Assembly: GCA_009787915.1 (NCBI GenBank)
Contig: WQSK01000001.1
Coordinates: 7,119 to 71,118, forward strand
Direction: 5' to 3'
Length of the DNA: 64,000 bases
Origin: Bacillota bacterium
GTDB lineage: Bacteria > Bacillota > Clostridia > Christensenellales > UBA1242
Shown here: positions 1-64,000 of the stretch, piece after piece
Numbering within the stretch: the stretch's first letter is position 1
Layout of the letters: each line of letters opens with the position of its first letter
Notes under the pieces: model-generated
Told to the model about the DNA's origin: nothing
Databases searched by the model: none
What the model saw: the letters and a program-made list of their open reading frames with translations, nothing else
Position numbers and translations under genes: made by a program

Positions 1-202
1 TCCCCACGATGATAAGGCTTAATTGCGTCGCCATGCTAGACGACAATCCCATGCCTACAAACATGAGTGTCCAAAAGATACCGCCGATACCATTTACCAG
101 AAGGTACTTTCTTTTATCTTTGATTTGGTACGAGGCGAACTCGAAACTCATTGCTATTACCCCAAAGATTTGGGCGATGATGAACCATGCTGAAATTTCC
201 AT
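1..202 (-). CDS. membrane protein, N-terminal part (gene runs off the left edge); YgjV-like
   Basis: Minus-strand frame stays open to the window edge from ATG at 202-200: MEISAWFIIAQIFGVIAMSFEFASYQIKDKRKYLLVNGIGGIFWTLMFVGMGL. Hydrophobic, and resembles the 53319-53897 product. Absent from the ORF track because it is truncated. Confidence 0.4.
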   Translation of the reverse strand, partial: MEISAWFIIAQIFGVIAMSFEFASYQIKDKRKYLLVNGIGGIFWTLMFVGMGLSSSMATQLSLIIVG

Positions 203-312
203 TCTCCAAAGATACGCGCTACCCCTATTAATTGGAAGTAAAATATGGTAATAAAATAATGGTAGTTGGTAAAAAAGTAATGGTATACATAATATCTGTG
301 ATATAATGGTTT

Positions 313-735
313 GTGACTTGTAATAAATGTAAAAGCGATTACACGATAAAGTACGGTTTGCGTTCGGGCAAACAGTGCTACTTGTGCAAAGGTTGTGGTT
401 TTCAGTTTTCTACTGACCATGCTTTTTCTGACCACGAAAAACGTGTGGCATTGACACTTTGCTGTTTTGGGCTATCAATGCGAAAGATTGGGAAGTTGCT
501 TGGGTACAGCCACGTAACAATACGAAACTGGATACGGTCTTTTGAAGAAAAACGTGAGGAACCAAACGAGGATTACTTTATGGACCTTGACGAGATTTGC
601 GAGTTCCTAAAAAAAAGAAACAGCGACCCGCGGTTTAGTAAACGGTTTTCGTCTATGCAAGATGCGTTTACATGGAACGTAGAAAACGAGATGTCTAAGG
701 TCATTGAAAAGGTTATGTCATCCCTCACTATATAA
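313..735 (+). CDS. Zn-ribbon plus HTH protein, IS1 InsA-like (no DDE transposase ORF follows)
   Basis: CxxC...CxxC ribbon (CNKCKS...CYLCKGCGFQF) followed by an HTH-like segment (LSMRKIGKLLGYSHVTIRNWI). GTG start lies 5 nt after TGaTATAAT (302-307). Confidence 0.6.
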   Translation: MTCNKCKSDYTIKYGLRSGKQCYLCKGCGFQFSTDHAFSDHEKRVALTLCCFGLSMRKIGKLLGYSHVTIRNWIRSFEEKREEPNEDYFMDLDEICEFLKKRNSDPRFSKRFSSMQDAFTWNVENEMSKVIEKVMSSLTI

Positions 736-760
736 ACATAAACTATTGTAGGTACATATT

Positions 761-1120
761 ATGGAAGATTTTGAACTGGAAATAGAAACTTGCTGTGTGG
801 AACTTGGGGCAGTTGCGAGCAACACTGTGGACATAGACCTTGTAGAGGTCAATATTCAAAAGAGTGCAAGTTGCGGATGGACAATGCCAGGGGGTGTTAT
901 TACATTTTGTAATTTAATCACAAATCAAAGTGAAACCGACCTAGAGCAAGTAATCTTCCGCGATAAACTGGATACAAGATTTCAATATGTGCAAGACAGT
1001 TTCACGGTTGACGGGGTTTCAAAAACGCCAACCGTCGACAACAACACAATCGTGTACTGTATAGATTTTTTGCAAGGTCAATCATGTACAAATATTTGCT
1101 TTAAAGTAAAAACACTATGA
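761..1120 (+). CDS. hypothetical small protein, DUF11/conserved-repeat-domain-like
   Basis: Pattern GVITFCNLITNQSETDLEQVIFRDKLDTRFQYVQDSFTVDG resembles the TIGR01451/DUF11 fold signature. CC pair near the N-terminus. Confidence 0.4.
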   Translation: MEDFELEIETCCVELGAVASNTVDIDLVEVNIQKSASCGWTMPGGVITFCNLITNQSETDLEQVIFRDKLDTRFQYVQDSFTVDGVSKTPTVDNNTIVYCIDFLQGQSCTNICFKVKTL

Positions 1121-1136
1121 AAAAAGGAGCGTAATA

Positions 1137-1646
1137 ATGCCAATAATTTCAAATACTTCAGAGTTGTTATGCAGACCATGTTGTGGTTGCCCGCCCGAGA
1201 GTTGTCAGTGCGATTTTTCGGAACTCGAAGAACGTCTTGATAAACTCGAGGCGCAAATAGAAATCATAGGGCGGTCCGTCGAGATTTCCGATGTCAGAAC
1301 CGTGATGAGTTCAAACCCAAATATGTCAGGGCTTGGTACTTCGGTTATCAGTATCGGACCAACATATAACTATTGGGGCGAGGGTGCACTTAGCGTAGGG
1401 CATCAATGGGCTAATGGTACGACCTATTATTTATCGACCGTTGCAGATTTCCCAGAGTTGGCGTTTTATCAAGGTCAACCAACAATAGGAACCGTTTGGT
1501 TTACAGCCAGTGGCGGGATTCAGTCTATGCCTATATATGTTGACAGTACAGGAATTTATATAAAACCAACAAATAACTTAAACGCGACATCTGGAACGAC
1601 ATTCAAGTTTACCCTGACGTTAATCTTGACAAACGCCATGTTGTAA
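1137..1646 (+). CDS. hypothetical protein with Cys-rich N-terminus and short coiled coil
   Basis: GGAG-type RBS (aaaaggagcgtaataATG). N-terminus is CRPCCGCPPESCQC, then LEERLDKLEAQIEI. No recognised family. Confidence 0.5.
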   Translation: MPIISNTSELLCRPCCGCPPESCQCDFSELEERLDKLEAQIEIIGRSVEISDVRTVMSSNPNMSGLGTSVISIGPTYNYWGEGALSVGHQWANGTTYYLSTVADFPELAFYQGQPTIGTVWFTASGGIQSMPIYVDSTGIYIKPTNNLNATSGTTFKFTLTLILTNAML

Positions 1647-1661
1647 TGTTAGTTATTCGTC

Positions 1662-2213
1662 ATGGGTGAAGATTCAGAATTGTTAGACGAACTGGACGAA
1701 AACGGCCAGTTTTTAGGACACACAGTAAAGCGTGGAGATGCGCACAAGAACGGAAACTGGCATAGGGCGGTTGTTTTATATTTGGTGAGCAGTAAAAACC
1801 AAGTCCTTTTACAACGTCGTAGTTTAAAAAAGAAAAAGTGGCCAGGCTATTGGGATTTGACAAGCGGCGGTCACGTCGATGCGGGGGAGTTGGGCTTGGG
1901 CTCGGCTATTCGCGAGTTGGAAGAAGAACTTGGTATTTCGGTCGAGGTAAAAGATGTTCGATATATCGCAGGCCGTCGTACCCAGACGGAAAAGTTCGGG
2001 ATGGTTGACAAACATCATAATGAATACTATGTTGCTTTCAAAGACGTAGACGTTAAAGATATTAAACTTAACAAAGACGAAGTCGAGGAAGCAAAATGGT
2101 TTGATTTAAGCGAATTCAAAAAAATGGTAAAGGCCAAAGACGAGAAACTTACCGCGAAATGGGCGGCGTATGAATTTTTGCTTAAATACATAGACACATA
2201 TGGCAAGAATTGA
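1662..2213 (+). CDS. Nudix hydrolase
   Basis: Nudix box GGHVDAGELGLGSAIRELEEELGI (GX5EX7REUXEEXGU). Confidence 0.85.
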   Translation: MGEDSELLDELDENGQFLGHTVKRGDAHKNGNWHRAVVLYLVSSKNQVLLQRRSLKKKKWPGYWDLTSGGHVDAGELGLGSAIRELEEELGISVEVKDVRYIAGRRTQTEKFGMVDKHHNEYYVAFKDVDVKDIKLNKDEVEEAKWFDLSEFKKMVKAKDEKLTAKWAAYEFLLKYIDTYGKN

Positions 2214-2250
2214 TTTGCCAAAAACGATATAATTGGGTGATACTTTTGTT

Positions 2251-3336
2251 ATGAGCATAACAGAAGGAGCATTGCCAACGCCTCAGGAGTTAAGGGACCA
2301 CCTTGACTCTATTGTCGTTGGTCAGGAAGATGCAAAAAAGGTTTTGTCCGTTGCGGTGTATAATCACTATAAGCGCATTCGGTTCAAAGATTCAAATGCC
2401 GAGTCGGGTATTGAAATCAAAAAAAGTAACATCATGATGATTGGTCCTACGGGTTCGGGTAAGACGTATACTTTGCAGGCGCTGTCAAAAATGTTGGGGG
2501 TTCCACTCGCGATGGGTGACGCGACGGTTATTGTTACATCAAACGATATGGGTAAAGCCATCGAGGGGCTTATGAAACTTTTGCTTGATGCCGCGGGTGG
2601 GGACGTTCAAAAAGCCGAAGCAGGTATTGTTTTCATAGACGAGGTTGATAAACTCGTTACAGGTATAAATAAGGTGAAGGGTGAGTCTATTCAACAAGCA
2701 CTTCTTAAAGTTATCGAAGGAACGATAATGCAAATCACCATGGACGACGGGAGCAAAGTCGAACTTAATACCTTCAACATTTTGTTTATCGCAGGGGGTG
2801 CGTTTGTCAACTTGGCACCTATGGTTCAGATAAGATTGGGTGATGTCAGCGCAGGTCTTTTGACCGAAGAAGAACTTGTCAAACAATCCACGACCGAGGA
2901 CTTGTCAAAATTTGGTCTTATCCCCGAGTTTGTCGGTCGTTTGCCTGTTATTGTTGTTTTGACGGCACTTAAAAAAGACGCACTTATAGAAGCCCTTGTT
3001 CGACCAAAAAACAGTATCGTAAAACAATACACCCATATGTTTCAACTCGATGGTCTGGAACTTGTGTTCTTGGAAGAAACCCTTGAGGCCGTTGCGGAAA
3101 AAGCAATAGAGATGCAAACAGGGGCAAGGGGACTTAGAACAGTTTTGGAAAATGCTATGCGTGATATCATGTACCAGATTCCAAATGAAAAAGACCTTAA
3201 ACGCGTTATCATGACACCGCAATCAATTACGGGCGAGGCTAAACCGATTTTTGAATATCAACAATCTATAAAGCAGGGGGAATTGAACCCATTACCTCCA
3301 AAAGCAACAAGGAGTACATACGCACATGCAGACTGA
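2251..3336 (+). CDS. ClpX-like AAA+ ATPase paralog lacking the Zn-binding domain, GYVG pore loop and IGF loop
   Basis: Walker A GPTGSGKT, Walker B IVFIDEVDK, sensor-2 TGARGLR, ClpX-type LIPEFVGRLPV. The segment aligned to the GYVG loop reads SNDMG. ATG at 2251 preferred over the track TTG at 2233. Confidence 0.85.
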   Translation: MSITEGALPTPQELRDHLDSIVVGQEDAKKVLSVAVYNHYKRIRFKDSNAESGIEIKKSNIMMIGPTGSGKTYTLQALSKMLGVPLAMGDATVIVTSNDMGKAIEGLMKLLLDAAGGDVQKAEAGIVFIDEVDKLVTGINKVKGESIQQALLKVIEGTIMQITMDDGSKVELNTFNILFIAGGAFVNLAPMVQIRLGDVSAGLLTEEELVKQSTTEDLSKFGLIPEFVGRLPVIVVLTALKKDALIEALVRPKNSIVKQYTHMFQLDGLELVFLEETLEAVAEKAIEMQTGARGLRTVLENAMRDIMYQIPNEKDLKRVIMTPQSITGEAKPIFEYQQSIKQGELNPLPPKATRSTYAHAD

Positions 3337-4096
3337 AACAATTAATTATAATAATGGCGACAAATATGTTGGTGACATCGTGGGCGGAAAGCGCGAGGGT
3401 TTTGGCAAGTATACCATAAAAGACGGTGGCACCTATTCGGGGCAATGGGGTGACGACCGAAAACAGGGGCGCGGAAAGTTTGATTATCCAAGTGGTGCGG
3501 TGTACGAGGGCTATTGGCACAATGACCAAAAGCAAGGACTTGGGTCTTATTATTTTTCTAACGGGGATATTTATGTTGGGAACTTTGAAAACGATATGCC
3601 GAACGGGCAAGGCACATACGCATGGCGTATAAACGGTGATAGGTACGAGGGGGACTTTGTAGACGGGGTTCCGCACGGTGAAGGCACACATATGTTTACC
3701 GACGGAAATGTTTATCAGGGTGCTTTTGAAGAAGGCTTTATGCAGGGAGAGGGTGTTTTCTATTATAAAAGCGGCGGCAGGTATACTGGGGCTTGGAAAA
3801 ACGACAAACGTCACGGGAAAGGTGTTTTGTCACTCAGTGAAAAAACAGGTTATAACGGCGACTGGGTCGATGACATGCGTCATGGAAAAGGTGTGTACCA
3901 CCTTGCAAACGGCGAGTTCTATGACGGGAGTTTCAGCCAAGGCAAGATGAATGGCACAGGCAGATACCATTATGCAAACGGAGATGTCTTGGACGGGATT
4001 TGGCACAGCGACATCAAGAACGGGAAAGGCACCTATATATACGCAGACGGTAGGCGCGAGGACCACATATATCAAGGCGACGGCCGTGTAGGTTAG
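3326..4096 (+). CDS. MORN-repeat protein
   Basis: About 10 tandem YxGxWxxxxxxGxG repeats (YEGYWHNDQKQGLG, YTGAWKNDKRHGKG and others). Overlaps the stop of the ClpX-like gene by 11 nt. Confidence 0.85.
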   Translation: MQTETINYNNGDKYVGDIVGGKREGFGKYTIKDGGTYSGQWGDDRKQGRGKFDYPSGAVYEGYWHNDQKQGLGSYYFSNGDIYVGNFENDMPNGQGTYAWRINGDRYEGDFVDGVPHGEGTHMFTDGNVYQGAFEEGFMQGEGVFYYKSGGRYTGAWKNDKRHGKGVLSLSEKTGYNGDWVDDMRHGKGVYHLANGEFYDGSFSQGKMNGTGRYHYANGDVLDGIWHSDIKNGKGTYIYADGRREDHIYQGDGRVG

Positions 4097-4097
4097 T

Positions 4098-4613
4098 ATG
4101 GAACTTATCGACACATATGACAAAGACGGTAACCATGCTGGCGTAATGGACAAGTTTGTTGCAATTGAAACTTTGCAACGGTTTAAGTGTGTTCATGTTT
4201 GGATTATAAACAGTAAGGGCGAGGTCTTGGTTCAAAAGCGTTCTGCAAACAAACGCAGTCATCCGAACGAGTGGGACGTTTCGGTCGGTGGGTTTATTCT
4301 TGCGGGTGAAGAAATTTTGGACGCGTGCGTGCGCGAAGTTTTCGAGGAGTTAGGTATCAACTTGACAAAAGAGAAGTTCGTGTTTCAATGTGCAATACAA
4401 AAGACAAAGGGTTTGATACCTTATTTGTTTCTTGTAAAGCAAGACATTGAAATCAAAGACATGAAATTACAAACCTGTGAAGTTTCGCAAGTAAAATGGC
4501 TTTCATTTAAAGATTTTGAAAAGTTTTTTGCCTCGAGAGAGTTTGTACCCCACAGCGAATATTATAGAAGCACAGTGCTTGGGTTTATCAAAAGAGGTGT
4601 TCAAGGGTTATGA
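4098..4613 (+). CDS. Nudix hydrolase
   Basis: Nudix box GGFILAGEEILDACVREVFEELGI. Same subfamily look as the 1662-2213 product. Confidence 0.8.
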   Translation: MELIDTYDKDGNHAGVMDKFVAIETLQRFKCVHVWIINSKGEVLVQKRSANKRSHPNEWDVSVGGFILAGEEILDACVREVFEELGINLTKEKFVFQCAIQKTKGLIPYLFLVKQDIEIKDMKLQTCEVSQVKWLSFKDFEKFFASREFVPHSEYYRSTVLGFIKRGVQGL

Positions 4614-6571
4614 GTTCGTTTAAAAAACTTTGGGGAAACGACATCTTTAATTTCTCGATGCTGAGGGCACTTAACCATGTCATTATGATGTTCGCCACGG
4701 TCTTTTTGAATTTGTACTTTTACGACCTAAGTGAAGGCTCGATGACACCCATCGCTATTTATAACTTGGTGTTTTTCACGGCATGCGGTCTTGTTATATT
4801 CCTTTGCCGAAACATAAACAAGGGCGGAAACAAGATGCTTCTTATTCGCGTATCGTTGGTTTTATACGCGGTGTGCTTTGTTGTGATTGCAATATTGCGC
4901 GAGGACGTCATTAACTTTGTCTGGTTGGTGGGTATATTGTTGGGCGGACAGCACGGGATGTATTTCTCGGCCAAGAACCCGCTGGAGGGCGAGATTATCT
5001 CTAACAAAATCCGTGTGCGCTATATGGGAATCATGGTTGTGGTCAATAGTGTCTTAAGTATTTTGTTTCCGCTTGTGTTTGGCGGGATTTTGACGTACCA
5101 GGCGTATTACCATGTTTCAATAGTTGTGGCTGTGTTTGTTTTGATAGCGTTATTTTTTGCGTGCCGAATCAAAAGCCCAAGTACAAACAGAGGCGAAAAA
5201 ACAAAGATGCGGGAATACCTGCGTGAACTTAAAAAACCCGAGAACAAACCCATACGGATTTTTGGCTGGGCGTACTTTTTCGGAGGCATGACCGTGTTGG
5301 GTGGTGCAATGGCATCAATATTAACTATTATAAAGTTCCAGGTCTTTGACACAAATATGGCACTAGGTGCCGCAACATCGGCGTTCACAGTCTTTTCTAT
5401 TATAAGTGGCTTCGTCATGAGCAAATTTATAAACGAACGAAACAGAAACCGATTCTTGCTATCCGTGTTTTTCTTGCAAGCAATCGCCGTGTTGATTGTG
5501 GCTTTTTACACAAACACAGGAACGATAATTGCGTTCAGTATCGTCAACGCGTTTTGCCTCGGTATGATTACGGGGCTTGTATCTGCCCAGTTTTTTAATT
5601 ATATAAATCACAAAAGCATCAAAGAAAAATATAAAATAGAATATATCGTGGTTATAGAGATGTTCATAGCCGCGGGTCGTATCTTGGGCTTTACCATTAT
5701 GGTGTTGGGCGGGGTTTTCTTTTCTTATATTTTGCTGCAAATAATCTTGGTGGTTATGGTTGTTTCATTATTTATGTTTGTTGTATTATCCTGTATTGTG
5801 AAAAACAAAATGTGCGACCAAAGAAAAGACGTCTTGGTTTTTGACTGTGACGGGACAATTACCCATGTTAAGGATAACAAGATTTCGGACTTTACATATG
5901 ACGCAATCAAAAAGGCTCAAGAAAAATACATCATCGTTTTTGCAACGGGGAGGAATCTGACCTATTTCAAACAAATGTTTGGGGACAAACCCGTAATAGG
6001 GGACTATGCGGTACTGAACGACGGGGCAAGTGTTTATGATTTGAACGGGGAAAAACTTTTGTTTGCCGACTATATCAAAAAGGACAAGTTAAAGTTGCTC
6101 CTTGAAAACCTAAACCACTGCACGCGTATTACGACCCATGATATAGAACATAAACATATTGAAACCAAAGACCTTGATATTAACGAGGTTCTAAAAGGTG
6201 ATGTTTTGCGTCTTGACCTGACACCAACAGGGCAAGACAAACCCGATGTTATTGTATCAGAACTAAACGCCCTCGGTACAAAGTTAAACATCCACAAAAT
6301 GAAAGACAGTATCCGCCCAAATTCTTGGGTAGTGGTGACTTGCGGTTTGGTGAACAAAGGAAACGGGCTTAAACGGCTGGCGAAAGTTAAAGGCTTTGAT
6401 TTGAAACGTGCAACGGCATTTGGCGATAGTTATAATGATATATCTTTCTTTGAAATATGTGGGAAAACAGTTGCCGTGGAAAACGCCGAGGCGGAACTTC
6501 TCGCTGTCGCTGGAAAAACAATCGGGACAAACGAGGATGACGCTGTGGCTAAATACATTATTGCGTTATAG
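4610..6571 (+). CDS. fusion protein: multi-pass (MFS-like) membrane domain plus C-terminal Cof-type HAD phosphatase
   Basis: About 400 aa of repeated hydrophobic helices, then HAD motif I VFDCDGTIT and motif IV FGDSYNDISFF with a Cof-like cap. Confidence 0.75.
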   Translation: MSSFKKLWGNDIFNFSMLRALNHVIMMFATVFLNLYFYDLSEGSMTPIAIYNLVFFTACGLVIFLCRNINKGGNKMLLIRVSLVLYAVCFVVIAILREDVINFVWLVGILLGGQHGMYFSAKNPLEGEIISNKIRVRYMGIMVVVNSVLSILFPLVFGGILTYQAYYHVSIVVAVFVLIALFFACRIKSPSTNRGEKTKMREYLRELKKPENKPIRIFGWAYFFGGMTVLGGAMASILTIIKFQVFDTNMALGAATSAFTVFSIISGFVMSKFINERNRNRFLLSVFFLQAIAVLIVAFYTNTGTIIAFSIVNAFCLGMITGLVSAQFFNYINHKSIKEKYKIEYIVVIEMFIAAGRILGFTIMVLGGVFFSYILLQIILVVMVVSLFMFVVLSCIVKNKMCDQRKDVLVFDCDGTITHVKDNKISDFTYDAIKKAQEKYIIVFATGRNLTYFKQMFGDKPVIGDYAVLNDGASVYDLNGEKLLFADYIKKDKLKLLLENLNHCTRITTHDIEHKHIETKDLDINEVLKGDVLRLDLTPTGQDKPDVIVSELNALGTKLNIHKMKDSIRPNSWVVVTCGLVNKGNGLKRLAKVKGFDLKRATAFGDSYNDISFFEICGKTVAVENAEAELLAVAGKTIGTNEDDAVAKYIIAL

Positions 6572-6625
6572 GCGTATTGACACGCGCATAAAATAGTATA
6601 TATTGTTTCAAGGAGTGGCTGAGGA

Positions 6626-6946
6626 ATGAAAGAAAGAAACATCTGGATTATGGTTTTGTTGACGGTCGTGACGGCAGGGTTTTATTTGCTTTTTTGGAAC
6701 GCGATGTTCCAAGGGCAACTAAAAGAACAAACTAAAAAAGGCTTTGGCCCGATAGTTCATTTGTTGATGTTGGTTTTTACATTTGGGATTTATGCGATTT
6801 ATTGGCAATATGCGGCGGGGTCACGCCTTGCTGAAATTGGGGCAAAAGACAGGTCGGTTTTGTATCTTGCGCTTTGTTTTATTTGGATGTCGTGGCTTAA
6901 CCCGTTTTTGATGCAGAACCAGGCAAACAATATCCACAAGGCATAA
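6626..6946 (+). CDS. small membrane protein, DUF4234-like
   Basis: AAGGAG RBS. Two TM segments carrying a GFYLLFW / GIYAIYW pattern. Confidence 0.5.
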   Translation: MKERNIWIMVLLTVVTAGFYLLFWNAMFQGQLKEQTKKGFGPIVHLLMLVFTFGIYAIYWQYAAGSRLAEIGAKDRSVLYLALCFIWMSWLNPFLMQNQANNIHKA

Positions 6947-6961
6947 ATTGGTAGGTGTAAA

Positions 6962-7225
6962 ATGAACGAAAGAACACTTGAACAAAGAATTGACGAAATT
7001 GAACAGCGCAACCAGCGGGTTGAAAATGATAAGGCATGGGAACGCAGTATATTCCGTATCGGGTTTATTCTGGCTTTGACCTATGGGTTTGCGGTTTTGT
7101 ATATTTGGTTGGCCGATACAACAAATCCGTTCCTTGGTGCGGTGGTTCCGACTGTTGGCTTTTTATTATCGGTTCAATCGTTAAAGTTGGTTAAGATTGT
7201 GTGGCTTAAAATTAGAAACAAATAG
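6962..7225 (+). CDS. small membrane protein
   Basis: AGGTG RBS. N-terminal charged helix followed by two hydrophobic helices. Confidence 0.45.
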   Translation: MNERTLEQRIDEIEQRNQRVENDKAWERSIFRIGFILALTYGFAVLYIWLADTTNPFLGAVVPTVGFLLSVQSLKLVKIVWLKIRNK

Positions 7226-7257
7226 ACAATGAAACATATTTACTGTACAATCTTTGT

Positions 7258-8835
7258 ATGGAAAAAAAGAAGGTACTTGTTGGTCTTTCGTGGCCGTACG
7301 CGAACAGTCGCTTGCACATTGGGAATGTTGCCTCGAGTTTACCTGCGGATGCGATTGCGCGCTATCACCGTATGATTGGGAATCGGGTGTCTTTTGTGAC
7401 GGGCTCGGATTGTTACGGTACGCCGATTACTGTGAGGGCAAGCAAAGAGGGTTTGACCCCGACCGAGATTGCGGAAAAATATCACGCACATCATGCCGCG
7501 GATTTTAAGGCTTTTGATTTTTCATTTGATAATTATGACAAGACTTTGTCGGCGCGCCACCACAAATTTGTCCGTGAGTTCCACGAACAAATGTACAAAG
7601 GCGACATGGTTTATGAAAAGGCGGCTCCACAGTTTTATTGCGACAAGTGTAAAAAGTTTTTGCCAGACAGATATGTAGAGGGGATTTGTCCGCATTGTAA
7701 AAAGGCGTCTAAAGGGGATTCATGTGATTCTTGCGGAAAGATTTTAGAACCTGAGGAATTGCTTTCACCAAAATGTATTACTTGTAACGGTACACCTGTT
7801 GCAAAAGACCAGACACAACTGTATATCAAATTTTCTTCAATGCAAAAAGCCATAGAAAAATATTATAAGGAACGCTGTGATAAATGGACGACCAATGCCG
7901 TTGGGTTGACGGGTCGGTATTTGAACGAGGGGTTACGTGACCGCGCGATTACTCGAAGCATTGAATGGGGGATTGATGTTCCGAAAAAAGGTTTTGAGGA
8001 CAAACGCATTTATATTTGGGCGGAAAACGTGTTGGGATATCTGTCTGCTTCGGAACCAGAGTTTTTTTCAAAACAGAGCAAAGACAATTTGCACTATTAT
8101 GTCCATGGCAAAGACAACATTCCGTTCCATGCGATTATTTTGCCTGGCTTGATAATGGCGCATGGCGGGGGATATCATTTGCCTGATATGATTGTTGCAA
8201 ACGAATATGTGACAATCTGCGGAGATAAGATATCCAAAAGCAAGGGAAATTTTATAAGTGCACATACGCTTCATGAAAACCTTGATGTTGATATGGTGCG
8301 ATATTTCTTTTTGCGTGTTATGAACGACAAGCGTGACACAAATTTCACAGCCGAAGATTTTGTTAATACAATAAATGGTGAGTTGGTTAATAATTTTGGT
8401 AATTTGGTTAATAGGACGCTTTCGTTTGTCGCGACGAAATTCGACCGTGTTATTCCAAAATCCACAAATGACAAAGTGGTTCTTGGAGAAATCAAGAATA
8501 TAAAAACCCAGTATAATGACTTAATGATGTTGGGGAGAACGAGTTTGGCACTTAAAGTTGTTATGGATTTGGTGAACTTTGGGAACAAGTATTTTGCGGA
8601 CAACAAACCGTGGACACTTGTTGGCGATGTACCAACCGCCGACCTTAAAAAAGCCCAAGCCGTAATCGGAAATGTCGTGTCAATAATATTAGAATGCACA
8701 GTAATGCTTTCCCCATTCATTCCGCGTGGAACCGCAAAGGTTTTGTCTTGGATAGGCGGGGACAAGTTGGGGGATATCGAGGTGTTGTATCAAAGGCTTG
8801 ATTTAAAAGATATTAAGGAGAAATTAAAGATATGA
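7258..8835 (+). CDS. metG: methionyl-tRNA synthetase (short form, no C-terminal tRNA-binding domain)
   Basis: HIGH-type LHIGN, KMSKS-type KISKSKGN, Zn knuckles CPHCKK...CDSCGK. Confidence 0.95.
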   Translation: MEKKKVLVGLSWPYANSRLHIGNVASSLPADAIARYHRMIGNRVSFVTGSDCYGTPITVRASKEGLTPTEIAEKYHAHHAADFKAFDFSFDNYDKTLSARHHKFVREFHEQMYKGDMVYEKAAPQFYCDKCKKFLPDRYVEGICPHCKKASKGDSCDSCGKILEPEELLSPKCITCNGTPVAKDQTQLYIKFSSMQKAIEKYYKERCDKWTTNAVGLTGRYLNEGLRDRAITRSIEWGIDVPKKGFEDKRIYIWAENVLGYLSASEPEFFSKQSKDNLHYYVHGKDNIPFHAIILPGLIMAHGGGYHLPDMIVANEYVTICGDKISKSKGNFISAHTLHENLDVDMVRYFFLRVMNDKRDTNFTAEDFVNTINGELVNNFGNLVNRTLSFVATKFDRVIPKSTNDKVVLGEIKNIKTQYNDLMMLGRTSLALKVVMDLVNFGNKYFADNKPWTLVGDVPTADLKKAQAVIGNVVSIILECTVMLSPFIPRGTAKVLSWIGGDKLGDIEVLYQRLDLKDIKEKLKI

Positions 8836-9977
8836 AAAAAACTTTTTTGCAAAATGTAAAAGGCACGTTTGACGCAGGGTGGGAAACACAAAGTATCCGT
8901 AACCACGTAACGGGGGTTTTAAGAAAGAACTTTGAGGCTTTTGGTTATTTGCCGTTGGAAACCGCAAAGGTTAATAACCTGTCTTTGCTTACGTACAAGT
9001 ACGACCCCGATGCCGAGATTGTTCGCGAGATTTACAAAATCCGTGACCAAGGCGATAGGGATTTGGGGCTTAGGTTTGATTTGACCGTGCCACTTTGCAA
9101 GTACATTGCGAACAACCAAAGTATCAAGTTGCCGATGAAACGATACGAGATTGGAAAAGTCTGGCGCAATGGACCTGTGAAAATGGGGCGCACGCGCGAG
9201 TTTTATCAATGCGACGTTGACGCGGTTGGGATTGACGGTCAACACATCGAGGCGGAACTTATATCTTTGGCAATCAAATGTTGTTTAGAGTTGGGAATAA
9301 AACCACTGGTTAAATACGGGAATAGAAAGTTACTCCCGTACTCGGACAAAATTATTTCTATAATCGACAAAATGGCAAAGGTTACGCATAAGGCACTTAT
9401 TGACGATTTGTCCAAGCACATGAAACCGAAAGAGGCCGAAGAACTTATCCACAACGTAAAAAACGCGCCAAAGATTCCCGAGGTTTTGGATTTGGAGTTT
9501 GCCCTTGGCGAACTTGGAGTTTTAGAATATTGCGAGTACGCCCCATATTTGGCGAGAGGGCTTAATGTTTATACGGGCACCGTTTACGAGTTGTATGACA
9601 GTTCGGGCAAAATACAAAGTTCAATCGGTGGAGGCGGTCGCTATGACAAAATCATTGGGAACTTTATTGATAATGGAAAACAATATCCCGCGGTTGGACT
9701 GTCACTTGGGCTTGAACCCCTTATGGCGGTGATAACCCAAACTCACCAGACAAAGAGTCCGATTGACCTTATGTTAATCCCGCTTGGTACAGAATCTTTT
9801 GCTCAAAAAATTGCAAATGATTTGCGGGCAAAGGGGCAAAACGTGTTGGTATATCTTGGGGCGAAAAATTTAGCAAAGGCTTTTGAATATGCGGCGGCGT
9901 ATGGTATAAAAAACTGTGCCGTAATCGGGCCAGACGAAGCAAAGGGCAAGGAACTGGTTATAAAGGTGGTGAACTAA
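8832..9977 (+). CDS. hisS: histidyl-tRNA synthetase (DLTVP-type)
   Basis: LRFDLTVPLCKY, motif 2 GRTREFYQCDVDAVG, motif 3 GGGGRYD, C-terminal anticodon-binding-like domain. Overlaps the metG stop by 4 nt. Confidence 0.85.
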   Translation: MKKTFLQNVKGTFDAGWETQSIRNHVTGVLRKNFEAFGYLPLETAKVNNLSLLTYKYDPDAEIVREIYKIRDQGDRDLGLRFDLTVPLCKYIANNQSIKLPMKRYEIGKVWRNGPVKMGRTREFYQCDVDAVGIDGQHIEAELISLAIKCCLELGIKPLVKYGNRKLLPYSDKIISIIDKMAKVTHKALIDDLSKHMKPKEAEELIHNVKNAPKIPEVLDLEFALGELGVLEYCEYAPYLARGLNVYTGTVYELYDSSGKIQSSIGGGGRYDKIIGNFIDNGKQYPAVGLSLGLEPLMAVITQTHQTKSPIDLMLIPLGTESFAQKIANDLRAKGQNVLVYLGAKNLAKAFEYAAAYGIKNCAVIGPDEAKGKELVIKVVN

Positions 9978-9978
9978 C

Positions 9979-10956
9979 ATGGTTGTTAAAAAAAATGTGA
10001 TACTTACAGGCGTTAAACCGTCGGGCACCTTACATTTAGGGAATTACCTTGGTGCCATTGCCCCTGCAATCAAGAGTGCAAACGAATCGACCGACAAAAG
10101 TTATTTTTTTATCGCAGACGCACATGCGCTTACAACGGTCAAGAATGCAAAAGAACTCTCGACCGCGATAAGGCACATTGCTTGTGTGTGGTTGGCGTGC
10201 GGACTTGATGTGAAAAAGACCGCGTTTTATCGCCAATCGGATATTCCCGAGATTTTTGAACTGGCTACAATAATAAGCAACGTTACCCCAAAGGGTTTGT
10301 TAAACCGCGCTCATGCTTATAAAACCGTTGTTCAAAATGCCGTAGATAAAAATCAAGACCCTGACAAAGATGTGAACGTAGGTTTGTTTACTTATCCTGT
10401 TTTACAGGCCGCAGATATTATGATTGTGGATACGTCAATAGTTCCTGTGGGGCAAGACCAAAAACAACACATCGAAATTGCCGCGGACATTGCAAAGTCT
10501 TTCAACGCCGTTTATGGAAACACACTTGTTGTTCCGAAAGATTTAATCAAGCCCGATGTCGGAACTATTGCAGGACTTGACGGGCGCAAGATGTCCAAGA
10601 GTTACGGGAATGTGATTCCATTGTTTTGTTCAGAGCAAGATTTGCTTAAAGCAATTAAACGAATTGAAACGGATTCGTCTTTGCCAACTGACCCAAAGCC
10701 GAAAGACCACCTTATATATGTATTGTACAAACATTTTACGGGGAAAGATTTGGACCCTTGTATTGGTTGGGGGGATGCGAAGCAAAGATTGTTCGACGCC
10801 GTAAACAAAGTCATCACCCCGATGAGAGAGCGATATAATTATCTTATGGAAAACTATGGCGAGGTTGAAAAGATTTTGGCTTTGGGCGCGGTGGAAACCC
10901 GAAAGGTCGCGCGCGAAACATTGAACCGCGTGCGAAAGGCGGTTGGGATATCATGA
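9979..10956 (+). CDS. trpS: tryptophanyl-tRNA synthetase
   Basis: GVKPSGTLHLGNYLGA and KMSKS (GRKMSKSYGN). Confidence 0.95.
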   Translation: MVVKKNVILTGVKPSGTLHLGNYLGAIAPAIKSANESTDKSYFFIADAHALTTVKNAKELSTAIRHIACVWLACGLDVKKTAFYRQSDIPEIFELATIISNVTPKGLLNRAHAYKTVVQNAVDKNQDPDKDVNVGLFTYPVLQAADIMIVDTSIVPVGQDQKQHIEIAADIAKSFNAVYGNTLVVPKDLIKPDVGTIAGLDGRKMSKSYGNVIPLFCSEQDLLKAIKRIETDSSLPTDPKPKDHLIYVLYKHFTGKDLDPCIGWGDAKQRLFDAVNKVITPMRERYNYLMENYGEVEKILALGAVETRKVARETLNRVRKAVGIS

Positions 10957-12404
10957 TTAAGTTTTATAATACGCTCTCCCGAGAGAAACAAGAGTTTGTC
11001 CCTATAGACAAAAAAAATAAAATCGTAAAGATGTATTCTTGTGGACCCACGGTTTATAATACCGCTACGATTGGGAACTTGCGTGCATATGTGATTGCGG
11101 ATATTTTGAAAAAGACCATAAACGCGTATGGATATAAAATTTATGATGTCATGAACCTGACCGATGTTGGGCATCTTGTGTCAGACGGCGATGACGGCGA
11201 GGACAAAGTTGAAAAGGCCGCACGGGCGCAAGGTATCACTGCCTCGGAGTTAGCCAAAAGATATACCGACCAATATTTTGTTGATTGTGAGAAACTTAAC
11301 ATCCGTCGCCCCCAAGTTGTTGCCCCCGCCACAGGTTTCATCAAACAAATGGTTGATATGGTAGAGCAACTTGAGAAAAAAGGTTTTGCCTACACAATAA
11401 AAGATGGTGTGTATTTTGATTCTTCAAAAGTTCCGACTTATAACAAACTAAGTCGCCAGCCGATTGAATCAAACATTGCGGGTGCAAGGATTGCTATGGG
11501 CGAAAAACGTAACCCTCATGATTTTGCCCTCTGGAAAATCGTCGACCCAAAGAGTTTACAGCAATGGGAAACCAAGTGGGGCAAACACGGTGCGCCTGCG
11601 TGGCATATTGAGTGCAGTGCTATTGCGCGCGAATTTTTGGGCGACACGTTTGATATTCACACGGGCGGGATTGACCATATACCGACACATCACACAAACG
11701 AGATTGCCCAGACCGAGAGTCTGACGGGCAAGCCAATGGCGAACTTTTGGATGCATAACGAGTTCATGACGGTGGACGGCAAAAAGATGTCAAAGTCTTT
11801 GGGAAATGGTTTTATGTTGTCTGACATAGAAAAAAAAGGAATCGACCCAATCGCGTTTAGATATATGTGTTTGTTGACGCACTATAGGTCGATTTTTAAT
11901 TTTACATGGGAAGGTCTGCAAAGTGCCCAAACCGCGCTTGACAATCTCGTAAAGCAATTGGCCAGGCATAAGGTTGCTGTCAAGGCTAATTCCCTCTCGC
12001 CTGCGGAACTCGGCTTGCGCCTCAAACAGTCCTCGGCTTCAAGTGAACAAGCCTCACCAGCAACCTTTTCACCGATGGTTGTGCTTTGGGATGATTTGAA
12101 TACCCCGAGGGCGGTTGCCTTGTTGTGGGACGCGGTTAAGGGCGCACCCTCGCGTGTGGTGTATGACATGGCGATTGCGTTGGATTCGGTTTTGTCACTT
12201 GATTTAGAAACGCGTGTTCAAAAGTTTTTGGCTTCACAAAAGAGCGCGGATGTTCCGAAAAAAGTTTTGGATTTGGCAAAGGCTCGGCATGAAAAGAAAC
12301 TTGCAAAAGATTGGGCAGGTGCCGATAAATTGCGTGATGAAGTATTGACTTTGGGGTACATTATTAAAGATACTAGGGATGGTTACGAGGTAATAAACAA
12401 ATGA
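10953..12404 (+). CDS. cysS: cysteinyl-tRNA synthetase
   Basis: YSCGPTVYNTATIGNLR, HIECS, KMSKSLGN. Overlaps the trpS stop by 4 nt. Confidence 0.95.
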   Translation: MIKFYNTLSREKQEFVPIDKKNKIVKMYSCGPTVYNTATIGNLRAYVIADILKKTINAYGYKIYDVMNLTDVGHLVSDGDDGEDKVEKAARAQGITASELAKRYTDQYFVDCEKLNIRRPQVVAPATGFIKQMVDMVEQLEKKGFAYTIKDGVYFDSSKVPTYNKLSRQPIESNIAGARIAMGEKRNPHDFALWKIVDPKSLQQWETKWGKHGAPAWHIECSAIAREFLGDTFDIHTGGIDHIPTHHTNEIAQTESLTGKPMANFWMHNEFMTVDGKKMSKSLGNGFMLSDIEKKGIDPIAFRYMCLLTHYRSIFNFTWEGLQSAQTALDNLVKQLARHKVAVKANSLSPAELGLRLKQSSASSEQASPATFSPMVVLWDDLNTPRAVALLWDAVKGAPSRVVYDMAIALDSVLSLDLETRVQKFLASQKSADVPKKVLDLAKARHEKKLAKDWAGADKLRDEVLTLGYIIKDTRDGYEVINK

Positions 12405-13135
12405 AAGTAAAACTCTACGGGACGGGAAGTTCGGCGGCAAAGAATTTCAGCGCATGTGCGTTTATTAATGACGAGGTTCTTTTTGATTGCCCAAATGGTT
12501 TGGTGCAAAAACTCCGCAATGACGACGTGGATTTTGACAAGGTTAAAGTCCTTATTTTGTCGCACTTTCACGGTGACCATGATTTTGATGTTCCGTTTTT
12601 TTTAGGGGCGATGGGTTTCAACCCAAGAGGTCGCAAATTAACAATCATCGCACCAAAGGGTTTTGCAAAGCGTCACAAGGTTTTATGCGACATGATTTGG
12701 CCAGGTATCTTTGGCTTTAAGGTGGCGAAGAAAAATATCGACCTAACGATATTGGAAGCCAAAGACAAAAGAGTTTTCAATATAGAGGGGTACGAGATTA
12801 AGGCATACTCTGTGTCACACTGTGAGGAGCAGGGTTGCGTTGCATATGGTTTTAAAATAACAAAAGACGGAAAAACGATTTCTTTCAGCGGTGACACTTC
12901 GATGACGGATAATGTTAGGGCTTTGGTTGATGGGGTGGATATGGCGTTTATCGAATGCACAGGCGCACCTTTATCAGAGCGGGTTCCCGTGCATATCGAT
13001 GTTCCAGAGTTTTTGGCGCTTAAAAAAGATTTTCCAGATGTTAAATTGGTTCCAATACACATGTCGGATAAGAGCAAAGAGGCTCTTGAAAAACTAGGTG
13101 TCAAGGTTCCAGAGGATGGGGATGAATATAATTGA
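12401..13135 (+). CDS. MBL-fold metallo-hydrolase (RNase Z/BN-like)
   Basis: HxHxDH motif LSHFHGDHDFD. Overlaps the cysS stop by 4 nt. Confidence 0.75.
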   Translation: MKVKLYGTGSSAAKNFSACAFINDEVLFDCPNGLVQKLRNDDVDFDKVKVLILSHFHGDHDFDVPFFLGAMGFNPRGRKLTIIAPKGFAKRHKVLCDMIWPGIFGFKVAKKNIDLTILEAKDKRVFNIEGYEIKAYSVSHCEEQGCVAYGFKITKDGKTISFSGDTSMTDNVRALVDGVDMAFIECTGAPLSERVPVHIDVPEFLALKKDFPDVKLVPIHMSDKSKEALEKLGVKVPEDGDEYN

Positions 13136-13583
13136 CGACAACCGCAAGGCAAGGTTTGACTATGCCATAGATGACAAATTCGAGGCGGGGTTGTCGTTGC
13201 TTGGGTGGGAAGTCAAATCCGCGCGCGCTGGAAACGTTAATCTTAAGGACAGTTTCGTTTATTTTCAGGTTGCATCAAACGGGGGAATAAGTGCTATACT
13301 TAAAAACGCGCATTTCTCTCCGTTTCAATTCGGTGATGTATCAACCCAGGAAACGCGCAGGGATAGGCAACTTTTGTTAAACATACATGAGATTAAAAAA
13401 ATCCATAACGCAGTTAAAACAAAAGGCGTGACATGTGTACCTCTTAGGCTGTATTTTAATAAAAGTGGTCGCGTGAAACTCGAGATTGCTATTGGAAAAG
13501 GGAAACATACTTATGACAAAAAACAAACACAGAAAGAACGTGATATTGCCCGCGAAACACGTCGGGCAATCGAAGGGATGTAG
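13116..13583 (+). CDS. smpB: SsrA-binding protein
   Basis: NRKARFDYAIDDKFEAGLSLLGWEVKS and a C-terminal basic tail. ATG at 13116 preferred over the track GTG at 13098. Confidence 0.9.
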   Translation: MGMNIIDDNRKARFDYAIDDKFEAGLSLLGWEVKSARAGNVNLKDSFVYFQVASNGGISAILKNAHFSPFQFGDVSTQETRRDRQLLLNIHEIKKIHNAVKTKGVTCVPLRLYFNKSGRVKLEIAIGKGKHTYDKKQTQKERDIARETRRAIEGM

Positions 13584-13586
13584 CAT

Positions 13587-14522
13587 ATGAGAAAAGAAGG
13601 ACAAAAAGTTAAAAACGTAAATGGCTTTAGCCGAGTGGCGACGTTGCTTGTAGGCACACGTAGGTGCGAGGCTACGAACTATTTTACAAAAGAAGTGTTG
13701 TGCAAAAAATTCGATGATTATATAGAGTTAAAAAAGAAAGAAGGCAAAGAATACAACTATCGCGATATTGCGCTCGCGGTTTTGGTGCGGATTTTTTATT
13801 TAAGACCCCAATTGAACCGCTTTGTTGTAAAGGGCAAAATCTATCAGCGTCATCATGTTGATGTGGCGTGCACCGTGCACAAGAATTTAAGAACAGGCGA
13901 AAAGGAAACGGCGATTAAATGCAGGTTCCACGGCAACGAAACATTGGACGAGGTCAAAGAACGTGTTGACTCGGCACTTAAAAAAGCGGTGTTCGAGGAA
14001 AACTCTACGGACAAGTTCGTTGACAGCCTTTTGGGTCGCGCACCGAACTTTTTGTTGCGCTTTATCGTTTGGACATTTAGGATTCGCGATAGGTGGGGAT
14101 TATTGTCAGACAAATTCATGTTTGAAACCAGCCCAATGCACACAAGCATTTTCTACGGCGACCTCAAAAGTATCCACCTAGGGGCAACTTGGCACCATTT
14201 GTACGAGTTCGGGAATTGTGGTTTTTTCCTAACAATGGGAAAGGAAACATGGAAACCCGTTGTATGCCAAAAGACACAAAAAATCACCGCAGAAAAAGTG
14301 GTGGAACTAGGGATTTCTATTGACGAGCGATTTATCGACGGTCTGACCTATAGCCAAATGCTTAAGACGATTGACAGGATTTTAGAGGACCTAACAGTTT
14401 TGGAAACTCCTGCACTCCCCGAGGACAGAAAATGGCCATATAACACAAGCGAGAAATTAAAACGCCTTCCGCGCCGTGCGAAAAAACAGGCAAGGCGTGC
14501 GGGCTTGACAATCGCCTCATAA
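13587..14522 (+). CDS. stand-alone 2-oxoacid dehydrogenase acyltransferase catalytic-domain-like protein
   Basis: C-terminal region resembles the E2/CAT fold. The expected DHRxxDG motif reads DERFIDG, so the catalytic His is replaced. No lipoyl domain. Confidence 0.5.
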   Translation: MRKEGQKVKNVNGFSRVATLLVGTRRCEATNYFTKEVLCKKFDDYIELKKKEGKEYNYRDIALAVLVRIFYLRPQLNRFVVKGKIYQRHHVDVACTVHKNLRTGEKETAIKCRFHGNETLDEVKERVDSALKKAVFEENSTDKFVDSLLGRAPNFLLRFIVWTFRIRDRWGLLSDKFMFETSPMHTSIFYGDLKSIHLGATWHHLYEFGNCGFFLTMGKETWKPVVCQKTQKITAEKVVELGISIDERFIDGLTYSQMLKTIDRILEDLTVLETPALPEDRKWPYNTSEKLKRLPRRAKKQARRAGLTIAS

Positions 14523-14540
14523 CGTGATATAAATTTCTCA

Positions 14541-15404
14541 ATGGTTTTAACGAAAGAATATTTACACAAAGTACATAATGTTTTCTCTGATGTAAAAACG
14601 ATTTGCAGGGAGTTGCCATGCCATGCGGACGGGACAAAAAGAGATATTCCGTACCCGAAGACAACACCGTTTTCATTGTTTGGAAGTGTGAACAGGGATA
14701 CAAGTTCTGTCGGTTTTGAAATCGGAGATATTCATACAAGGCTTGATGTATGGAAATACACTTTGCCAGCAGAGCAAGAATACCCGCACATATGGTTGCG
14801 CAAGACCGACACCAATGAGAAGATTGATGATTATGAAAAACTTTGTTTTCTAATCGATTTTTCAAGTAAAGGGATTCAAACATATGCGTCGAACTATGGA
14901 CTTTTGGAACCTTTGTCTGAGTCGAAAAAACAAAGGCTTGTTGAAATACTTGATGAAGATTGCAAACATCTTTTACACCAAACGGATGCAGAAAATATCG
15001 GAGGGATTCTTGCCAACGGGTTGCACCTCAACGGTGAAACGGGCGAGTATTCACATTTTGCTGATAAAAATTCTCGCCTTTATTATACAACTTATCCACT
15101 TGAAAAGGAGGAGGCCTCTGACCCACTTCGCTTAACGCATAGTATTTATGGGAATCAATATAACCCGCGCATGGTTTTATTGGGCTTACCAAACCAACTT
15201 GGGGATGTCGAGAACGAAAAATTCCGCGAAAGAATTGCCGTGATGTCGCCTTATGCAAAACGACATATTATCCCACCCGAGTTCGTGCGCGGGGTCGTTG
15301 ATTTTAGGGGTAACTTTGAATCAAATCCCAATTGGATTCTTTCGCGTGGCAATGCCGACGAGTTGCTTAATAAACACAGAGAACGAATGCATATAACCAC
15401 TTGA
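14541..15404 (+). CDS. hypothetical protein
   Basis: Long + strand ORF in the operon direction. The overlapping antisense ORF 14362-14883 is judged spurious. Confidence 0.5.
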   Translation: MVLTKEYLHKVHNVFSDVKTICRELPCHADGTKRDIPYPKTTPFSLFGSVNRDTSSVGFEIGDIHTRLDVWKYTLPAEQEYPHIWLRKTDTNEKIDDYEKLCFLIDFSSKGIQTYASNYGLLEPLSESKKQRLVEILDEDCKHLLHQTDAENIGGILANGLHLNGETGEYSHFADKNSRLYYTTYPLEKEEASDPLRLTHSIYGNQYNPRMVLLGLPNQLGDVENEKFRERIAVMSPYAKRHIIPPEFVRGVVDFRGNFESNPNWILSRGNADELLNKHRERMHITT

Positions 15405-16138
15405 CTTTTTGCCCGAAAGTGGAAAGGGATTTTTGGGTATTGCAATGTAACAAAATTTATGGTAGGGTTGTTTTGATGATTAAAGTTTTTATTGGACTTA
15501 GAACACTGATTGAACACGGCTATTTAAATGGTGACGTATCAAAACGTTTGCCGCGTGAGGCCTTTTATGGTGACGAATATCACAAGGTATTTATTGGGGC
15601 AAGTGAAGATGTCTTTTTTGATGTTGTGCCTGGTGACACATCTGGTCGTTCTGGCACAGGTGACACAATGCGAGTCCTTAAATCATGGGAAAATGGTGAG
15701 GTTTATAAACCGCCTTACAAAATCGATGTTTGTACTTTGCAACTTAAAAACAACCTGAACCCGCCAACCATATGTATGGCGACCGAGTTAGAAAAAAAAC
15801 TTGGCGGGATTCCGTTTACCATATTTTATAGTCGGGGCCTTAGGGGCAACAACACGGGTGCGATTGTAACTGCTGTTGATTTGCGAAAAACGAGAACTGT
15901 TATAGAGAAGATGGACCTTGGTTCCCATGGTACCGATATTCTTGATGTGCAAATCACAACAGACCCGAACGAATATTGGAGTACAACATACGTAGAGGTT
16001 GACGGCAAAAAAGACGAAGGAATAGAAAAGCGATATTACGAGAAAGAGGTAATTACCGAGCATAGAAAATCCCTCATAGAATTTGATGCGGATGGCGATA
16101 AAATTGTGCGGTCGTCTTTATTGACGTTTGGACTTTGA
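15401..16138 (+). CDS. hypothetical protein (start uncertain: TTG 15401 overlapping the upstream stop, or ATG 15476)
   Basis: ORF only. The TTGA overlap with the preceding stop suggests coupling. Confidence 0.45.
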   Translation: MTFCPKVERDFWVLQCNKIYGRVVLMIKVFIGLRTLIEHGYLNGDVSKRLPREAFYGDEYHKVFIGASEDVFFDVVPGDTSGRSGTGDTMRVLKSWENGEVYKPPYKIDVCTLQLKNNLNPPTICMATELEKKLGGIPFTIFYSRGLRGNNTGAIVTAVDLRKTRTVIEKMDLGSHGTDILDVQITTDPNEYWSTTYVEVDGKKDEGIEKRYYEKEVITEHRKSLIEFDADGDKIVRSSLLTFGL

Positions 16139-16156
16139 TAATGTTATCATATCGGC

Positions 16157-17479
16157 ATGATTGATATTAATTTGATACGGGAAGGTTCCGAGGCGGTGGC
16201 AAAAACCCTTGCAAAGCGCGGGTACGAAATTGAACAGGTTTCAAAGATGTTTGCGGAACTTTTGAAACTTGATGCAAAAAAGCGCAAGATTCAAACCGAG
16301 GGGGAGAACCTGAGAGCCGAGCGCAATCGTTTGAACGACCAAATATCGAAAGCCAAAGATGCCACAGAGCGCACAAACTTGATTGCAGGAACAAAGGTTT
16401 TGTCAGAAAAAATATCCAAAATCAATATTGACAAAATCGAGAAGAAAATTTTTGATATAATGGCGGGGATTCCGAATTTGCCAATGGAAGAAGTCCAATC
16501 AGGTGGCAAGGAAAAAAACCGTGTAGTCGAAACGATTGGTGTTAAACCGACTTTTGATTTTAAACCAAAAGACCATGTTGAACTGTGTACAAGTTTGGGT
16601 CTTATTGATTACGAGCGTGCGGCGAAAATCAGCGGGCGCGGAACCTGGGTCTACACAAACATGGGTGCGAGGTTAGAGTGGGCACTTTTGAACTACTTTG
16701 TAGATTTTCACACACGAAATGGGTACGAGTTTATAATGCCTCCGCACCTTTTGAATTACCAAAGCGGATATGCCGCGGGTCAGTTTCCAAAGTTTGCTGA
16801 AAACATTTTTTGTACAAGCGCAGGTGCAGGTATTGGAACCAAAGGTGGGAAAGCCCCAAAGTTCAGCGACCCCGATTTTAGGTTTTTGTTGCCGACATCC
16901 GAAACCGCGATTATAAACCTTCATCGCGATGAGATTATTCCACAGGACAAACTCCCGATTAAATATTTTGGGTTTTCACCATGTTACAGGCGCGAGATTG
17001 GGAACTATGGTAACTCCGAACGCGGTATGATTCGCGGTTTTCAATTCCATAAAATAGAGCAATTTATCTTTTGCAACAAAGAGGACGATGAACAATACTT
17101 TTTGGAAATCGTTTCAAATGCCGAGGAACTTGTTAGGGGGCTTGGACTCCATGCACGGACTGTTGCGCTTGCCGCTGGTGATGTTGGCGGGGCTATGGCA
17201 AAAACATATGACATCGAGGTCTATATCCCAAGCATGACCAGTATCGAGGGCGGGTTTAAGGAGGTTAGTTCTTGTTCGACCGCCCAGCAATATCAGGCGC
17301 GTCGTGCGGCGATAAGAACAAAAAGAACAACGACCGAGTTTGTTCATACGCTTAATGCAAGTGGTTTGGCGACCAGTCGTTTAATTCCTGCGATTGTTGA
17401 ACAGTTCCAGACCGCGGACGGACGTGTTCGTGTGCCAGAGGTTTTGCAAAAATATTTGGGAGGCGCAAAGTTTTTGTGA
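16157..17479 (+). CDS. serS: seryl-tRNA synthetase
   Basis: N-terminal coiled-coil arm and class II core (FRFLLPTSE, CYRREIG, TLNASGLATSR). Confidence 0.95.
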   Translation: MIDINLIREGSEAVAKTLAKRGYEIEQVSKMFAELLKLDAKKRKIQTEGENLRAERNRLNDQISKAKDATERTNLIAGTKVLSEKISKINIDKIEKKIFDIMAGIPNLPMEEVQSGGKEKNRVVETIGVKPTFDFKPKDHVELCTSLGLIDYERAAKISGRGTWVYTNMGARLEWALLNYFVDFHTRNGYEFIMPPHLLNYQSGYAAGQFPKFAENIFCTSAGAGIGTKGGKAPKFSDPDFRFLLPTSETAIINLHRDEIIPQDKLPIKYFGFSPCYRREIGNYGNSERGMIRGFQFHKIEQFIFCNKEDDEQYFLEIVSNAEELVRGLGLHARTVALAAGDVGGAMAKTYDIEVYIPSMTSIEGGFKEVSSCSTAQQYQARRAAIRTKRTTTEFVHTLNASGLATSRLIPAIVEQFQTADGRVRVPEVLQKYLGGAKFL

Positions 17480-17499
17480 CAACCACATATATATAGAAC

Positions 17500-18183
17500 A
17501 TGATGATTCGTGTCGTATGTGTTTTGTTTGCCGTAGCAATTATTACTTCTTTGTTTGTGGACTTTCGGTCACGCCCAGTTCATGCGCGGACGGCGGATTT
17601 TCATGTTGTGATTGACGCTGGTCACGGCGGGCATGACGGTGGGGCGGTAGGAAAAAACGGAACTCGCGAGGCCGATGTTGTTTTGGCTATTGCAAGGTTT
17701 TTGGAGAGCGAACTTAAAAGCATTGGTATAGGTACGACTATGACAAGGACGACCGAGGCAGATTTGGCGGCCCCTATGGCAAGAAATCGCAAGCGTAGTG
17801 ACATGGATGCGCGCCGTAGAATTATCGAGTCGGTTCAACCCGATTTGGTGGTTTCAATACACCTAAACAGTCTGCCATCGCACCCTGGGGTTCGGGGCTT
17901 TCAGGCATTTTTCAACCAAAGCGGCGAAATCAGTAGACACTTTGCCGAGTCCCTTCAGGCGCATTTTAACAATCTGCCATTGCAGGGCAATCGCCGCGCG
18001 TCCACGGGGGATTTTTATATTTTGAACTCTACGGGTTTTCCGTCGGTGCTTTTGGAGTGTGGGTTTTTGTCTAACCCAAATGACGAGGCACTTTTAAGGA
18101 CAACCGAGTATCAACAGTTTTTGGCGGCAAACATTGCGGAGGCGATAGACCAGGCGCGGAGAAATGTTCCTCCAGTCAGATAA
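17500..18183 (+). CDS. N-acetylmuramoyl-L-alanine amidase (Amidase_3, CwlD-like, N-terminal TM anchor)
   Basis: VVIDAGHGGHDGGAVG, SIHLNS, ECGFLSN. Confidence 0.85.
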   Translation: MMIRVVCVLFAVAIITSLFVDFRSRPVHARTADFHVVIDAGHGGHDGGAVGKNGTREADVVLAIARFLESELKSIGIGTTMTRTTEADLAAPMARNRKRSDMDARRRIIESVQPDLVVSIHLNSLPSHPGVRGFQAFFNQSGEISRHFAESLQAHFNNLPLQGNRRASTGDFYILNSTGFPSVLLECGFLSNPNDEALLRTTEYQQFLAANIAEAIDQARRNVPPVR

Positions 18184-18242
18184 TTTTGCACTCACTTTTG
18201 GTTGCCAAAAAAAGTTTGCGGTTATAGAATATCTATATTCAT

Positions 18243-20090
18243 ATGAAAAAGAATCGGCGCCCGTCCTACACAAAAGGTATCAAACGCTATGCGGTATATT
18301 TTTTGTTGTCCATGGCGGCGTTAGAGGCGTTGGCACTTTATTTCCCGATTTTGTTACAGCGCGTCACGATTACGGCGGAACAACAATTTATGGCGGAGTC
18401 CACAGACATAGCCCCGTTGGTGTGGCAGTCGCTTTTGGTACTTGGATTCATTGTCGTGATTTTTGCGGTGTTCTTTTTGACAGAGTGGCTTGGTGCAGTT
18501 TATACAAACAAATATTCGGCAAACATAAGGGCGGCGCTTTACCAAAAGTTCAGCAAACTGTCAGGGGAGCAAATCGACAGAATTGGTGTAGCAAAAATTT
18601 TGCCTACTATTATGAACGACACAAACTGGTTACGGACATACCACCGTCGCAAGATATCCATGCTTGTGTTTTTTCCTGTGGCTATTGTTGGGAGTATAAT
18701 CTTTTTGTTTACCCTAAGTTGGATTTACGCAGTGTTTGCGTTGGCAACAATTCCGTTTGTTGGATTGTTTTATTTTTTAAACATCAAAAGAATGGGCAGG
18801 TTCGTTCCACCAAGCGTTGAATCGTATGATGAGATGTACCTCAACATGAAAGAGGGGATAAGAGGCGCGCGTGATATTCGTATATTAGGTAAAGCAGATG
18901 AAAGGGCGCAGGATTTTGAAGGGCACGTTGCCAACAACCGCCGCCAAGCCTTGGCAACAACACGCGGTCATGCGATGAGTACAGGCTTTCATGCGATATT
19001 GTTTACGCTTGTTACGGTTCTTATCATTTTGTTTGCGTCCACTGGCCAACTGACACAGGGTGAATATAGAACCATTGTTTACCTTTCGACCGCTATACAA
19101 TATATCAACCGTATTTGGGCGGGGTCGCACCAAATCTTTGTTTGGTTCCTTGACACAATCCCTAGATGTAAATATACATACAAACGACTTGACGCTTACT
19201 ATGCTATGACCGAGGAAAAAGAACCTTGCGGGCTAAATAGTTTGCCTGTATACAAAAAAAACACGGTCAAGTTAAACAATGTTTCTTATAAGAAACAACT
19301 TTCTTGTGTGAACATTGAGATTCCAGAGGGCAAATTTGTCGGTATCGTCGGAGGTATCGGGAGTGGAAAAAGCATCCTTGGGAGTTTGCTTTTGCAACTT
19401 GACCAGCCAGAGGACGGTCTTATTACATTTAACGAAATTGATATAGCACAGATTAATCCAAGTTTTTGGAGGCGCGATTTTGTAAGTTACTGTCACAACG
19501 CACAAATTATACCTGGGACGATTCGTGATAACTTAAAGATACTTAACCCGTCGCTGACTGATGAACAAATTTTGGATGTGTTCAAAGAACTTGGGGCTAT
19601 GCGTTTTGTAAAACAGTTTGATAATTTCTTGGACTTTGAAATCAAAGACGGGTCTTTGGTTCCCGAGGGTATCAAAAACGTTATCTCTTTGGTAAGAACG
19701 GTTTTGAAACCAGCAAGCCTTTATGTGTTCAACCAATGTTTCGAACACGTTAGGGATTCTTATATACAAAAACTGATAGCGAAACTTAAACGCGAGAAAA
19801 AGACCGCGGTTTTCATGTCGCTTAATGTGACGGTATGTAAAGCGTGTCAACGTCTTTATGTTCTTAAAAATGGTGAAGTTACTGGGCAGGGTACACATGC
19901 GGGGCTTATGAGGTCAAACCCAGGGTATCGCGAGTTCCACGCATCCAACATCGGTACAATGGTTTACGAGGATGATAAAATTGCACAAGAGGTTCCGACA
20001 ACCACGGGCGAGGAGGATACAGTCCAAACGGTAAACCTAACAGAGGAAACCCACGTTCAGGTTTCTGCGGAGGCGGCGGGAAAACTATGA
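18243..20090 (+). CDS. ABC exporter half-transporter (TMD-NBD) with degenerate NBD
   Basis: Six-TM domain. Walker A GGIGSGKS is intact, but the signature position reads LVPEG, Walker B reads LYVFNQ, and the switch His is absent. Confidence 0.85.
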   Translation: MKKNRRPSYTKGIKRYAVYFLLSMAALEALALYFPILLQRVTITAEQQFMAESTDIAPLVWQSLLVLGFIVVIFAVFFLTEWLGAVYTNKYSANIRAALYQKFSKLSGEQIDRIGVAKILPTIMNDTNWLRTYHRRKISMLVFFPVAIVGSIIFLFTLSWIYAVFALATIPFVGLFYFLNIKRMGRFVPPSVESYDEMYLNMKEGIRGARDIRILGKADERAQDFEGHVANNRRQALATTRGHAMSTGFHAILFTLVTVLIILFASTGQLTQGEYRTIVYLSTAIQYINRIWAGSHQIFVWFLDTIPRCKYTYKRLDAYYAMTEEKEPCGLNSLPVYKKNTVKLNNVSYKKQLSCVNIEIPEGKFVGIVGGIGSGKSILGSLLLQLDQPEDGLITFNEIDIAQINPSFWRRDFVSYCHNAQIIPGTIRDNLKILNPSLTDEQILDVFKELGAMRFVKQFDNFLDFEIKDGSLVPEGIKNVISLVRTVLKPASLYVFNQCFEHVRDSYIQKLIAKLKREKKTAVFMSLNVTVCKACQRLYVLKNGEVTGQGTHAGLMRSNPGYREFHASNIGTMVYEDDKIAQEVPTTTGEEDTVQTVNLTEETHVQVSAEAAGKL

Positions 20091-20106
20091 CGAATGTAAT
20101 GAGGAA

Positions 20107-20137
20107 CAAGGTTCTTGAACGTAGTGAGAGGTTCTTA
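20107..20137. repeat. degenerate copy D of the hairpin family
   Basis: CAAGGTTCT TGAACGTAGTGAG AGGTTCTTA sits between the two ABC genes. Flanks are conserved but the inner stem is broken. Confidence 0.45.
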
Positions 20138-21870
20138 TGAAAAATTTATTAAGAATCTTTTCGTTTTTTAGTTTCATGAAGTGGCGCATTATTGCGGTAC
20201 TGATTGTAGGTGCAATCAGTATCATTATGTTTGCGTTCATGCCGACATTTTTGCGGGGTGCTTTTGACACCTTGCGAGGGTGGTTGGGGGATGCAGGGGT
20301 TCCGCTACCACTCCATTCAGTTGTCCAGTATCTAATTATCTTTTTGGTTCTTGCCGTGTTGAATGCGCTGTTTGATATTTTTTGTCAGTTTACGATACTT
20401 AGATGTGAAAACGACATCATGGTCAAAAAGATTACCGAAGTCAAAAGAAAACTTGACACCGTGCCTATATCGTTTTTACAAAAATTCACCGTTGGGGATT
20501 TGTCACGACGGGTTGCGACCTTGACACCTATGATTATCAATAACTTCCTTGTGACATTTTATACAATGGCGCGTGTTGCGGTGTTCTTTATAACTTCGGC
20601 GATTATGATGTTTATGATTAACTGGATACTGGCAATTGTTGTTATTCTTTCAATCCCAATTTGTGTTATTGCTGCACGTCTTATTTCCAAGAAAACCCAA
20701 AAATATTTTAACAACTTCTTTACTGTGGCAAGCACAACATTTACGCACATTGACCAAAAGTTCTCGCTTAAAGAATTTCAGACTATTCATGGTCTTGATG
20801 ACGGAACAAATAGTAAATTCAAAGAAATCAACGCCGACCACGCAAAGTCTATGACCGCCGAGGAAACCGCACTTTCTTTTAACGCCGTGTATATAAGGTT
20901 TATTCAGGATTTTATGACCTTGTTGGTTACGTTCCTGTTTGCTGTGTTGTATGTGACCCAGGCTATACCAACCGAGTTCGGGGTGTTGCCCGCATTTGTT
21001 TTATTTTCAAACAGGTTTTTGGCCAACGCCGTTATTGTTACAACTGCGACAAATCTATTGCAACATATTGTCACCAACGCGCCTAGGGTTTTCGAGATTT
21101 TGGACTTTGAAACAAGTATCACCGAAAAAGAACACATCGAGATACCGCGCATTCGTTCGGCGATTAAGTTCAACAATGTGTCGCTTATGCACGGAGAAAA
21201 AAGAAACCTTGACCGAATTTCGTTTAACATTCCGCAAGGTTCATCCGTTGCATTTGTTGGACCTGCAGGCGGGGGCAAGTCGTATGTCGTTGACCTCTTG
21301 GCCAAGTTGGAAAAACCATCAAGCGGGGCAATAACCGTGGATGGTATAAGTTTGGACGAGATTGAGAGCAGAAGTTACTATAAATGCGTGGGGATTGCTT
21401 TTGAACAGCCGTTTATTTTCCGAGGCACGGTTGCCGAAAACCTGTTGTATGGTATTCGTCGCGAACTCCCTGAAAACGTTATGTCTGTTACAGAAAAACT
21501 TGGAAGTAACGGATTTATTGAGGAACTTGAAAACGGGTATGAAACATTTTTGACAGACAGTACCTCTGTTATTGGGCATGGGCAAAAGCAGGCACTTTGT
21601 GTGGCGCGTTTGATTTTACAAAACCCAGACGTTGCGATATTTCACCAGTCTTTGTCGGCGACCGACCCTGTGACGGAAAAACAGGTCTATGAAAAAATCA
21701 TGAAGCACAAAAAAAATCAGACTACAATTTTTGTTACCCACCGTCTTGCCAGCGCGGAAAATTGTGACATGATTTATTATATGGATAATGGAAAAATCGT
21801 AGAGCACGGAACCCATGCGGAACTTATGGCAATGAAAAAGAAGTATTATAAGGCCTTTACGGGGGAGTAA
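20137..21870 (+). CDS. ABC exporter half-transporter (TMD-NBD)
   Basis: Walker A GPAGGGKS, Q-loop, signature-like IGHGQKQ, Walker B position AIFHQS (D-E replaced by H-Q), switch VTHRL. Confidence 0.85.
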   Translation: MKNLLRIFSFFSFMKWRIIAVLIVGAISIIMFAFMPTFLRGAFDTLRGWLGDAGVPLPLHSVVQYLIIFLVLAVLNALFDIFCQFTILRCENDIMVKKITEVKRKLDTVPISFLQKFTVGDLSRRVATLTPMIINNFLVTFYTMARVAVFFITSAIMMFMINWILAIVVILSIPICVIAARLISKKTQKYFNNFFTVASTTFTHIDQKFSLKEFQTIHGLDDGTNSKFKEINADHAKSMTAEETALSFNAVYIRFIQDFMTLLVTFLFAVLYVTQAIPTEFGVLPAFVLFSNRFLANAVIVTTATNLLQHIVTNAPRVFEILDFETSITEKEHIEIPRIRSAIKFNNVSLMHGEKRNLDRISFNIPQGSSVAFVGPAGGGKSYVVDLLAKLEKPSSGAITVDGISLDEIESRSYYKCVGIAFEQPFIFRGTVAENLLYGIRRELPENVMSVTEKLGSNGFIEELENGYETFLTDSTSVIGHGQKQALCVARLILQNPDVAIFHQSLSATDPVTEKQVYEKIMKHKKNQTTIFVTHRLASAENCDMIYYMDNGKIVEHGTHAELMAMKKKYYKAFTGE

Positions 21871-21974
21871 TTTGTGTCAAAATTTGCATTAATTTTTGTG
21901 CGAAAAAGTGCCAAAACCCTTGTCATTTTTACCCCTGTGTGTTATAGTCAGTAACTAACGGAGGTGCACTTTAA

Positions 21975-23885
21975 GTGGCAAAAACAAATACTGAATACAA
22001 AGCATCAGACATTCAGGTCTTGGAAGGTCTTGACCCTGTTCGCAAGCGTCCTGGTATGTATATCGGGAGCACGGACGAGCGTGGTCTTCACCACCTTATC
22101 GTAGAGTTGGTCGACAACTGTGTTGATGAAGCATTGGCGGGATATTGTGATGTTATTACTGTTTCGATTTTGAAAGATGGTTCCGTAAACGTTACCGATA
22201 ATGGTCGCGGTATTCCTGTGGGTATTCACCCGACGGAAAAAGTTTCCAGTGTCGAGGTTGTTCTTACAAAACTCCACGCAGGCGGCAAGTTCGGCGGAAG
22301 CGGTTATAAAATCTCTGGTGGTTTGCATGGTGTTGGTGTTTCTGTTGTTAATGCGCTCTCTGAATGGCTGGATGTCGAAGTTTGGCAAGACGGAAAAGCC
22401 CACAAAATGACGTTCAACCGTGGTATTCCTCAGCGTCCGTTGGCGGAAACAGGTAAAACAAGCAAGCGCGGGACAAGTGTCACCTTTATGCCTGATTCTG
22501 ATATCTTTGATACAGTTGACTTTAACTATGACCAAATGCGCGGAAGGCTCCGTGAAGTTGCGTTTCTTAATAAGGGGCTTAGGGTTATTGCTTCTGACGC
22601 ACGACCAGGACGTGAGAGAAAAGACGAGTTCTGCTTTAAAGGCGGTATCGTTGAATATGTCGAGTACCTTAACCGTAACAAAGAACTTGTTTTGGCACAG
22701 ACAATTTATATGCAGAAAAAAGGCAACGACACCGAGGTTGAAATTGCTTTTGGTTACAATGATGGATACGGTGAAAACATTCATACCTATGCAAACAATA
22801 TCAATACCGAGGAGGGCGGGGTTCACCTCATTGGTTTCCGAAACGCACTTAACAAAATTGTTAATGAGTACGGGAAAAAAGCAAACTTGTTAAAAGACAG
22901 TGATAAGTTAAGTATTGACGATACCCTTGAAGGTATTTGTGCGGTTATTTCGGTTAAACTTAGAAACCCGCAGTTCGAGGGGCAAACAAAAACAAAACTT
23001 GGAAACAGTTTCATGCGTGCAGAGGTCGAACACGCAATGCAAGAAAACTTTACAACGTTTTTGGAGGAAAATCCAAAACAAGCAAAAGAACTTATCAACA
23101 AGTTTATCGTCGCGCGTAATGCACGTGATGCCGCGCGTAATGCCAAAGACCTTATCCGCAGAAAATCGGTTTTGGAAACAACGACTTTGCCAGGCAAGTT
23201 GGCGGATTGTACAGAAAGAAAAGCAGAACTTTGCGAGATATATATTGTTGAGGGGGAGTCTGCTGGTGGTACCGCAAAACAAGGTCGTAACCGTCGCTTC
23301 CAAGCCATTCTGCCACTTAAGGGTAAAATTTTGAACGTTGAAAAAGCACGCCTTGGTCGTGTTTTGGAAAACGCCGAGATTAAAAACATGATTACGGCTT
23401 TTGGTTGTGGAATCCAAGAGGATTTTGAACTTAGCAAATTGCGTTACGGCAAAATCATATGTATGACCGATGCTGACGTTGACGGTTCACACATTCGTAT
23501 ATTGTTGCTTACGTTCTTTTATCGTTTCATGCGACCGCTTATTGAAAATGGCCATGTCTATATTGCACAACCACCATTGTTCAAAGTATCACGCGGGAAA
23601 AGTGAACAATATTTTTACTCAGACGCCGAGTTGGACAAACACTTTGCCAAGAATTCAAAAAGCGGTTGTACTATTCAACGCTATAAGGGTCTTGGTGAGA
23701 TGAATGCCGAGCAACTTTGGACAACAACAATGTCGCCTGAAAATCGTACTTTGTTACAGGTCAACATGGAAGATGCGTTTATGGCTGATGAAATATTTAC
23801 AACACTTATGGGTGAAAAGCCTGAACTTCGTCGTGACTTTATTAACGAGCACGCCGCCAAGTACACAGGCAAGGTGGATGTATAA
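21975..23885 (+). CDS. gyrB: DNA gyrase subunit B
   Basis: GGAGG RBS and GTG start. YKASDIQVLEGLDPVRKRPGMYIGS, EGESAGG, PLKGKILNVEKA. Confidence 0.97.
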   Translation: MAKTNTEYKASDIQVLEGLDPVRKRPGMYIGSTDERGLHHLIVELVDNCVDEALAGYCDVITVSILKDGSVNVTDNGRGIPVGIHPTEKVSSVEVVLTKLHAGGKFGGSGYKISGGLHGVGVSVVNALSEWLDVEVWQDGKAHKMTFNRGIPQRPLAETGKTSKRGTSVTFMPDSDIFDTVDFNYDQMRGRLREVAFLNKGLRVIASDARPGRERKDEFCFKGGIVEYVEYLNRNKELVLAQTIYMQKKGNDTEVEIAFGYNDGYGENIHTYANNINTEEGGVHLIGFRNALNKIVNEYGKKANLLKDSDKLSIDDTLEGICAVISVKLRNPQFEGQTKTKLGNSFMRAEVEHAMQENFTTFLEENPKQAKELINKFIVARNARDAARNAKDLIRRKSVLETTTLPGKLADCTERKAELCEIYIVEGESAGGTAKQGRNRRFQAILPLKGKILNVEKARLGRVLENAEIKNMITAFGCGIQEDFELSKLRYGKIICMTDADVDGSHIRILLLTFFYRFMRPLIENGHVYIAQPPLFKVSRGKSEQYFYSDAELDKHFAKNSKSGCTIQRYKGLGEMNAEQLWTTTMSPENRTLLQVNMEDAFMADEIFTTLMGEKPELRRDFINEHAAKYTGKVDV

Positions 23886-23897
23886 GGAGATAGGGAT

Positions 23898-26438
23898 ATG
23901 AGTGATATGGATAAAGAAAACGAAGAAATTAAACCTGTTAAAAACAGTAAAGAACCTGAACCCGTCGTGGACAATACTCGCATTATCAAAGTGCGGATTG
24001 AAGACGAGGTCAAGGACTCTTTCATGTTGTATGCGATGATGGTTAATATGTCGCGTGCTATTCCAGATGCGCGTGATGGTCTGAAACCTGTTCACCGTCG
24101 TATTTTGTACGCGATGCACGAACTTAATATCACCAGTGACAAGCCCCACAAAAAATCCGCCCGTATCGTTGGTGAAACAATGGGTAAATATCACCCGCAT
24201 GGTGATAGTGCGATTTATGACTCTTTGGTTCGTATGGCACAACCTTGGTCTATGTCGGAAATCCTTATTGATGGTCATGGTAACTTTGGTTCGATTGACG
24301 ATGACCCTCCTGCTGCTATGCGTTATACCGAGGCCCGCCTAAGCCAAATCTCGAACGAACTCTTGCGCGAGATTGACAAAAACACGGTTGACTTTAAACC
24401 GAACTTTGACGAGTCCGAAGAAGAGCCAACAGTTCTTCCTGCGCGTTACCCAAACCTTTTGGTCAACGGGGCAGAGGGTATCGCGGTTGGTATGGCAACA
24501 AGTATTCCTCCGCACAACATCACCGAAGTTATCAACGGTGTTATTGCTGTTATTGATGATGAGGAAGTTTCTATTGATGCACTTACAAAAATTATACCTG
24601 CACCTGATTTCCCGACTGGTGGTATTATTATGGGGCGTCAGGCAATCAAGCACGCCTATAAGACAGGTCGCGGCGGTGTGGTAATTCGTGCAAAAGCAGA
24701 TATTGAACAAGACGCAAACGGTAAACAACGTATTGTTATCACAGAGATTCCGTTCCAAGTTGTGAAAAGTACACTTATTAAAAACATCGCAGATATTGCG
24801 GTTGGTAAAGACAAAAAAATCGAGGGCGTCACAGATGTTCATGAACAATCTGACCGTGATGGCTTGCGTATCGTTATTGACCTTAAACGCGAGGCTCAGG
24901 CCGCTGTTGTTTTAAACCAACTTTACAAACACACACAAATGCAGACTTCTATTGGTATTACGTTTTTGGCGCTTGTTAATAATACTCCGAAATATTTGAA
25001 CCTTAAAGAAATGCTCGTGCATTACCTTGAACACCAAAAAGAAGTTATCATGCGACGAACAAAATTTGACCTTGATGCCGCGGAAGCGCGCGCACATATT
25101 TTGGAAGGTTTGGTTATTGCGCTTGCAAACATTGATGAGGTTATCAAAATTATCAAGTCCGCAGATGACCGTCACGATGCTCAAGAAAAATTGATGAAGA
25201 AGTTTATCTTGTCGGAAAAACAATCCAGTGCGATTTTGGATATGCGTTTGCATCGTTTGGCGAAACTCGAGGTCGACAAAATAAAAAAAGAACTTGCTGA
25301 ACTTAAACTTCTTATCGCGGATTTAAAGTCTATTCTTTCTTCGCCAAAACGTGTTCTCGAGATTATCAAAAACGAACTTATTGAAATCCGTGAAAAATAT
25401 GGACATGACCGCAGAACTGAACTTGTTCATGACTTTGGCGAAATCGAAATTGCCGACCTTATTGAAAAAGAAGACGTTGTTGTTTCAATGTCGCACTATG
25501 GTTATATCAAACGCCTTCCGTTGGCCGAGTACAAGGCTCAACGTCGCGGTGGTCGTGGTTCAAACACGCATACTACAAAAGAAGAAGACTTTGTTGAAAA
25601 CCTTTTTGTTACAAATACTCATCATGATTTGATGTTCTTTACAAACGTGGGTAAAGTTTACTGTATCAAAGCCTATGAAGTTCCAGAGGCCGCGAAAGCA
25701 ACAAAGGGCCGCGCGATTGTGAACCTTTTGCAAATTGACACAAACCCTGATGCCGAACAAAAAGAACGTGTCACCGCCGTTATCCCGATTGAGAATTTTG
25801 ATAATGGGCACCTTATGATGGCGACGGCAGACGGTCTTATCAAAAAGACAGCGATTTCTGAATTCAAAAAAATCCGCCGTGTTGGTAAAGCCGCGATTAC
25901 GCTTAAAGACGGGGATGAGTTGATTTCTGTGCAACTTACAAGCGGTCGTGATGAAATATTGATGGCTGCGTCAAGTGGTAAATGTATTCGTTTCAGTGAG
26001 GAAGATGTCCGCAACATGGGTCGTACAGCGAGTGGTGTTAAATCTATTAAACTCGATGACGACGGCAAAGACAAAGTTGTTGACATGACGGTGCTTATGC
26101 CAGGTTATGAAATTTTGACGGTTTCGCAAAACGGTTATGGCAAACGGAGTGATGTCGAGGACTATCGCCTCCAAAGCCGTGCAGGAAAAGGTGTTAAGGC
26201 GGGTATCTTTAATGAAAAAACAGGGATGCTTGTCAACCTTAAACAGGTTAAACCAGAACAGGATGTTATGCTTATCAGTGACTGTGGGACAATTATCCGT
26301 ACCCGTGCGCGTGAGATTTCAAAAATCAGCCGTGACACCCAAGGTGTTCGCATCATGAAAGTCGCAGGGGATGCAAAAGTTGTTTGCGTCGCAATCGCCC
26401 AAGCCGAACAAGAGGACGGCGAAGGCGCAACGGAATAA
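23898..26438 (+). CDS. gyrA: DNA gyrase subunit A
   Basis: [35 protein letters not shown]-terminal beta-pinwheel repeats. Confidence 0.97.
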
Positions 26439-26456
26439 AAATCTCCTTAAATTTGT

Positions 26457-27380
26457 TTGAGTTTTACCCCCCCCCATGCTATAACTGGGGCAGTGTTCTT
26501 TGTGCTCATCGCCATAATGGTTTTGGCGTTTACGGCGGAGGGCCTGCTTTGGAAATCGAACAAAAGAGATAAGTACACATCAATGCTTGGTATCTCGGTT
26601 TGGTCGTCAATCGCAGGTATTGTTTTTGGTGCAATCTGGACCGCAATTGACCCAAGCATTTGGCACGACGTCACTTGGCGTCAGGTAGGTTTGACTTTTG
26701 TTATAAGTATCTTTATGTCGGTGCGATTGTTTTCATGGCTTGGGGTTTTGAAACGCATGCACATTTCAATCGCCGAGCCATTGTCGTTATTGCCGATTGT
26801 TGTAATTGTTCCGCTCTCGTGGTGGTTGTTTGGTGGGACACTTATATGGATAGAGATAACTCTGCTGGTCGTAATATTGTTGTTTGGTTCAAAGTTTGGT
26901 TACTTTCAAACAAAACACGAGATTTCAAACTGTGAATGTGGCAAGTTCAAAAAAGGTTTGCTGTTTTTGGTGCTTTGGGCATCGGCGGCAATACCGTCAG
27001 ATTTGTTAATACAATACGTATCGGAATCGGGTCTAAGCCCAGGTGCATACCAGTTAATGCGCAGGTCAATGATTACCGCCATTGTTGGGGTTGCGCTTTT
27101 TGCATTTAACCGAAAAAAGTTTAAACCCGCGTTATTGACAGGGCTCAAGTGTCCAAACTTTGCCCTTATTGCGGTCACATCCGTAATCGGTGGGGCAACG
27201 TATTTTGCACTCGCAGGAACCATGAATGTTGGTGTTTTGAACGCAATCAATGTGGCGACCACCGTGTTAATTGTACTTGGCGGGGCGTTATTTTTCCGTG
27301 AACGCCTCAGATGGTACAACTATATTTTTGTTTCGATAATCCTAGGCAGTATTGTGGCTTTGAGCATAGTTGGGTCTTGA
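26457..27380 (+). CDS. multi-pass membrane protein (DMT/EamA-like?); start uncertain
   Basis: About 10 hydrophobic helices. The 5' end contains a C9 homopolymer (26467-26475). An alternative in-frame ATG lies about 60 nt downstream. Confidence 0.5.
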   Translation: MSFTPPHAITGAVFFVLIAIMVLAFTAEGLLWKSNKRDKYTSMLGISVWSSIAGIVFGAIWTAIDPSIWHDVTWRQVGLTFVISIFMSVRLFSWLGVLKRMHISIAEPLSLLPIVVIVPLSWWLFGGTLIWIEITLLVVILLFGSKFGYFQTKHEISNCECGKFKKGLLFLVLWASAAIPSDLLIQYVSESGLSPGAYQLMRRSMITAIVGVALFAFNRKKFKPALLTGLKCPNFALIAVTSVIGGATYFALAGTMNVGVLNAINVATTVLIVLGGALFFRERLRWYNYIFVSIILGSIVALSIVGS

Positions 27381-27413
27381 TTTTTGCCGTGACTTGTGAT
27401 ATAGTCAATCAAA

Positions 27414-28124
27414 ATGGCAACACCTAAAATGACAAAGAGGCTTCATGTATATTACCTCAAGTGGGGAACTTTTGTGGACCTTTGGGAAAAAGATTACACG
27501 CTTGCGAATTCTGCGAACGATACCGCCAAGAATCATGGACTGACATTAGAGGGATTTATAGAAAATGCGTTGCAAAAATTCGGAATCAAAGTCGGGCATA
27601 TCACAACGGGTATGGAGCGTCGGGCACGTGAGGCGCGATTGAATATGAAAGTGGATTTGATTGGAAAGGATACCACTAAGTTAAGGAGTGACAACAAAAA
27701 ACTGTATCAACGCGTTGAAAATCACCGAAAGAAAGAACGTAAGAAAACCAGCGCAAGCATTGGGATATCCGATTTTTATACCGCGCAAACAGGAAAGGTG
27801 TACAAGCCTGAACTTGCCGAGAAAAAGAAATGTAATGCAACGCATAACTCCAGTCACTGGCGACACCTCAAAGCCGAAAAAGAGTTGCGTGCCAAGTTGT
27901 TTACTTTTTTCGATAGGAACAATCAAACATTTGACGGGATGTTTGGGAAAGACAAAAATTTGTACAAAACTGTTGGTAATAGGGCGAGGTATTTTTGCGA
28001 ACCAAAAGTTTATCTGGCACAACTGGCGGAGGAGTTTAGGGCATTCAACAATGCGGTTGCGTCTATACCCACCGACATAACGTTTAGCAGGTTATTCAAG
28101 GGTTCACTTGAAATGGACAGATAA
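27414..28124 (+). CDS. hypothetical basic protein
   Basis: ORF preceded by TGaTATAGT (27400-27405) 8 nt upstream. No recognised family. Confidence 0.5.
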   Translation: MATPKMTKRLHVYYLKWGTFVDLWEKDYTLANSANDTAKNHGLTLEGFIENALQKFGIKVGHITTGMERRAREARLNMKVDLIGKDTTKLRSDNKKLYQRVENHRKKERKKTSASIGISDFYTAQTGKVYKPELAEKKKCNATHNSSHWRHLKAEKELRAKLFTFFDRNNQTFDGMFGKDKNLYKTVGNRARYFCEPKVYLAQLAEEFRAFNNAVASIPTDITFSRLFKGSLEMDR

Positions 28125-28127
28125 TAC

Positions 28128-28156
28128 TTGACTTATATATAAGAATGTGTTATATG
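28128..28156 (+). promoter_or_regulatory. rpsL promoter placed for a leaderless transcript
   Basis: TTGACT (28128-33), 17-nt spacer, TGtTATATG (-10 at 28151-56), then 7 nt to ATG 28164 with no SD. Confidence 0.6.
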
Positions 28157-28163
28157 TATCTTT

Positions 28164-28538
28164 ATGCCAACAGTAAATCAACTTGTAAAAGGTGGGCGCA
28201 AGCCAAGGACTTTTAAATCAAAGTCCCCTATTTTGGACAGCAACCCACAAAGACGTGGTGTTTGTATCCAGGTCAAAACAATGACACCGAAGAAACCGAA
28301 CTCGGCTCTTAGGAAAGTTGCCCGTGTGCGTTTGTCGAACAAACAGGAAGGTACCTGCTATATCGGCGGTATCGGACACAACCTGCAAGAGCACAGTGTT
28401 GTCCTTGTTCGTGGCGGTAGGGTTAAGGACTTGCCAGGTGTTCGTTATCACATTGTGCGTGGTACTCTTGATGCAGGTGGTGTTGCGAAACGCAAACAAG
28501 CCCGTTCAAAGTACGGCGCGAAAAGGGATAAAAAATAA
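28164..28538 (+). CDS. rpsL: 30S ribosomal protein S12
   Basis: [13 protein letters not shown]...[18 protein letters not shown]. Confidence 0.97.
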
Positions 28539-28792
28539 TGGATGCAGGCGATATTAAATTGACTCACTTTGGTGATGGTTGGGCTCAGATTCCCAAAAAG
28601 ACCACAATTACTGATAAGGAACTTGAGGAATATTTCCAGAGTTTGTCGCCAGATAAGGCTCAGCAAATGCTTGAAAAGATTACAAAAATCGTTTCAAAGA
28701 AATTTGGTCCGTCGATGGGACGTAGCCCACAAGAGGGATATGAGAAAGCACTCGGCAGAGAGCGCAAACCAGCACAAATGAGTGAGGCTTAA
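28538..28792 (+). CDS. hypothetical 84-aa protein inserted between rpsL and rpsG
   Basis: ATG overlaps the rpsL stop (TAATG). Helical, charged sequence. No recognised family. Confidence 0.45.
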   Translation: MDAGDIKLTHFGDGWAQIPKKTTITDKELEEYFQSLSPDKAQQMLEKITKIVSKKFGPSMGRSPQEGYEKALGRERKPAQMSEA

Positions 28793-28848
28793 AACAAAAT
28801 ATAGTACCCGATAGGCAGGGGAAGTAAGAAAAAAAGGAGAAATTAAAA

Positions 28849-29319
28849 ATGCCAAGAAGAAGTGGAATTGCACCAAGAGATGTGTTGCCAGACCCAAGGT
28901 TTGGGTCAAAAGTAATTACAAAAGTAATTAACCAAGTCATGCACGACGGGAAAAAAGGGATTGCACAAGGAATTGTGTACGAAGCCCTCGACCGTGCGAA
29001 CAAAAAACTTAATGTAGAGCAAATGACGATTTTCAACCAAGTTTTGGAAAACGTATCCCCGTTATTGGAAACAAAAGCGCGCCGTGTAGGTGGTTCAAAC
29101 TATCAAGTTCCTATGGAGGTTCGCCCTGTTCGCCGTCAGACACTTGCAATTCGTTGGATTGTGAAATATGCACGTGAACGTAGCGAGCGCACTATGGCAG
29201 AGCGTCTTGCGGGTGAATTTGTTGATGCTTATAACCAAACAGGTGGGGCTTTCAAGAAAAAAGAAGAAGTCCATCGTATTGCTGAATCGAACAAAGCGTT
29301 TGCGCATTATAAATGGTAA
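28849..29319 (+). CDS. rpsG: 30S ribosomal protein S7
   Basis: GGAG RBS. MPRRSGIAPRDVLPDPRFGS...KMAEANKAFAHY-type C-terminus. Confidence 0.97.
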   Translation: MPRRSGIAPRDVLPDPRFGSKVITKVINQVMHDGKKGIAQGIVYEALDRANKKLNVEQMTIFNQVLENVSPLLETKARRVGGSNYQVPMEVRPVRRQTLAIRWIVKYARERSERTMAERLAGEFVDAYNQTGGAFKKKEEVHRIAESNKAFAHYKW

Positions 29320-29336
29320 AAATATATTGTTCTAAG

Positions 29337-29364
29337 AGCGCACTCACGTATGGGTGCGTTTTTT
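29337..29364 (+). terminator. putative intrinsic terminator after rpsG
   Basis: Stem 29339-29343 / 29354-29358 (CGCAC/GTGCG) plus flanking pairs, followed by a T-run at 29359-29364. Confidence 0.5.
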
Positions 29365-29377
29365 CATATATAACGCT

Positions 29378-29902
29378 ATGGAAAAAAAGTGTTTCATGGG
29401 CGCAGTTACGGCAGATGGTTTTGTTGGTTTCTTTAAAGAAATCGTTGATATGTATGGGCTAAAAAAACTGTACATTATAAAGGGTGGCTCTGGTGTGGGT
29501 AAGAGTACTTTCATGCGGAAGTTCGCCGAGTTGTTTCCCCTAAACCCAAAGATGCTTGTTTATTGCAGCAATGACCCAAAGTCCCTAGACGGTGTTATCA
29601 TAGAGGACCTTGGAATCGGGATGATTGACGGGACGGCACCGCATATGACCGACCCAAAGTATCCAGGTCTTTGCGAAGAGATTATTGATTTGGCTGGGTT
29701 TATCGATTCCGAGAGGCTGGCGTCAACCGCGACCATTCAGGCGGTAAAGCAACGTGCTGATGAAAAAACGGTTGCTTATAACGAAGCATACACCGCATTG
29801 GCAAGGGCACGAACTGCGCACGCAAAACTTGAATCAATGTATACGGGTGCTGTGGATTTTGAATCTATAGATAAATTCTTTGACGCAAAGTTTCGGTCTT
29901 GA
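29378..29902 (+). CDS. P-loop NTPase, uncharacterised
   Basis: Walker A GGSGVGKST. ATG at 29378 preferred because a TATATA -10 lies 5 nt upstream. Confidence 0.6.
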   Translation: MEKKCFMGAVTADGFVGFFKEIVDMYGLKKLYIIKGGSGVGKSTFMRKFAELFPLNPKMLVYCSNDPKSLDGVIIEDLGIGMIDGTAPHMTDPKYPGLCEEIIDLAGFIDSERLASTATIQAVKQRADEKTVAYNEAYTALARARTAHAKLESMYTGAVDFESIDKFFDAKFRS

Positions 29903-29967
29903 AATTATTCTGAATAATTTTTGTTATTGAACACACAATATCACTACCTATATTCCAGAGAAAGGGG

Positions 29968-30207
29968 GTGATATTAATGAAAGGTTTTTCTATTGCAGCA
30001 CTTATCGTTCTTGCAGTTGGTCTTACAATGGCAATTGTCGGAGCAATCTTCAACGACATCGCATGGACAGGTAACTTCCAACCAACAAATCTTGCTGATG
30101 TTATGCAAACAATCGGTTACATAGCAGCGGCTCTTGCTGGTATCGTGCTTGTTGCTCTTGGCGTTTCTCACGCAGTACGTGACGGCGAACATCACGGCAA
30201 AAAGTAA
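29968..30207 (+). CDS. small 2-TM membrane protein
   Basis: AAGGGGG RBS and two hydrophobic helices. Confidence 0.5.
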   Translation: MILMKGFSIAALIVLAVGLTMAIVGAIFNDIAWTGNFQPTNLADVMQTIGYIAAALAGIVLVALGVSHAVRDGEHHGKK

Positions 30208-30230
30208 TCGTTTAAAAACGATAGAAAAAA

Positions 30231-30269
30231 AGCCCGACTCTTGACAGTTGGGCTTTTTTGTGATATATA
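30231..30269 (+). promoter_or_regulatory. hairpin terminator fused to a consensus promoter (module copy 1)
   Basis: Stem AGCCCGAC (30231-38) / GTTGGGCT (30247-54) followed by a T-run. The loop carries TTGACA (30241-46), then a 17-nt spacer, then TGaTATATA (-10 at 30264-69). Confidence 0.65.
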
Positions 30270-30313
30270 TTTTTTATGGATATATTAAAAAAACAAAAAA
30301 GACTATTGGCAAA

Positions 30314-30796
30314 ATGCTTACTGACCCAGAGATTACGGAAACAACACCTGAGGCGTATCATTATACTGGGCTTGGTGAATCGCTTAGGTTTGATGGTGGT
30401 TCGCTTGAGTACGCGAAATATTCAGATGGCATGTTTGGCGAATTTTGTTCGGTGTTTAAACATAAGGATGCGGACATATCGAGGTTGAATGTCGAAGTCA
30501 GCGAAATACATGATGTGGTAGGTATTGATAATAATTTCTTTCGTGTGGACGGATACCCTGTGCTTAAAGAGGAGTTTGATTTTAAAAAATCGACCGTAAA
30601 GGTTGATGTGTCTAATTTCAAAACGCCTGCACCGCTGGATGAAATTGACCAGTCTATGTACGATTTGCTGAACGAGGAATTGGAACCAAGACAAATGACA
30701 AGACCTATGACTGAGGCCGACAAAAGATATGTCGAGTTTAAACTTGATTGTGCGCTTGCCCGTGTCAAGAAAATTGAAGAAGATTTTACGTTGTAA
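30314..30796 (+). CDS. hypothetical acidic protein
   Basis: ORF. ATG at 30314 preferred, because the track start at 30248 lies inside the terminator/promoter module. Confidence 0.5.
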   Translation: MLTDPEITETTPEAYHYTGLGESLRFDGGSLEYAKYSDGMFGEFCSVFKHKDADISRLNVEVSEIHDVVGIDNNFFRVDGYPVLKEEFDFKKSTVKVDVSNFKTPAPLDEIDQSMYDLLNEELEPRQMTRPMTEADKRYVEFKLDCALARVKKIEEDFTL

Positions 30797-30824
30797 TTTA
30801 AAAAACAATGTGTTAATGTAAGAT

Positions 30825-32393
30825 ATGATTTCAGCAATTAATGTTTCTTTGCAGTACGGAAAGCGTGTGCTTTTCAAAGACGTGAACCTAAAATTCGTGG
30901 CGGGCGAATGCTATGGCATCATCGGTGCGAACGGTTCGGGCAAGTCCACCTTTTTAAAAATCCTGGGTGGCGAGATAAACCCAAACAAGGGCGAAATCGT
31001 AATTGAAAAGCGTCGCCGTATGTCGGTTTTGGCTCAGGACCAAAATGCTTTCAACGATATGACGGCCATAGAGTGCGTTATAGGCGGGCATGAAAAACTT
31101 TTTAAGTTGTTAAAAGAACAAGAAACACTTTATGCACTTGGTGAGGACATCACGGATGCGCAGGGGATTCGTTTGGCTGATATTATGAACGAGTTCACGG
31201 CACTCGACGGTTGGGAGGCAGAGGGTAATGCGGCGAGCATGCTTAACGGCATGAAAATCCCGTCCGATATTCAAACAAAACTTATGAAAGATATTGACCC
31301 TAAATTAAAGGTCAAGATTTTGTTGGCGAGGGCCCTCTTTGGTAACCCAGATATCTTGGTTATGGACGAGCCCACAAACAACCTAGACCTAGCAGGGGTT
31401 CGTTGGTTGGAGAACTTTTTGTTGGATTTCAAAAACACGGTTATTATCGTTTCGCACAACCGACATTTCTTGAACAAAGTCTGTACCCATATTTGTGACG
31501 TTGATTACTCGCAAATCAATATGTTTGTTGGGAATTATGACTTTTGGTATGAAACCAGCCAGTTGATTTTGCGCCAGCAAAAAGAGGCAAACAAGAAGGC
31601 ATCCGACCGCGCGGAAGAATTAAAAAGTTTCATCGCTCGATTTAGTGCAAACGCGTCAAAAAGCAAACAGGCTACGAGTAGAAAAAAGGAGTTGGAGAAA
31701 CTCACAATCGAGGACATCAAGCCATCAAGCCGCAAATACCCGTATGTTAATTTTGAAATGGAACGCGACTTGGGTAACGAAGTGTTGGCGGTTGAAAACC
31801 TAACACTTGATGGGTTTTTTAAAAATGTTTCTTTTAGACTAAACAAAGGTGAAAGGGTTGCGGTGCTTTCGGAAAACTCGCAAACTGCGTCAAAGTTTTT
31901 TGATTGTCTTATGGGAAAAATTAAACCGACTTCGGGAACTGTTACATTTGGTAAAACCGTAAACCCGTCGTATCTTCCGTCGAACAACGATAGTTACTTT
32001 AAGGGGAACAAGTTAAGCCTAGTGGATTGGTTAAAACAATATTCCACCGAAACGCACGAGAGTTTCATTCGTGGGTGGCTTGGGCGTATGTTGTTTAGCG
32101 GGGAAGAAGCCCTTAAGCAGGTAAACGTCCTATCGGGTGGTGAAAAGGTTAGATGTATGTTGGCAAAAACCATGTTGGAAAAAGGAAACTTTCTTATATT
32201 GGACGAACCAACAAACCACCTTGATTTGGAATCAATTACGGGACTTAACGACGGTATGAAAAAATTCAAAGGCGTCATGATGTTCGCGACCCAAGACGAA
32301 GAAATTATGGCTACAGTTGCAAACAGAATTATGGAAATAAACCCCTCTAAATTTGTTGACAAAATGTCGACTTATGGGGAATACTTAGGTTGA
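30825..32393 (+). CDS. ABC-F family ATPase (two NBDs, no TMD)
   Basis: Two Walker A motifs (GANGSGKST, and a second NBD) and two signature motifs (LSGGEKVR), separated by a linker. No membrane domain. Confidence 0.9.
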   Translation: MISAINVSLQYGKRVLFKDVNLKFVAGECYGIIGANGSGKSTFLKILGGEINPNKGEIVIEKRRRMSVLAQDQNAFNDMTAIECVIGGHEKLFKLLKEQETLYALGEDITDAQGIRLADIMNEFTALDGWEAEGNAASMLNGMKIPSDIQTKLMKDIDPKLKVKILLARALFGNPDILVMDEPTNNLDLAGVRWLENFLLDFKNTVIIVSHNRHFLNKVCTHICDVDYSQINMFVGNYDFWYETSQLILRQQKEANKKASDRAEELKSFIARFSANASKSKQATSRKKELEKLTIEDIKPSSRKYPYVNFEMERDLGNEVLAVENLTLDGFFKNVSFRLNKGERVAVLSENSQTASKFFDCLMGKIKPTSGTVTFGKTVNPSYLPSNNDSYFKGNKLSLVDWLKQYSTETHESFIRGWLGRMLFSGEEALKQVNVLSGGEKVRCMLAKTMLEKGNFLILDEPTNHLDLESITGLNDGMKKFKGVMMFATQDEEIMATVANRIMEINPSKFVDKMSTYGEYLG

Positions 32394-33004
32394 TGGCAAA
32401 AGTAAAGAGAGAAAAGAACAAAAACACCGCTGTCAAAGCGGAGGCCTCATGGGTGGAATTTTATTCCGACATTAAGGTGCCTGAACTCAAGAAATTGATG
32501 TTGGCACGCAGAAATGAAACCACTGGTAAAATCGGCAAAGACCCAGATAAGTACAAAGCATTGTGCAAAGAAGAGGACAAGTTGTTTGAGGAAATCCTTG
32601 AGGGCATTAAAAACAATGCCTCTATGACTACGCCTGAAAAGATTAAGGTTTTGGAACAAATTGATTCAAAAGACTCTCCTTTTGAATTGGAGCATACATC
32701 GGCATTGCATTTCCTTAAGAAAAAATTGTCGAATTCGACAAACCCATTGGATACCGACGGTGTTGACGAGGTCGATGATTCGGACCCTGTCGGTACAGGG
32801 CGCGAAGACTTTTTTGGGAAGTTGGGGAGTTCTATCATAAGCCTTTATAATGAAGGAAAGGCAGGTCAAGGTTTGACATTTGTCGAGTACCGAAAAAACG
32901 TTATGAACGCTCTCCACGAAAAGGGTACGCTAAGCAAGGTTGCTCATAAACAAATGATGGGTGTTCTTGGAGAAGATGAAGAAACGCTGGAGGTAGAAGT
33001 ATAA
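32390..33004 (+). CDS. hypothetical acidic protein
   Basis: ORF overlapping the upstream stop by 4 nt. Confidence 0.5.
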   Translation: MMAKVKREKNKNTAVKAEASWVEFYSDIKVPELKKLMLARRNETTGKIGKDPDKYKALCKEEDKLFEEILEGIKNNASMTTPEKIKVLEQIDSKDSPFELEHTSALHFLKKKLSNSTNPLDTDGVDEVDDSDPVGTGREDFFGKLGSSIISLYNEGKAGQGLTFVEYRKNVMNALHEKGTLSKVAHKQMMGVLGEDEETLEVEV

Positions 33005-33249
33005 TGAAGAATAGTGTTTTGGCGGTTCCAGGTGTCAACAAAGGTTTGTTAGACGGAAAAGTTTGTGAATTTTTTGCGTATGGTGTCGAGGTAAAAAAAC
33101 TTGGCAACGGTGTGACCAAGCAACTTGGTTTGTTCCACAAGTTGGGTGAACTCAACCCATTTATATATGAGATAACAGGTGAAAGTTATACACGTGTTTC
33201 GGAAGCCGATGCACAATATAAAGAACTGGCTGCTGCTTTCGGCGGTTAA
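33004..33249 (+). CDS. hypothetical small protein
   Basis: ATG overlaps the upstream stop (TAATG). Confidence 0.4.
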   Translation: MKNSVLAVPGVNKGLLDGKVCEFFAYGVEVKKLGNGVTKQLGLFHKLGELNPFIYEITGESYTRVSEADAQYKELAAAFGG

Positions 33250-33250
33250 G

Positions 33251-33445
33251 CAGGGACGGCAAAGGTTGCGTCGGGGAGCGGATTTAGTTTTTGCAGTTTG
33301 CAATCTTTTCCCGAAAATCGCTTCAAGACAATTTATTGAGATTTATAACTAAAGAGTATAAAAGCCTTGAAAGTGATTTCTCGGCAAAAGTGCAAACCTT
33401 GCAAAAACTAAATCCGCTCCCCTCGCAACCTTTTACTGCCCCCTA
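33251..33445. repeat. 195-nt near-perfect long inverted repeat / hairpin
   Basis: The 5' arm (33251-33328) pairs with the 3' arm (33366-33445). The pairing includes a 23-bp perfect block (33274-33296 with 33401-33423). AT-rich apical loop of about 37 nt. Confidence 0.8.
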
Positions 33446-33492
33446 TTTAAAAAAGAATGTATTAAATTTTTGTCTTTGCACACATTAGTTCT

Positions 33493-34200
33493 ATGTACAA
33501 AGACGATAAAACAACGGAACACAAAAGAGATACTCACGGTAACGTGGTACAAGACAAACGTGGACGCAGACGCGGTCCATCTGGGTTTTTAACAGCCCTC
33601 GGGGTAACAATGGCATTGGCCCTAACACTCACAGGGTTGCTACTTCATACGAGCATCCAACAAAACGAGGCTAACCTTGCCCGTATTCAAAACCTCCAGC
33701 AGGAAAATGCGATGATACGCAGTTCTCTTGAACATGCGAACGAGTCATTGACGCGCTCTGCGGTAACAGAGCAAACCGCCGAACCAACAACTGATGTTGT
33801 TTCAGAGCCAGTTGCAGAAGAACTTTCACTTGAGCCAGTTGCTGTTGAACAAACAGAGCAACCTGTGACAGCGCAAGAACCTGTTGTAACCCCACTTGTA
33901 GACCCAGCGGTTGAATCCGTACCTGCACCGACAGAACAAGTTGCCGAGCCTGCTGTATCTGTTTTTAAACAAACCACGCCTATTGCACCTGTGGTAAAAC
34001 CAGTTGTAGAAGTCGAAGTGGATGTGGATGCCTCGCCCGTAATCAAAGCGAGCCCAGTTGTAACCAGCAACCCTGCTATGGTGACAGAACAACCAGTTTC
34101 TCAATTCGCAAGGGCAGTACCGTTGCCAGCAGAGATTGTTTGCGAAGATGGTGTTTGCACAAAAATATTAGATGTTGACAACCGAGGCTCAGAAAGATAA
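33493..34200 (+). CDS. membrane-anchored protein with Pro/Val/Glu-rich extended region
   Basis: Basic N-terminus, one TM (FLTALGVTMALALTLTGLLL), coiled coil, then low-complexity EPV/PVV repeats. Confidence 0.55.
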   Translation: MYKDDKTTEHKRDTHGNVVQDKRGRRRGPSGFLTALGVTMALALTLTGLLLHTSIQQNEANLARIQNLQQENAMIRSSLEHANESLTRSAVTEQTAEPTTDVVSEPVAEELSLEPVAVEQTEQPVTAQEPVVTPLVDPAVESVPAPTEQVAEPAVSVFKQTTPIAPVVKPVVEVEVDVDASPVIKASPVVTSNPAMVTEQPVSQFARAVPLPAEIVCEDGVCTKILDVDNRGSER

Positions 34201-34209
34201 TATAGACCT

Positions 34210-37200
34210 ATGACTAACTTTAGAAGAAGAAGTGTTTTGCGAAAGTTTGCGGTATTGGGCATTGCATCAATATTCGTTTTGACAGGTTTCATTGGCGGGG
34301 CATTCGTGCCGTTGGTTCAACGTGCTATGGCTGCATCATTGGTTCCAAACATGAGGATTCAAAATCTCCCACGTCCAAGTGTCGAAATCGGAACACGTAT
34401 CCACGAGGCTGGTATTCCAACTGTTAGTGGTTTAGGCGGTGGCGACATTGTTTACATGGCACTTGTTCGCGGTGGAATTACAGAATTTCGTGCGCGCACA
34501 ACTGCGAACTGGAGTAACACGGGTGTCGACATGGTTGTGCCTCTGACAGCAGAATACAATCGCCGTGCAGTTTATTCATGGAGAATTTATCTTCAGCGTC
34601 CTGCAATCTCACCTGCTACTGGTTTCAGATACGACCTTCTTCATTCTCATAACATAGATGTTTACCAAGGTCAGTTCCGTTTTGAAATCCCGACCTCTGC
34701 AAGACATTACCACGATGGTAACGCTATAAGTTTCATCCCTAACGTGGCAATTCCTGGGCAACGTGTTCTTATGCCACTTCCTAACCAATTTATCGACAAT
34801 GCGGGGAATGATTTGTTTGATAACAATACCCCTGACGTTGCATTGATGCGTCGGGCAATTTTGGCGGACTGGAATCGTAACCAAATCCCAGGTGTGGCGG
34901 ATAGTGATGACCCAGCAAACGATGCGGTCAACACACAAATCGCGAACGACCCGAACCTTTTCCGCAGACTTGTTTGGGCAAACACAACAATTCAGTTCTT
35001 TGGCCCAGGTAAAGGCGCGGCTCCAAGACAAATATACACAGGTAACCAAGTAAACGACGCAACTGGTACCAATGCATCACGTGTTTTCCAAAGTTCACTC
35101 CGTGGTGAGTTCCGTGCCCAGTTTGAATTCAACCACCCACGTATTCAATCAAGAACAAGCACAGATTCTTGGCAAGTAGAAGGTGTTACAATCAACACAG
35201 GCGGTACATCTGTCACAGCCAACGAAGCAAACATCCGCGAAAACGTAGTGTTTACTATGCCACCTGCTTTTGGTGCTATGTCTGGTGCTTTTACATTGAA
35301 CCAATATTTCCAATTGCCATTGCCAACTATCAACATTGCGACACGCTCTGACACAGACGCTCTTGACCTTCCTATGGGGCACGTTTCTTTCCCAAACACA
35401 AACTCTATGGTAAGTTACACATTTATTACCGTAGAACATTTTGACCTCCAAAATAACAGAACAAATCTTTACAACAACATTCGTTTGACCGCAGAGAACG
35501 GATACCGTTTCCGTCCAACAACGTTTGGTTCTTTCCGATTTGTTTATCACACAACAACACCATTTGGTGTAGGTTTCGTAGAACAAATTGGTGCAAACGA
35601 CCCTCAATATCACAACCGTGTTGTAGTTGTACAAGATGGCGGGCAAAGTTTCATCCAATATACTCCGCACAACCTTTTCCGTATTACAAACAACGCTGTT
35701 GCACCGTCACTTAGATGGACGCTCCCGTTCAACTATCATTTGGTTTCAACATTGACAGGTGACGATGCGGCTGCGGTTACTGCGTACAACGCGGCGATGT
35801 ATAACACTGCTCTTCATATTCTTCCAACTCATACAATTGCTTTGGCCGAGGCAAACCCATTGTTCAATCTTGCGGCAAACAGCCCAGACCGTATTCTTGA
35901 ACACATTGTTCCAAGTTCAAACACGGCTATCGTTGAAAGAACACAACGCGATGGTGCTTTGTTTAACAACGCGCCTGACCTTTCACACTTTATGCCAGGT
36001 ATGGGAAGTACACCTGTAACAATCATCCCTACAAACGGACAAATTGTTATTCCTGCATTGTTGGGACTTAACAACGTTTCATCAAGCCGACAACTTACAT
36101 ACAGCATCACAATCACACGCAGACGTACCGACTCGGCAGATACCGACAGTGTTCAATTCACAACATCTCCGACTGCACAACTTGTAAATGATACAGACCG
36201 TTCTGTTTTCCGTCTTGATAACAGAAGGCCACTTATCATTGAATTCGGTCAAGGAACCGCAGAAGTACAACGCGGACGTTTCACAAACGGCACACAAAGC
36301 GAAGTACATATAAGAAGTTTCGGCAACACACAAATCCCAGTCGCGCAAACATATGAAATCGCAATTGAAATTATTGACAACGCTTCTGTTTTGGGCTCTG
36401 GCGGAAACATGATGACACCTACAATCAGACACTCTTTCAGAATCGATGACAACATTGGTAACACGGTTACCGACCACCAAGAACTCCGCCCGTCTTTCAG
36501 CGGTACCCCAAACCCAGTTCGCACAGGTCTTTATGTTCGTGACACACTTAACTTCCGTGAACTTGGTGTATGGTGTGATTCTTCAAACAATGTTGCAGTA
36601 GATTACTATATTGTTTGGAATACATCCGCTGGTGCTGCCGCCGACGGTTTCCAAACCAACGCTGTCCGTATCCAAGACAGACATATCCGTAGCAACACAA
36701 TCTTGTTCCCATTGGATGTACGTTCAAACCCTGATGCACAACCTCTTATTACTTATCTTGATGCAAACCCGTCGGCTTCGTTTACCATTGTTGCCATTGC
36801 AAGAAACAGACACGCACTTGTGAGCCAAGTTTATAATAATTTCCAACCACGTAGCGACACATACCCTGTAGACCCTACTGGTCGTAACGATGTGCTTACA
36901 TTTGACGAACTTCATACTTTCTTGACCGCAACAAATATTGTTGAAGCAAGAGATAATTTGCCTGCAGGAACAAACATTTCGTTCTCAAGGTTTACATTGA
37001 ACAACTTTGGTGGTGGGGTTGCACAAACACTTGCTCTAACACCAATAACAGGTGCCGTTCGCGACACACGTGTTAATATTACAGCAAATATCAGGAATGC
37101 GGCTGCTGGACAAATTGACACCAACATCAACGCGCAAGTTGTAACCCCGTCTGGCAGAACACTTACAGTTTCGGGTGCACCTTTTAACACATTGGTAACT

Positions 37201-39300
37201 CAAACTGGGACGGAGTTCAGAAACTTGACAAACCTATCGTTCTTGCCAACCGAAAGGGGTACGCATACGTTGATTATCACCGCAAGAAACAGGGCAAATG
37301 TTACCGTATACACACACGAGTTTGAAGTAGGCGGTACGGCGACAGTTATACCTGTGCTTGAGGGCGGGGCAACAACACTCCGTATCGGTCAAGTTGGTAA
37401 CTTGCCAAGGTTGTATGTTTTCTATAATGATATTAGACACATTGTTGGTTCTGATAACAGAAGTATTGTTCCAGAAGCAACCCCAAATGGTACACCTATC
37501 GGGACATTCAACACACGTGTTCTTGCAACCAGCGACGAAAGTTGGATTCCAAGCGTCCACTGGGATTCAGGAACAGTGTTCTTCCTAAGCGAGGATACAT
37601 ACACACTTGTATTTGAAATTTATCTAAACAGCGCTCCTGCTACTCCTATCACAGTTTATCGTCCTATCACAGTTACAGGTTTGACATCGGATGACTTTGA
37701 TGTATCGCTTGACAGTTTCAGACAAGATTATCTTGCCCTCCCAGGTCGTGGTTTCACACACGCGAGTCCAACAGGCAGCGCAGGAACTTTCCGTGACTAT
37801 AACATTTTGCCAGACTTTGTAAACCAAATCGCTGGTGACATGACACTTTCTGATTTCCAACTTGACCAAGGTATGGTGCATAACAATGTTGTTGGTGCTA
37901 CAGGGAGCCAACGTGATTCGTTCAGTTTCGGTCGTATCGTGCTTCCAAACGTTGCTCCTAATTTCAATGACCTCGTTCGTGCAGGTATGACACATCTTAG
38001 ACCTGATGACATCCGTACTCGTACAACAGTTACACACAGCCGACGTCCAGCAACACCAATTTTTGATTCTGCCACAGGTACAGAGCAACACTTGATTGTC
38101 AACGGTTCACTTGCGGAACACTATTATTTCTTCCCAAGCGGTACTGTTGAGGTTCCAGTAGACGAAAGACGCAGACCAGGTGACGTCGGTATGCCTGCAA
38201 CAATTCCAACTCCAACACCATCACTTGCAGACGCAGTTGCACAAAATTTACGCAAAGTCGTTGACTACTATGGTAATGCTTGGTTCAGGGCAACTGCTGT
38301 GGCAACAGATACAGATTGGTTCACGTTTGACGATTATATCTATAACCCAAGCCGACTTGTTGACCGTTCACAATCTCCTGATGGTATCTACACAATTGTT
38401 TACACGGTCACAATTCGCGGTATCAGCCAAACACGTGAATTCCGTATTGCGGTCGGTGACGTTGCAATTCCTATAATCACATTCTTGGCTGATGAAGATG
38501 AACTCTTTGCCGACCGTGACCCAGGTGGCATGTTCACAATTGAAACCGCACGTGACTTGGCGGTCAACCCAGCGGGCGGAAGAACAACAATCCAAGAAGA
38601 AGGTTTCTTTGCACCTTGGTGGGTTGCGCACAACATGGAAATCCGTATTACCCGACCAAACGGTGACAACGTATCTTGGACAACCGACACAACTGCACCG
38701 ATTGACGGAGCAAACCTATTCCGTACCCCTGCAGAGCAACTGATTAATTTCTATGACAGCATGGAAGCGGTTGCGGGTGCAAACCCTCCTGCCGTAGGAA
38801 CAAACCAATGGGGCTTCCCAATCACCAACGCAAATGACGAGATGAGCATGATTCGACGCGGTGCTGGTGACCGTGAGGGCAGACAATGGAGGTTTAGATT
38901 CCAAGACAGTGGGGACTATACAATCACATTTGAAATTCAAAGTGACAGTGGGCAACGTACTTCGGTTTCAAGAACAGTTCGTATCAGCACTCCTGAAACA
39001 CCGACCCGTATTGCTGCACAAACAATTTGGGGCGCCGTGTTGATTGTTATATCTTCAGGTTTGTTAATTGGTGTTATAGTTTACTTTATCCAAACTGGAC
39101 GCAAGACAAAATTCCAGGGTACAGGCGGTAAACCAACCACTCCTGGACCAAAAGGTGAAAAGAAGTTCATGGACCGCTTTAAGAAAAAAGACAAAGCGGA
39201 CGCGCCTAAGGTCGAGGCTCCGAAAAAGGTTGATGCGCCAAAAGCGGATAAGGCTCCGAAAGCCGTTGCGGCCGACGAAGTCAAACCAAGTGACGAGTAA
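34210..39300 (+). CDS. giant (1696 aa) surface protein: signal peptide, large ectodomain, C-terminal TM and Lys-rich tail
   Basis: Signal-like N-terminus ending AMA. C-terminal helix WGAVLIVISSGLLIGVIVYFI followed by a KKDKADAPK-type tail. Confidence 0.8.
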   Translation: MTNFRRRSVLRKFAVLGIASIFVLTGFIGGAFVPLVQRAMAASLVPNMRIQNLPRPSVEIGTRIHEAGIPTVSGLGGGDIVYMALVRGGITEFRARTTANWSNTGVDMVVPLTAEYNRRAVYSWRIYLQRPAISPATGFRYDLLHSHNIDVYQGQFRFEIPTSARHYHDGNAISFIPNVAIPGQRVLMPLPNQFIDNAGNDLFDNNTPDVALMRRAILADWNRNQIPGVADSDDPANDAVNTQIANDPNLFRRLVWANTTIQFFGPGKGAAPRQIYTGNQVNDATGTNASRVFQSSLRGEFRAQFEFNHPRIQSRTSTDSWQVEGVTINTGGTSVTANEANIRENVVFTMPPAFGAMSGAFTLNQYFQLPLPTINIATRSDTDALDLPMGHVSFPNTNSMVSYTFITVEHFDLQNNRTNLYNNIRLTAENGYRFRPTTFGSFRFVYHTTTPFGVGFVEQIGANDPQYHNRVVVVQDGGQSFIQYTPHNLFRITNNAVAPSLRWTLPFNYHLVSTLTGDDAAAVTAYNAAMYNTALHILPTHTIALAEANPLFNLAANSPDRILEHIVPSSNTAIVERTQRDGALFNNAPDLSHFMPGMGSTPVTIIPTNGQIVIPALLGLNNVSSSRQLTYSITITRRRTDSADTDSVQFTTSPTAQLVNDTDRSVFRLDNRRPLIIEFGQGTAEVQRGRFTNGTQSEVHIRSFGNTQIPVAQTYEIAIEIIDNASVLGSGGNMMTPTIRHSFRIDDNIGNTVTDHQELRPSFSGTPNPVRTGLYVRDTLNFRELGVWCDSSNNVAVDYYIVWNTSAGAAADGFQTNAVRIQDRHIRSNTILFPLDVRSNPDAQPLITYLDANPSASFTIVAIARNRHALVSQVYNNFQPRSDTYPVDPTGRNDVLTFDELHTFLTATNIVEARDNLPAGTNISFSRFTLNNFGGGVAQTLALTPITGAVRDTRVNITANIRNAAAGQIDTNINAQVVTPSGRTLTVSGAPFNTLVTQTGTEFRNLTNLSFLPTERGTHTLIITARNRANVTVYTHEFEVGGTATVIPVLEGGATTLRIGQVGNLPRLYVFYNDIRHIVGSDNRSIVPEATPNGTPIGTFNTRVLATSDESWIPSVHWDSGTVFFLSEDTYTLVFEIYLNSAPATPITVYRPITVTGLTSDDFDVSLDSFRQDYLALPGRGFTHASPTGSAGTFRDYNILPDFVNQIAGDMTLSDFQLDQGMVHNNVVGATGSQRDSFSFGRIVLPNVAPNFNDLVRAGMTHLRPDDIRTRTTVTHSRRPATPIFDSATGTEQHLIVNGSLAEHYYFFPSGTVEVPVDERRRPGDVGMPATIPTPTPSLADAVAQNLRKVVDYYGNAWFRATAVATDTDWFTFDDYIYNPSRLVDRSQSPDGIYTIVYTVTIRGISQTREFRIAVGDVAIPIITFLADEDELFADRDPGGMFTIETARDLAVNPAGGRTTIQEEGFFAPWWVAHNMEIRITRPNGDNVSWTTDTTAPIDGANLFRTPAEQLINFYDSMEAVAGANPPAVGTNQWGFPITNANDEMSMIRRGAGDREGRQWRFRFQDSGDYTITFEIQSDSGQRTSVSRTVRISTPETPTRIAAQTIWGAVLIVISSGLLIGVIVYFIQTGRKTKFQGTGGKPTTPGPKGEKKFMDRFKKKDKADAPKVEAPKKVDAPKADKAPKAVAADEVKPSDE

Positions 39301-39331
39301 TCTTTTTTGACCAGACAACAGAATAACAAAG

Positions 39332-39355
39332 CGGGGGTGGGAAACTCCCGTTTTT
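39332..39355 (+). terminator. intrinsic terminator of the giant gene
   Basis: Stem CGGGGG (39332-37) / CTCCCG (39345-50), 7-nt loop, T5 run at 39351-55. Confidence 0.7.
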
Positions 39356-39360
39356 GTTTA

Positions 39361-39437
39361 ATCTGGGTTTTTAACTGGGATATTTCTGGGTTTAATCCAG
39401 GTTTTTTCTGGGTTATTCTTGGGTTTAATCTGGGTTC
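39361..39437. repeat. seven phased 11-bp tandem repeats, consensus (T)TCTGGGTTTAA
   Basis: GG(G) cores end at 39367, 39379, 39390, 39401, 39412, 39423 and 39434, giving intervals of 12, 11, 11, 11, 11 and 11. Confidence 0.85.
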
Positions 39438-39507
39438 CGCGAACCCATTCCCCAGTCGCTTTGCAACACCTCTTTTGCAAAAACCCCCGCCCTAACGGGC
39501 ACCTTAG

Positions 39508-39616
39508 AAAAACCCCCGTCTGCCTTACGGCATCCACCCCCTTTACAAAGGGGGAATTTTTACCCGAGCCCATTCCCCCTTTCTTAAAGGGGGTGTCGCA
39601 GAGCGACGGGGGTTTT
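39508..39616. other. GC-rich multi-hairpin element (possible four-way junction)
   Basis: Closing helix AAAAACCCCCGTC (39508-20) / GACGGGGGTTTT (39605-16). It encloses hairpins TGCC-TTAC-GGCA (39521-32), CCCCCTTT..AAAGGGGG (39536-53) and CCCCCTTT-CTT-AAAGGGGG (39575-93). Confidence 0.5.
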
Positions 39617-39660
39617 AAAAAGCGCGCGCCCGTAAGAGGGGATGTTTACTGCCAATTCGC

Positions 39661-39752
39661 TTGACATATTATACCACACAATATATAATAATACTATACC
39701 TCGCTGCCACTTGACTTTTTACCCTAAGGGGTAAGGGGTAAGGGGTTTTTTA
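39661..39752 (+). promoter_or_regulatory. consensus promoter plus conserved 5' leader with three AAGGGGT heptads (copy 1)
   Basis: TTGACA (39661-66), 17-nt spacer, TATAAT (39684-89). The leader begins ATACCTCGCTGCCACTTG and ends TTACCCTAAGGGGTAAGGGGTAAGGGGTTTTTT. Confidence 0.7.
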
Positions 39753-39788
39753 TTGCCTAAATTTCCCCTCAATCAAAAGGAGAAATTT

Positions 39789-40682
39789 ATGACGAACGTA
39801 GATGCGGAACAAACAGGTTTCAGTAGAAAAGACATTGAAAACAAAGTAGGCACGATAAGGGCGAATGCCGAAAAACTTCTTGAGGATTATAATGCCCGCG
39901 CGGTTGTGTTCGACCCGAAAGAAATTGCCAAAGCGGAAACAGGATATGTACAGGGCGGGACCAACTGGGACGGCAGGGGTTTCATGGAGGACATCTTGAG
40001 GCCTATGACACAGGTCGAGGTGAATCGGGTCATGGTGAACTTGCAACAAAATATTTTGGAAATCCTTGATGCGGAAAAGAATCCAGAGTTAAACTCGGGG
40101 GAACTTAAAGGCAAAACCGTTATGGGAAAGTTTGGTTCCACAGTCAATGGGTTCAAGGAACATAGAAATGTGTTTTCGCACCTCTTGTATCACAATATTT
40201 TGGCGAACGATACAAAGGACTGGGGCGGGAACAATAGTTCAAAGGGCAAATTGCTCTATCATTATGCGGACCTGAGGCGGGATGATTACGAAAGCCCAAT
40301 AGAACAATCTAATTCAATGACCCGTGCATTAAAGTTTTTAAACAGTCACGAAAATGGATGTGACCATCGCATCGATGGTATAAAATCTGTTTACTGCGGT
40401 TTTGAATTTGACCGTGACGGAAATCATAGTTATGCTAACAAAAAACGCGAAAGAGAGATTGACACTATGGTCAAGAACTATGATATCAAGGGCCTGACCG
40501 AAGTCGTTGAGAATTTGCTTGTTGGGGCTTTGCCAAATACATGGGGAAATGAAACCGAGAGAAGAAATATCATCAGGCAATATGGTGACCTAACCGAGTT
40601 GGTCGAGTGCGTAAAAATGCATCAAAAAATACACGACAAAGGCTTTCAAGTTGACTTGTCTACGCCAGAGCCAGAACTTTAA
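39789..40682 (+). CDS. hypothetical protein
   Basis: Strong RBS (aaaggagaaatttATG). The alternative TTG at 39753 sits 7 nt after the last GGGG of the leader. Confidence 0.55.
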   Translation: MTNVDAEQTGFSRKDIENKVGTIRANAEKLLEDYNARAVVFDPKEIAKAETGYVQGGTNWDGRGFMEDILRPMTQVEVNRVMVNLQQNILEILDAEKNPELNSGELKGKTVMGKFGSTVNGFKEHRNVFSHLLYHNILANDTKDWGGNNSSKGKLLYHYADLRRDDYESPIEQSNSMTRALKFLNSHENGCDHRIDGIKSVYCGFEFDRDGNHSYANKKREREIDTMVKNYDIKGLTEVVENLLVGALPNTWGNETERRNIIRQYGDLTELVECVKMHQKIHDKGFQVDLSTPEPEL

Positions 40683-40730
40683 TTGTGTTTAACAATCCGC
40701 CCGCATGGACATAACTGTGTGGGAGGAACT

Positions 40731-40967
40731 ATGATTGCCGTAAAAAACTTACAGAATCTAAACGAAATCTTGTTACAGGAAGAATTGTTGCAGGCCGTTG
40801 CAACGCATTATCTTGACATGGTGTCGGACAAAAACGCCACGAAACTTTTGGAAGAAATAATTAAGACCAGCAAAAAGAACCACGCCGAGGTTATAAGTTA
40901 TCTGGAGCACGACCTTGGGAAAAAGCCGTTGTCAGGTGGGTTGGTGAATAAGGGAGGTAAAAAATGA
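40731..40967 (+). CDS. hypothetical small helical protein
   Basis: GGAGG RBS before ATG 40731. Overlaps the next gene by 4 nt. Confidence 0.45.
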   Translation: MIAVKNLQNLNEILLQEELLQAVATHYLDMVSDKNATKLLEEIIKTSKKNHAEVISYLEHDLGKKPLSGGLVNKGGKK

Positions 40968-41224
40968 AAGCCTTGAACGACAAATTTATGATGCAGGATG
41001 TTTTGGCGCACTTGCGTGACTTGATGACGCAGGGCGGTATGGCAATTCAGCATTCGAACTGTAAAAACATGCGCGCTGTGGTTGAAAACGTCACCAAGCG
41101 CACGACCGAGAACCAATTTTTGGTTTTCAAATACATGAACGAAAACAATATGTACCCAATCAAAAACGTGACCGACCAGGAACTTTGCGAGGTCATAAAT
41201 TGCCACACTAAACAGGCTAACTGA
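40964..41224 (+). CDS. Coat_F-domain (spore coat protein F-like) protein
   Basis: LNDKFMMQDVLAHLRDL...NCKNMRAVVENV...FLVFKYMNENNMYP matches my recollection of the CotF family pattern. Confidence 0.6.
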   Translation: MKALNDKFMMQDVLAHLRDLMTQGGMAIQHSNCKNMRAVVENVTKRTTENQFLVFKYMNENNMYPIKNVTDQELCEVINCHTKQAN

Positions 41225-41294
41225 TTTGTGTATATCTTTGTTTATAAAACCCTGCACGGCGCGGGGTTTTTTGTTGCTTTGGAAAAACTTTCTA

Positions 41295-41381
41295 TTGACT
41301 CGCTCTGGTTCACGTGTCATAATATACACATACCTCGTTGCTACTCGGCCTCGCAAGGGGCAAGGGGCAAGGGGCTTTTTT
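41295..41381 (+). promoter_or_regulatory. consensus promoter plus conserved 5' leader with three AAGGGGC heptads (copy 2)
   Basis: TTGACT (41295-300), 17-nt spacer, TGtCATAAT (-10 at 41318-23). The leader reads ATACCTCGTTGCTACTCGGCCTCGCAAGGGGCAAGGGGCAAGGGGCTTTTTT and is followed by ATG 41382. Confidence 0.7.
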
Positions 41382-41936
41382 ATGCAAAAAATTCTTCATT
41401 ACATACTTAGTTTCATTATTGGTGCGGGTATCGGATATTTGTTCTTTTGGCTATTCGACGGCTGGGGTTGGACGGCGACTCCGTTCGCGATAATAATCGC
41501 ATTTTTCATTATTGGGTGGCTGGACGAAAGAGGGGATTCTGTGGATTTCTATGAAGAAGATGAAGAACCAGAATCCAAAAAATTGGGAGATTGGACGTTG
41601 GGCGAATTACGTGACGAGTGTGCAGAGTTAAATATCAAAGGATATGGAACTATGACGAAAGACGAGTTGATACATGCCATATGCAAGCATGATTTTGAAA
41701 ACGAATTTACTCCTGACGAAATGCGCAAGCATTTGAAAAGTCGTGGGCTTGAAGCCGATGGGTTGACACGGAAAGAAATGATTGACTTGAACAACGCGTA
41801 TGACAACGACGAAGAAGATTACGAAAATTATACGCTCGAGTATCTAAAAGAACTATGTGATGAAAACAAAATTGGATACAAGTCTGGGAGTGGTAAAGAT
41901 GAACTCGTTAAATTACTTGAAAAACATGACCTTTAG
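41382..41936 (+). CDS. 2-TM membrane protein with three HeH/Rho_N/SAP-like motifs
   Basis: N-terminal helices, then three repeats of the L..ELR..C.ELNIKGYG.MTKDELI type. Track start 41226 rejected because it covers the promoter and leader. Confidence 0.6.
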   Translation: MQKILHYILSFIIGAGIGYLFFWLFDGWGWTATPFAIIIAFFIIGWLDERGDSVDFYEEDEEPESKKLGDWTLGELRDECAELNIKGYGTMTKDELIHAICKHDFENEFTPDEMRKHLKSRGLEADGLTRKEMIDLNNAYDNDEEDYENYTLEYLKELCDENKIGYKSGSGKDELVKLLEKHDL

Positions 41937-41951
41937 TGGTATAATAACATT

Positions 41952-42296
41952 ATGCTGGACAAACAAACATCAAAGTTTTTAAAAGTCATCGCGAAGATTT
42001 GCGAGGACGGAAGTTACAAGATTATTGAAAAGTCATTTTTGTCTGCCTACACAGCGTCGGTTGACCAAATGATTCGGTTTTTGCAAGACAATGAAATGAT
42101 TGACGTCAAGTACAGCGACGAGGGTGTTTATTGCTTATCAGTTTTACCAAAAGGTCGCGTGACAATTGAAACGGCTCGAACTGGTGGACGCAATCCAAAA
42201 ATTGGGAATAGAAATCTTTTGATTTTAATCGGCGTAGCATTTCTTGCAAGTTTCATAGGCGCCTTTTTGGGAACACTTTTAGCAGGGGTGTTTTAA
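41952..42296 (+). CDS. small protein: wHTH-like N-domain plus C-terminal TM
   Basis: ORF with C-terminal helix LLILIGVAFLASFIGAFLGTLLAGV. Paralogous architecture to the next gene. Confidence 0.5.
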   Translation: MLDKQTSKFLKVIAKICEDGSYKIIEKSFLSAYTASVDQMIRFLQDNEMIDVKYSDEGVYCLSVLPKGRVTIETARTGGRNPKIGNRNLLILIGVAFLASFIGAFLGTLLAGVF

Positions 42297-42689
42297 ATGC
42301 TTAACCGAATTGAAACGCGAATCATGGATTATATTTTTTCGCGGTGCCGTGGAAAGAGGACGGTGCTTTTGCCACCCAAAGATATTTTGGACGGTATCGC
42401 GGTCGATAGTCGGGGCAATGTAATCACAAAATTTGAAATCACAAAAAAGCAACTGGAAGTCCACATGAAAAACATCGTGTTGGACGGCTATGTGGATTTT
42501 TCAAAAACCGCAGACAAGGACGGGGCCGAGTCTTTTGTTGTGACCCTGACCACAAGGGGCGAGGCATTTCGTCGTGAACGGAGCGATATCGTCCGAACCC
42601 GTTGGAGGTCTATTGGTTGGAAGATTTTTTTGACGCTCATAGGGGCGGGCTTGTCATCTATTGTTTGGCTTATCGTTAGGGCGTTGTAA
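42297..42689 (+). CDS. small protein: wHTH-like N-domain plus C-terminal TM
   Basis: ATG directly follows the upstream stop. C-terminal helix IFLTLIGAGLSSIVWLIV. Confidence 0.5.
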   Translation: MLNRIETRIMDYIFSRCRGKRTVLLPPKDILDGIAVDSRGNVITKFEITKKQLEVHMKNIVLDGYVDFSKTADKDGAESFVVTLTTRGEAFRRERSDIVRTRWRSIGWKIFLTLIGAGLSSIVWLIVRAL

Positions 42690-42691
42690 TT

Positions 42692-44701
42692 ATGGCAAAG
42701 TTTAAACTCGTTTCTAAATACACCCCGACGGGTGACCAGCCTCAGGCAATTGCATCGCTTGTGGACGGTGTAAAAAAGGGGGCTCGCGACCAAGTTTTGC
42801 TGGGTGTTACGGGGAGCGGAAAAACCTTTACAATGGCGAATGTCATAAAACAACTGGGCAAGCCCGCACTTGTTATTGCGCATAACAAAACTTTGGCGGC
42901 CCAGTTGTGTAACGAGTTCCGCGCGTACTTTCCCGAAAACCGTGTAGAGTATTTTGTAAGTTACTATGATTACTATCAACCCGAAGCGTATTTGCCGTCG
43001 ACCGATACTTATATTGAAAAAGATATGGCTATAAATTCCGAGATTGATAAACTTCGCCACAGTGCGACGTGTTCTTTGGCGACACGAAAGGATGTTATTA
43101 TTGTGGCTTCGGTGTCGTGTATCTATGGTCTTGGCGGTCCAAAAAATTATTATGATATGGCGATATCACTAAGACCTGGTGAAAAAATGACGAGGGGGCA
43201 ACTTATCAACAATCTTGTCAAAATACAATACAAGCGTGCAGGTGATGATATTGAACGCTCGACGTTCCGTTCCAAGGGCGATGTTGTTGACATTATTCCG
43301 TCGTATACAACCCAGACGATGATACGTGTTTGCTTTATGGGGGATTTAATCGAATCCGTTACCGAAATGGATGCCCTCACGATGACAACAATTGCGGCGG
43401 TAAACCATGCTGCGATTTTTCCTGCGACTCACTATGTGGTGGGCTCGGACCAACTGGATGGTGCAATCAAACAAATTCGCACAGACCTTGATGATAGACT
43501 GGACCATTTAAAAAACAAAAACCTTATGATAGAGGAACATCGTTTGCGTCAACGCACAAACTATGACATAGAGATGATTCGCGAGATGGGGCATTGTACT
43601 GGGATAGAAAATTATAGCCGATACTTTGACGGGAGAAAACCTGGGGAGCCACCATATACTTTGGTGTCGTATTTCGGTGATGATTTTATCACGTTTATTG
43701 ACGAGAGCCATATAACCGTCCCGCAAATCCGCGGTATGTACAATGGCGATAGGGCGAGGAAAACGACACTTGTGGATTTCGGGTTTAGATTGCCATCGGC
43801 TTTTGACAACCGACCATTGAATTTTACCGAGTTCAACAAACGTATCGGTCAGACTATCTATGTTTCCGCGACACCCGCAGAATACGAAGTTGAACGCGCC
43901 GACGGTGCGGTAATTGAACAGGTTATTCGACCAACAGGTTTGGTTGACCCCGAGATTTTCATACGACCAAAGGGCAACCAAGTCACGGATTTGGTACAGG
44001 AAATCAAGACTTTGACAGAAAAACGCAGAGGCGAAGTTGAACCCACGCGAAGCGACCAGGTCCAGCGGTACGTTGGCGCCAAAGTTTTGGTTACGACGCT
44101 CACAAAAAAGATGGCCGAGGATTTGACTGCGCACATGACATCAAACGGGATTCGCGTGCGGTATTTACACAGCGACATTCATACGCTCGAACGTGTTGAC
44201 CTTATCCAGGCACTTAGAAAAGACGAGTTTGATGTTGTCGTTGGGATTAACCTCTTGCGAGAGGGTTTGGATATTCCCGAGGTCGAACTTGTGGCAATTT
44301 TGGATGCGGATAAAGAGGGTCTGTTTCGGTCGCGCAGGTCTTTGATTCAGACGATTGGGCGGGCGGCCAGAAATGCTAAGGCTCGTGTTATTTTATATGC
44401 CGACAAAATGACCGACAGTATGACCGCCGCGATTAATGAAACTGAGCGCAGGCGCAAAATTCAACAGGCTTATAACAAAAAACACGGCATAACACCAAAG
44501 ACGGTTTTTTCCGAGAGCAAAAATACTCTGTACGTTACCGACAAAGACCAAAAGGATGCGCGCAAACTTTCCCGCGAACAAATACGGGACGAAATCGAGA
44601 AGTTGACCGCCCTTATGAACATTGCGTCTAGGTCTTTGGATTTTGAAACCGCGATTAAGTTTAGGGAAGAAATCACAAGATTGAAAGGGCAAAGGGGTTG
44701 A
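42692..44701 (+). CDS. uvrB: excinuclease ABC subunit B
   Basis: GDQPQAI, GVTGSGKTFT, helicase motifs, C-terminal UVR domain (FETAIKFREEI). Confidence 0.97.
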   Translation: MAKFKLVSKYTPTGDQPQAIASLVDGVKKGARDQVLLGVTGSGKTFTMANVIKQLGKPALVIAHNKTLAAQLCNEFRAYFPENRVEYFVSYYDYYQPEAYLPSTDTYIEKDMAINSEIDKLRHSATCSLATRKDVIIVASVSCIYGLGGPKNYYDMAISLRPGEKMTRGQLINNLVKIQYKRAGDDIERSTFRSKGDVVDIIPSYTTQTMIRVCFMGDLIESVTEMDALTMTTIAAVNHAAIFPATHYVVGSDQLDGAIKQIRTDLDDRLDHLKNKNLMIEEHRLRQRTNYDIEMIREMGHCTGIENYSRYFDGRKPGEPPYTLVSYFGDDFITFIDESHITVPQIRGMYNGDRARKTTLVDFGFRLPSAFDNRPLNFTEFNKRIGQTIYVSATPAEYEVERADGAVIEQVIRPTGLVDPEIFIRPKGNQVTDLVQEIKTLTEKRRGEVEPTRSDQVQRYVGAKVLVTTLTKKMAEDLTAHMTSNGIRVRYLHSDIHTLERVDLIQALRKDEFDVVVGINLLREGLDIPEVELVAILDADKEGLFRSRRSLIQTIGRAARNAKARVILYADKMTDSMTAAINETERRRKIQQAYNKKHGITPKTVFSESKNTLYVTDKDQKDARKLSREQIRDEIEKLTALMNIASRSLDFETAIKFREEITRLKGQRG

Positions 44702-44732
44702 CTTTTCGGACAAAACATGGTATGATTAACCC

Positions 44733-45149
44733 ATGATTAACTTTATTAAAGGCCTATTTAAAAAAGATGGAGCGTCTTTTATTGAAAAATTTGCCGAGCA
44801 CGTAAACGAAGAAGAGCATTGTATAAACAAACGCGACTATGTGGCAAAGGTTGTGTCGGATATGTACCACAAAGAAAAAGTCCAGAACGCAATTGGTATG
44901 AAAGTTGTAGAGAGCGGGGAAATTGTTATCGCTAATATTAAAACCACTCGTGGTGAAAATGGCATTGTATCTGAGTTCATTGGTGACACACTTCCACCTA
45001 TAACAACGACGTCTGATGTAATAACAAAATTAAAACTCGCAACGTTTGCTTTTACGTGCGATGAATGCAAGGTCAAGACTCCTCTTGGAGAATGTAATGC
45101 AAACCGACCGCCTTTAGACAAAATTTTCCACCAAGTCGAAGAGGCTTGA
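44733..45149 (+). CDS. hypothetical protein
   Basis: ORF preceded by TTGACT, 17-nt spacer, TGgTATGAT, then a 6-nt gap to the ATG. Confidence 0.5.
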   Translation: MINFIKGLFKKDGASFIEKFAEHVNEEEHCINKRDYVAKVVSDMYHKEKVQNAIGMKVVESGEIVIANIKTTRGENGIVSEFIGDTLPPITTTSDVITKLKLATFAFTCDECKVKTPLGECNANRPPLDKIFHQVEEA

Positions 45150-45208
45150 AATTATCGGTTTTTGTTTACATGTTGTGTTTTTACAGGGCGTAGGCTATAA
45201 TCAAATAT

Positions 45209-48019
45209 ATGATTCAAAAGATTGTTGTTAAGGGTGCGCGCGAAAATAATTTGAAAAACCTTGATGTCGAGATTCCGCGCGGAAAACTGGTTGTAATGAC
45301 GGGTGTGTCAGGGAGCGGTAAATCGACCCTCGCGTTTGGTACTATTTTTGCGGAAGGGCAACGCCGTTTTATGGAAAGTTTGTCATCCTATGCGCGCCAG
45401 TTTTTGGGCAACAGCGGTAAACCCGCGGTTGATAGTATCGAGGGCTTAAGTCCGTGTATTGCGATTAACCAAAAAACCACAAGCCACAATCCGCGCTCTA
45501 CGGTTGGAACGGTTACCGAAATTTATGATTACCTAAGATTGCTGTATTCCCGTATCGGGGAGGCCTATTGCCCTGATTGTGGGAAAAAAATCTCGCGCCA
45601 AAGCATTGACCAAATTGTTACGGGGGCGTTTTCGGCTTTTAAAGAAAAGTTAGTTTTGATAGAGGCACCTGTTGCCCGTGGTCAAAAAGGTACGTTTCAA
45701 AAAGAATTCGAGAGTTACCGCCGTTCGGGCTACGCGCGCGTAAAGGTAGACGGTAATGTATATATGTTGGATGAGCCTATTGATTTGGACAAAAATATCC
45801 GCCACACTATTTCGGTTATTGTAGACCGTGTTAAAGTTATTGATGACGAACGAAGCCGTATAACCGAATCGGTCGAGTCTGCGGTTCGTTTGACCGACGG
45901 TTTGGTTGTGTTCTCGCACGAGGACGATGAAAAATTGTTTAGCAACAAACACTCTTGCGTAGATTGCGGTATCAGTATCGAGGATTTGGAACCGCGTGCT
46001 TTTAGTTTCAACAGCCCATTTGGCGCGTGCAACAATTGCACAGGGCTTGGGTTTACTTTTGAAATTGACGAGAGCATGATTATACCCGATAAGGACAAAT
46101 CTTTGGCAGATGGCGCAATTGTTGCAAGTGGCTGGAACTTTGACGGCGGTAAAGTAACAGATATGACGTTCAAAGCAATCAGCAAGCACTTTAACATTAG
46201 CATGAGCACAAAAGTAAAAGACCTCCCACCAGATGTGATGCACAAAATTCTTTATGGGTGTGACGAGAAGATAAACTATGTTTGGGATAGTCAAACCCAA
46301 CACCACGAATACATGGGCAAGTACGAGGGGATAATTCCGAACCTCAAACGTCGATTCAAGGAAACCCAAAGCGAATGGATGCGCGCCGAGATTGGGAAAC
46401 TTATGTTGAAAACAACTTGTCCAAAATGCAATGGGATGAGGCTACGTAGAGAGTCGCTTGCCGTACGTGTTGGCGGAGTAAACATTTCTGAACTTTGCCA
46501 CAAGTCAATTAAAGACACAATTCTGTTTTTTGAAAATTTGAGTTTGTCAAAAACCCACCAAACGACCGCAGAGCGTATAATCAAAGAAGTTCGCGAACGT
46601 CTTAACTTTTTGTCGAATGTCGGTTTGCATTATCTGACGCTTGCAAGGGGTTCAGATACTTTAAGCGGTGGTGAGAGTCAGCGTATTCGTTTGGCTACAC
46701 AAATCGGGAGCGGGCTTGTCGGGGTTTTGTATATTTTGGATGAACCAAGTGTTGGACTTCACCAGCACGATAATGACAAGTTGTTAAAAACCCTTAAGCG
46801 ACTTCGTGATTTGGGGAACACATTGATTGTTGTCGAACACGATGAAGACACAATTAGGGAAAGTGACTTTATCGTTGATATCGGCCCTCGCGCAGGTGTG
46901 CAAGGCGGGAAACTTGTGGCTGCGGGTACGGTTGCGGAAGTTTCCGCGTGTAAAGAAAGTTTGACAGGGCAGTATCTCTGTGGAACCAGAAAAATCGAGG
47001 TACCGAAACAATACAGACCTCTGTCAGAAAAATATATTGAAATCACAGGCGCGTCGGAGAACAACCTTAAGGGCGTTGATGTCAAGTTTCCGCTTGGTGT
47101 CTTGACCGCCGTAACGGGCGTTTCGGGGAGTGGGAAAAGTTCTTTGGTAAACAAAACTTTGTATCCTGCGCTACACAATATTTTGCATAAAGGGATTGCG
47201 AGTGTAGGCAAGCATGATATGTTGTCGGGCTTTGAGCATATTGACAAAATCATCAACATCGACCAATCCCCAATCGGGCGAACCCCGCGCAGTAACCCCG
47301 CGACATATACCGAGGTATTTGGGCCTATCCGTGATTTGTTTGCAAACACACGCGATGCGAAAGAGAGGGGTTTTGCCCCTGGGCGGTTTAGTTTCAACGT
47401 TCGCGGAGGGCGGTGCGATAATTGTGACGGTGATGGGATTAAAAAAATCGAGATGCACTTTCTCCCTGACGTTTTTGTTCCTTGCGAGGTTTGTTTAGGA
47501 AAACGATTCAACCGCGAAACCTTGGAGGTTCGTTACAAGGGCAAGACTATCCACGACGTTTTGGAAATGACGGTTGATGAAGCCGTTGTATTTTTTGAAC
47601 CGATACCGCAAATTTACAAAAAACTGAAAACCATAAAAGACGTTGGTCTTGGCTATGTTTGTTTGGGGCAGGCGGCAACGACACTTAGTGGTGGAGAGGC
47701 ACAACGGGTGAAACTTGCGAAAGAATTGTCGAAAACAAGCACGGGAAAAACCCTGTATATTTTGGACGAGCCAACAACGGGCTTGCACAGTTACGACGTG
47801 CATAAACTTATTGGGATTATTCAACGTTTGGTTGACGCAAAAAATACTGTCGTGGTAATAGAGCACAACCTTGATGTTATTAAGGTCTGTGACCACATCA
47901 TCGACCTTGGTCCAAGCGGCGGTGATGACGGCGGTACGATTATTGCAACGGGAAATCCACGCGAGATTGCCAAGGTGAAAAACAGTTTAACTGGACAACA
48001 CCTTGCAAAGATGGTGTGA
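45209..48019 (+). CDS. uvrA: excinuclease ABC subunit A
   Basis: Two ABC NBDs (GVSGSGKST/S), Zn modules (CxxC), LSGGE signatures. Confidence 0.97.
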   Translation: MIQKIVVKGARENNLKNLDVEIPRGKLVVMTGVSGSGKSTLAFGTIFAEGQRRFMESLSSYARQFLGNSGKPAVDSIEGLSPCIAINQKTTSHNPRSTVGTVTEIYDYLRLLYSRIGEAYCPDCGKKISRQSIDQIVTGAFSAFKEKLVLIEAPVARGQKGTFQKEFESYRRSGYARVKVDGNVYMLDEPIDLDKNIRHTISVIVDRVKVIDDERSRITESVESAVRLTDGLVVFSHEDDEKLFSNKHSCVDCGISIEDLEPRAFSFNSPFGACNNCTGLGFTFEIDESMIIPDKDKSLADGAIVASGWNFDGGKVTDMTFKAISKHFNISMSTKVKDLPPDVMHKILYGCDEKINYVWDSQTQHHEYMGKYEGIIPNLKRRFKETQSEWMRAEIGKLMLKTTCPKCNGMRLRRESLAVRVGGVNISELCHKSIKDTILFFENLSLSKTHQTTAERIIKEVRERLNFLSNVGLHYLTLARGSDTLSGGESQRIRLATQIGSGLVGVLYILDEPSVGLHQHDNDKLLKTLKRLRDLGNTLIVVEHDEDTIRESDFIVDIGPRAGVQGGKLVAAGTVAEVSACKESLTGQYLCGTRKIEVPKQYRPLSEKYIEITGASENNLKGVDVKFPLGVLTAVTGVSGSGKSSLVNKTLYPALHNILHKGIASVGKHDMLSGFEHIDKIINIDQSPIGRTPRSNPATYTEVFGPIRDLFANTRDAKERGFAPGRFSFNVRGGRCDNCDGDGIKKIEMHFLPDVFVPCEVCLGKRFNRETLEVRYKGKTIHDVLEMTVDEAVVFFEPIPQIYKKLKTIKDVGLGYVCLGQAATTLSGGEAQRVKLAKELSKTSTGKTLYILDEPTTGLHSYDVHKLIGIIQRLVDAKNTVVVIEHNLDVIKVCDHIIDLGPSGGDDGGTIIATGNPREIAKVKNSLTGQHLAKMV
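48000..48019 (+). repeat. 20-bp direct repeat, copy 1 (3' end of uvrA)
   Basis: ACCTTGCAAAGATGGTGTGA, identical to 48911-48930. Confidence 0.9.
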
Positions 48020-48020
48020 T

Positions 48021-48897
48021 ATGGCAATAGACTTACATGTTCATACCAACCACAGTGACGGACTTTCGTCCGTGAAGGATACACTTATTGGTTTTGAAAA
48101 CCACGCTTTTGATGTGATTTCTATTACTGACCACGACTCGATTGGTGCATATGCGGAACTGGAAAATCCCGACGTGCGAAAATTTTTTAGTGGAAAAATC
48201 TTGAATGGATGCGAAGTGACAGCGTTAGTAGGGGGGTACTGGTGCATATACTTGCATACGGTTTGATTTGAATCTGGCAAGAAAGTACTTCAAAGATATT
48301 CCACTGAGCCCAATAGTTGGACAATACGTAACAAATAAAATCAATGAAAAGTTAGATACCCTTGGAATTTCCGAACGCATGGTCTACAGCGGTGAATCTG
48401 ATTTAGGTAATGACCATGGGCTTGGAAAAGAATTTAAAAGGGTCCTCAGAAATAACAAAGATATACTGCCCCATGACTTTGATGTCGAAATGAAAGAAGC
48501 ATGGTGGTCACATTTTACAAACAAAGCAAGCATTTTCTATGTGGACTTTTCGGAAATATACCCACAATGGCGCGATGTAATTGATTCAATTCACAAATGT
48601 GGTGGAGTCGCAATCTTGGCACACCCATACGGCTATGGTCGTGAAATGAACGCCGTAATAAAAACCTTAATTGAGCACATCGATGGCATTGAATGTTACA
48701 GGTCGAAGGGTGAGTTGACCCCTGAACAAATTGATTATCTTTTGTCAATATGTAAAGGGAAAGATTTATATATCACAGGAGGCAGTGATTGGCATGGTTC
48801 AAAAAGCGGGAAAGATGCACCCCGCATCCCAAGAAGGAATAAAACAACAGTTCCAACAGAATTATTAAACAGGTTTAGCAGCAAGCATTTTTCTTAA
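48021..48897 (+). pseudogene. PHP-domain phosphoesterase, disrupted by two -1 homopolymer frameshifts
   Basis: MAIDLHVHTNHSDG...ITDHD in frame 0. The conserved GVLVHILAYG appears only in another frame after the G6 run (48231-36). A second shift at the T-run (48262-64) leads into the DLNLARKYF... ORF (48268-48897). Confidence 0.75.
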
Positions 48898-48910
48898 TTC
48901 GATTGCCCAA

Positions 48911-48930
48911 ACCTTGCAAAGATGGTGTGA
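48911..48930 (+). repeat. 20-bp direct repeat, copy 2
   Basis: ACCTTGCAAAGATGGTGTGA, identical to the uvrA 3' end. Immediately followed by TGgTATAAT (48938-43). Confidence 0.9.
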
Positions 48931-48948
48931 GAAATGGTATAATTCTGT

Positions 48949-49500
48949 ATGAATATTGGTGTAGACGTAGATGGTGTTTTGACAAGGCTTGTTGAATTTG
49001 TGCGGGCGAGGACAGGACTCGAAAAATTTGAAGATTACTATGGTTTTGTTCAATCGTTTGTTGGAAACGGGTCAAACAAAGATTTTTGGGCTGGGAGCAT
49101 TTGGGATTATACAAAGTTACCGCCGATTGATGGTGCGGTTAAAAACTTGAAGAAGTTGCGACAAGACGGGCACAAGATAATCATAAATACTAACCGTTGG
49201 TTTTACGAGAGGGAAGATGAACTGGGTAACAAAATGCGTGAGGCTGTTCACAAGTGGTTTGATAAATACGAAGTGCCTTATGACGAGTTTGTCTTTGCAA
49301 AAGGGGACAAAGCGAAAGTTGTGAAAGAATATAAACTTGATATCCATATTGATGATGCTCCGCACGAGATTCAGGTTGTTAGACCGCATATACCTGTGAT
49401 TGTTTTTGACGCGGATTATAACAAAGAGTTCGCAGGCGAAAATATTATCAGGGTCAAAAACTGGGATGAAATATACAGGGTAATAAGTTCTTGGGGTTGA
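48949..49500 (+). CDS. HAD-superfamily 5'(3')-deoxyribonucleotidase-like hydrolase
   Basis: Motif I IGVDVDGVLT. NT5C-like size and layout. Confidence 0.65.
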   Translation: MNIGVDVDGVLTRLVEFVRARTGLEKFEDYYGFVQSFVGNGSNKDFWAGSIWDYTKLPPIDGAVKNLKKLRQDGHKIIINTNRWFYEREDELGNKMREAVHKWFDKYEVPYDEFVFAKGDKAKVVKEYKLDIHIDDAPHEIQVVRPHIPVIVFDADYNKEFAGENIIRVKNWDEIYRVISSWG

Positions 49501-49515
49501 GTGGGTGATTACACA

Positions 49516-50016
49516 ATGAGTGACTTTCATACAATAGAATCCGCACGCGGTCAGTTCCCGTTGACTCTGCACCCCGACAAGCGCGAAAGTTGGGACACAG
49601 GTAAATTTCCGCGTGTAATGATAATGACACCGAGGCTGATTTTGGAAGGAACCGACGAGGGCCAGTGTGTGGAACTTGATGTTTATATGAAATCAACTTA
49701 TCACGAGGATATAGTTGAGGATTATGCTTTTGACGGGTCTTTGCGGCTGCATAAGAGCGGCGAGGTCGAATACTATATTGACAGGGGTTTTAAGGGCAAC
49801 GGGTTTGCTACTGAGGCAGTAGAGGGGGCGAAACTCTTTTTGGCGCAGAGGAAGATTTCCCCGTTTTTGCGTATCAAAGAAAGTAATCTTGACAGCCAGA
49901 AGGTTGCCCTGAAAACTGGTTTTTATCATGCGGAAACAATTAAAGCGGTAACACCCGAAGAAGATAAAAAGTTGTACAGGCTTGCGTTGGCGCAAAAAAC
50001 CGTTGACGCATTGTGA
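49516..50016 (+). CDS. GNAT family N-acetyltransferase
   Basis: RGFKGNGFATEAVEGAKLFL acetyl-CoA-binding-like motif and SQKVALKTGF. Confidence 0.65.
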   Translation: MSDFHTIESARGQFPLTLHPDKRESWDTGKFPRVMIMTPRLILEGTDEGQCVELDVYMKSTYHEDIVEDYAFDGSLRLHKSGEVEYYIDRGFKGNGFATEAVEGAKLFLAQRKISPFLRIKESNLDSQKVALKTGFYHAETIKAVTPEEDKKLYRLALAQKTVDAL

Positions 50017-51000
50017 TTAAACTTTTCGCACCCATTGCCCAAGTTCTTCGTCCTTAACGACTGGGGATTTGTTAGACGACAAAAATTTACAAATCTGATA
50101 GACATCAATCCAGATTTCGCCGTTGCCGTCTTCTTGGGATTCGTCAAGGATTATTTGCATCCCAAAGTGGAGGTGCGGTTTGGCTTCTGGCATATTTGTA
50201 TTTTCCTTGGAGGAATAACCTGTGCGCCCCAAAAAACCCACAATGTCGCCTGCATTAACTTTGGTTCCGATTTCAAAGTGCATAGGGTAGGGGTTGTCTT
50301 TTTTAAGATGGGCATAGTAGTAGTATCTTTTTGTGTCATCGGACCGAATTCCGACGCGCCAACCGCCATATCGATTCCAACCAAGTTCCGTGATTGTACC
50401 GCCTTCGACCGCGATGATTGGGGTACCGACACCGCCGAACAGGTCATGCCCTAAGTGCTTGCGTTTGAAACCATATGAACGGCCTACGCCAAAGTCATCA
50501 TACCCCGTGTGCCAAAAGTCTTTTGCTATGGGGTGGAAACCAATTGTGTTTCCTGTCAGAGGGTCAATTATTCCATCCAAAACCGCGTGGAAACTCTCGA
50601 CGTAATATTTAAAGTATTTATTATCTGCGTACTTGTCGAGGCTCGCGGTATTACCTGCTTTGATTTCACCAACAAGTTTGTCCAAAACAGGGCCGTCGGT
50701 TTTAAAGTTGAACTTGTTACCGTTTTTTGTCGCAACGAAAGCGAGCAATTCGCACGTCCCAATGTTGTCAATTTGGTTTTCTAGGAACTTCTTATGCGCG
50801 GATTGTGCTTTTTTGATAATCTTTGACGAGGCGTTAAAATCAATCCAGCGAATGTTCGACTTTTCAATTGATTCTTGTGATTCTTCGGTGGATTGGGTTT
50901 CTTCAGTTACTTCAGCGAAGTTGCAATTTCGGTCTGTAGAAAAACCGAATAAAAAGGCCGAAGATATCAACAAGCAAAAAAGGGCGGTGAATTTTCTCAT
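50017..51000 (-). CDS. M23 family metallopeptidase (secreted)
   Basis: Signal peptide. HLGHDLFGGVGTPI and PHLHFGMQI Zn-ligand motifs. Confidence 0.85.
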   Translation of the reverse strand: MRKFTALFCLLISSAFLFGFSTDRNCNFAEVTEETQSTEESQESIEKSNIRWIDFNASSKIIKKAQSAHKKFLENQIDNIGTCELLAFVATKNGNKFNFKTDGPVLDKLVGEIKAGNTASLDKYADNKYFKYYVESFHAVLDGIIDPLTGNTIGFHPIAKDFWHTGYDDFGVGRSYGFKRKHLGHDLFGGVGTPIIAVEGGTITELGWNRYGGWRVGIRSDDTKRYYYYAHLKKDNPYPMHFEIGTKVNAGDIVGFLGRTGYSSKENTNMPEAKPHLHFGMQIILDESQEDGNGEIWIDVYQICKFLSSNKSPVVKDEELGQWVRKV

Positions 51001-51048
51001 TGGATTAATATGTGCAAAAAATTGACTTTTATAACATTACCTGCAAAA

Positions 51049-51088
51049 AGCCCGACCTCTTGACAGTTGGGTTTTTTTGTGTTATAAT
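51049..51088 (+). promoter_or_regulatory. hairpin fused to a consensus promoter (module copy 2)
   Basis: Stem AGCCCGAC (51049-56) / GTTGGGTT (51066-73) followed by a T-run. TTGACA (51060-65), 17-nt spacer, TGtTATAAT (-10 at 51083-88). About 93 percent identical to 30231-30269. Confidence 0.65.
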
Positions 51089-51094
51089 CATAGC

Positions 51095-51421
51095 ATGAAT
51101 TTAGAAACTGGAATACAAGAAATTAAAGAGTTAGTTAAGAAATATCAGAACGGAGAAATCAGCCTCGAAGTATTTGGGCAGGAGCGCAAGGCAATAGAGA
51201 ATGGACATGCCCAAAATTTGTACTCCCAGTGGCGAAAAACCGCAGACGCAGTTACATCAAGAGTGCAAAGGCAAAATGATGAAGCCGAAAAAGAACTAAT
51301 GACGAAGATTAATGGTGGTGTTTGTCCGCCAGAATATTGCGGTCATCTGAATCCAAGCAGATTCAGTATTTGCAAAGCCCCAAGTTGCCTAAACCCAAAG
51401 TGTGTTGAACCCAAATTTTAG
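51095..51421 (+). CDS. hypothetical protein with Cys-rich C-terminus
   Basis: ATG lies 6 nt after the TATAAT. The track GTG at 51077 is rejected because it sits inside the promoter. Confidence 0.5.
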   Translation: MNLETGIQEIKELVKKYQNGEISLEVFGQERKAIENGHAQNLYSQWRKTADAVTSRVQRQNDEAEKELMTKINGGVCPPEYCGHLNPSRFSICKAPSCLNPKCVEPKF

Positions 51422-51434
51422 TGCTTAAATTAAG

Positions 51435-51511
51435 TGGTAGGGATGAGTGGACTCGAACCACCGACCACCGCCTTATCAGAGCGGTGCTCTAACCAACTGA
51501 GCTACATCCCT
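51435..51511 (-). tRNA. tRNA-Ile (anticodon GAU)
   Basis: Hand-folded cloverleaf: acceptor AGGGATG/CATCCCT, D-arm GCTCAGTTGGTTAGAGC, anticodon loop CTGATAA, T-arm GGTGGTTCGAGTCCACT, encoded CCA. Confidence 0.9.
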
Positions 51512-51525
51512 ACGAGTGCAACGAG

Positions 51526-51569
51526 TAGGGATGCAAGGTTCTGACGTAGTCAGGTTCTTTCAATCCCTA
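51526..51569. repeat. covarying hairpin family, copy A
   Basis: TAGGGAT G CAAGGTT CTGAC GTA GTCAG GTTCTTT CA ATCCCTA. The outer stem has the same sequence as the tRNA-Ile acceptor stem. Confidence 0.7.
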
Positions 51570-51603
51570 TGAACGAGTGCAATAAACTTTTATATCATAC
51601 TGT

Positions 51604-52161
51604 ATGCGACAAGTCAAGCCTGTTGCACTAGTTGGCTTGATGTTTTGTGAAAGGGTGTGCTATGATGGTGGCATGATTATTTGCAAAGGAATACTTGGCG
51701 AGGAGAAAACGATTGAGGCGAAGGACCTTAAATTTGCGGTATCGGTTTATGCCGTTGCGATTCGTGAAAACAAGATTTTGATTTCCCCGCAATGGTGTGA
51801 TAACGGATATGACTTCCCAGGCGGACATATCGATTTGGGCGAGGTCCACACAGACGCCCTTGTGCGCGAGGTCAAAGAAGAAACTGGTATGGATATAAAA
51901 CCTGGTAACCCGATTGCGGTGGGTACGTCTTTTTTTGTGACGCCTAGGCGTAAAGAATGTCATCAATCGGTACAAATTTATTTTGAAGCAACTGTTGTGG
52001 GCGGGGAGATTTCGACCTCTGGCTTTGACGAAGGGGAGTCGGCATATGCCAAGGAAGCAAAATTTGTTACTTTAAAAGAACTAAAAAAAATGAAGTGGAT
52101 GAATACAAACCAAAAACCTATGACCGAGATTTTGCGGTATCTTGAAGGCAAGACAAAATGA
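51604..52161 (+). CDS. Nudix hydrolase
   Basis: Nudix box GGHIDLGEVHTDALVREVKEETGM. ATG lies 5 nt after TATCAT (51593-98). Confidence 0.8.
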   Translation: MRQVKPVALVGLMFCERVCYDGGMIICKGILGEEKTIEAKDLKFAVSVYAVAIRENKILISPQWCDNGYDFPGGHIDLGEVHTDALVREVKEETGMDIKPGNPIAVGTSFFVTPRRKECHQSVQIYFEATVVGGEISTSGFDEGESAYAKEAKFVTLKELKKMKWMNTNQKPMTEILRYLEGKTK

Positions 52162-52880
52162 TTGCAAAAATTACGGATGATAAAACCATTGTTGTTTATG
52201 ACAAGAGCCAATTCGATTGGTACGCAATAAGGAACTCGGGTCAGATTTTTGTTGACCCGCCATGTGTTGTTACCGAGGAATCCAACAAAATTGTGATTAA
52301 AGCAACTGGTAAAAAAGACAGTCGGTGGCTTTTTGATTTCTTTGATTTAGGAACGGATTACAATGCGATAAAAAAAGACTTGGCGGGCTTTGGACTCTTG
52401 TGCGACGCGATGAAGTTTGGTTTCGGAATCAGGATTTTAAAACAACCCTTTGTGTCTTGCGCGATTTCGTTTATAATCTCGGCGAACAACAATATAAAAA
52501 GGTTCGCCAAAACAATCGAACAAATTGATTTTGATGATTTGGAAAAATATACGGTGGAGGACTTTGCAAGGATGGGGTGCGGATATCGTGCGCCGTATCT
52601 ATATAACGCTGTGCGCCAACTTAAAAGTATGTCGTTCGAGGAACTAAAAACTTTTGACAACGCGCGATTGAGAAAAACCCTTATGAGCATATCGGGGGTT
52701 GGGCCTAAGGTCGCGGATTGTATTATGTTGTTTGCTTTTCACAGGTTGGATGTGGCACCCGTGGATACGTGGATTGCGCGCGCGAACTTGCCCCAAACAA
52801 TCATGGGGCATAGGTACGCAGGGGTTGCGCAACAATACGTGTTTTACTATTTACAACACTTAAAAAAATCGTTAAAATAA
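52158..52880 (+). CDS. ogg: 8-oxoguanine DNA glycosylase (HhH-GPD, OGG type)
   Basis: ISGVGPKVADCIMLFAF...VAPVDTWI, giving the HhH, catalytic Lys and Asp pattern. Confidence 0.8.
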   Translation: MIAKITDDKTIVVYDKSQFDWYAIRNSGQIFVDPPCVVTEESNKIVIKATGKKDSRWLFDFFDLGTDYNAIKKDLAGFGLLCDAMKFGFGIRILKQPFVSCAISFIISANNNIKRFAKTIEQIDFDDLEKYTVEDFARMGCGYRAPYLYNAVRQLKSMSFEELKTFDNARLRKTLMSISGVGPKVADCIMLFAFHRLDVAPVDTWIARANLPQTIMGHRYAGVAQQYVFYYLQHLKKSLK

Positions 52881-52884
52881 AATC

Positions 52885-53322
52885 ATGCAAATAATAGTCA
52901 ATGTTGTTATTGAAAAAGAGGGCAAAGTCCTTATGGTTCAAGAAAACTGGGGCAAGTTCGTAGGGGTTTGGAATTTCCCAGCAGGACGCCTTGACGAAAA
53001 CGAGGGGGTCTTTGCCGCCGCAATTCGTGAGGCAAAAGAAGAAACAGGCTATGACGTTGAGTTGACAGGTGTGTTGGATATCCAGAATTGTGTCTATCCC
53101 GACAGACACGTTATCCATATTATTTTTACCGCTAAAATTATTGGAGGGGAAATTAAGTTCGACCCCAAAGAAATCATGGATGTAAAATTTATCGAGATTA
53201 AAAAACTTTTGGGTATGGGGGATAAAGAATTGCGGTCAAGCATTTGTCGAAAGGCAACGATTCAGAGGTTGGCGGACAAAAAGGTTTTTCCACTTGAAAT
53301 AGTTAGGGATTTCAAAATATGA
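52885..53322 (+). CDS. Nudix hydrolase
   Basis: Nudix box GRLDENEGVFAAAIREAKEETGY. Confidence 0.8.
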   Translation: MQIIVNVVIEKEGKVLMVQENWGKFVGVWNFPAGRLDENEGVFAAAIREAKEETGYDVELTGVLDIQNCVYPDRHVIHIIFTAKIIGGEIKFDPKEIMDVKFIEIKKLLGMGDKELRSSICRKATIQRLADKKVFPLEIVRDFKI

Positions 53323-53897
53323 TTGAATTTTTTCAAATTCATGTTCCGATGTGGGTTTGGGGGATTAGTCAGGCAGTTGGCTTTGTGGGCATGGTTATAA
53401 TTTTTATCGCGCTCCAACAAAAGTCGAAAACACGACAACTTTATTTACAGTCTTTGGCATTGGTTTTTGCCGTTATAGCAAACTCTTTGATTCTTAACAT
53501 GATACTGGTTGCGAACCTATCTGTGAATGTTATTAAAAATTTTACTTATGCCGTACTTGATTCCCGAAAGGATAAAATAAAAAATTGGACCAAACATTTC
53601 TTTTTTGCCCTGTTCACGGTTTTAAGTTTTACCGTAACATTTCTTGTGTGGTTGTTTTTTAGGGATACCTGGACTTGGTTAAACCTTATAATACTTGTCA
53701 GTGTCGTGGTGATGAATTATGCAAAAGTATACAAAAGCGTCCATTGGGTCAAGTGGGGGATGTTTGCAAATGGTTGGTTGCTTTTGATAAATGCGTTTAT
53801 GTTTGCAAATATAATGGGAGGGATTTCTTCGTTAATAATAATAGTTTCGGTCATAGTCTTTTATATAAAAAGAAAAGAAAAAGAAATTAGGAGTTGA
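53319..53897 (+). CDS. inner-membrane protein, YgjV-like
   Basis: Six hydrophobic helices. N-terminus is similar to the partial gene at 1-202. Confidence 0.5.
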   Translation: MIEFFQIHVPMWVWGISQAVGFVGMVIIFIALQQKSKTRQLYLQSLALVFAVIANSLILNMILVANLSVNVIKNFTYAVLDSRKDKIKNWTKHFFFALFTVLSFTVTFLVWLFFRDTWTWLNLIILVSVVVMNYAKVYKSVHWVKWGMFANGWLLLINAFMFANIMGGISSLIIIVSVIVFYIKRKEKEIRS

Positions 53898-53929
53898 TTT
53901 TGTAAAACATTTATACTATAAATAGTATC

Positions 53930-54142
53930 ATGACTGAACACACTGAAACGCAGAGAATGAAAGACGGAAATTATCTTATTATAAAGTGGAATGTAAGCCC
54001 CATGGGTAGTTGGGAGGTCCGTGCCGCGGAGGTAAAAGATAAAGAAGTGGTCTGGGCTAGGAATGCGCTTGCTGCGGGTGAATCAACAAAGAAAAAAGAT
54101 TTATCTATCGCCAGGGGAAAAATGTACGAAGAACTACACTAA
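53930..54142 (+). CDS. hypothetical small protein
   Basis: ORF preceded by TTGATT, 17-nt spacer, TATAAA, then a 7-nt gap to the ATG. Confidence 0.45.
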   Translation: MTEHTETQRMKDGNYLIIKWNVSPMGSWEVRAAEVKDKEVVWARNALAAGESTKKKDLSIARGKMYEELH

Positions 54143-54694
54143 CCCGACGATTGCGATTATCATTAATATGACTCCGCTGAGCCAAGATAGGTCGATTGTC
54201 GTTCGTTCTTTTACTTTGCCACCAATATATTGTCCGACGGCAAAAACCAATGGGTCGGTTATTAGGGATAGGACGATTGCCGCGATTATAAAGGGAAGTC
54301 CTAGACTGGCAATAGTCGCCCCGAACCCAACCGCGAACCCGTCGAAGGATAGGGCTATGCCGATTGCAAAGGTTTCCCTCCATGTAAATTTTGTGTTTTC
54401 GGTGTTTTGTTCTCCGCGTGAAACAAACCATTGGGTCAACTTTATTATTCCAAAACAAAAAAGTATTCCAAACGAAACCCACTTTGTAATTTCGGGGTCG
54501 ATGATTGGCCTTAATAGATAACCTGAAAAAAGTCCCGCGCCGATTACGATGGTACCCAAAAGGTTTATTACAAAGATTTTTGATGGGGGGACTTTGTTTT
54601 TGCCTGTGCCATATCCAAACCCGCATGCGAATAGGTCAACCGATATGACTAAAATAAAGCCGATTACGACCCACGCGATATGTATGGACTCCAT
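54134..54694 (-). CDS. YtaF/MntP-family membrane protein
   Basis: SVDLFACGFGYG and SFDGFAVGFG duplicated DUF204-type motifs. Confidence 0.65.
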   Translation of the reverse strand: MESIHIAWVVIGFILVISVDLFACGFGYGTGKNKVPPSKIFVINLLGTIVIGAGLFSGYLLRPIIDPEITKWVSFGILFCFGIIKLTQWFVSRGEQNTENTKFTWRETFAIGIALSFDGFAVGFGATIASLGLPFIIAAIVLSLITDPLVFAVGQYIGGKVKERTTIDLSWLSGVILMIIAIVGLV

Positions 54695-54707
54695 GCCTCA
54701 GGTTATG

Positions 54708-55415
54708 TTAAAGGCTTAGTCCTTGTGAAATATCTTTTTTCAGGTTAATAGGGAATTTGTCGTTTAATTCAAATCGTTCGTCGGTCAGGGCAAGGTTTGT
54801 GAATATACTGCCAATCAAGCCCTGCATTTTGCTATAGACATTTACATGTTTAATTGTCTTGTCGGATTTTAAAACTTTGTTATCTTTTTCCAAACTGCAA
54901 TGGCAGGGTATCGCAACCGCTGGTGTCCCTGTCTTTGTGGCAAAATCAAACTGGTCAACAAGGGCAAGGCAAACCCTTTTCGATATTAACAAATCCATGT
55001 TTTGGTTTACATGTGGCGGATAAAAATAACTTTGTGAGGAAAAACACTCTGGCAAAACTTCAGGTTTTTGGCACGTATGTTCCCAGACATACATAGATTC
55101 GAGTTGCGCCCGAAAAGCATCCCACACGCCAATTGCCTCTACCAAAGTGTCGCCTGGACCAATATGTCCAAGGCTTTTCATATTTTTGATACCAGGTAAC
55201 AGTTTAAGAATCTTGTTTATCTTTAATGCAGACTCGGCGTTATAAGCAATTGCGTTCTTGCACATATCTGCCTCCTCGTCTAACTCGCTTAAAACGAATG
55301 TCTTGAATTTATAGAATCCCAAAAAGTTCTTGAAACTCAATCTGCTTTTCAAAAATTTGTCGATAAACTCTTGTGCCAGGATAGTTTTTCTGCATAATTC
55401 GATTGTACTCATCAT
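54708..55415 (-). CDS. hypothetical protein
   Basis: ORF. ATG at 55415/55412 preferred because it lies downstream of TGtTATATT. The track start at 55517 would overlap the upstream gene by 73 nt. Confidence 0.5.
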   Translation of the reverse strand: MMSTIELCRKTILAQEFIDKFLKSRLSFKNFLGFYKFKTFVLSELDEEADMCKNAIAYNAESALKINKILKLLPGIKNMKSLGHIGPGDTLVEAIGVWDAFRAQLESMYVWEHTCQKPEVLPECFSSQSYFYPPHVNQNMDLLISKRVCLALVDQFDFATKTGTPAVAIPCHCSLEKDNKVLKSDKTIKHVNVYSKMQGLIGSIFTNLALTDERFELNDKFPINLKKDISQGLSL

Positions 55416-55444
55416 GCTTAATATAACACAAAAACCTAGAAAAA

Positions 55445-55975
55445 TCAATACTTTTTTAAAAGTACCGCGTAAGGGCTGGTTGTCTTTGCCAGAGGTTTTT
55501 CTATTTTGACATCCCAATTTTGACCGAGCGATGAAACAAATTTTTCAACCTCAACCGCTTCGCTATCACCGCCTGTGTGACCTGGGTAGACAACAATCGC
55601 GATTCTTCCGTTGGGGGAGAGTTTACCGCAAAGTTTTTTCAACGCCATGATAGTTGTATCGGGCTTTGTAATTACAGATTTGTCCGAGCGGGGCAGATAC
55701 CCCAAGTTAAAAATCGCGGCCTTGATTTCGCCGTCAATATATTTGTCAAGGTTCTCGTGCCCGTCCTTTAAAAGGGTCGCGGAAAGATTGTTTTGCGATA
55801 ACAACTTGCCCGTGTTTGTGATAGCCAAATCTTGCACGTCAAAAGCGAACACTTTTGCACCTTGTGAGGCTAAAAACACTGTGTCGTGACCATTGCCCAT
55901 TGTCGCATCTACAACTATGTCGCCTTGGTGGATGACTTGTTTCAGGAAATCGTGCGCGATTTGTATTGGATTCAT
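55445..55975 (-). CDS. mnmM: SAM-dependent methyltransferase, YtqB/MnmM-like
   Basis: GDIVVDATMGNGHDTVFLA and AAIFNLGYLPRSDKS closely match my recollection of B. subtilis YtqB. Confidence 0.75.
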   Translation of the reverse strand: MNPIQIAHDFLKQVIHQGDIVVDATMGNGHDTVFLASQGAKVFAFDVQDLAITNTGKLLSQNNLSATLLKDGHENLDKYIDGEIKAAIFNLGYLPRSDKSVITKPDTTIMALKKLCGKLSPNGRIAIVVYPGHTGGDSEAVEVEKFVSSLGQNWDVKIEKPLAKTTSPYAVLLKKY

Positions 55976-56032
55976 AAAAATTATGTTATCACGTATTGAT
56001 TATTTAAAACAAGTGTGATAAAGTGTAATGTT

Positions 56033-56045
56033 CGGAGGGTTACCG
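56033..56045 (+). repeat. fragment copy of the tRNA-Ser 5' end (13 nt)
   Basis: CGGAGGGTTACCG equals 56173-56185. Confidence 0.8.
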
Positions 56046-56088
56046 CTAGGAGCGCAAGCGACGTCGGGAACCTGAAGGAACGAAGTTA

Positions 56089-56113
56089 CGGAGGGTTACC
56101 GAAGTGGTCATAA
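56089..56113 (+). repeat. fragment copy of the tRNA-Ser 5' end (25 nt, acceptor plus D-arm)
   Basis: CGGAGGGTTACCGAAGTGGTCATAA equals 56173-56197. Confidence 0.85.
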
Positions 56114-56147
56114 GAACCTGGCTTGCGCCAGAACCTTGGACCACTCC
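56101..56147. repeat. covarying hairpin family, copy C (opposite orientation to A and B)
   Basis: GAAGTGGTC ATAAGAACC TGGC TTGC GCCA GAACCTTG GACCACTCC. Confidence 0.7.
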
Positions 56148-56173
56148 GTGGTATAATCGTTCCAAAATTGCTC

Positions 56174-56262
56174 GGAGGGTTACCGAAGTGGTCATAACGG
56201 GGCGGTCTTGAAAACCGTTAGGGTGCAAGCCCACAAGAGTTCGAATCTCTTACCCTCCTCCA
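56174..56262 (+). tRNA. tRNA-Ser (anticodon UGA), class II with long variable arm
   Basis: Hand-folded: acceptor GGAGGGT/ACCCTCC, anticodon loop CTTGAAA, variable arm GGGTGCAAGCCC, T-arm AGAGTTCGAATCTCT, discriminator T, encoded CCA. TGgTATAAT promoter at 56149-57. Confidence 0.9.
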
Positions 56263-57776
56263 AGCGATTTAATATGCGGACTGGAAAGTTCGTTGTAATC
56301 AATGCCTTGTTCGTGCAAGGTAATTTTAAGGTCGTTTAGGGTTATCGGATCGACTTTGTCAAAGTTATAAAACATAAAAATTCCGTGTTCCAAAACCCAA
56401 ATAGAATTAACAAATCCATGTATGATTTTCTTTTGGTACGTAGGGTCGTTTATATCTCCGCCAATAAATTGTTGCAGTCGTTTTCTATAATCTTCCGCAG
56501 TTCTCGGCAAGTTAGATATATGTCGGAGTTTTGACAACTCGATGTTTAAGTCACTTTTTTGTATCTCGAGGTCTTTGCTACGTTGGTTGATTTTTGAAAC
56601 TATTGTTTGACCTTGTGCCACAAGTAAAGTGTCAATCAATTTTTCAATTTCCCGGTCGATGACAGATATGCGTTTTTCGTACTCTTTAACCCGTTGCGTG
56701 GTTATATTATTGGCGTGATAATCAGAGAGCAATTTACTTGCACGTTCTATGTTCTTTGCGTTTGATATGAACTCGATAATGTCTTGGACAACCGACTTTT
56801 CTAACTCGGACTTGTTCTCGTTTGATTTATGACAATCCTTGAACTTGTGTCTGTTACTGCAAACATAGTATCTAAAATTTGTTTCGCCATTTCGGACTTT
56901 ACCGCAAACGCCATTCATAGTAGCACCACAATGTCCGCAGTATGCCTTGCCAGTCAAAAGATACTCGACCTTTGCTTTACCTTGGGCGGACAAACGCTTT
57001 TTCGTTGCACACATCTTTTGTACTTCTTCAAAAAGTTTATCGTCGATAAGCCTGGGGTATATGTTGGTGTATTCAACACCATGACGTTCAAGTATTCCGA
57101 TGTAGTTTTTGTTTTTCAAGTTGTGGTAAATGTTTGTGACACTCCAAGGCTCGCCACTTCTATTGCGTATACCTTTTTCGTTAAGTTCTTTGCAAATCTC
57201 TTTCTTAGGTTTTCCGCTTGCATAGTCTGAAAAAATCTTTTTCATAATTTCGGCTTTGGGTTTATCAATTTGAATTTTCTTGTCAACAACCTTGTACCCA
57301 TACGTCACAATTCCGCCAGTCCAGTTCCCCTTGTCAAGATTGATTTGATTGCCACGTTTAATTTTCTGAGAGAGTTCCACTGAATAGAACTGGTTGTAAC
57401 CCTCTATGACACTTTCTAACAAAATGCCCTCTGGCGAGTCCGCTATGGCTTCCGTTGCCGACACGACCTTAACGCCTGCTTCTTTAAGTTGTCGTTTATA
57501 AACCACACTTTCATATTTGTCCCTAGAAAATCGGTCAAGTTTATACACCAAAATCACGTCAAATATTTCTTGTTTGCTGTCCGAAATCATGCGTTGAAAT
57601 TCAGGACGTTTGTCATTAGTCCCCGTCATAGCACGATCAACATACTCGCCTACAATGGCGAGATTTTGTCGTTGGGCAAATTCCCCACAGACTTTAACCT
57701 GTCCTTCAATCGACTGTTCCGTTTGGTTGTTGGAACTGTACCTTGCGTAGATTACTGCTTTGTTCATTTTACACAC
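56250..57776 (-). CDS. large serine recombinase
   Basis: N-terminal resolvase domain AVIYARYSSNNQ...SIEGQ, recombinase domain, Zn-ribbon (CGHCG...C..RYYVC), coiled coil. The last codons overlap the tRNA-Ser 3' end. Confidence 0.9.
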   Translation of the reverse strand: MCKMNKAVIYARYSSNNQTEQSIEGQVKVCGEFAQRQNLAIVGEYVDRAMTGTNDKRPEFQRMISDSKQEIFDVILVYKLDRFSRDKYESVVYKRQLKEAGVKVVSATEAIADSPEGILLESVIEGYNQFYSVELSQKIKRGNQINLDKGNWTGGIVTYGYKVVDKKIQIDKPKAEIMKKIFSDYASGKPKKEICKELNEKGIRNRSGEPWSVTNIYHNLKNKNYIGILERHGVEYTNIYPRLIDDKLFEEVQKMCATKKRLSAQGKAKVEYLLTGKAYCGHCGATMNGVCGKVRNGETNFRYYVCSNRHKFKDCHKSNENKSELEKSVVQDIIEFISNAKNIERASKLLSDYHANNITTQRVKEYEKRISVIDREIEKLIDTLLVAQGQTIVSKINQRSKDLEIQKSDLNIELSKLRHISNLPRTAEDYRKRLQQFIGGDINDPTYQKKIIHGFVNSIWVLEHGIFMFYNFDKVDPITLNDLKITLHEQGIDYNELSSPHIKSLGGG

Positions 57777-57810
57777 TCCTTTTTGCCCTTAACAAGCAAC
57801 CGATCGTAGG

Positions 57811-57941
57811 GCTGCCTTTTGGGCTTAGCCGACAAACCGCACAACCGCCCAAGGCAGTCAAGGTGGAAGTTCCAAGGGAAAACTACCTTGACGGTCTTGG
57901 GCGTGTTGTGCTACCAACATCGGCTATGCCCAAAAGGGAGC
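57811..57941. other. 130-nt extended imperfect hairpin, single-strand-origin-like
   Basis: Nested helices: 57815-24/57928-37, 57826-32/57920-26, 57839-45/57905-11, 57846-53/57896-903 and 57857-64/57885-92. Confidence 0.6.
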
Positions 57942-58402
57942 ACACCAACTGTACCACAAGTGATGGGAAAAGTTAGGTTTTTGCTGTGTAAAGTATTGGT
58001 TTTGTGTAGGTAAAGTCATGGGACAAATTAAAAACGATTTTTTAAAATTCTAGTAGTCAAAATGGGTACTTCTTGCGTTCTCCATGTAGGGAAAGTTTTT
58101 TTGATTTACCCCCTCACTTTTGACCTTTGTCGTGACCTACTGTTAAGGCAAAAGAAAAACAAATGACAGCAAATCTTTAAGAGGTGGCTGTGCAAAAAAC
58201 TATTCGAGTACAAATCGGCAGTTATCGGCTTCGTGACAAAGTTACGAGGTCGCTTTTGCCATGCGTGCCGATTTATGCAGAAGTCACAACAAAGGTAGCA
58301 GTAAGTCTTGCGGAACGAGTGGCAAGCCTTCTAGTCGATTGCTATCAAATGAGCAAAGCGAATGAGCCGAGAGTGTGCAAACACACTTGCGACCGCACAG
58401 TG

Positions 58403-58488
58403 GTGGCGAGAGACGAGGCTTGCCCGTCTCCGCCACGTGCGCCGCAAGGGGTTGCTAGCGAAGCGGTTGTCATACTTGATATTGGCAA
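58403..58488 (+). other. GC-rich 12-bp hairpin plus small hairpin presenting ACTTGATATT in its loop; candidate nick/double-strand origin
   Basis: Stem 58403-15 / 58425-36. TGTCA (58469-73) / TGGCA (58484-88) flank the loop TACTTGATAT. The element lies 34 nt upstream of the rep ATG. Confidence 0.45.
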
Positions 58489-58521
58489 CACTTAAAAATT
58501 CTAAAAGAGGTGGATAATCAC

Positions 58522-59448
58522 ATGGACAAGTTCATGTCAAAACGTGTTGAGAGGGTTTTGAAACCTAACGCACATTTATTATCTAAACAAAAGAGAGAGC
58601 AAGTAAATACTCGGATAAATCGGTTTAAGTTCTTTACTGAAATCATTTACTATCACGAACCTTTTGATATCCTGACTGGTAAGAAAGATTATAACTGGGT
58701 AGATACTGAAACTGGCAAAATCATCTCAGCGAGTAAACGAAAAGAGATAACAGACCAAGAGCAAATTGACGAATACGCAAGTCGTGGCGAGATTTTGGAA
58801 ATCGACAACGGATTTGACCGCAGTCAATACGAGAGTTGTCGCAGAGCAAAAGACAATTTTTATGGATATGCTTTGTGTAATGACTGGGTTTATTTTTGTA
58901 CTTTTACGATTGCGAAAAGCGAACATGACCATGATGACAAAGCAACAAAATACTACTGGCAAATGTTCCGCCAAAAGTTACAAAAGAGATTTCCAACTGT
59001 TAAGATCCTTGCAGTTCCTGAACGCCACGCCAAAGGCAACATTCATTTTCATGCTTTACTTGGGGATTGTGACTTAGAAAATATTTTAGTCGTGGCAATC
59101 AACCCACACACAAGCGAACCTGTATTACAAAGTGGTCGACAAGTTTATAATTTGCCACTCTGGGACAAAGGTTTTTCAACTGTTGTTAAAATCGACCAAG
59201 AGAGTATTGAAAACCAGTTGAAAGCAATCAACTACATTATTGGATATGTGACCAAGCAAGAGAACAGCATTGGGCTTAATCAGAAACGCTATTATCGAAC
59301 TAGAAACTTGGATTTCAAAAACACCGAGATAAAGTTTACTGACAAAGCGAAATATGAGAGTCTGCTATTAAGTACGTTTGATATAAACGCAAAACTCGTC
59401 AAACACAAAGAGAACGACAGAATGATTGTTTTTAGGGTGTACAATTAA
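58522..59448 (+). CDS. HUH rolling-circle replication initiator (two-Tyr, phiX gpA / gokushovirus VP4-like)
   Basis: Motif 1 FCTFTIA, motif 2 HFHALLG, motif 3 [11 protein letters not shown] 58522 follows an AGAGG RBS. Confidence 0.75.
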
Positions 59449-59473
59449 GAAGGTTAATGGTACAATCACAACG

Positions 59474-60451
59474 ATGAAAATCGTTTCATTTTTTGCAGGT
59501 GCTGGGGGTCTTGACCTTGGCTTTGAAAAAGCGGGGTTTCACACTGTTTGGGCGAATGAATACGATAAAACAATTTGGGCTACTTATGAAAAAAATTTTC
59601 CTAATTCTAAACTTGATAAACGAAGCATAACAGATGTATCTCCCAAAGAAGTTCCCGATTGTGACGGAATCATTGGCGGACCGCCATGTCAAAGTTGGAG
59701 TGAAGCCGGTGCGGGGCGTGGCATTGATGACGATAGGGGTAAATTGTTTTTAGACTATATTAGGATATTAAAAGATAAAAAGCCAAAGTTTTTCTTGTGT
59801 GAAAATGTGGGCGGTATGCTTTTAGATAAACACAAAGTTAATTTCGATAAGTTTATTTCCGAGTTTGAAAGTGCAGGATATAATGTTTCTTGGCAACTTG
59901 TTGACGCTAATGATTTTGATGTCCCTCAAAATCGCAAGCGTGTCATCATCGTGGGATATAGAAAAGATTTAAATAAAAAGTTTGAATTTCCACCTGTGCA
60001 AGAATATAAACCAAATTTGAAAGACGCTATATGGGATTTGCGACAAGCCCAACCTGCTAAACAGCATAATAAGTCATGGGGGCTTGAATTACCAATTCCG
60101 AATCACGAATATATGAATGGCGGATTCTCTACAATCTTTATGTCACGTAATCGTGTACGTTCTTGGGACGAACCTTCTTTCACTATCCAAGCAGGTGGCA
60201 GACACGCCCCTATCCACCCACAAGCCCCTAAAATGCTTTTTGTCGAACAAAACAAAAGAATATTCGTTCCCGGTAAAGAAGATGATTATAGGCGGTTGTC
60301 CGTGCGTGAGTGTGCAAGAATACAAACATTCCCCGATAGTTTTATTTTTATTTATAATGACATTGCCGACGGTTACAAAATGGTGGGTAATGCCGTGCCA
60401 GTAAACCTAGCGTATGCGATTGCAAAAAAGATAAAGGAAGATTTGAAATGA
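59474..60451 (+). CDS. DNA (cytosine-5) methyltransferase, M.HaeIII-like
   Basis: Motif [46 protein letters not shown]. The TRD segment [33 protein letters not shown] resembles M.HaeIII as I recall it. Confidence 0.9.
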
Positions 60452-61404
60452 GAACAACAATAAACTCAACAATTAAAGGCAAGGCATATGAATACGCTTG
60501 CGTGTTGGCGATAAAGGAACTTGTCACGCCTATTCGTCCAGTTGAAATCATAGCGAATTCAAGTCTTGAAATAGCAGAACAAAGATATAACGAAATCACG
60601 CAAGACGAGCAAGCCGAAATGTTGAGATCCGCAAAAGCGGGCATGAGCAAAATTATTGAAATGGAACCCAAAGTAACCGACGACGGAGATGATAAATTGA
60701 CCATATCGCTACAACCCGATAATTTGGCGAAAGGTGGGGATATTCGTGATGTCCTGATTATCCGACGTTCAATCAAGTGGGAAATCGGAGTTTCGGTTAA
60801 ACATAACCACGAGGCGTTAAAACACTCACGGCTTTCGATGAGTATTGATTTTGGCAAACTTTGGCTTGGTGCAAATTGTTCCAAAGATTACTTCACTGAA
60901 ATAAAACCTTTGTTTGACATGTTGTCAAAAGAAAAGTCTTGCGGGAAATTGTGGTCGCAGTTGCCAAGCAAGGAGAATGCCGTATATGTTCCGTTATTAA
61001 CTGCTTTCAAAAATGAGTTTATTAAACTTAATTCTCAAAACGAAGACGTAACCGAAAATCTAATTCGCTATCTGCTTGGAAGCAACGGGAAAGACTATTA
61101 CAAACTTATCCACCGCAATAATAACATTGCTACGATTATTCCATTTAACTTGTTCGGCACATTAAACACAAGCGGTAAAAACAAGCCAACTATAACTATC
61201 CCAAATATCGAATTACCTACGCGAATTATTGAGTTTGATTTCAAAGAAAAATCACAAACCACGTTGATATTAACAATGAATAATGGTTGGTCAATTTCTT
61301 TCCGAATTCACAATGCAAGTTCCAAAGTTGAAACAAGTTTGAAATTCGATATTAATTTACAAAGCAAGCCCGAAAAAATGTTTTATATAGATGTTAAGTG
61401 GTAA
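60448..61404 (+). CDS. putative cognate type II restriction endonuclease
   Basis: ATGA overlap with the MTase stop. 318 aa. No independent motif recognised, so the call rests on position and size. Confidence 0.5.
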
Positions 61405-61485
61405 GTACCTAAATAGTTCCAAACTTGAAGATAATTTTATATTGTCTTTGAGTAGAATTCGTGGTAGTATCTGGGTGGAGGCATT

Positions 61486-62553
61486 TTGAGAAAGAAAAAT
61501 CCTAGATACAAAGAATATTTGAGACGCAAAAGTAGGAAGAAAGGAGTGCGTAAAGCTGAACGCCGTTACCATAAACCATGCACTAGTAGGAAGAAAGAAG
61601 CTATCAAAATAAAAAAATATAAAAAAACTGATAGATGCCACTTACAAAAGATTAAAGAAAAGAGTTTTAGTCTTCCAGAGGATTTTAGCTTGCTTAGTAA
61701 TCCAGAAGACGTGAAGAGCACTTTTCACTGTATTCGTGAATTCATGATTGCGAATAGAGGTCTGCGCATGAAGATAAAAATCGATGCTAGAAATATTAAA
61801 AATGCAACAGCAGATGCAGTAATGTACCTACTCGCGATGCTTAGAGACAAGCGGAATCAAAATGAAGGTATTAGGTGGTCTGGAGACCTCCCGCTAGTAG
61901 ATGGAGCAAGACGTGTATTTATGGAGTCAGGATTTCTTAGCTACGTTAATAGCTTAAATAATATTATCAAAAACGCCGATAAGGTTGCGATTAAAAATGG
62001 AAAAGAGGTTAAATCAGATCTTGCAAAAGCCATATGCGATTGGGTTATAGACAAAATTGGGTGTACTAGAAATGAAACGAAATTTTTGCAGAAGACTATT
62101 GTAGAGCTTATGGAAAACACGAAAGCACATGCTTACACTGATGACACAGATCTTTTAAAAGATTGGTATTTGTTTGTCGAAAAGCGCAGCTCGAAATTTG
62201 AGTTTGTATTTCTTGACACAGGTGGCAGTATACCTTCGACCATTAAAAAGAGATTTGGAGAAAAGGTTTTTGGTGCTAGGCAAGTAGATTTGATTGAGTC
62301 TGCTTTGGAGGGCGGAGAATTTCGTTCAACTACAAAACTTAAGCATCGAAACAAAGGCTTGCCAAATATTAAACAAAAAATTGAATATGGACATATTAAA
62401 AGTATGGTGATATTATCTAATAGGGCGAAGTGTGAACTGTATAAAGAAAATAATAATCTAGTTATAAAAAAAGATGAGCAAAAAAATAAATTATATGGTA
62501 CGCTATACTACTGGGAAGTAGACACTGTGAAATTGAAAGGAGAAGCATGTTAA
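61486..62553 (+). CDS. GHKL (anti-sigma-kinase-like) ATPase with an extremely basic ~60-aa N-terminus
   Basis: GGAGG RBS and TTG start. N-box IVELMENTKAHAY, G1-like FLDTGGSIP, G2-like NKGLPNI. The first 60 aa are about half Lys/Arg. Confidence 0.6.
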   Translation: MRKKNPRYKEYLRRKSRKKGVRKAERRYHKPCTSRKKEAIKIKKYKKTDRCHLQKIKEKSFSLPEDFSLLSNPEDVKSTFHCIREFMIANRGLRMKIKIDARNIKNATADAVMYLLAMLRDKRNQNEGIRWSGDLPLVDGARRVFMESGFLSYVNSLNNIIKNADKVAIKNGKEVKSDLAKAICDWVIDKIGCTRNETKFLQKTIVELMENTKAHAYTDDTDLLKDWYLFVEKRSSKFEFVFLDTGGSIPSTIKKRFGEKVFGARQVDLIESALEGGEFRSTTKLKHRNKGLPNIKQKIEYGHIKSMVILSNRAKCELYKENNNLVIKKDEQKNKLYGTLYYWEVDTVKLKGEAC

Positions 62554-62885
62554 TGGAAAAGATTAAGATAAATGTCGCACATGACTTTACTGAGATACCG
62601 GGTCCACGCTATAAAAAGGATGGTAAATTTTCTGGCGAGGAATTTAGGGATAAACACCTAATCCCTAACTACGATAAGGCAAAGGCTAATGGTGTAAAGA
62701 TAATGGTCAATCTTGACGGTGGGTATGGCTATCCAGTTTCTTTTCTCGAGGAATCTTTTGGTGGACTCGCAAGGATTTATAGAGACGATAATGTTGTGGG
62801 TATGTTTGATTTTGTTTCAAAAGAGGAGCCATCTTTGATAGATGATATCAGAAAATATATATTGGATGCGAATAAGAGGGTTTGA
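62547..62885 (+). CDS. STAS-like DUF4325 protein
   Basis: KIMVNLDGGYGYPVSFLEESFGGL fits the DUF4325 pattern. The start overlaps the upstream stop (ATG 62547, or TAATG at 62553). Confidence 0.6.
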   Translation: MLMEKIKINVAHDFTEIPGPRYKKDGKFSGEEFRDKHLIPNYDKAKANGVKIMVNLDGGYGYPVSFLEESFGGLARIYRDDNVVGMFDFVSKEEPSLIDDIRKYILDANKRV

Positions 62886-62886
62886 A

Positions 62887-63480
62887 ATGTCAACAAGAAT
62901 AATACAGAGGATATTTTTAATAATAGGTATATTTATCATTATTTCTCTAATTGTTTGGCTAGTACTTGCTTCGAGACTTGACATAAACAAAGAGTCTTTT
63001 TATCATATTTCTTTGTCGGAAGGTATACCAATTATTCTAATTGCCGTGGCAACGATGTTTCTGTCTTTTTGGTTTTCTAATAAAATCTCCGATGAGAAAA
63101 AGCAAAAAGAAACTATATATGAGTATCTTAAAAAGATTATAACCATGTTTGAGAAGATAGATTCTATTGTCGAGGCTTATGATTTAACATCGGCTGCTAA
63201 AATAAGAAATTTCACATGTTGCATGCAAGTTGTTAGTGCGTTTAGAAAGTTAAGCAATACAGTAGATACACTCAAAAAAATGGATGCGGAGCGCTTTTGT
63301 AAAGATGATTTATGTGCGTTAGAGTCACATATTAAGGAATTTAATGACTACATCACTGGGTTCAAGTTTGAAAATGATGTATCGGCCAAGTCGAGGAACG
63401 CTTTGATAATTAAAGTCGGAAAATTTACAAGTGACGCTGGTAATATAATTTTCATATTCGGAGTAAACCTATTTAGATAA
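62887..63480 (+). CDS. 2-TM membrane protein with ~110-aa cytoplasmic helical domain
   Basis: ATG lies 1 nt after the upstream stop. TM1 IFLIIGIFIIISLIVWLVLA, TM2 IPIILIAVATMFLSFWF. Confidence 0.6.
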   Translation: MSTRIIQRIFLIIGIFIIISLIVWLVLASRLDINKESFYHISLSEGIPIILIAVATMFLSFWFSNKISDEKKQKETIYEYLKKIITMFEKIDSIVEAYDLTSAAKIRNFTCCMQVVSAFRKLSNTVDTLKKMDAERFCKDDLCALESHIKEFNDYITGFKFENDVSAKSRNALIIKVGKFTSDAGNIIFIFGVNLFR

Positions 63481-63562
63481 TGAACCTCCCAACAACGCCA
63501 CGGCAGATAAACAACCTTGACAGTTCGTTTATTACGTCGTATGCTCCTCCAAGCGAAGCGCA

Positions 63563-63606
63563 GGAGAGGACAAGGTTCTCGCAGAAGCGAGGTTCTTACC
63601 CTCCTC
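63563..63606. repeat. covarying hairpin family, copy B (at the right junction of the element)
   Basis: GGAGAGGA CAAGGTT CTCGC AGAA GCGAG GTTCTTA CCCTCCTCC. The 3' strand is the duplicated tRNA-Ser 3' end. Confidence 0.7.
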
Positions 63607-63666
63607 CAAAATATGCTCGAAATTTGTGCCGAAAGTTCAGCAGAACCCAACCACGATGATTGATAT

Positions 63667-64000
63667 TTACAAAAAATATTCTTCTGCGTTTGACAATTGT
63701 TCTTTGAGTTCATCATAGTCATGCACTATACCGCCTCTGCGCAGGTGTGAATTCAAGTCACTTCTTACATTTCGTTTTGCATAGTCCAAAAACTCTGGTG
63801 TGGCAGAAACAGTTTTGTCCATTCCAAATTTTTCAGATATTAAAAAGTCGTTCGTCGCAAACTCAAGATATTCCCACAAATCTTTTTCCGAAAGATGTTT
63901 TAGGTCGATTCTTTGACTCTCACGTTTGATTTTATAATCTTGCAGTTTTTTGTATTCATGTAGCGCAGTTCTGTACTTTTCTATTAGTTGATATTTTTTA
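63667..64000 (-). CDS. hypothetical protein, C-terminal part (gene runs off the right edge)
   Basis: The minus-strand frame of the 63667-63879 ORF stays open to position 64000 (KYQLIEKYRTALHEYKKLQDYKIKRESQRIDLKHLSEKDLWEY...). It contains an RSDLNSH (Rx5H) segment. Confidence 0.5.
   Translation of the reverse strand, partial: KKYQLIEKYRTALHEYKKLQDYKIKRESQRIDLKHLSEKDLWEYLEFATNDFLISEKFGMDKTVSATPEFLDYAKRNVRSDLNSHLRRGGIVHDYDELKEQLSNAEEYFL

Follow-up and report, generated by a model that had tools for sequence, protein, structure and literature searches.

Whether the promoters lying directly in front of many genes of this locus give rise to mRNAs that begin at the start codon itself is the question raised by the 64 kb of DNA analyzed here (referred to throughout as the window). 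Leaderless mRNAs are well known in Actinobacteria and Deinococcus, and are rare in Firmicutes. An original prediction had nevertheless proposed that at least 12 genes that come first in their transcription units carry a good −10 element close to the start codon, without a Shine–Dalgarno (SD) sequence, while internal operon genes are SD-led. Our analysis confirms that this geometry is real and that it was under-counted in the earlier tally, and the interpretation attached to it (placed promoters, a mixed regime, an arrangement unusual for Firmicutes) is supported.

Extent of the Promoter-at-Start Geometry

Using a scoring matrix for σ70/σA promoters, 13 of the 70–71 unadjusted longest-ORF starts in the window were found to have a strong promoter with its −10 ending 5–8 nt before the start codon. 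When the 50-nt upstream regions were dinucleotide-shuffled 1000 times, the count averaged 0.17 and never exceeded 2. The 99th-percentile score was reached by 13/71 longest-ORF starts vs 8/1915 other ATGs (Fisher p = 8e-15), and the top ~20 ATGs by promoter score at spacing 5–8, out of 1959 on both strands, are mostly the first ATG of a long ORF. The spacing d between the −10 end and the start is 5, 6, 7, and 8 nt in 3, 6, 3, and 1 genes, respectively, with 0–1 genes at every other value from 0 to 40; the distance peak is thus confined to 5–8 nt in this 64 kb of one genome, from which any genome-wide statement is an extrapolation. At the leaderless-type sites (Table 1), the −35, the 17 ± 1 bp spacer, the TGn extension, and the −10 co-occur, although some −10 elements do not have the conserved final T (TATATG at rpsL, TATAAA at 14541 and 53930), and ATG is the start codon in 19 of the 20 candidates. 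After three start corrections and the addition of missed sites, such promoters precede ~16–20 of the 71 window genes, or about a quarter, including most operon-heading genes.

AT-rich intergenic DNA is full of TATAAT-like hexamers, and the pattern could in principle reflect chance combined with the picking of convenient start codons. Loose promoter scans are barely above shuffled sequence overall (52 vs 39, 28 vs 33, and 56 vs 38), three of the 12 sites listed earlier score only in the top 2.5–20% of all ATGs, and the starts at 51095, 59474, and 55415 were shifted to suit the geometry. However, the excess given above was obtained from unadjusted longest-ORF starts only, the spacing peak is sharp, the −35 and TGn elements accompany the −10, the geometry is kept in orthologs, and a Pfam model backs the start at 59474. 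A second, independent promoter scan (≥10/12 matches plus TG) places its best sites at leaderless-type starts (16150, 41945, 44726, 48943, and 51088). As controls, 50 kb of E. coli DNA gave 0 matches and 50 kb of the AT-richer C. acetobutylicum pSOL1 gave 8, only 1 of them at an ORF start, compared to 15 in the window. We therefore consider a chance origin, which is refuted by the spacing profile, the Fisher test, and the shuffles, to be vanishingly improbable. The geometry alone is still no proof of a leaderless gene, since a strong promoter at 30241–30269 leads to ATG 30276, whose ORF has only 70 aa and is not in the frame of the long ORF.

Table 1. Promoters and starts in the window, written as −35, spacer (bp), −10 (with TGn where present), and distance to the start codon (nt); "new" marks strong sites missed by the original prediction.
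Feature	Positions	Strand	Elements	Score	Remarks
IS1-family transposase N-terminal ORF	280..315	+	TGaTATAAT-5-GTG	9.9	only non-ATG candidate
ATG 6626	6577..6628	+	TTGACA-16-TATATT		contrast case; short leader with AAGGAG SD
metG (ATG 7258)	7223..7260	+	TAGACA-17-TACAAT-6-ATG	9.4
287-aa ORF (14541)	14505..14543	+	TTGACA-17-TGaTATAAA-7-ATG	12.4	new
serS	16121..16159	+	TTGACG-18-TGtTATCAT-6-ATG	13.9	second scan agrees
gyrB	21920..21977	+	TTGTCA-17-TGtTATAGT		contrast case; ~20-nt leader with GGAGGTG SD; GTG start
236-aa ORF (27414)	27377..27416	+	TTGATT-17-TGaTATAGT-8-ATG	12.8	new
rpsL	28128..28166	+	TTGACT-17-TGtTATATG-7-ATG	9.7
rpsG	28830..28851	+	AAAGGAG SD 9 nt before ATG		contrast case; internal operon gene
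ABC-F type ATPase gene (30825)	30791..30827	+	TTGTAA-17-TGtTAATGT-5-ATG	8.7	new
32393	32356..32395	+	TTGACA-18-AATACT-7-ATG	8.5	borderline candidate; ATG overlaps upstream stop codon
1696-aa gene (34210)	34175..34212	+	TTGACA-17-TAATAT-6-ATG	10.5	new
ATG 39789	39661..39791	+	TTGACA-17-TATAAT (perfect)		contrast case; ~93-nt leader with AAAGGAG SD
114-aa gene (41952)	41917..41954	+	TTGAAA-17-TGgTATAAT-6-ATG	15.5	new
138-aa ORF (44733)	44698..44735	+	TTGACT-17-TGgTATGAT-6-ATG	14.4
uvrA	45173..45211	+	TTGTGT-17-TATAAT-7-ATG	9.3
NT5C-like nucleotidase gene (48949)	48914..48951	+	TTGCAA-18-TGgTATAAT-5-ATG	13.1
51095	51060..51097	+	TTGACA-17-TGtTATAAT-6-ATG	17.5	corrected start; 12/12 consensus; best in window
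NUDIX gene (51604/51673)	51570..51675	+	51604: TATCAT-5; 51673: TTGATG-18-TGcTATGAT-6	5.5; 11.9	two candidate starts, weak and strong
Second NUDIX gene (52885)	52850..52887	+	TTTACA-17-TAAAAT-6-ATG	9.7	new
53930	53894..53932	+	TTGATT-17-TATAAA-7-ATG	5.6	weak candidate; top 2.6% of ATGs
55412	55410..55448	-	TTGATT-17-TGtTATATT-7-ATG	12.3	corrected start; ATG 55415 scores 1.3
rRNA-methylase-family gene (55975)	55973..56012	-	TTGTTT-18-TGaTAACAT-7-ATG	8.0	Pfam rRNA_methylase
C5 DNA methyltransferase gene (59474)	59438..59476	+	TGTACA-17-TGgTACAAT-7-ATG	10.3	corrected start

Start Codons and Individual Sites

All 12 sites listed originally were recovered at their positions with the hexamers described, except that the metG spacer is 17 bp and not 18. 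Most have a good −10 near the start as claimed, while three have either a weak promoter or a start that must be moved: the sites at 51604 and 53930 are present but weak, with a much better promoter at the in-frame ATG 51673 in the former case, and at 55415 the −10 (TATATT) ends 4 nt before the ATG, making ATG 55412, at 7 nt, the better leaderless start. The list was also incomplete, as at least six strong sites had been missed. Starts are corrected to 51095, to 55412 in place of 55415, and to 59474, where residues 1–321 of the C5 DNA methyltransferase align to positions 1–323 of the Pfam DNA_methylase model.

Family models or orthologs match RpsL, SerS, UvrA, and MetG from residue 1–2 (NCBIfam metG from residue 2), and none of the four has an upstream in-frame start; the UvrA proteins of relatives and the homologs of 41952 likewise align from residue 1. 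A second in-frame ATG lies 1–23 codons downstream at 27414, 51604, and 55415, and for 27414, an automated caller placed the start in L015 at an ATG 15 nt downstream. In the longer form of the 51604/51673 product, residue 45 is the first of the NUDIX domain (Pfam), the two ATGs being in frame. Matches to Pfam ABC_tran and ABC_tran_Xtn identify the product of 30825, the NCBIfam IS1 match of the ORF behind the promoter at 280..315 is below cut-off, and the 70-aa ORF at 53930 has no Pfam match and no known family. The −35 of the 51095 promoter lies within a hairpin, which is also found at 30226–30262.

Shine–Dalgarno-Led and Coupled Starts

The mixed regime is borne out by the remaining genes. Internal operon genes either have AAGGAG or GGAGGTG SDs or abut or overlap the upstream gene; hisS, gyrB, gyrA, rpsG, and others have such an SD at 8–11 nt, as had been claimed for gyrB and rpsG. 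As also predicted, we saw no SD at any leaderless-type start, and the leaderless −10 geometry never occurs at SD-containing starts in the window. Only about four window promoters, including that of gyrB, are followed by a leader with an SD. Genes such as uvrB (42692), 42297, and 53319 have neither an SD nor a promoter, and clearly rely on translational coupling.

The window has a coding density of 95%, and in 13 of 20 cases the leaderless-type promoter extends into the 3′ end of an upstream gene with the same orientation (gap ≤33 nt). At 14541, the upstream gene is only 18 nt away, so that the −35 lies inside its coding sequence; the upstream stop codon falls within the −10 at 34210, and at 52885, where the gap is 4 nt, it covers the final T of the −10. 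These positions, together with the lack of a convincing intrinsic terminator between leaderless-type genes and their co-directional upstream neighbors in our window scan and the existence of coupling-dependent genes, would fit expression mainly by polycistronic read-through with coupling or re-initiation, the embedded promoters being minor or silent. We consider this highly unlikely, as coupled genes abut or overlap the upstream stop codon (gaps of −4 to +2) and the leaderless-type ones lie 9–59 nt from it, the same geometry is found behind divergent genes or tRNAs (51095, 55975, and 51604/51673), and preservation of near-consensus −35, TGn, and −10 elements across relatives with 60–79% protein identity would need selection. 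Nevertheless, where the promoter overlaps the upstream 3′ end without room for a terminator, SD-less read-through transcripts must also exist.

Conservation in Relatives

The related loci come mostly from contigs of JGI and ENA metagenome assemblies, and MAGs carrying the labels Christensenellaceae, Clostridia, or Bacillota bacterium are the closest relatives that have a name. In relatives, 19/80 called starts reach the threshold applied to the window, vs 0/19 in the outgroup (L029, 61% identity). The geometry is conserved at the uvrA, metG, serS, and 41952 loci despite diverged flanking sequence. At uvrA, it is kept in 5/5 relatives (L024–L028, 67–79% identity): L024–L027 share GGGCTATA(A/C)T, followed by 5–9 nt and then ATG, and L028 has TTGCTA-17-TATAGT-7. 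The metG ortholog in L007 has TAGACA-17-TGaTATATT-6-ATG, and in the window this promoter heads the metG-hisS-trpS-cysS operon. The gene at 41952, which heads the unit containing uvrB, has homologs in L025, L026, and L027 with TGnTATACT-5-ATG, and the 34210 homolog in L025 has TTGACA-17-TAGAGT-7-ATG. At serS, three of five distinct relatives (L005, L006, and L007) keep the geometry, the exceptions being L001/L008, with an SD leader, and L002, with TAAAAT 9 nt from the ATG. The predicted promoter and start of rpsL are as described, but the arrangement is not common to its nearest relatives (L016, L018, and L020), where the promoter is alignable but the 27–50 nt behind it form a leader with an AAGGAG SD, missing in the window.

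Proposed Mode of Initiation

RNA polymerase normally starts transcription ~7 nt downstream of the −10, with a preference for a purine, and thus the A of the ATG would be the expected +1. Based on the sequence, most units very probably begin at a σA promoter placed such that transcription starts at the ATG. Housekeeping σA (σ70 type) would recognize a TTGACA-like −35, a 17 ± 1 bp spacer, an often extended TGn, and a TATAAT-like −10 with its last base 5–8 nt (mode 6) before the ATG at most unit starts, although at d = 5 or 8 the transcription start site (TSS) could be 1–2 nt away from the A. The predicted product is an mRNA with a 5′-terminal AUG, and neither a 5′ UTR nor an SD, to which ribosomes carrying initiator tRNA may bind directly, by analogy to E. 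coli, Mycobacterium, and Deinococcus. Downstream operon genes would use canonical AAGGAG/GGAGG SDs or translational coupling to the preceding gene. As no leader would be needed, even a very small intergenic gap, or the 3′ end of the preceding gene, could accommodate a promoter.

Judged by sequence, the window pattern matches GeneMarkS-2 group C, to which 36/1064 Firmicutes (3.4%) belong (PMC6028130), and TSS-mapped Clostridia have 2–4% leaderless transcripts (PMC5171806, PMC9045289), in line with the original view that the regime is unusual for Firmicutes. It is a known category and not a new mechanism, here in an uncultured gut Clostridia genome.

The promoters could also be real and the mRNAs not strictly leaderless, starting a few nt upstream of the ATG or using a downstream initiation codon, such that short-leadered, SD-less transcripts would be loaded onto the 30S subunit otherwise. 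The range of d (5–8 in the window, and up to 9 in relatives L026 and L002), the good promoter 12 nt upstream of the SD-less ATG 18243, and the second in-frame ATGs described above are compatible with this. However, the mode of d is exactly the canonical discriminator length, and a pyrimidine at −1, found at 23/28 SD-less ATG starts vs 8/17 SD-led starts, with A at +1 fits the known TSS preference. The N-termini of RpsL, SerS, UvrA, MetG, and the 41952 family are conserved from residue 1, which argues against downstream starts, and the TSS literature counts leaders of 0–5 nt as leaderless (<6 bp in PMC9045289). We thus regard short leaders or downstream starts as improbable compared to transcription from the ATG itself. 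In leaderless-type genes, the first 35 nt show as little folding as in SD-led genes, and less than 35-mers that begin at internal in-frame ATGs (p = 3e-4).

Promoter Geometry at Start Codons

All ATG codons of the window, on both strands (n = 1959), were scored with a promoter matrix combining the -10 element, its TGn extension and the -35 element at a spacer of 16–18, on the condition that the -10 element ends 5–8 nt upstream of the ATG, and the 99th percentile of the scores was taken as the threshold. This threshold was passed by 13 of the 71 unadjusted longest-ORF starts, compared with 8 of the 1915 other ATGs (Fisher p = 8e-15), and most of the top ~20 ATGs by score are the earliest possible start of a long ORF. 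Dinucleotide shuffling of the upstream 50-mers (n = 1000) gave a mean of 0.17 passing starts and a maximum of 2, against the 13 observed. With d denoting the number of nucleotides between the end of the -10 element and the start codon, 3, 6, 3, and 1 genes fall at d = 5, 6, 7, and 8, respectively, and 0–1 at any other d from 0 to 40. Several of the eight passing "other" ATGs are corrected starts, namely 51095 and 59474 of the original prediction and 55412 beside its 55415 (bare numbers denote start codons); the ORF-track starts 51077, 59426, and 55517 are too long. The same scan returned no hits in a 50 kb E. coli control and 8 in 50 kb of the AT-richer C. acetobutylicum pSOL1, one of which opens an ORF, corresponding to 0.2 ORF-start hits per 10 kb in pSOL1 vs 2.3 in the window. 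The overall counts of loosely matching promoters and of terminators lie close to the shuffle expectation and are uninformative alone.

The original prediction comprised at least 12 first-in-unit genes with a good -10 element shortly ahead of the start codon and no intervening Shine-Dalgarno (SD) sequence. All 12 listed promoter sites are present in the window as written, save that the metG spacer, given as 18, is 17; nine of them rank in the top 1% of scored ATGs, whereas 51604 and 53930 are weak. The count itself is exceeded, with strong sites overlooked at 41952 (a 114-aa gene heading the uvrB-containing unit; score 15.5), 27414, 14541, 34210, 52885, and 30825. Two of the listed starts have stronger alternatives: 55415 has d = 4, and the neighboring 55412 (d = 7) fits better, while for the NUDIX gene assigned to 51604 the stronger alternative is 51673. 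The observation is thus confirmed and extended, and the leaderless interpretation is supported as far as sequence analysis reaches.

The predicted promoters at these leaderless-type starts contain the parts expected for sigma-A (a TTGACA-like -35, a 16–18 bp spacer, a TATAAT-like -10, and optionally TGn). Such starts account for ~23–28% of the window genes, and their promoters number ~16–20 vs ~4 leadered ones in the 64-kb window, a ratio of roughly 4 to 1. The start codon is ATG in 19 of 20 candidates, the exception being GTG at 313. Two further candidates were set aside: the site at 41295–41323 (TTGACT-17-TGtCATAAT) was not counted because 41331 reads TAC, not ATG, and ATG 30276 was left ambiguous despite its strong promoter, as it opens a 70-aa ORF with a non-protein-like translation, off-frame to a 182-aa ORF.

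A Mixed Initiation Regime

The starts of the window fall into three classes. The first, with a promoter, ATG and no SD, comprises about 16 strong and ~4 weaker cases. The second has AAGGAG or GGAGGTG 4–13 nt before at least 17 starts, among them hisS, gyrB, gyrA, and rpsG, and consists mainly of genes inside operons, with about four leadered first genes in addition; the claim that SD sequences are absent at the leaderless-type sites and present elsewhere therefore holds. The third shows neither signal (uvrB, 42297, 53319, 4098, and 13587), and each of its members overlaps or abuts the preceding stop codon, which implies translational coupling.

An alternative reading of the TA-rich motif would be the group B (Bacteroidetes-type) pattern of one non-SD A/T-rich motif before all genes. 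That pattern was not found in the window, where internal genes carry canonical SD sequences, the TA motif comes with a -35 and TGn, and it is limited to genes separated from their upstream neighbor. As a separate observation, within 18202–18245 a TTGCCA-17-TAGAAT promoter ends 12 nt ahead of ATG 18243 (ABC exporter), and no SD intervenes; the transcript would have a very short SD-less leader of ~5–6 nt and would not be strictly leaderless.

Start Positions and Proposed Mechanism

For RpsL, SerS, MetG, and UvrA, the family-model or ortholog match begins at residue 1–2 and no in-frame start lies upstream; the C5-methylase Pfam model likewise starts at residue 1 of the protein from 59474, and the 41952 protein aligns with its homologs from residue 1. 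Over their first 35 nt, leaderless-type genes show folding as weak as that of SD-led genes and weaker than that of 35-mers beginning at internal in-frame ATGs (p = 3e-4). Of 28 SD-less ATG starts, 23 have a pyrimidine at position -1, matching the Y(-1)/R(+1) pattern of transcription initiation; the base profile by position across these starts is blurred by the 5–8 nt jitter and adds little beyond this pyrimidine.

We note two database observations on start positions. Of the proteins of this assembly (ENA ERZ27257340), TrpS and RpsL are on record, but the exact 440-aa SerS from ATG 16157 is not; either an automated caller chose another start or the contig breaks there. Several database UvrA homologs are 30–60 residues longer than the others, which may reflect start misplacement.

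In classical leaderless mRNAs such as those of lambda cI and Tn1721 tetR, ribosomes bind a 5'-terminal AUG, which is required, and SD pairing is not used. In the window, sigma-A promoters close to consensus lie at the canonical -10-to-+1 spacing from the ATG. By established knowledge, RNA polymerase would start at the A of the ATG, a placement predicted from where the -10 lies and from the Y(-1)/A(+1) signature, and ribosomes would translate the resulting 5'-AUG mRNA independently of SD pairing, in the manner of lambda cI, mycobacterial, and Deinococcus mRNAs. The proposed translation mechanism would thus be that of lambda cI and Tn1721 tetR; those are, however, isolated cases in SD-dominated genomes, whereas the window's sites are systematic and include aminoacyl-tRNA synthetases, uvrA, and rpsL.

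Conservation in Related Loci

Related metagenomic loci were fetched via SerS, RpsL, and UvrA. At uvrA, a -10 element ending 5–9 nt before the ATG is kept in all 5 relatives at 67–79% identity, and in four of the loci (L024–L027) a conserved GGGCTATA(A/C)T block serves as the -10, with the remaining upstream sequence diverged. One relative (L007) has TAGACA-17-TGaTATATT-6-ATG at metG vs TAGACA-17-TACAAT-6-ATG in the window. The serS geometry is kept with differing sequences in L005, L006, and L007; L001/L008 has an AAAGGAG SD instead, and L002 has TAAAAT 9 nt from the ATG. The 41952 family shows TGnTATACT-5-ATG in 3 of 4 relatives. Across ~105 kb of related loci (L024–L028), 19 of 80 called starts (24%) exceed the threshold, vs 0 of 19 in the outgroup locus L029 (UvrA 61% identical).

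The rpsL promoter (TTGACTT...TG(a/t)TATA) is common to the window and its three nearest relatives (88–92% RpsL identity), in which it is followed by a 27–50 nt leader with an AAGGAG SD. Because the relatives keep this leader exactly where the window shows a 34-column alignment gap, the leaderless rpsL looks like a recent leader loss.

We consider it an evenly balanced proposition that, throughout the clade of uncultured Christensenellaceae-like Clostridia with UvrA at least 67% identical to that of the window, leaderless initiation is the default for operon-first genes, housekeeping genes included, together with genome compaction and lost leader control, and with recent and ongoing switching between SD-led and leaderless starts. 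If so, the clade would be a natural system for studying 5' UTR loss and gain. At individual genes (rpsL, serS, uvrB, and the 41952 family), an SD-led start in one genome corresponds to a leaderless one in a close relative, providing paired natural examples of this transition in a phylum with rare leaderless transcripts.

Comparison with Known Systems

GeneMarkS-2 group C genomes have a Pribnow box 6–8 nt from first-in-operon starts and SD sequences at the remaining genes; they make up 90% of Actinobacteria, 97% of Deinococcus-Thermus, and 36/1064 Firmicutes (PMC6028130). As in group C members such as Mycobacterium tuberculosis and Deinococcus deserti (Lomsadze et al. 2018, PMC6028130), the window's spacing peak places a -10 motif ~6–8 nt before first-in-operon starts, SD sequences occur on internal operon genes and leadered first genes, and, within the 64 kb of the window, the leaderless share predicted from promoter geometry is at least a quarter of operons. 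Unlike high-GC groups, with their bare TAnnnT, the window is 43% GC Clostridia DNA with full low-GC sigma-A promoters (TTGACA + TGnTATAAT).

Among 209 Firmicutes genomes, Zheng et al. (2011) identified 56 with "TA-led" genes, at a mean of 4.2% of genes and a maximum of 16.6%, with TG-extended TAtAAT in low-GC genomes, lying ~10 bp from the start in Lactococcus lactis (PMC3160421). The window shares with these genes both the signal, TGn + TATAAT ~12 bp ahead of the start codon, and the leaderless reading drawn from it (PMC3160421). Its share of leaderless-type genes, in contrast, like the 24% of the relatives' called starts, lies nearer the 19–39% of Actinobacteria and Deinococcus (PMC3160421), and it is because of this share that the window ranks at their level.

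In Clostridia with mapped transcription start sites (TSSs), 2–4% are leaderless (Clostridium phytofermentans, PMC5171806; three solventogenic clostridia, PMC9045289), usually with a further upstream TSS and a retained RBS (PMC5171806, PMC9045289). The sigma-A promoter and SD consensus sequences are the same there and in the window, but the window's leaderless-type sites, as inferred from sequence alone, have no RBS and outnumber leadered promoters. The original prediction had called such a regime unusual for Firmicutes, in agreement with the group C proportion (PMC6028130) and these mapped values (PMC5171806, PMC9045289). A literature search for leaderless plus Christensenell matched two publications, whose titles and abstracts mention neither word.

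This is a lineage-level addition to a known leaderless regime, not a new mechanism; as the mechanism is established, the value lies in taxonomy and annotation, not in a new concept. Gene callers trained on SD sequences misplace starts in such genomes, and in practice the findings bear chiefly on start-codon annotation and on the lack of leader-based regulation (e.g., no T-box).

Compaction and Leader Control

The window is 43% GC and ~95% coding, with a strong GC skew and almost every gene on the + strand. In 13 of 20 leaderless-type cases, at most 33 nt separate the gene from its co-directional upstream neighbor. This is shorter than a promoter, and the -35 element then lies within the neighbor's coding sequence; for 34210 and 52885, the neighbor's stop codon overlaps the -10 as well. 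This leaves no space for terminators, so that read-through transcripts must coexist.

Synthetase genes in Firmicutes are usually preceded by a T-box leader of ~200–300 nt. Rfam at gathering thresholds found, in the whole window, two tRNAs and no T-box or other leader RNA, including upstream of the five aminoacyl-tRNA synthetase genes; the gaps upstream of metG and serS are 32 and 18 nt. Leaderless heads on synthetase, DNA-repair, and ribosomal-protein units would leave no space for T-boxes or other 5'-UTR control.

A separate two-copy module consists of an A-run, a GCCCGAC...GTTGGG(C/T) hairpin, and a T-run, resembling a bidirectional terminator (-18.5 and -13.3 kcal/mol), and its hairpin loop and 3' arm hold the -35 TTGACA of a TGnTATA(T/A)(A/T) promoter. 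The module thus appears to unite terminator and promoter in ~45 nt.

Gene Content and Other Features

The nearest named homologs (RpsL 84%, UvrA 79%) are MAG proteins that bear the labels Christensenellaceae, Clostridia or Firmicutes bacterium, and SerS relatives, 58–59% identical, come from MAGs with the titles Bacillota bacterium and Christensenellaceae bacterium; these labels agree with an uncultured member of the Clostridia and with the "Firmicutes-like" host of the original prediction. The lineage is thinly represented, since a GTDB genome scan with SerS gave just three loci.

Coordinates of genes, predicted promoters, and other features of the window
Feature	Position	Strand	Remarks
metG-hisS-trpS-cysS operon	7258–12404		four tightly packed aminoacyl-tRNA synthetase genes
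serS	16157–17479		single gene, outside synthetase operon
rpsL, 84-aa ORF, rpsG, PRK06851-like ATPase fragment	28164–29902		84-aa ORF unannotated, between rpsL and rpsG
1696-aa ORF	34210–39300		no known domain (Pfam)
Other identified genes			smpB, amidase, two ABC exporters, gyrB-gyrA, ABC-F ATPase, uvrB, uvrA, several NUDIX hydrolases
Leadered first genes	gyrB, 6626, 39789, 61486		own promoter 15–100 nt upstream, with SD
NUDIX-family hydrolase genes	1662–2213, 4098–4613, 51604–52161, 52885–53322		leaderless-type promoters on two of the four
Probable mobile element, tRNA-Ser-linked	56174–64000		beside tRNA-Ser (56174–56262); HaeIII-type restriction-modification system aboard
Large serine recombinase	56250–57767	minus	in probable mobile element
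Rep-like protein	58522–59448		in probable mobile element
C5 DNA methyltransferase	59474–60451		in probable mobile element
HaeIII-family restriction endonuclease	60448–61404		in probable mobile element
Predicted promoter	51060–51088		12/12 consensus matches + TG
Predicted promoter	41917–41945		11/12 consensus matches + TG
Predicted promoters	16121–16150, 44698–44726, 48914–48943		10/12 consensus matches + TG each
Two-copy module	30226–30275, 51042–51094		terminator-like hairpin with promoter

The 1696-aa ORF lies in the sole part of the window with flat-to-negative GC skew, and large homologs (1545–1934 aa, 23–30% identity) occur in L024–L027, also upstream of the uvrB unit. Downstream of rpsG, the window has a PRK06851-like ATPase fragment and no fusA-tuf; L016, L018, and L020 have the order rpsL-rpsG-fusA-tuf, with rplK-rplA ahead. 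At 48003–48897, two adjacent ORFs (87 and 209 aa) both have as homologs PHP-domain genes that are undivided in relatives (L026 9003–9893; L025 15763–16629), and the gene appears to be split by a stop codon or frameshift, as a pseudogene or through an assembly error. Over the final 4 kb, GC drops to 36.5%.

The longest noncoding stretch of the window (39301–39788, 488 nt), which has no Rfam match, contains a strong terminator at 39328–39354, several GC-rich hairpins (e.g., CCCCCTTTACAAAGGGGG), and short TCTGGGTTT and GGGGTAA repeats. It also holds a perfect TTGACA-17-TATAAT promoter at 39661–39689, feeding a ~93-nt leader with an SD.

What the first reader, a model, noticed from the sequence alone, without database searches (positions are those of the whole stretch)
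1662..4613. ClpX paralog stripped of Zn finger, GYVG pore loop and IGF loop, coupled to a MORN-repeat protein and bracketed by two Nudix genes
The 361-aa protein aligns to ClpX through Walker A/B, the LIPEFVGRLP box and sensor-2 GARGLR, but three features are missing.
- It starts directly at the AAA+ module, with no Zn-binding domain.
- It has SNDMG where ClpX has AGYVG, so there is no pore-1 aromatic residue.
- It has a shortened pore-2/RKH region and no IGF tripeptide for ClpP docking.

Its stop overlaps the start of a 256-aa all-MORN protein by 11 nt. Same-subfamily Nudix hydrolases flank the pair. This looks like a repurposed ATPase that is neither an unfoldase nor a ClpP partner. Its function is unknown.
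Basis: partly seen in the sequence, partly recalled or inferred. Interest (0 to 1): 0.55.

Follow-up and report, generated by a model that had tools for sequence, protein, structure and literature searches.

The report
Pore-less ClpX relative paired with MORN protein
This gene encodes a relative of the protein-unfolding motor ClpX that keeps its ATP engine but has lost every part that grips proteins or docks to the ClpP protease; in all 12 genomic contexts examined it sits next to a MORN-repeat protein, so databases that call it "ClpX" are very probably wrong about its job.

Summary
Window 2251-3336 encodes a 361-aa ClpX-type AAA+ module (NCBIfam ClpX 385.8 bits; AF2 model TM 0.84-0.94 to ClpX structures). 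It has no Zn finger, NDMG in place of GYVG, 6-7-residue deletions in the pore-2 and RKH loops, and a ~10-residue deletion that removes the IGF loop. Its stop overlaps the start of a 256-aa all-MORN protein by 11 nt.

It is not a one-off. About 55 sequence clusters form a monophyletic family, all from uncultured Bacillota (196/200 NJ bootstraps; 43-bit profile score gap to canonical ClpX).
- All share the four loop losses.
- All keep the Walker A Lys, Walker B Asp-Glu, Arg finger and sensor-2 Arg.
- All have a family-specific C-terminal tail.

In 12 of 12 contexts the next gene is a tightly coupled all-MORN protein. No clpP, hslV or second clpX lies nearby. Four deep-branching members still carry the Zn finger, so loop loss and the MORN partnership came before Zn-finger loss.

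The Nudix flanks occur only in this genome.

Best reading: a ClpP-independent, non-threading ATPase ring that works as a two-protein module with a MORN scaffold. The biochemical role is inferred, not shown. No literature on it was found.

The parts
2251..3336 (+). ClpX-derived AAA+ ATPase (361 aa). It has no Zn finger, no pore-1 aromatic, short pore-2 and RKH loops and no IGF loop, but its ATPase site is intact.
   Evidence: NCBIfam NF003745 ClpX 385.8 bits against a cut-off of 359, matching profile positions 57-413 of 418. phmmer to PDB ClpX, E 2e-90. AF2 pLDDT 90.7. Foldseek TM 0.84-0.94 to 6wrf/3hte. 100% identical to NCBI MCL2228205.1, annotated 'ClpX [Bacillota bacterium]'.
2443..2466 (+). 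Walker A, GPTGSGKT (aa 65-72).
   Evidence: The Lys equivalent to E. coli K125 is invariant in 55 of 55 family members.
2539..2553 (+). Remnant of the pore-1 loop: SNDMG where ClpX has AGYVG (aa 97-101).
   Evidence: Alignments. T149, G152, Y153, V154, D157 and V158 are 94-100% conserved in canonical ClpX but lost or variable in the family. 0 of 55 members have G[YFW][VI]G.
2629..2652 (+). Walker B, VFIDEVDK (aa 127-134).
   Evidence: The D184 and E185 equivalents are invariant in 55 of 55.
2656..2688 (+). Shortened pore-2 loop, VTGINKVKGES (6-residue deletion relative to E. coli 191-201).
   Evidence: The canonical-invariant D201 and V207 are lost.
2731..2766 (+). Shortened RKH-loop region, QITMDDGSKVEL (6-7-residue deletion, no RKH).
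2833..2874 (+). Site of the deleted IGF (ClpP-docking) loop: RLGDVSAGLLTEEE.
   Evidence: A deletion of about 10 residues in all 55 members; no I/L/MGF tripeptide.
2920..2946 (+). IPEFVGRLP box containing the Arg finger (R230).
   Evidence: The R307 equivalent is invariant in 55 of 55.
3121..3138 (+). Sensor-2 motif, GARGLR (R293).
   Evidence: The R370 equivalent is invariant in 55 of 55.
3250..3333 (+). Family-specific C-terminal tail, FEYQQSIKQGELNPLPPKATRSTYAHAD (consensus [FY]EY..S..E.E..PL.PK..R...). It is predicted to be disordered and is the candidate docking element.
   Evidence: Conserved across the family and absent from canonical ClpX. pLDDT is 53-69. The conserved Arg is encoded by AGG, CGT, CGA, AGA or CGG in different loci, so the constraint acts at the protein level.
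3309..3314 (+). Shine-Dalgarno AAGGAG for the MORN gene, embedded in the ClpX-like tail codons.
   Evidence: Sequence read. The same arrangement occurs in L001 and L003.
3326..4096 (+). All-MORN protein (256 aa, about 10-11 MORN beta-hairpins), the conserved partner gene. Its start overlaps the ClpX-like stop by 11 nt.
   Evidence: Pfam PF02493, E 1.9e-57, 10 stretches. AF2 pLDDT 97.7, all-beta. Foldseek best hits are MORN1 of T. gondii, T. brucei and P. falciparum, then junctophilin. A MORN gene follows the ATPase in 12 of 12 contexts.
1662..2213 (+). Nudix hydrolase 1 (183 aa). Local neighbour; not a conserved part of the module.
   Evidence: Pfam NUDIX, E 3.5e-25. Nudix box at aa 70-92. IDI-like but below cut-off. 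No equivalent flank in 11 related contexts.
4098..4613 (+). Nudix hydrolase 2 (171 aa), 31% identical to Nudix 1. Local neighbour; not a conserved part of the module.
4610..6571 (+). MFS transporter fused to a Cof-type HAD phosphatase (653 aa). Last gene of the locally packed run 1662-6571.
   Evidence: Pfam MFS_1 plus Hydrolase_3. 4-nt overlap with Nudix 2. No terminator-like site in the short intergenic gaps of the run; three weak matches inside genes.

Best explanation
The gene belongs to a small, monophyletic, ClpX-derived AAA+ family found so far only in uncultured Bacillota.

**What the family keeps.** Every residue needed to bind and hydrolyse ATP and to communicate around a hexameric ring: the Walker A Lys, Walker B Asp-Glu, Arg finger and sensor-2 Arg.

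**What it has lost.** All four surface elements through which ClpX touches a polypeptide or ClpP, by deletion or randomisation:
- the pore-1 GYVG;
- the pore-2 loop;
- the RKH loop;
- the IGF loop.

**Partner.** The gene is always followed by a translationally coupled all-MORN protein.

**Most likely mechanism.** The two products form a stable complex. The ATPase ring no longer threads substrates and no longer feeds ClpP. Its ATP-driven ring movements instead bind, release or remodel the MORN scaffold, or a client held on it. MORN arrays are elongated peptide- and protein-binding, dimerising modules. They probably took over the client-platform role of the dimeric Zn-finger domain, which became dispensable and was lost in most lineages. 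The family-specific, disordered C-terminal tail is the best candidate for the element that docks onto the MORN groove or another partner.

**Shown here**
- ClpX-type fold and intact ATPase motifs.
- Family-wide loop losses.
- The conserved tail.
- Monophyly of the family.
- Invariable MORN adjacency with coupled translation signals.
- Absence of clpP and hslV nearby.

**Inferred**
- Hexamer formation and ATPase activity.
- Physical ATPase-MORN complex.
- Lack of unfoldase activity and of ClpP binding.
- The role of the tail.
- The cellular target.
For: **ClpX descent**
- NCBIfam ClpX profile scores 385.8 bits.
- PDB ClpX, E 2e-90.
- AF2 model matches ClpX chains at TM 0.84-0.94.

**Loop losses are real and fixed.** See the alignments. 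0 of 55 members have a GYVG-type motif. Pore-1 residues that are 94-100% conserved in canonical ClpX (T149, G152, Y153, V154, D157, V158) are variable or deleted. The deletions in pore-2, RKH and IGF are shared by all members.

**Function retained, not decay.** The K125, D184, E185, R307 and R370 equivalents are invariant in 55 of 55. This holds despite within-family divergence (0.68) as large as that among the sampled canonical ClpX (0.69).

**Distinct family.** NJ clade support is 196 of 200. The family profile scores members at 516-588 bits and canonical ClpX at 473 bits or less.

**ClpP docking depends on the missing loop.** Association of Clp ATPases with ClpP depends on the I/L/MGF loops, and ClpB, which lacks them, does not bind ClpP (PMC9753991). 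The pore loops and RKH are the substrate gripping and recognition elements (PMC7468207).

**MORN partnership**
- A MORN gene lies immediately downstream in 12 of 12 contexts, in at least 8 different neighbourhoods.
- The junction ranges from a 17-nt overlap to a 19-nt gap, each with its own SD.
- The partnership is already present in the Zn-finger-bearing member P0038.

**MORN as a protein-interaction module.** The model (pLDDT 97.7) matches MORN1 dimers and junctophilin-peptide complexes. [quoted passage not shown]

**No protease partner nearby.** tblastn finds no ClpP, HslV or second ClpX in the window or in eight of the eleven related contexts; the gene tables of L174, L176 and L177 show none either.
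Against: - No biochemical data exist for any member. ATPase activity, hexamer formation and complex formation are all inferred from sequence.
- Gene adjacency does not prove a physical complex. No co-folding could be run.
- A few members keep a hydrophobic or aromatic residue near the pore-1 position (GVVG in P0022; N[NF]FG in P0012-14), so residual peptide contact in some lineages cannot be excluded.
- A ring without pore loops has no well-established way to do mechanical work within the HCLR clade of AAA+ proteins, so the "remodels the MORN scaffold" step has no direct precedent.
- Neighbourhoods give no consistent functional theme.
- Whether the same genomes carry canonical clpX/clpP was not testable.
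Confidence: 0.55

Rival explanations
1. Regulatory or 'poison' subunit. The protein co-assembles with, caps, or competes with the canonical ClpX of the same cell, and so tunes ClpXP activity. It could form mixed hexamers that lack some pore and IGF loops, or it could titrate adaptors. MORN would act as the recruiting factor.
For: 45-50% identity to Clostridia ClpX, with the ring-interface and ATPase elements conserved. The nearest canonical sequences are from Clostridia. Some members end in ...YA.AD, faintly like the ssrA ...YALAA degron.
Against: The family has diverged as much as canonical ClpX as a whole. It has its own conserved tail and a dedicated partner gene, which points to an autonomous machine. 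The ...AD end in the window's subclade coincides with the overlapping MORN start ATGCAGACTGA, and it is not conserved family-wide. Co-occurrence with canonical ClpX was not verified.
Confidence: 0.12
2. Anti-phage or conflict module: an AAA+ ATPase plus a repeat-protein sensor, as in many two-gene defence systems.
For: - Some neighbourhoods contain defence-type genes: a Fic gene and a type V CRISPR-Cas locus in L001, SocA_Panacea in L005, a reverse transcriptase in L007, and a DUF4011/MTES_1575 helicase in L090.
- MORN-TIR fusions exist in other bacteria (P0283, P0320, P0382, P0388).
- The Nudix flanks hit the PADLOC candidate PDC-S07 at E 1e-10.
Against: - PADLOC has no specific hit for either protein; the weak hits cover only the generic P-loop/AAA+ ATPase region.
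- The immediate neighbours are mostly housekeeping genes: NusG/SecE, HflX, DnaB, ribosomal proteins, sigF, the aaRS run and gyrBA.
- Synteny is kept between related genomes (L001/L003 and L092/L176), which suggests vertical inheritance.
- There is no effector domain.
- The family was not found on viral contigs.
Confidence: 0.1
3. In this genome the module is functionally tied to the two Nudix hydrolases and the MFS-HAD phosphatase as one operon. The ATPase-MORN pair would serve a nucleotide- or phosphometabolite-related pathway.
For: Five genes are packed with gaps of 37 nt or less, or overlap, across 1662-6571. No terminator-like site lies in the short gaps between these genes; three weak matches fall inside genes. 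The two Nudix genes are paralogues.
Against: None of the 11 related contexts has flanking Nudix or HAD genes. Nudix genes are numerous in bacterial genomes, so one such arrangement is expected by chance. At most, the link is local co-transcription.
Confidence: 0.08
4. It is still a ClpP-dependent unfoldase or protease partner that uses unconventional contacts, for example the C-terminal tail docking into ClpP or another peptidase, much as HslU tails dock into HslV.
For: The conserved C-terminal tail. The HslU precedent for C-terminal docking (established knowledge). NCBI annotates the protein as ClpX.
Against: The pore-1 aromatic needed to grip and translocate substrate is absent and the loop is unconstrained, even deleted in P0020 and P0024. 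The IGF loop is deleted in every member. Neither clpP nor hslV appears in any of 12 neighbourhoods (tblastn for nine, gene tables for L174, L176, L177).
Confidence: 0.05
5. A decaying duplicate of clpX with no function.
For: Loss of many functional loops.
Against: Intact ORFs occur in 55 clusters. Catalytic residues are invariant across deep divergence. The family has gained a conserved tail. The partner gene and translational coupling are conserved.
Confidence: 0.02

Closest known systems
Canonical bacterial ClpX (E. coli P0A6H1; PDB 3HTE, 6WRF)
   Same: Same AAA+ large and small domain fold (TM 0.84-0.94). 45-47% identity. Same Walker A/B, IPEF.GRLP Arg-finger box and GARGLR sensor-2. Scores above the NCBIfam ClpX cut-off.
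   Different: - No Zn-binding domain in 51 of 55 members.
- No pore-1 GYVG.
- Pore-2 and RKH loops shortened by 6-7 residues each.
- IGF loop deleted.
- An extra conserved tail of about 25 residues at the C-terminus.
- An obligate MORN neighbour in place of clpP linkage.
ClpP-independent ClpX of yeast mitochondria (Mcx1), and ClpP-independent ClpX activities in general (from my own knowledge, not tested here)
   Same: A ClpX-type ring that works without ClpP.
   Different: Those proteins still use pore loops to unfold or partially unfold clients. Here the pore loops themselves are gone.
ClpB/Hsp104 as the precedent that lack of the I/L/MGF loop means no ClpP association (PMC9753991)
   Same: A Clp-family ATPase with no ClpP-docking loop.
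   Different: ClpB keeps aromatic pore loops and threads polypeptides. It has two AAA+ rings.
All-MORN proteins MORN1 of Trypanosoma, Toxoplasma and Plasmodium (PDB 6T4R, 6T6Q, 6T4D; PMC7725318)
   Same: The partner protein is likewise made only of MORN repeats. It is the best Foldseek match (E 7e-22, 33-35% identity) and has the same elongated beta-hairpin array.
   Different: Bacterial. About 10-11 repeats. A conserved C-terminal E..EY.ND.RV motif. Encoded with an AAA+ ATPase. Dimerisation not tested.
Junctophilin-CaV1.1 and MORN4-Myo3a complexes (PDB 7RXQ, 6JLE)
   Same: They show that the MORN groove binds an extended peptide or helix of a partner. This is the model for docking of the ATPase tail.
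   Different: Eukaryotic. No ATPase is involved. The analogy is inferred, not tested.
HslU C-terminal tail docking into HslV (established knowledge)
   Same: A sister AAA+ family (HslU profile E 3e-44) in which a C-terminal tail is the partner-docking element.
   Different: No hslV nearby. The tail sequence is unrelated. HslU has pore loops and an I-domain.
Phage ClpX-like protein on IMG/VR contig L173
   Same: ClpX-like AAA+ module without the Zn finger.
   Different: It keeps GYVG, GRK and SIGF, has no MORN neighbour, and is only 41% identical. Loss of the Zn finger alone therefore does not define the family described here.

Membership tests
ClpX (functional ClpXP unfoldase) | ClpX-type AAA+ module recognised by the curated profile | tested here: met
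   NF003745 scores 385.8 bits against a cut-off of 359. TIGR00382 scores 367.4, just below its 370.75 cut-off. Foldseek TM 0.84-0.94 to ClpX chains.
ClpX (functional ClpXP unfoldase) | Walker A, Walker B, Arg finger and sensor-2 residues | tested here: met
   K71, D130/E131, R230 and R293 are present. Their equivalents are invariant in 55 of 55 family members.
ClpX (functional ClpXP unfoldase) | N-terminal C4 zinc-binding domain | tested here: not met
   The profile match starts at position 57 of 418. No PF06689 hit. No CxxC motifs. 4 of 55 family members retain it.
ClpX (functional ClpXP unfoldase) | Pore-1 loop GYVG with an aromatic residue | tested here: not met
   SNDMG at aa 97-101. 0 of 55 members have G[YFW][VI]G, and the loop is unconstrained.
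ClpX (functional ClpXP unfoldase) | Full-length pore-2 loop | tested here: not met
   6-residue deletion; the canonical-invariant D201 and V207 are lost.
ClpX (functional ClpXP unfoldase) | RKH loop | tested here: not met
   6-7-residue deletion; RKH absent.
ClpX (functional ClpXP unfoldase) | IGF/LGF/MGF loop for ClpP docking | tested here: not met
   About 10-residue deletion; no tripeptide in any of 55 members. Requirement as stated in PMC9753991.
ClpX (functional ClpXP unfoldase) | Genomic linkage to clpP (commonly tig-clpP-clpX) | tested here: not met
   tblastn with E. coli ClpP, HslV and ClpX finds only the paralogue itself in the window and in eight of the eleven related contexts. L174, L176 and L177 were fetched later; their gene tables show no clpP, hslV or second clpX.
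ClpX (functional ClpXP unfoldase) | Hexamer formation, ATP-dependent unfolding, ClpP activation | not testable with these tools
   Needs biochemistry or multimer modelling.
MORN-repeat proteins (Pfam PF02493) | Tandem 23-residue MORN repeats that form a beta-hairpin array | tested here: met
   10 repeats, E 1.9e-57. The AF2 model is all-beta with pLDDT 97.7. Top PDB matches are MORN1 and junctophilin.
MORN-repeat proteins (Pfam PF02493) | C-terminal antiparallel dimerisation, as in MORN1 | not testable with these tools
   Only a monomer could be predicted.
Nudix hydrolases | Nudix box GX5EX7REUXEEXGU | tested here: met
   GHVDAGELGLGSAIRELEEELGI (aa 70-92 of Nudix 1) and GFILAGEEILDACVREVFEELGI (aa 65-87 of Nudix 2). 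Pfam NUDIX, E 3.5e-25 and 3e-18.
Type 1 IPP isomerase (nearest named Nudix subfamily) | Score above the equivalog cut-off | tested here: not met
   93.7 and 53.5 bits against a cut-off of 127 for NF002995.
Known anti-phage defence systems (PADLOC-DB 2.0) | Specific match of the ATPase or the MORN protein to a defence-system model | tested here: not met
   The ATPase gives only weak hits confined to its generic P-loop/AAA+ ATPase region (E 4e-6 or worse). The MORN protein gives none.

The most novel reading that the evidence does not exclude
ClpX'-MORN is a previously unrecognised type of two-component ATP-driven machine. A ClpX-derived ring has abandoned polypeptide threading altogether. It uses nucleotide-driven ring motions, transmitted through a new C-terminal tail, to assemble, disassemble or reposition a MORN-repeat scaffold, or clients bound to that scaffold. 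The MORN dimers would have replaced the Zn-finger domains as the client platform. It would be the first HCLR-clade AAA+ protein shown to work without pore loops, and the first assigned role for a bacterial MORN protein.
Probability: 0.35. Interest if true: 0.72.

Novelty: new variant of a known kind. Interest (0 to 1): 0.58.

Why it matters
**Annotation.** Public pipelines name these proteins "ATP-dependent Clp protease ATP-binding subunit ClpX". They pass the NCBIfam equivalog cut-off, yet they lack every element that makes ClpX an unfoldase and a ClpP partner. A family-specific model would separate them cleanly (43-bit score gap).

**Mechanism.** ClpX is the textbook model for pore-loop-driven translocation. 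This is a natural, conserved derivative that keeps the motor but has deleted pore-1, pore-2, RKH and IGF together. It amounts to a ready-made experiment on what a ClpX ring can do without threading.

**MORN repeats.** Bacterial MORN proteins have no assigned function. An invariant genetic partnership with an ATPase gives a concrete handle for testing one.

**Evolution.** The order of events is resolved: a MORN partner and loop loss first, Zn-finger loss later. This illustrates how a protease-coupled unfoldase can be rebuilt into a different machine.

**Limits.** The family is rare. It is known only from metagenome-assembled Bacillota and has no cultured host, which limits its immediate impact.

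Tried and rejected
- **Genome scan for named hosts.** A scan of 185,579 species genomes with the window protein returned only canonical ClpX at 50% identity or less. It gave no family member and not even the source genome. It therefore gave no information on named hosts or on co-occurrence with canonical clpX.
- **Metagenome scan.** It returned only canonical ClpX.
- **Exact-sequence look-up.** No contig was on record for the window protein or for P0001.
- **MORN homologue search.** The search returned only generic MORN proteins at 28-50% identity. The partners themselves were not retrieved, so the partner family could not be delimited this way.
- **MORN structure prediction.** An alignment of generic MORN hits was used instead.
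- **Co-folding.** Co-folding of the ATPase with the MORN protein is not possible with the tool. It predicts single chains, and the two genes are in different frames.
- **First NJ script.** It timed out and was rewritten in numpy.
- **50%-identity representative library.** The search collapsed the family to two obvious representatives (P0122, P0129). This makes it of little use for sizing the family.
- **PADLOC.** No defence-system match.
- **Literature.** Searches for 'ClpX paralog', ClpX + MORN repeat, MORN + AAA+ + operon, ClpX + IGF loop + paralog, and ClpX-like + pore loop + ClpP-independent found nothing on this family. A search for sample id 3300010162 found nothing. The termite-gut origin that I recall for these IMG samples therefore stays unverified.
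- **tmRNA.** No tmRNA gene in the window or the loci, so the tail could not be compared with the host ssrA tag.
- **ssrA-mimic idea, rejected.** I considered whether the ...YA.AD end is an ssrA-mimic degron. It occurs in only a subset of members. In the window's subclade it coincides with the overlapping MORN start codon context.
- **SD-artefact idea, rejected.** I considered whether the conserved tail Arg is an artefact of the embedded Shine-Dalgarno. It is encoded by five different codons, including in loci where the SD lies after the stop codon.

Full report
**1. What is in the window**

On the + strand, five genes are packed between 1662 and 6571, with gaps of 37 nt or less, or overlaps:
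- Nudix hydrolase, 1662-2213.
- ClpX-like ATPase, 2251-3336.
- All-MORN protein, 3326-4096.
- Second Nudix hydrolase, 4098-4613.
- MFS transporter fused to a Cof-type HAD phosphatase, 4610-6571.

Pfam and NCBIfam confirm these assignments.

The ATPase most likely starts at the ATG at 2251. This start has GGGTGA 13 nt upstream, agrees with the N-termini of the homologues, and gives 361 aa. The longer TTG ORF from 2233 has no ribosome-binding site.

The ATPase stop (TGA, 3334-3336) overlaps the MORN ATG (3326) by 11 nt. A strong AAGGAG lies 11 nt upstream of that ATG, inside the ATPase tail codons. No terminator-like site falls in the short gaps between the five genes; the three weak + strand matches lie inside genes, and the promoter-like matches are weak.

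The wider window is ordinary bacterial chromosome: gyrB-gyrA, uvrB, uvrA, an ABC-F protein and a run of aminoacyl-tRNA synthetase genes.

**2. The loop losses are real**

phmmer against PDB chains aligns residues 7-338 to E. coli ClpX 62-415 at E 2e-90.

Retained elements:
- Walker A, GPTGSGKT.
- Walker B, VFIDEVDK.
- IPEFVGRLP (Arg finger).
- GARGLR (sensor-2).

Lost or changed elements:
- E. coli TEAGYVGEDVENI aligns without gaps to TSNDMGKAIEGLM. Tyr153 is therefore Asp and Val154 is Met.
- The pore-2 loop lacks 6 residues.
- The RKH region lacks 6-7 residues and has no RKH.
- The IGF loop region lacks about 10 residues and has no I/L/MGF.
- The NCBIfam ClpX profile is matched from position 57 of 418 only, so there is no Zn finger.

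The AF2 model built on the family alignment is confident (pLDDT 90.7), apart from the last 20 or so residues. It superposes on ClpX chains from 6WRF and 3HTE at TM 0.84-0.94.

**3. It is a family, not an accident**

A search of 5.8 billion proteins returned the identical protein. This is NCBI MCL2228205.1, 'ClpX [Bacillota bacterium]', from a MAG contig of 168 kb. The search also returned about 40 proteins of 345-429 aa at 47-69% identity that lack the Pfam ClpX Zn-finger domain. Canonical ClpX follows at 45-50% identity.

A profile built from these 40 sequences retrieves 53 clusters at 516-588 bits. The best canonical ClpX scores 473 bits.

Findings across 55 sequences, including two divergent representatives from the 50%-identity library:
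- None has a G[YFW][VI]G motif.
- All share the pore-2, RKH and IGF deletions.
- In P0020 and P0024 the pore-1 loop itself is deleted.
- The equivalents of K125, D184, E185, R307 and R370 are invariant in 55 of 55.

Column statistics show where canonical-invariant residues are lost. They lie almost only in the Zn finger, pore-1 (T149, G152, Y153, V154, D157, V158) and pore-2 (D201, V202, G206, V207).

The family has also gained a conserved C-terminal extension (E335, K351, R354 in window numbering). Its consensus is [FY]EY..S..E.E..PL.PK..R....

A neighbour-joining tree of 42 family members and 31 canonical ClpX recovers the family as a clade in 196 of 200 bootstraps. Its internal divergence (0.68) equals that among the sampled canonical ClpX (0.69). 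The nearest canonical sequences are from Clostridia.

This pattern is what is expected of a functional, ATP-hydrolysing ring protein whose substrate- and ClpP-contacting surfaces are no longer under selection. It is not the pattern of a pseudogene.

**4. Order of events**

Four members (P0026, P0035, P0038, P0402) still carry an N-terminal CxxC...CxxC Zn finger but already lack all four loops. P0038 was confirmed to have the MORN partner.

Loop loss and the MORN partnership therefore came before loss of the Zn finger. 'Stripped of Zn finger' describes the window's lineage, not the family as a whole.

**5. The conserved unit is ATPase + MORN, not the Nudix bracket**

Exact-sequence look-ups gave genomic context for eleven family members, in loci L001-L008, L089-L092 and L174-L178. 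In every case the next gene on the same strand encodes a protein of 207-273 aa. Pfam identifies each one as made of MORN repeats (E 3e-36 to 3e-67). With the window, that makes 12 of 12.

Junction types:
- 11-nt overlap with the identical ATGCAGACTGA: window, L001 and L003 (using the internal Met).
- 14-17-nt overlaps: L092, L174, L176.
- ATGA overlap: L007.
- 9-19-nt gaps: L005, L089, L090, L177.

Each junction has a Shine-Dalgarno sequence.

The surrounding genes differ widely:
- NusG/SecE/HflX.
- RNase III and PGI.
- UbiA and EamA.
- NusA.
- CDP-alcohol phosphatidyltransferase.
- Radical SAM, RNase H and sigF.
- ScpA/B.
- DnaB and ribosomal proteins.

Two pairs of contexts share synteny (L001/L003 and L092/L176), which suggests vertical inheritance.

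No related context has flanking Nudix genes. Unlinked Nudix genes lie 6 kb away in L001 and 2 kb away in L174, on the opposite strand. tblastn with E. coli ClpP, HslV and ClpX finds nothing except the paralogue itself in the window and in the eight related contexts fetched by then. The gene tables of L174, L176 and L177 show no clpP, hslV or second clpX either.

**6. The partner**

The MORN protein is predicted with pLDDT 97.7 as a continuous array of about 11 beta-hairpins. Its best PDB matches are the all-MORN proteins MORN1 of T. gondii, T. brucei and P. falciparum (E 7e-22 to 2e-19). Next come the ciliary MORN proteins, junctophilin including its CaV1.1-peptide complex, and more weakly MORN4-Myo3a.

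Sajko et al. (PMC7725318) found no membrane binding for TbMORN1. They describe MORN repeats as protein-protein interaction modules that dimerise through their C-termini.

The eight aligned partner proteins share a C-terminal E..EY.ND.R[VI] motif in addition to the repeat consensus. There is only one MORN gene in the window.

**7. How it most likely works**

From the literature:
- Association of Clp ATPases with ClpP depends on the I/L/MGF loops. ClpB, which lacks them, does not associate with ClpP (PMC9753991).
- The pore loops and RKH motif are the elements for substrate recognition, gripping and translocation. The Zn-binding domain is a dimerisation and adaptor domain (PMC7468207 and the references in it).

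A protein that has deleted all of these but keeps an invariant ATPase site is best read as a ClpP-independent, non-threading, nucleotide-driven ring.

The invariant, translationally coupled MORN gene points to a stoichiometric complex. I infer three further points:
- MORN dimers provide the client or anchoring platform that the dimeric Zn finger used to provide. This explains why the Zn finger could later be lost.
- The new disordered C-terminal tail is the docking element. This follows the analogy of peptide binding in MORN grooves and of HslU tails.
- ATP-driven ring motions bind, release or remodel the MORN scaffold or its clients.

Only the sequence-level statements are shown here. The complex, the ATPase activity and the target are inference. 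I put 0.55 on the core statement and about 0.35 on the full remodelling-machine reading.

**8. Rivals**

- **Regulatory or poison subunit for canonical ClpX (0.12).** Plausible from the 45-50% identity. It is disfavoured by the deep divergence, the family's own tail and its dedicated partner.
- **Defence module (0.10).** Some defence-type genes lie nearby and MORN-TIR fusions exist elsewhere. Against it, PADLOC gives no match, the neighbours are mostly housekeeping genes, synteny is retained, and no effector domain is present.
- **Local functional link to the Nudix and HAD genes (0.08).** Seen in 1 of 12 contexts only.
- **Unconventional protease partner (0.05).** No pore-1 aromatic, no IGF loop, and no peptidase gene nearby.
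- **Pseudogene (0.02).** Effectively refuted by the conservation pattern.

**9. Comparison with what is known, and novelty**

By descent and fold this is a ClpX. By the features that define ClpX function it fails five of seven sequence tests, and it also fails the clpP-linkage test. It should therefore not be filed as ClpX.

Its relation to the nearest known cases:
- Yeast Mcx1 also works without ClpP but keeps its pore loops (from my own knowledge).
- ClpB also lacks the ClpP-docking loop but still threads polypeptides.
- A jumbo-phage ClpX-like protein (L173) lacks the Zn finger but keeps GYVG and IGF.

Six literature searches found nothing on a pore-less ClpX family or on a ClpX-MORN pairing. 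Only the CC-licensed and bioRxiv library was searchable.

I rate it a new variant of a known kind. It is of moderate interest because of its bearing on AAA+ mechanism and the clean annotation error. Interest is tempered by rarity, an uncultured host and the lack of any functional data.

**10. Limits**

- Whether the same genomes carry canonical clpX/clpP could not be tested.
- The habitat is unverified. I recall the IMG sample ids as termite-gut metagenomes, but the search for one of them found nothing.
- The taxonomy rests on the depositors' labels: Bacillota/Firmicutes bacterium and Christensenellaceae bacterium.

Noticed in passing
window 7258-17479 (+), continuing to 21870: A tightly packed, partly overlapping run of aminoacyl-tRNA-synthetase genes: MetRS (7258-8835), a short HisRS-like gene (8832-9977, 381 aa), a TrpRS/TyrRS-class gene (9979-10956), CysRS (10953-12404) and SerRS (16157-17479). 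Interspersed are an MBL-fold gene and a 2-oxoacid_dh-like acyltransferase. Two ABC exporter genes follow (18243-21870). Five aaRS genes in one operon-like run is unusual. They may be the housekeeping set of a compact genome, or paralogues.
   Followed up: partly
window 4610-6571 (+): A single 653-aa ORF fuses an MFS transporter (aa 47-360) to a Cof-type HAD-IIB phosphatase (aa 407-651). It overlaps the end of Nudix 2 by 4 nt.
   Followed up: no
window 313-735 (+): A 140-aa ORF with an N-terminal CxxC...CxxC motif and HTH_23/HTH_38 domains. It looks like an IS-element OrfA/InsA-type protein. It is followed by a DUF11-like ORF (761-1120) and a Cys-rich 169-aa ORF (1137-1646) with no Pfam hit.
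   Followed up: no
window 34210-39300 (+) and 34-38 kb: A 1696-aa ORF with no Pfam hit. It lies in the only stretch of the first 54 kb of the window where GC skew turns negative. It may be a horizontally acquired surface or giant protein.
   Followed up: no
window 56174-57776: A large serine recombinase (Resolvase + Recombinase + Zn_ribbon_recom; 56250-57776, - strand) abuts tRNA-Ser (56174-56262). GC falls to 35-39% towards the end of the window. This is probably the edge of an integrated element.
   Followed up: no
protein P0121 (from the representative library): A 1238-aa protein with three tandem ClpX-like AAA+ modules. By eye, they keep a G-Y-x-G-type pore-1 motif (VGYHG, AGYIG, VSYRG) but no recognisable IGF loop. 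P0234 (1053 aa) is an FtsH-like domain followed by two ClpX-like modules. Other degenerate ClpX architectures therefore exist.
   Followed up: partly
L173 4893-6038 (IMG/VR contig IMGVR_UViG_3300045988_182417, 198 kb): A jumbo-phage-sized viral contig encodes a 381-aa ClpX-like protein. It has no Zn finger but keeps GYVG, GRK and SIGF, so it is a presumptive functional unfoldase. It is unrelated to the family described here.
   Followed up: partly
window 3310-3333; C-termini of P0001-P0010, P0020, P0022, P0024, P0391: Many family members end in ...[YF]A.AD-COOH, faintly like the ssrA degron ...YALAA. In the window, L001 and L003 this end is encoded by the same nucleotides as the overlapping MORN start (ATGCAGACTGA). 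The conservation may therefore reflect dual coding rather than a degron.
   Followed up: partly
L001/L002 16754-21074: A type V CRISPR-Cas locus lies about 5.7 kb downstream of the ATPase-MORN pair in the closest relative: a Cas12-like protein with REC1/RuvC/NUC domains, plus Cas1, Cas2 and Cas4. A small Fic gene lies immediately upstream of the pair.
   Followed up: no
L177 5309-6004 and L178 994-1689: In one lineage, a 231-aa ORF with no Pfam hit overlaps the start of the ATPase gene by 4 nt. It lies downstream of dnaB and could be a lineage-specific third component.
   Followed up: partly

Follow-up and report, generated by a model that had tools for sequence, protein, structure and literature searches.

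Two copies of a short leader, each with three tandem AAGGGGY heptads downstream of a promoter, precede accessory genes in the 64,000-nt stretch of DNA studied here (the window), and they raise the question of what such a leader does for the expression of these genes. Our in silico analysis indicates that the window is bacterial chromosome from a Christensenellales-like Firmicutes MAG, an uncultured gut-type member of the Clostridia. Since uvrB, uvrA, gyrA, rpsL, and rpsG are present in the window, we dropped the idea that it represents a phage. The region gave no BLAST match to near or distant phages, one leader copy had none among plasmids either, and scanning viral contigs with the leader and heptad patterns yielded 0 hits.

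Anatomy of the two leader copies

The leader copies are located on the plus strand at positions 39661-39755 (copy 1) and 41295-41384 (copy 2), as an earlier sequence-only reading of the window had reported. Each is composed of a sigma-70-type promoter, a 7-nt spacer, ATACCTCGYTGCYACTYG, a C-rich strand, the (AAGGGGY)x3 array, a T6 run directly following the heptads, and an NTG codon. Both promoters proved to be as close to consensus as had been claimed (Table 1), and the distance behind them is indeed identical: the conserved 18-mer, which is ATACCTCGTTGCTACTCG in copy 2 (41330-41347), begins in both copies 7 nt past the last base of the -10 hexamer, and the conserved 5' leader starts near the predicted transcription start. 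No other match to this 18-mer was found in the window, even at 3 mismatches; this uniqueness statistic is circular, since the pattern was derived from the same two copies. The GGGGTTTTTTRTTGC tail of copy 1 also closes a bona fide terminator at 41263, and the tail GGGGTTTTTTATTGC of the window copies matches the tail GGGGTTTTTTGTTGC of a real terminator.

Table 1. Positions of the insertion, the leader elements, and the genes behind them in the window
Feature	Position	Strand	Observation
Lineage-specific 2.65-kb insertion	39301..41951	+	Contains both leader copies and four accessory genes; comparison with three relatives
Copy 1 promoter, TTGACA-17-TATAAT	39661..39689	+	12/12 consensus positions
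Copy 1 conserved 5' strand, 18-mer ATACCTCGCTGCCACTTG	39696..39713	+	AYACCTCGNTG invariant in 4/4 copies
Copy 1 apical hairpin, ACUUUUUACCC, loop UAAG, GGGUAAGGGGU	39714..39739	+	Minimum-free-energy fold
Copy 1 heptads, (AAGGGGT)x3	39726..39746	+	Form the 3' arm in the predicted fold
Copy 1 T6 run, then ATTG	39746..39755	+	TTG 39753 shares the frame of the ORF downstream
Second hairpin, UAAAUUUCCCCU / AGGAGAAAUUUA	39758..39789	+	Predicted to bury the AAAGGAG SD of the 297-aa gene; inverted repeat I18, 11/12 bp; folds
Operon behind copy 1	39789..41224	+	297-aa orphan (39789-40682), 78-aa (40731-40967), and 86-aa (40964-41224) proteins
Ordinary intrinsic terminator closing the copy 1 operon	41246..41270	+	
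Copy 2 promoter, TTGACT-17-CATAAT	41295..41323	+	10/12 consensus positions, with TG
Copy 2 leader, three-tier hairpin, then C + U6	41330..41381	+	MFE -20.8 kcal/mol, z = -2.1
Copy 2 heptads, (AAGGGGC)x3	41355..41375	+	ATG 41382 has no SD-like sequence other than the third heptad
184-aa protein behind copy 2	41382..41936	+	Two N-terminal hydrophobic helices; Rho_N/SAP-type helix-extended-helix motifs

The G-runs had been likened to SD sequences, and the third heptad is SD-like, with an NTG codon 7 nt downstream of its GGGG in all four copies known to us (see below). The related statement that the next start codon lies at this distance stood for copy 2, where the 184-aa ORF has no plausible start other than ATG 41382, but not for copy 1. 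There, the codon at 7 nt is the in-frame TTG, whereas the recorded and likely start, ATG 39789, is preceded by a canonical AAAGGAG and stands 43 nt past the last GGGG (last G at 39745).

Genomic setting and downstream genes

The insertion that carries both leader copies is absent from three relatives (L124, L126, and L127). In these, the orthologue of a 1696-aa surface protein is followed, after a gap of about 10-35 nt (9-32 nt in the individual comparisons), by the orthologues of a 114-aa and a 130-aa protein and then by uvrB; a check of the orthology gave 32%, 58%, and 64% identity. The GC content of the insertion is the same as that of its flanks, and it also adjoins a very repeat-rich spacer of 360 nt. 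Three independent assemblies of the same organism possess identical leader copies with exactly three heptads each.

Within the operon behind copy 1, the 86-aa protein contains a Coat_F domain (Pfam), while the 297-aa protein matched only itself among 5.8 billion proteins. The 184-aa protein had as its sole other match a 99% identical version from the same organism, and an orthologue-based comparison failed, as the 297-aa and 184-aa proteins are without homologues outside this organism. Including the further copies described below, the genes downstream of the cassettes are orphans or encode small membrane proteins; with 297, 184, 121, and 95 aa, none of the leader products is a hydrophobic ORF of <60 aa as in type I toxins.

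Further copies of the leader

Two more copies (L129 and L131), each preceding a small gene unrelated to the others, were detected in a metagenome in which relatives are present as well; the motif thus occurs upstream of other genes, which supports the sequence-only reading, and the copies form a small family of promoter-plus-leader cassettes. L129 and L131 share features that lie outside of the search pattern, namely the promoter position, the third heptad, the GCCTCGCAAGGGGC apical hairpin, and the TTTTTTATTG tail. The order common to all four copies is promoter, 7-9 nt, AYACCTCGNTG, pyrimidine arm, three heptads, T6, and ATTG or ATG; promoter position, heptad number, T6, and NTG have been kept at four loci in at least two organisms despite diverged surroundings. 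L129 and L131 match each other between about -55 and the SD, while their coding sequences are unrelated, and copies 1 (W1) and 2 (W2) match from +1 to +55. A second promoter would not fit ahead of the genes, which begin ~40 nt after the T-run in three copies and immediately after it (0 nt) in copy 2. The genes upstream of L129 and L131 have no other terminator before the cassette. We also observed that ORFs of 3-4 codons past the U-run of L129/L131 keep their frame across a 3-nt indel, an observation too weak to build on.

Altogether, we found four copies in about 320 kb of related DNA. A covariance model (R1) detected none beyond these, either in the 13 kb of the same genome that flank the window or in the surroundings of uvrB (~150 kb) from seven relatives. 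Four of the six metagenome matches (L128, L130, L132, and L133) lacked both promoter and fold and were discarded as chance pattern matches, and a match to TACCTCGCAACTTGA in L126 (about position 3021) was rejected as a third leader since it lies inside a conserved small-protein gene on the minus strand. A contig scan with AAGGGGNAAGGGGNAAGGGG had no Bacillota among the matches listed, which came from cyanobacteria, planctomycetes, acidobacteria, and others; it was therefore useless for finding relatives and served as a control only. Among the 132 AAGGGGN arrays from unrelated phyla in the matches listed, a T-run followed in none, and one had a C-rich upstream strand. The further copies, the stable assemblies, and this array control show independently that the leader is more than chance. 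At gathering scores, the only Rfam 15 families matched in the whole window were two tRNAs, and no hit at E<=10 in the region 39300-41450 overlapped either leader; the sequence-only reading, too, had recognised no known riboswitch or leader family.

Predicted structure of the leader RNA

From about +3 onward, the RNA is predicted to fold into a single three-tier hairpin, which in every copy begins within 2-4 nt of the predicted 5' end and in which 5' pyrimidine segments pair with the three heptads; its base helix, ACCUC:GGGGU, adjoins the U-run. In copy 2, the tiers are CCUC(41333-41336):GGGG, UUGCU:GGCAA, and GCCUC[GCAA]GGGGC. The sequence-only reading had envisaged one C-rich strand able to pair with any of three identical G-strands. 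The C-rich strand does pair with the heptads in the folds, and ACCUC of copy 1 (39698-39702) is able to pair with GGGGU of any of them; the leader is better described as three pyrimidine segments, each with one heptad, in one hairpin than as a single C-strand with a choice of three partners. The folds do support the view that pairing which reaches the third heptad gives a terminator-like hairpin beside the U-run. The three-tier fold is possible in all four copies with 97% of cells paired, compared to 39-75% when the partner strand is slid. Compared with shuffled sequences, L129 (z = -3.5) and copy 2 stand out, while copy 1 (z about -1) folds no better, and in its minimum-energy fold, which is shifted in register, the conserved ACCUC has no partner.

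The covariation that had been noted between the last base of the heptad and the base before the C-strand corresponds to the closing pair of the apical stem, A-U in copy 1 and G-C in copy 2, yet it amounts to a single event. Among the 3 distinct sequences, no pair has both sides changed, and shuffles equal the observed value. Since G pairs with C and U, and only the pyrimidine arm drifts, the invariance of the G-runs does not in itself imply a protein; the AA dinucleotides of the heptads are invariant although they are mostly unpaired in the folds.

There are 521 T-runs in the window, 196 of them with an abutting hairpin, and the two leader copies rank first and second (-20.8 kcal/mol for copy 2 and -19.1 kcal/mol for copy 1, both stronger than real gene-end terminators such as the one at 41267 with -13.2 kcal/mol). 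The predicted structures have the form expected of intrinsic terminators, in which a stable, GC-rich stem-loop is followed within 0-2 nt by a U-rich run. A simple terminator scanner (contiguous stem, loop of 3-8 nt) calls neither of them because of their internal loops. The folds revealed no mutually exclusive antiterminator structure or aptamer of the kind that marks riboswitches, T-boxes, and RAT-type attenuators, the ~50-nt leader being a single hairpin in all copies, and no alternative fold of the 5' arm common to the copies was found.

Comparison with known systems

HutP requires two XAG-rich sites separated by a linker of 12-17 nt, of which the single-stranded 5' site is bound first (PMC2425495). 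The analogy to HutP that had been drawn for the heptads fails on this point: AAG-GGGY-AAG-GGGY-AAG, with three XAG units and 4-nt spacers, is present in all four copies, but it constitutes one site only. A second XAG-rich site is absent at 12-17 nt, the 5' arms of W1, W2, and L129/L131 being without AG, and no array of XAG triplets lies within ~30 nt downstream. Neither a hutP gene nor a histidine-utilisation context is present in the window, and no HutP domain was found in the roughly 50 window proteins scanned. With the hut terminator, the leader has in common a strong constitutive promoter, a GC-rich hairpin that runs into a U-run ahead of the genes, and three NAG units 7 nt apart within the terminator; it differs in its one NAG-rich site, in repeats that form the 3' arm rather than a 5' single strand, and in a cassette leader of only ~50 nt that starts at +3 (PMC2425495).

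The hairpin near the 5' end and the SD-like purine runs are reminiscent of the 5'-terminal stabilisers and STAB-SD elements of Bacillus mRNAs (PMC5737220, PMC7509114). In contrast to STAB-SD, the leader possesses three SD-like runs (AAGGGG) with a fixed period and a U6 behind them, and all three are paired in the folds (P(unpaired) of 0.10 for the third heptad of copy 2). Reused or mobile promoters are likewise highly similar promoter regions in front of unrelated genes (PMC3575422), and L129/L131, near-identical from -55 to the SD with non-homologous genes behind them, correspond to this description; the more distant copies, however, conserve the transcribed leader and not the promoter spacer, and neither terminal repeats nor marks of transposition were established. 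The heptanucleotide repeats of cyanobacteria and other phyla share the AAGGGGN unit in three or more copies, but among the matches listed they comprise 3 to 7 units in unrelated organisms, with neither a T-run nor a complementary strand. Hairpin RNA thermometers are 5' UTRs that sequester the SD sequence. Copy 2 resembles them as a single imperfect hairpin with G-U pairs whose 3' arm is the SD, with the AUG 7 nt further on; in three of the four copies, in contrast, the real SD lies further downstream, and the U-run together with a stability of -20 kcal/mol favours termination over melting.

Possible function of the leader

In Firmicutes, operons controlled by antitermination usually have a strong constitutive promoter followed by a leader terminator. 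The hut operon exemplifies this layout (PMC2425495). For the cassette studied here, we consider it an even bet that it is a portable promoter-plus-leader whose promoter-proximal terminator (an attenuator) also buries an SD-like sequence and a start codon. The strong housekeeping-type promoter would fire, and the RNA would zip up tier by tier from about the third transcribed base, with the 5' arm segments ACCUC, then UGYY, then GCCUC or ACCC meeting the heptads. The last tier to form would be the 5'-terminal ACCUC with the third GGGG; as this tier lies directly against U6, the finished hairpin would be an intrinsic terminator, at which the majority of transcripts would stop, with a length of ~50 nt. 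The terminator helix would also hide the third heptad, positioned 7 nt before the NTG that is the true start in copy 2, and the main SD of copies 1, L129, and L131 would additionally be covered by another, local hairpin. Because the hairpin would both terminate transcription and bury the SD, expression of the accessory genes would need read-through as well as an open hairpin.

The anatomy, the family, the fold, and the rank among the T-runs are seen in the sequence; that such termination takes place is inferred, and it may be conditional. Its most coherent release would be that something holds the conserved 5' strand AYACCUCGNUG, which would emerge ~40 nt before its partner; the base helix would then be prevented and the heptads freed for pairing with the downstream anti-SD. 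Blocking the 5' arm in silico increased the probability that the main SD is unpaired from 0.21 to 0.88 (copy 1), from 0.10 to 0.72 (copy 2), from 0.45 to 0.91 (L131), and from 0.51 to 0.67 (L129), whereas blocking the heptads did not raise it. The roughly 50 window proteins scanned contain no known RNA-binding antiterminator domain. General factors (NusA/NusG, elongation rate) could set the read-through in place of a dedicated regulator. In B. subtilis, terminators with imperfect stems depend on NusA/NusG (PMC8060035). It is improbable that the cassettes define a small regulon of horizontally acquired accessory genes in Christensenellales-like Clostridia, in which a factor captures the AYACCUCG strand or the three AAGGGG units, as a new antitermination system with the triple-heptad terminator arm acting as an anti-anti-SD. 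Three further candidates were rejected, the first two by inspection: Q-type antitermination, as nothing is common to the promoter spacers of the copies and a good -10-like pause element is absent; a G-quadruplex, as there are three G-tracts only and no fourth nearby; and leader-peptide attenuation, as the 5' arm contains no ORF with an SD.

As a counterpoint to attenuation, the U-run could merely be the spacer between SD and start codon. We regard as unlikely, but worth weighing, a constitutive 5' stem-loop that tunes expression by protecting the mRNA from 5'-end-dependent decay of the RNase J/Y type and, as the SD-like heptad is buried, damping translation, with the U-run mainly as a spacer and termination as a fixed leak. 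The closeness of the hairpin to the 5' end in all copies and the NTG exactly 7 nt past the third GGGG in each would suit such an element, SD-like sequences and 5' structures are among the known mRNA stabilisers of Bacillus (PMC5737220, PMC7509114), invariant G-runs opposite a drifting pyrimidine arm fit a pairing constraint alone, and neither an antiterminator structure nor a regulator emerged from the folds and the window proteins. Yet a perfect T6 behind the most stable hairpins of the window is a terminator signature for which known stabilisers have no need, the real gene has its own SD ~40 nt downstream in three copies, and the heptads, being paired in the predicted folds, would not be free for the 30S subunit, to which a STAB-SD has to bind. 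That the main product is a separate ~50-nt small RNA active in trans, for instance by titrating a protein or C-rich RNAs, with incidental read-through into the genes, seems distinctly improbable: although a 12/12 promoter with the strongest terminator-like hairpins of the window resembles a small-RNA gene, and the cassette precedes unrelated genes, nearly all bases are paired in the hairpin so that no seed region is left, all four copies face a gene without another promoter, the start codon of copy 2 directly follows the U-run, and the unit duplicated in L129/L131 extends to the downstream SD.

The three exact units with a period of 7 nt in every copy reproduce the XAG-N4 spacing of one face of HutP (PMC2425495), and their invariant AA dinucleotides are mostly unpaired, which could point to a three-fold symmetric RNA-binding protein of new specificity that reads the AAG-N4 units and prevents the terminator. 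We consider this very unlikely, given that HutP requires the second XAG-rich site (PMC2425495) for which the 5' arm offers no AG, that the main SD stays buried when the heptads are blocked in silico, that pairing alone explains the G-run invariance, and that no HutP-like or other candidate was present among the roughly 50 window proteins scanned; moreover, a binder would have almost no time to act, because the repeats emerge at the very end of the terminator. Finally, the leader might be a functionless remnant that came to lie near promoters by chance, either a tandem heptad repeat whose palindrome has decayed or a fragment of a small mobile element. AAGGGGN arrays are common in other phyla, the 5' arm resembles a decayed complement of the heptad array, both window copies sit in an insertion beside the repeat-rich spacer, and the family is tiny; nevertheless, we judge this extremely unlikely in view of the parts preserved at four loci amid diverged surroundings, the heptad number that is constant in three assemblies, and the 132 control arrays listed from elsewhere, none of which is followed by a T-run.

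Significance

The leader is a real but rare and undescribed cassette of an otherwise familiar kind. Termination in a leader combined with occlusion of the SD is a well-established principle, and the cassette has a very small known reach, with four copies from at least two genomes of uncultured organisms; the finding is therefore a further case and not a new concept. If the hairpin truly gates both transcription and translation, the cassette would be a compact module of ~90 bp that combines a promoter, a terminator, and a hidden ribosome site, and it would represent a leader family that is unlisted and unusual in having a terminator arm built from repeats. This module would then be reused by an uncultured gut lineage to keep newly acquired genes quiet until they are needed.

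Anatomy and Genomic Setting of the Leaders

Our reading of nucleotides 39400-41700 agreed, base for base, with the description in the sequence-only reading: two promoters, each followed by a conserved 5' strand, a C-rich segment, three AAGGGGY heptads and a T-run (see table). By pattern search, the 18-mer and the double heptad occur within the 64 kb in these two leaders only, although the statistics of this uniqueness are circular because both patterns were derived from the same two copies. Identical leader copies, with exactly three heptads each, are found in three independent assemblies of the same organism, so the repeat number shows no visible instability.

Features of the two leader copies (window coordinates)
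Copy	Feature	Position	Strand	Remark
1	Promoter TTGACA-17-TATAAT	39661-39689	+	Consensus 12/12
1	Conserved 5' strand ATACCTCGCTGCCACTTG	39696-39713	+	Six bases after promoter
1	Segment ACTTTTTACCCT		+	Between ATACCTCGCTGCCACTTG and heptads
1	Heptads (AAGGGGT)x3	39726-39746	+	T-run to 39751, then ATTG
2	Promoter TTGACT-17-CATAAT	41295-41323	+	TG upstream
2	Conserved 5' strand ATACCTCGTTGCTACTCG	41330-41347	+	Six bases after promoter
2	Heptads (AAGGGGC)x3, after GCCTCGC	41355-41375	+	T6; ATG at 41382

The window is a bacterial chromosome; a phage origin is ruled out by the encoded UvrB, UvrA, GyrA, S12, S7 and ABC-F proteins. Its proteins are on record under a 'Firmicutes bacterium' MAG, and the closest UvrB sequences (72-76% identity) are in part labelled Christensenellaceae. 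Three relatives have the orthologues of a 114-aa and a 130-aa gene, and then uvrB, almost directly behind the orthologue of the large surface protein (34210-39300). Because the flanking orthologues are joined in this way, 39301-41951 is, judged by gene order, a 2.65-kb insertion holding both leader copies; its GC content is unremarkable. The genes behind the leaders lie inside it as well, which fits their earlier label as accessory genes. Behind copy 1 lie three genes: one encodes a 297-aa protein without homologue among 5.8 billion sequences, and the other two encode proteins of 78 aa and 86 aa, the latter with a Coat_F domain. The 184-aa protein encoded behind copy 2 combines two hydrophobic helices with Rho_N/SAP-type motifs; no relatives of it were found beyond this organism. 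Despite the insertion, the conserved 114-aa, 130-aa and uvrB genes are probably still served by a promoter of their own, since a TTGAAA-17-TATAAT promoter with TG (41917-41945) lies within the end of the 184-aa gene, just upstream of the 114-aa gene.

The left edge of the insertion is a 360-nt non-coding stretch (39300-39660) in which GTTTAATCTGGGTTTTT is present four times (39356-39439) and C5/G5 palindromes are nested (39509-39616). Compared with shuffled sequences, its RNA is predicted to fold much more stably (z = -5.3); the stretch has no Rfam match and is missing from the relatives. Upstream of the large surface protein, relatives carry a conserved gene for a small cysteine-rich membrane protein (L126:2883-3101, L124:2774-2959), on whose opposite strand TACCTCGCAACTTGA is a chance look-alike of the leader 5' strand. 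Elsewhere in the window, rpsL and rpsG (28164-29902) are separated by 310 nt containing an 84-aa ORF (28538-28792), and a 182-aa protein without Pfam match follows rpsG in place of fusA. The block 56174-63500 opens with tRNA-Ser; next come genes for a large serine recombinase (56250-57776, minus strand) and a Rep ORF2/G2P-type protein (58510-59448), and then those for a C5 cytosine methylase, a HaeIII-type endonuclease (59426-61404) and a DUF4325 protein. It looks like an element integrated at a tRNA gene and carrying a restriction-modification system, and is also present in other samples (L135-L137).

Distribution of the Leader

Since the downstream genes are orphans, the leaders could not be compared between orthologues. 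One scan of the genome collection, for the triple heptad alone, was dominated by tandem repeats of the unit in cyanobacteria and other phyla; no Bacillota were among the matches listed, and the scan is usable as a control only. Such AAGGGGN arrays, 3-7 units long, are spread widely among cyanobacteria, planctomycetes, acidobacteria and gemmatimonadetes (L003-L122, among the matches listed), and in L023 and L024 plus- and minus-strand arrays face each other about 80 nt apart. Among the matches listed, none of 132 arrays was followed by a T-run and 1/132 had a C-rich strand upstream; the arrays of other phyla are thus unrelated to the leader.

Scanning metagenomes with ACCTCG-N10-40-AAGGGGNAAGGGGNTTTT gave six matches, two of them convincing (L129:6581-6634 and L131:1059-1006). 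Both contigs come from JGI sample 3300027864, in which two relatives of the window organism are present as well. Each has a TTGACA-17-CATAAT promoter with TG and the leader ACACCTCGGTGTCCATCGCCTCGCAAGGGGCAAGGGGCAAGGGGTTTTTTATTG 8-9 nt past the -10 hexamer (6573 to 6581; 1068 to 1059). Four features recur there that the search pattern did not demand: promoter placement, a third heptad, the apical GCCTCGCAAGGGGC known from copy 2 and the tail TTTTTTATTG known from copy 1. The motif thus stands upstream of other genes, as the earlier reading would have it. L129 encodes a 121-aa three-helix membrane protein there, and L131 a 95-aa protein together with a 208-aa membrane protein; the two gene sets show no relationship with one another or with the window genes. 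The two contigs are alike from about -55 through the downstream Shine-Dalgarno (SD) sequence; therefore, the whole promoter-leader unit was copied, and this cassette is in keeping with the idea of reused promoters (PMC3575422).

Searches with a covariance model of the four copies found no further one in the window or 13 kb of flanking DNA of the same genome, nor in about 150 kb around uvrB in seven relatives, and no leader-like sequence was present in viral contigs, phage records or plasmid records. Within the data reached, the leader family is real but rare; the copy count is a lower bound, as the window's own contig lies outside the scanned metagenome collection.

Predicted Fold and Terminator-like Character

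Every copy is predicted to fold into a single long, imperfect hairpin whose base lies 2-4 nt from the predicted 5' end on one side and at the U-run on the other. The fold is clearest in L129/L131 (-22.5 kcal/mol, z = -3.5), with three five-pair tiers: ACCUC:GGGGU adjoining the U-run, UGUCC:GGGCA, and GCCUC-GCAA-GGGGC at the tip. Copy 2 is built in the same way (-20.8 kcal/mol, z = -2.1). This arrangement is also open to copy 1, whose minimum-energy fold, however, is register-shifted with ACCUC free (-19.4 kcal/mol, z about -1). In the consensus fold of 12 pairs, 97% of cells are paired, versus 39-75% when the partner strand is slid. The covariation proposed for the last heptad base is a genuine A-U versus G-C swap, but a single event; among the three distinct sequences there is no statistical covariation, all aligned-pair changes being C/U opposite G. 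Because G pairs with both C and U, the pyrimidine arm is free to drift while the G-runs are not, and perfect heptads alone therefore do not demand a sequence-reading protein. The 5' arm resembles the complement of the heptads in decayed form, pointing to a palindromic heptad repeat as the origin of the leader.

The terminator-like pairing put forward earlier is borne out by folding the 50 nt before each of the window's 521 runs of at least 5 T, counted over both strands. By stability, the leaders take the first two places among hairpins that abut a T-run (-20.8 and -19.1 kcal/mol) and outrank genuine gene-end terminators, e.g., those at 41267 and 39351. The leader tail GGGGTTTTTTATTGC nearly equals the tail GGGGTTTTTTGTTGC of the real terminator at 41263, and L129/L131 contain no other terminator between upstream gene and cassette. 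A rule-based terminator scanner misses the leader hairpins only because of their internal loops.

The SD-like character of the G-runs likewise held, an NTG lying 7 nt past the third heptad in each of the four copies. The ATG of copy 2 opens a 53-codon hydrophobic stretch and is the sole credible start. Although the TTG of copy 1 is in frame, the recorded gene begins at ATG 39789, preceded by AAAGGAG. A hairpin of UAAAUUUCCCCU and AGGAGAAAUUUA (39758-39789; 11/12 bp), which directly adjoins this start codon of the 297-aa gene, buries the SD; in L129 and L131 its equivalent, CUCC...GGAG, is weaker.

Possible Mechanism and Relation to Known Systems

By default the leader would be off, the hairpin terminating most transcripts and hiding the SD-like heptad. 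Folding revealed no alternative antiterminator structure in so short a leader, and any relief would therefore have to come from outside it. When the 5' arm was blocked in constrained folding, the heptads were freed to pair with the downstream anti-SD (CCCCU or ACUCC), and accessibility of the main SD rose in every copy (copy 1, 0.21 to 0.88; copy 2, 0.10 to 0.72; L131, 0.45 to 0.91; L129, 0.51 to 0.67); blocking the heptads caused no such rise. The invariant AYACCUCGNUG strand would emerge about 40 nt ahead of its partner, leaving time for a binder to act, and the heptads would come last. On the strength of the constrained folding and this early emergence, we favor a factor that would relieve the hairpin by holding the 5' strand. 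Alternatively, the level could be set by general control, through the NusA/NusG-dependent termination known at imperfect stems (PMC8060035).

The sequence-only reading had recognized no known family, and no Rfam family matches even at E<=10. Its parallel to HutP extends to three XAG units with 4-nt spacers; the gene context does not agree, nor does the defining requirement for a pair of sites 12-17 nt apart (PMC2425495). The leader is similar to 5' stabiliser stem-loops and STAB-SD elements (PMC5737220, PMC7509114), but its SD-like runs are paired in the predicted folds and a U-run follows. The original observation stands, while its interpretation is supported in part only. As modeled here, the leader is a promoter-proximal terminator leader that would also occlude the ribosome site, a familiar type with a very narrow distribution. 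Its significance would grow with many covarying copies or a specific binding factor.
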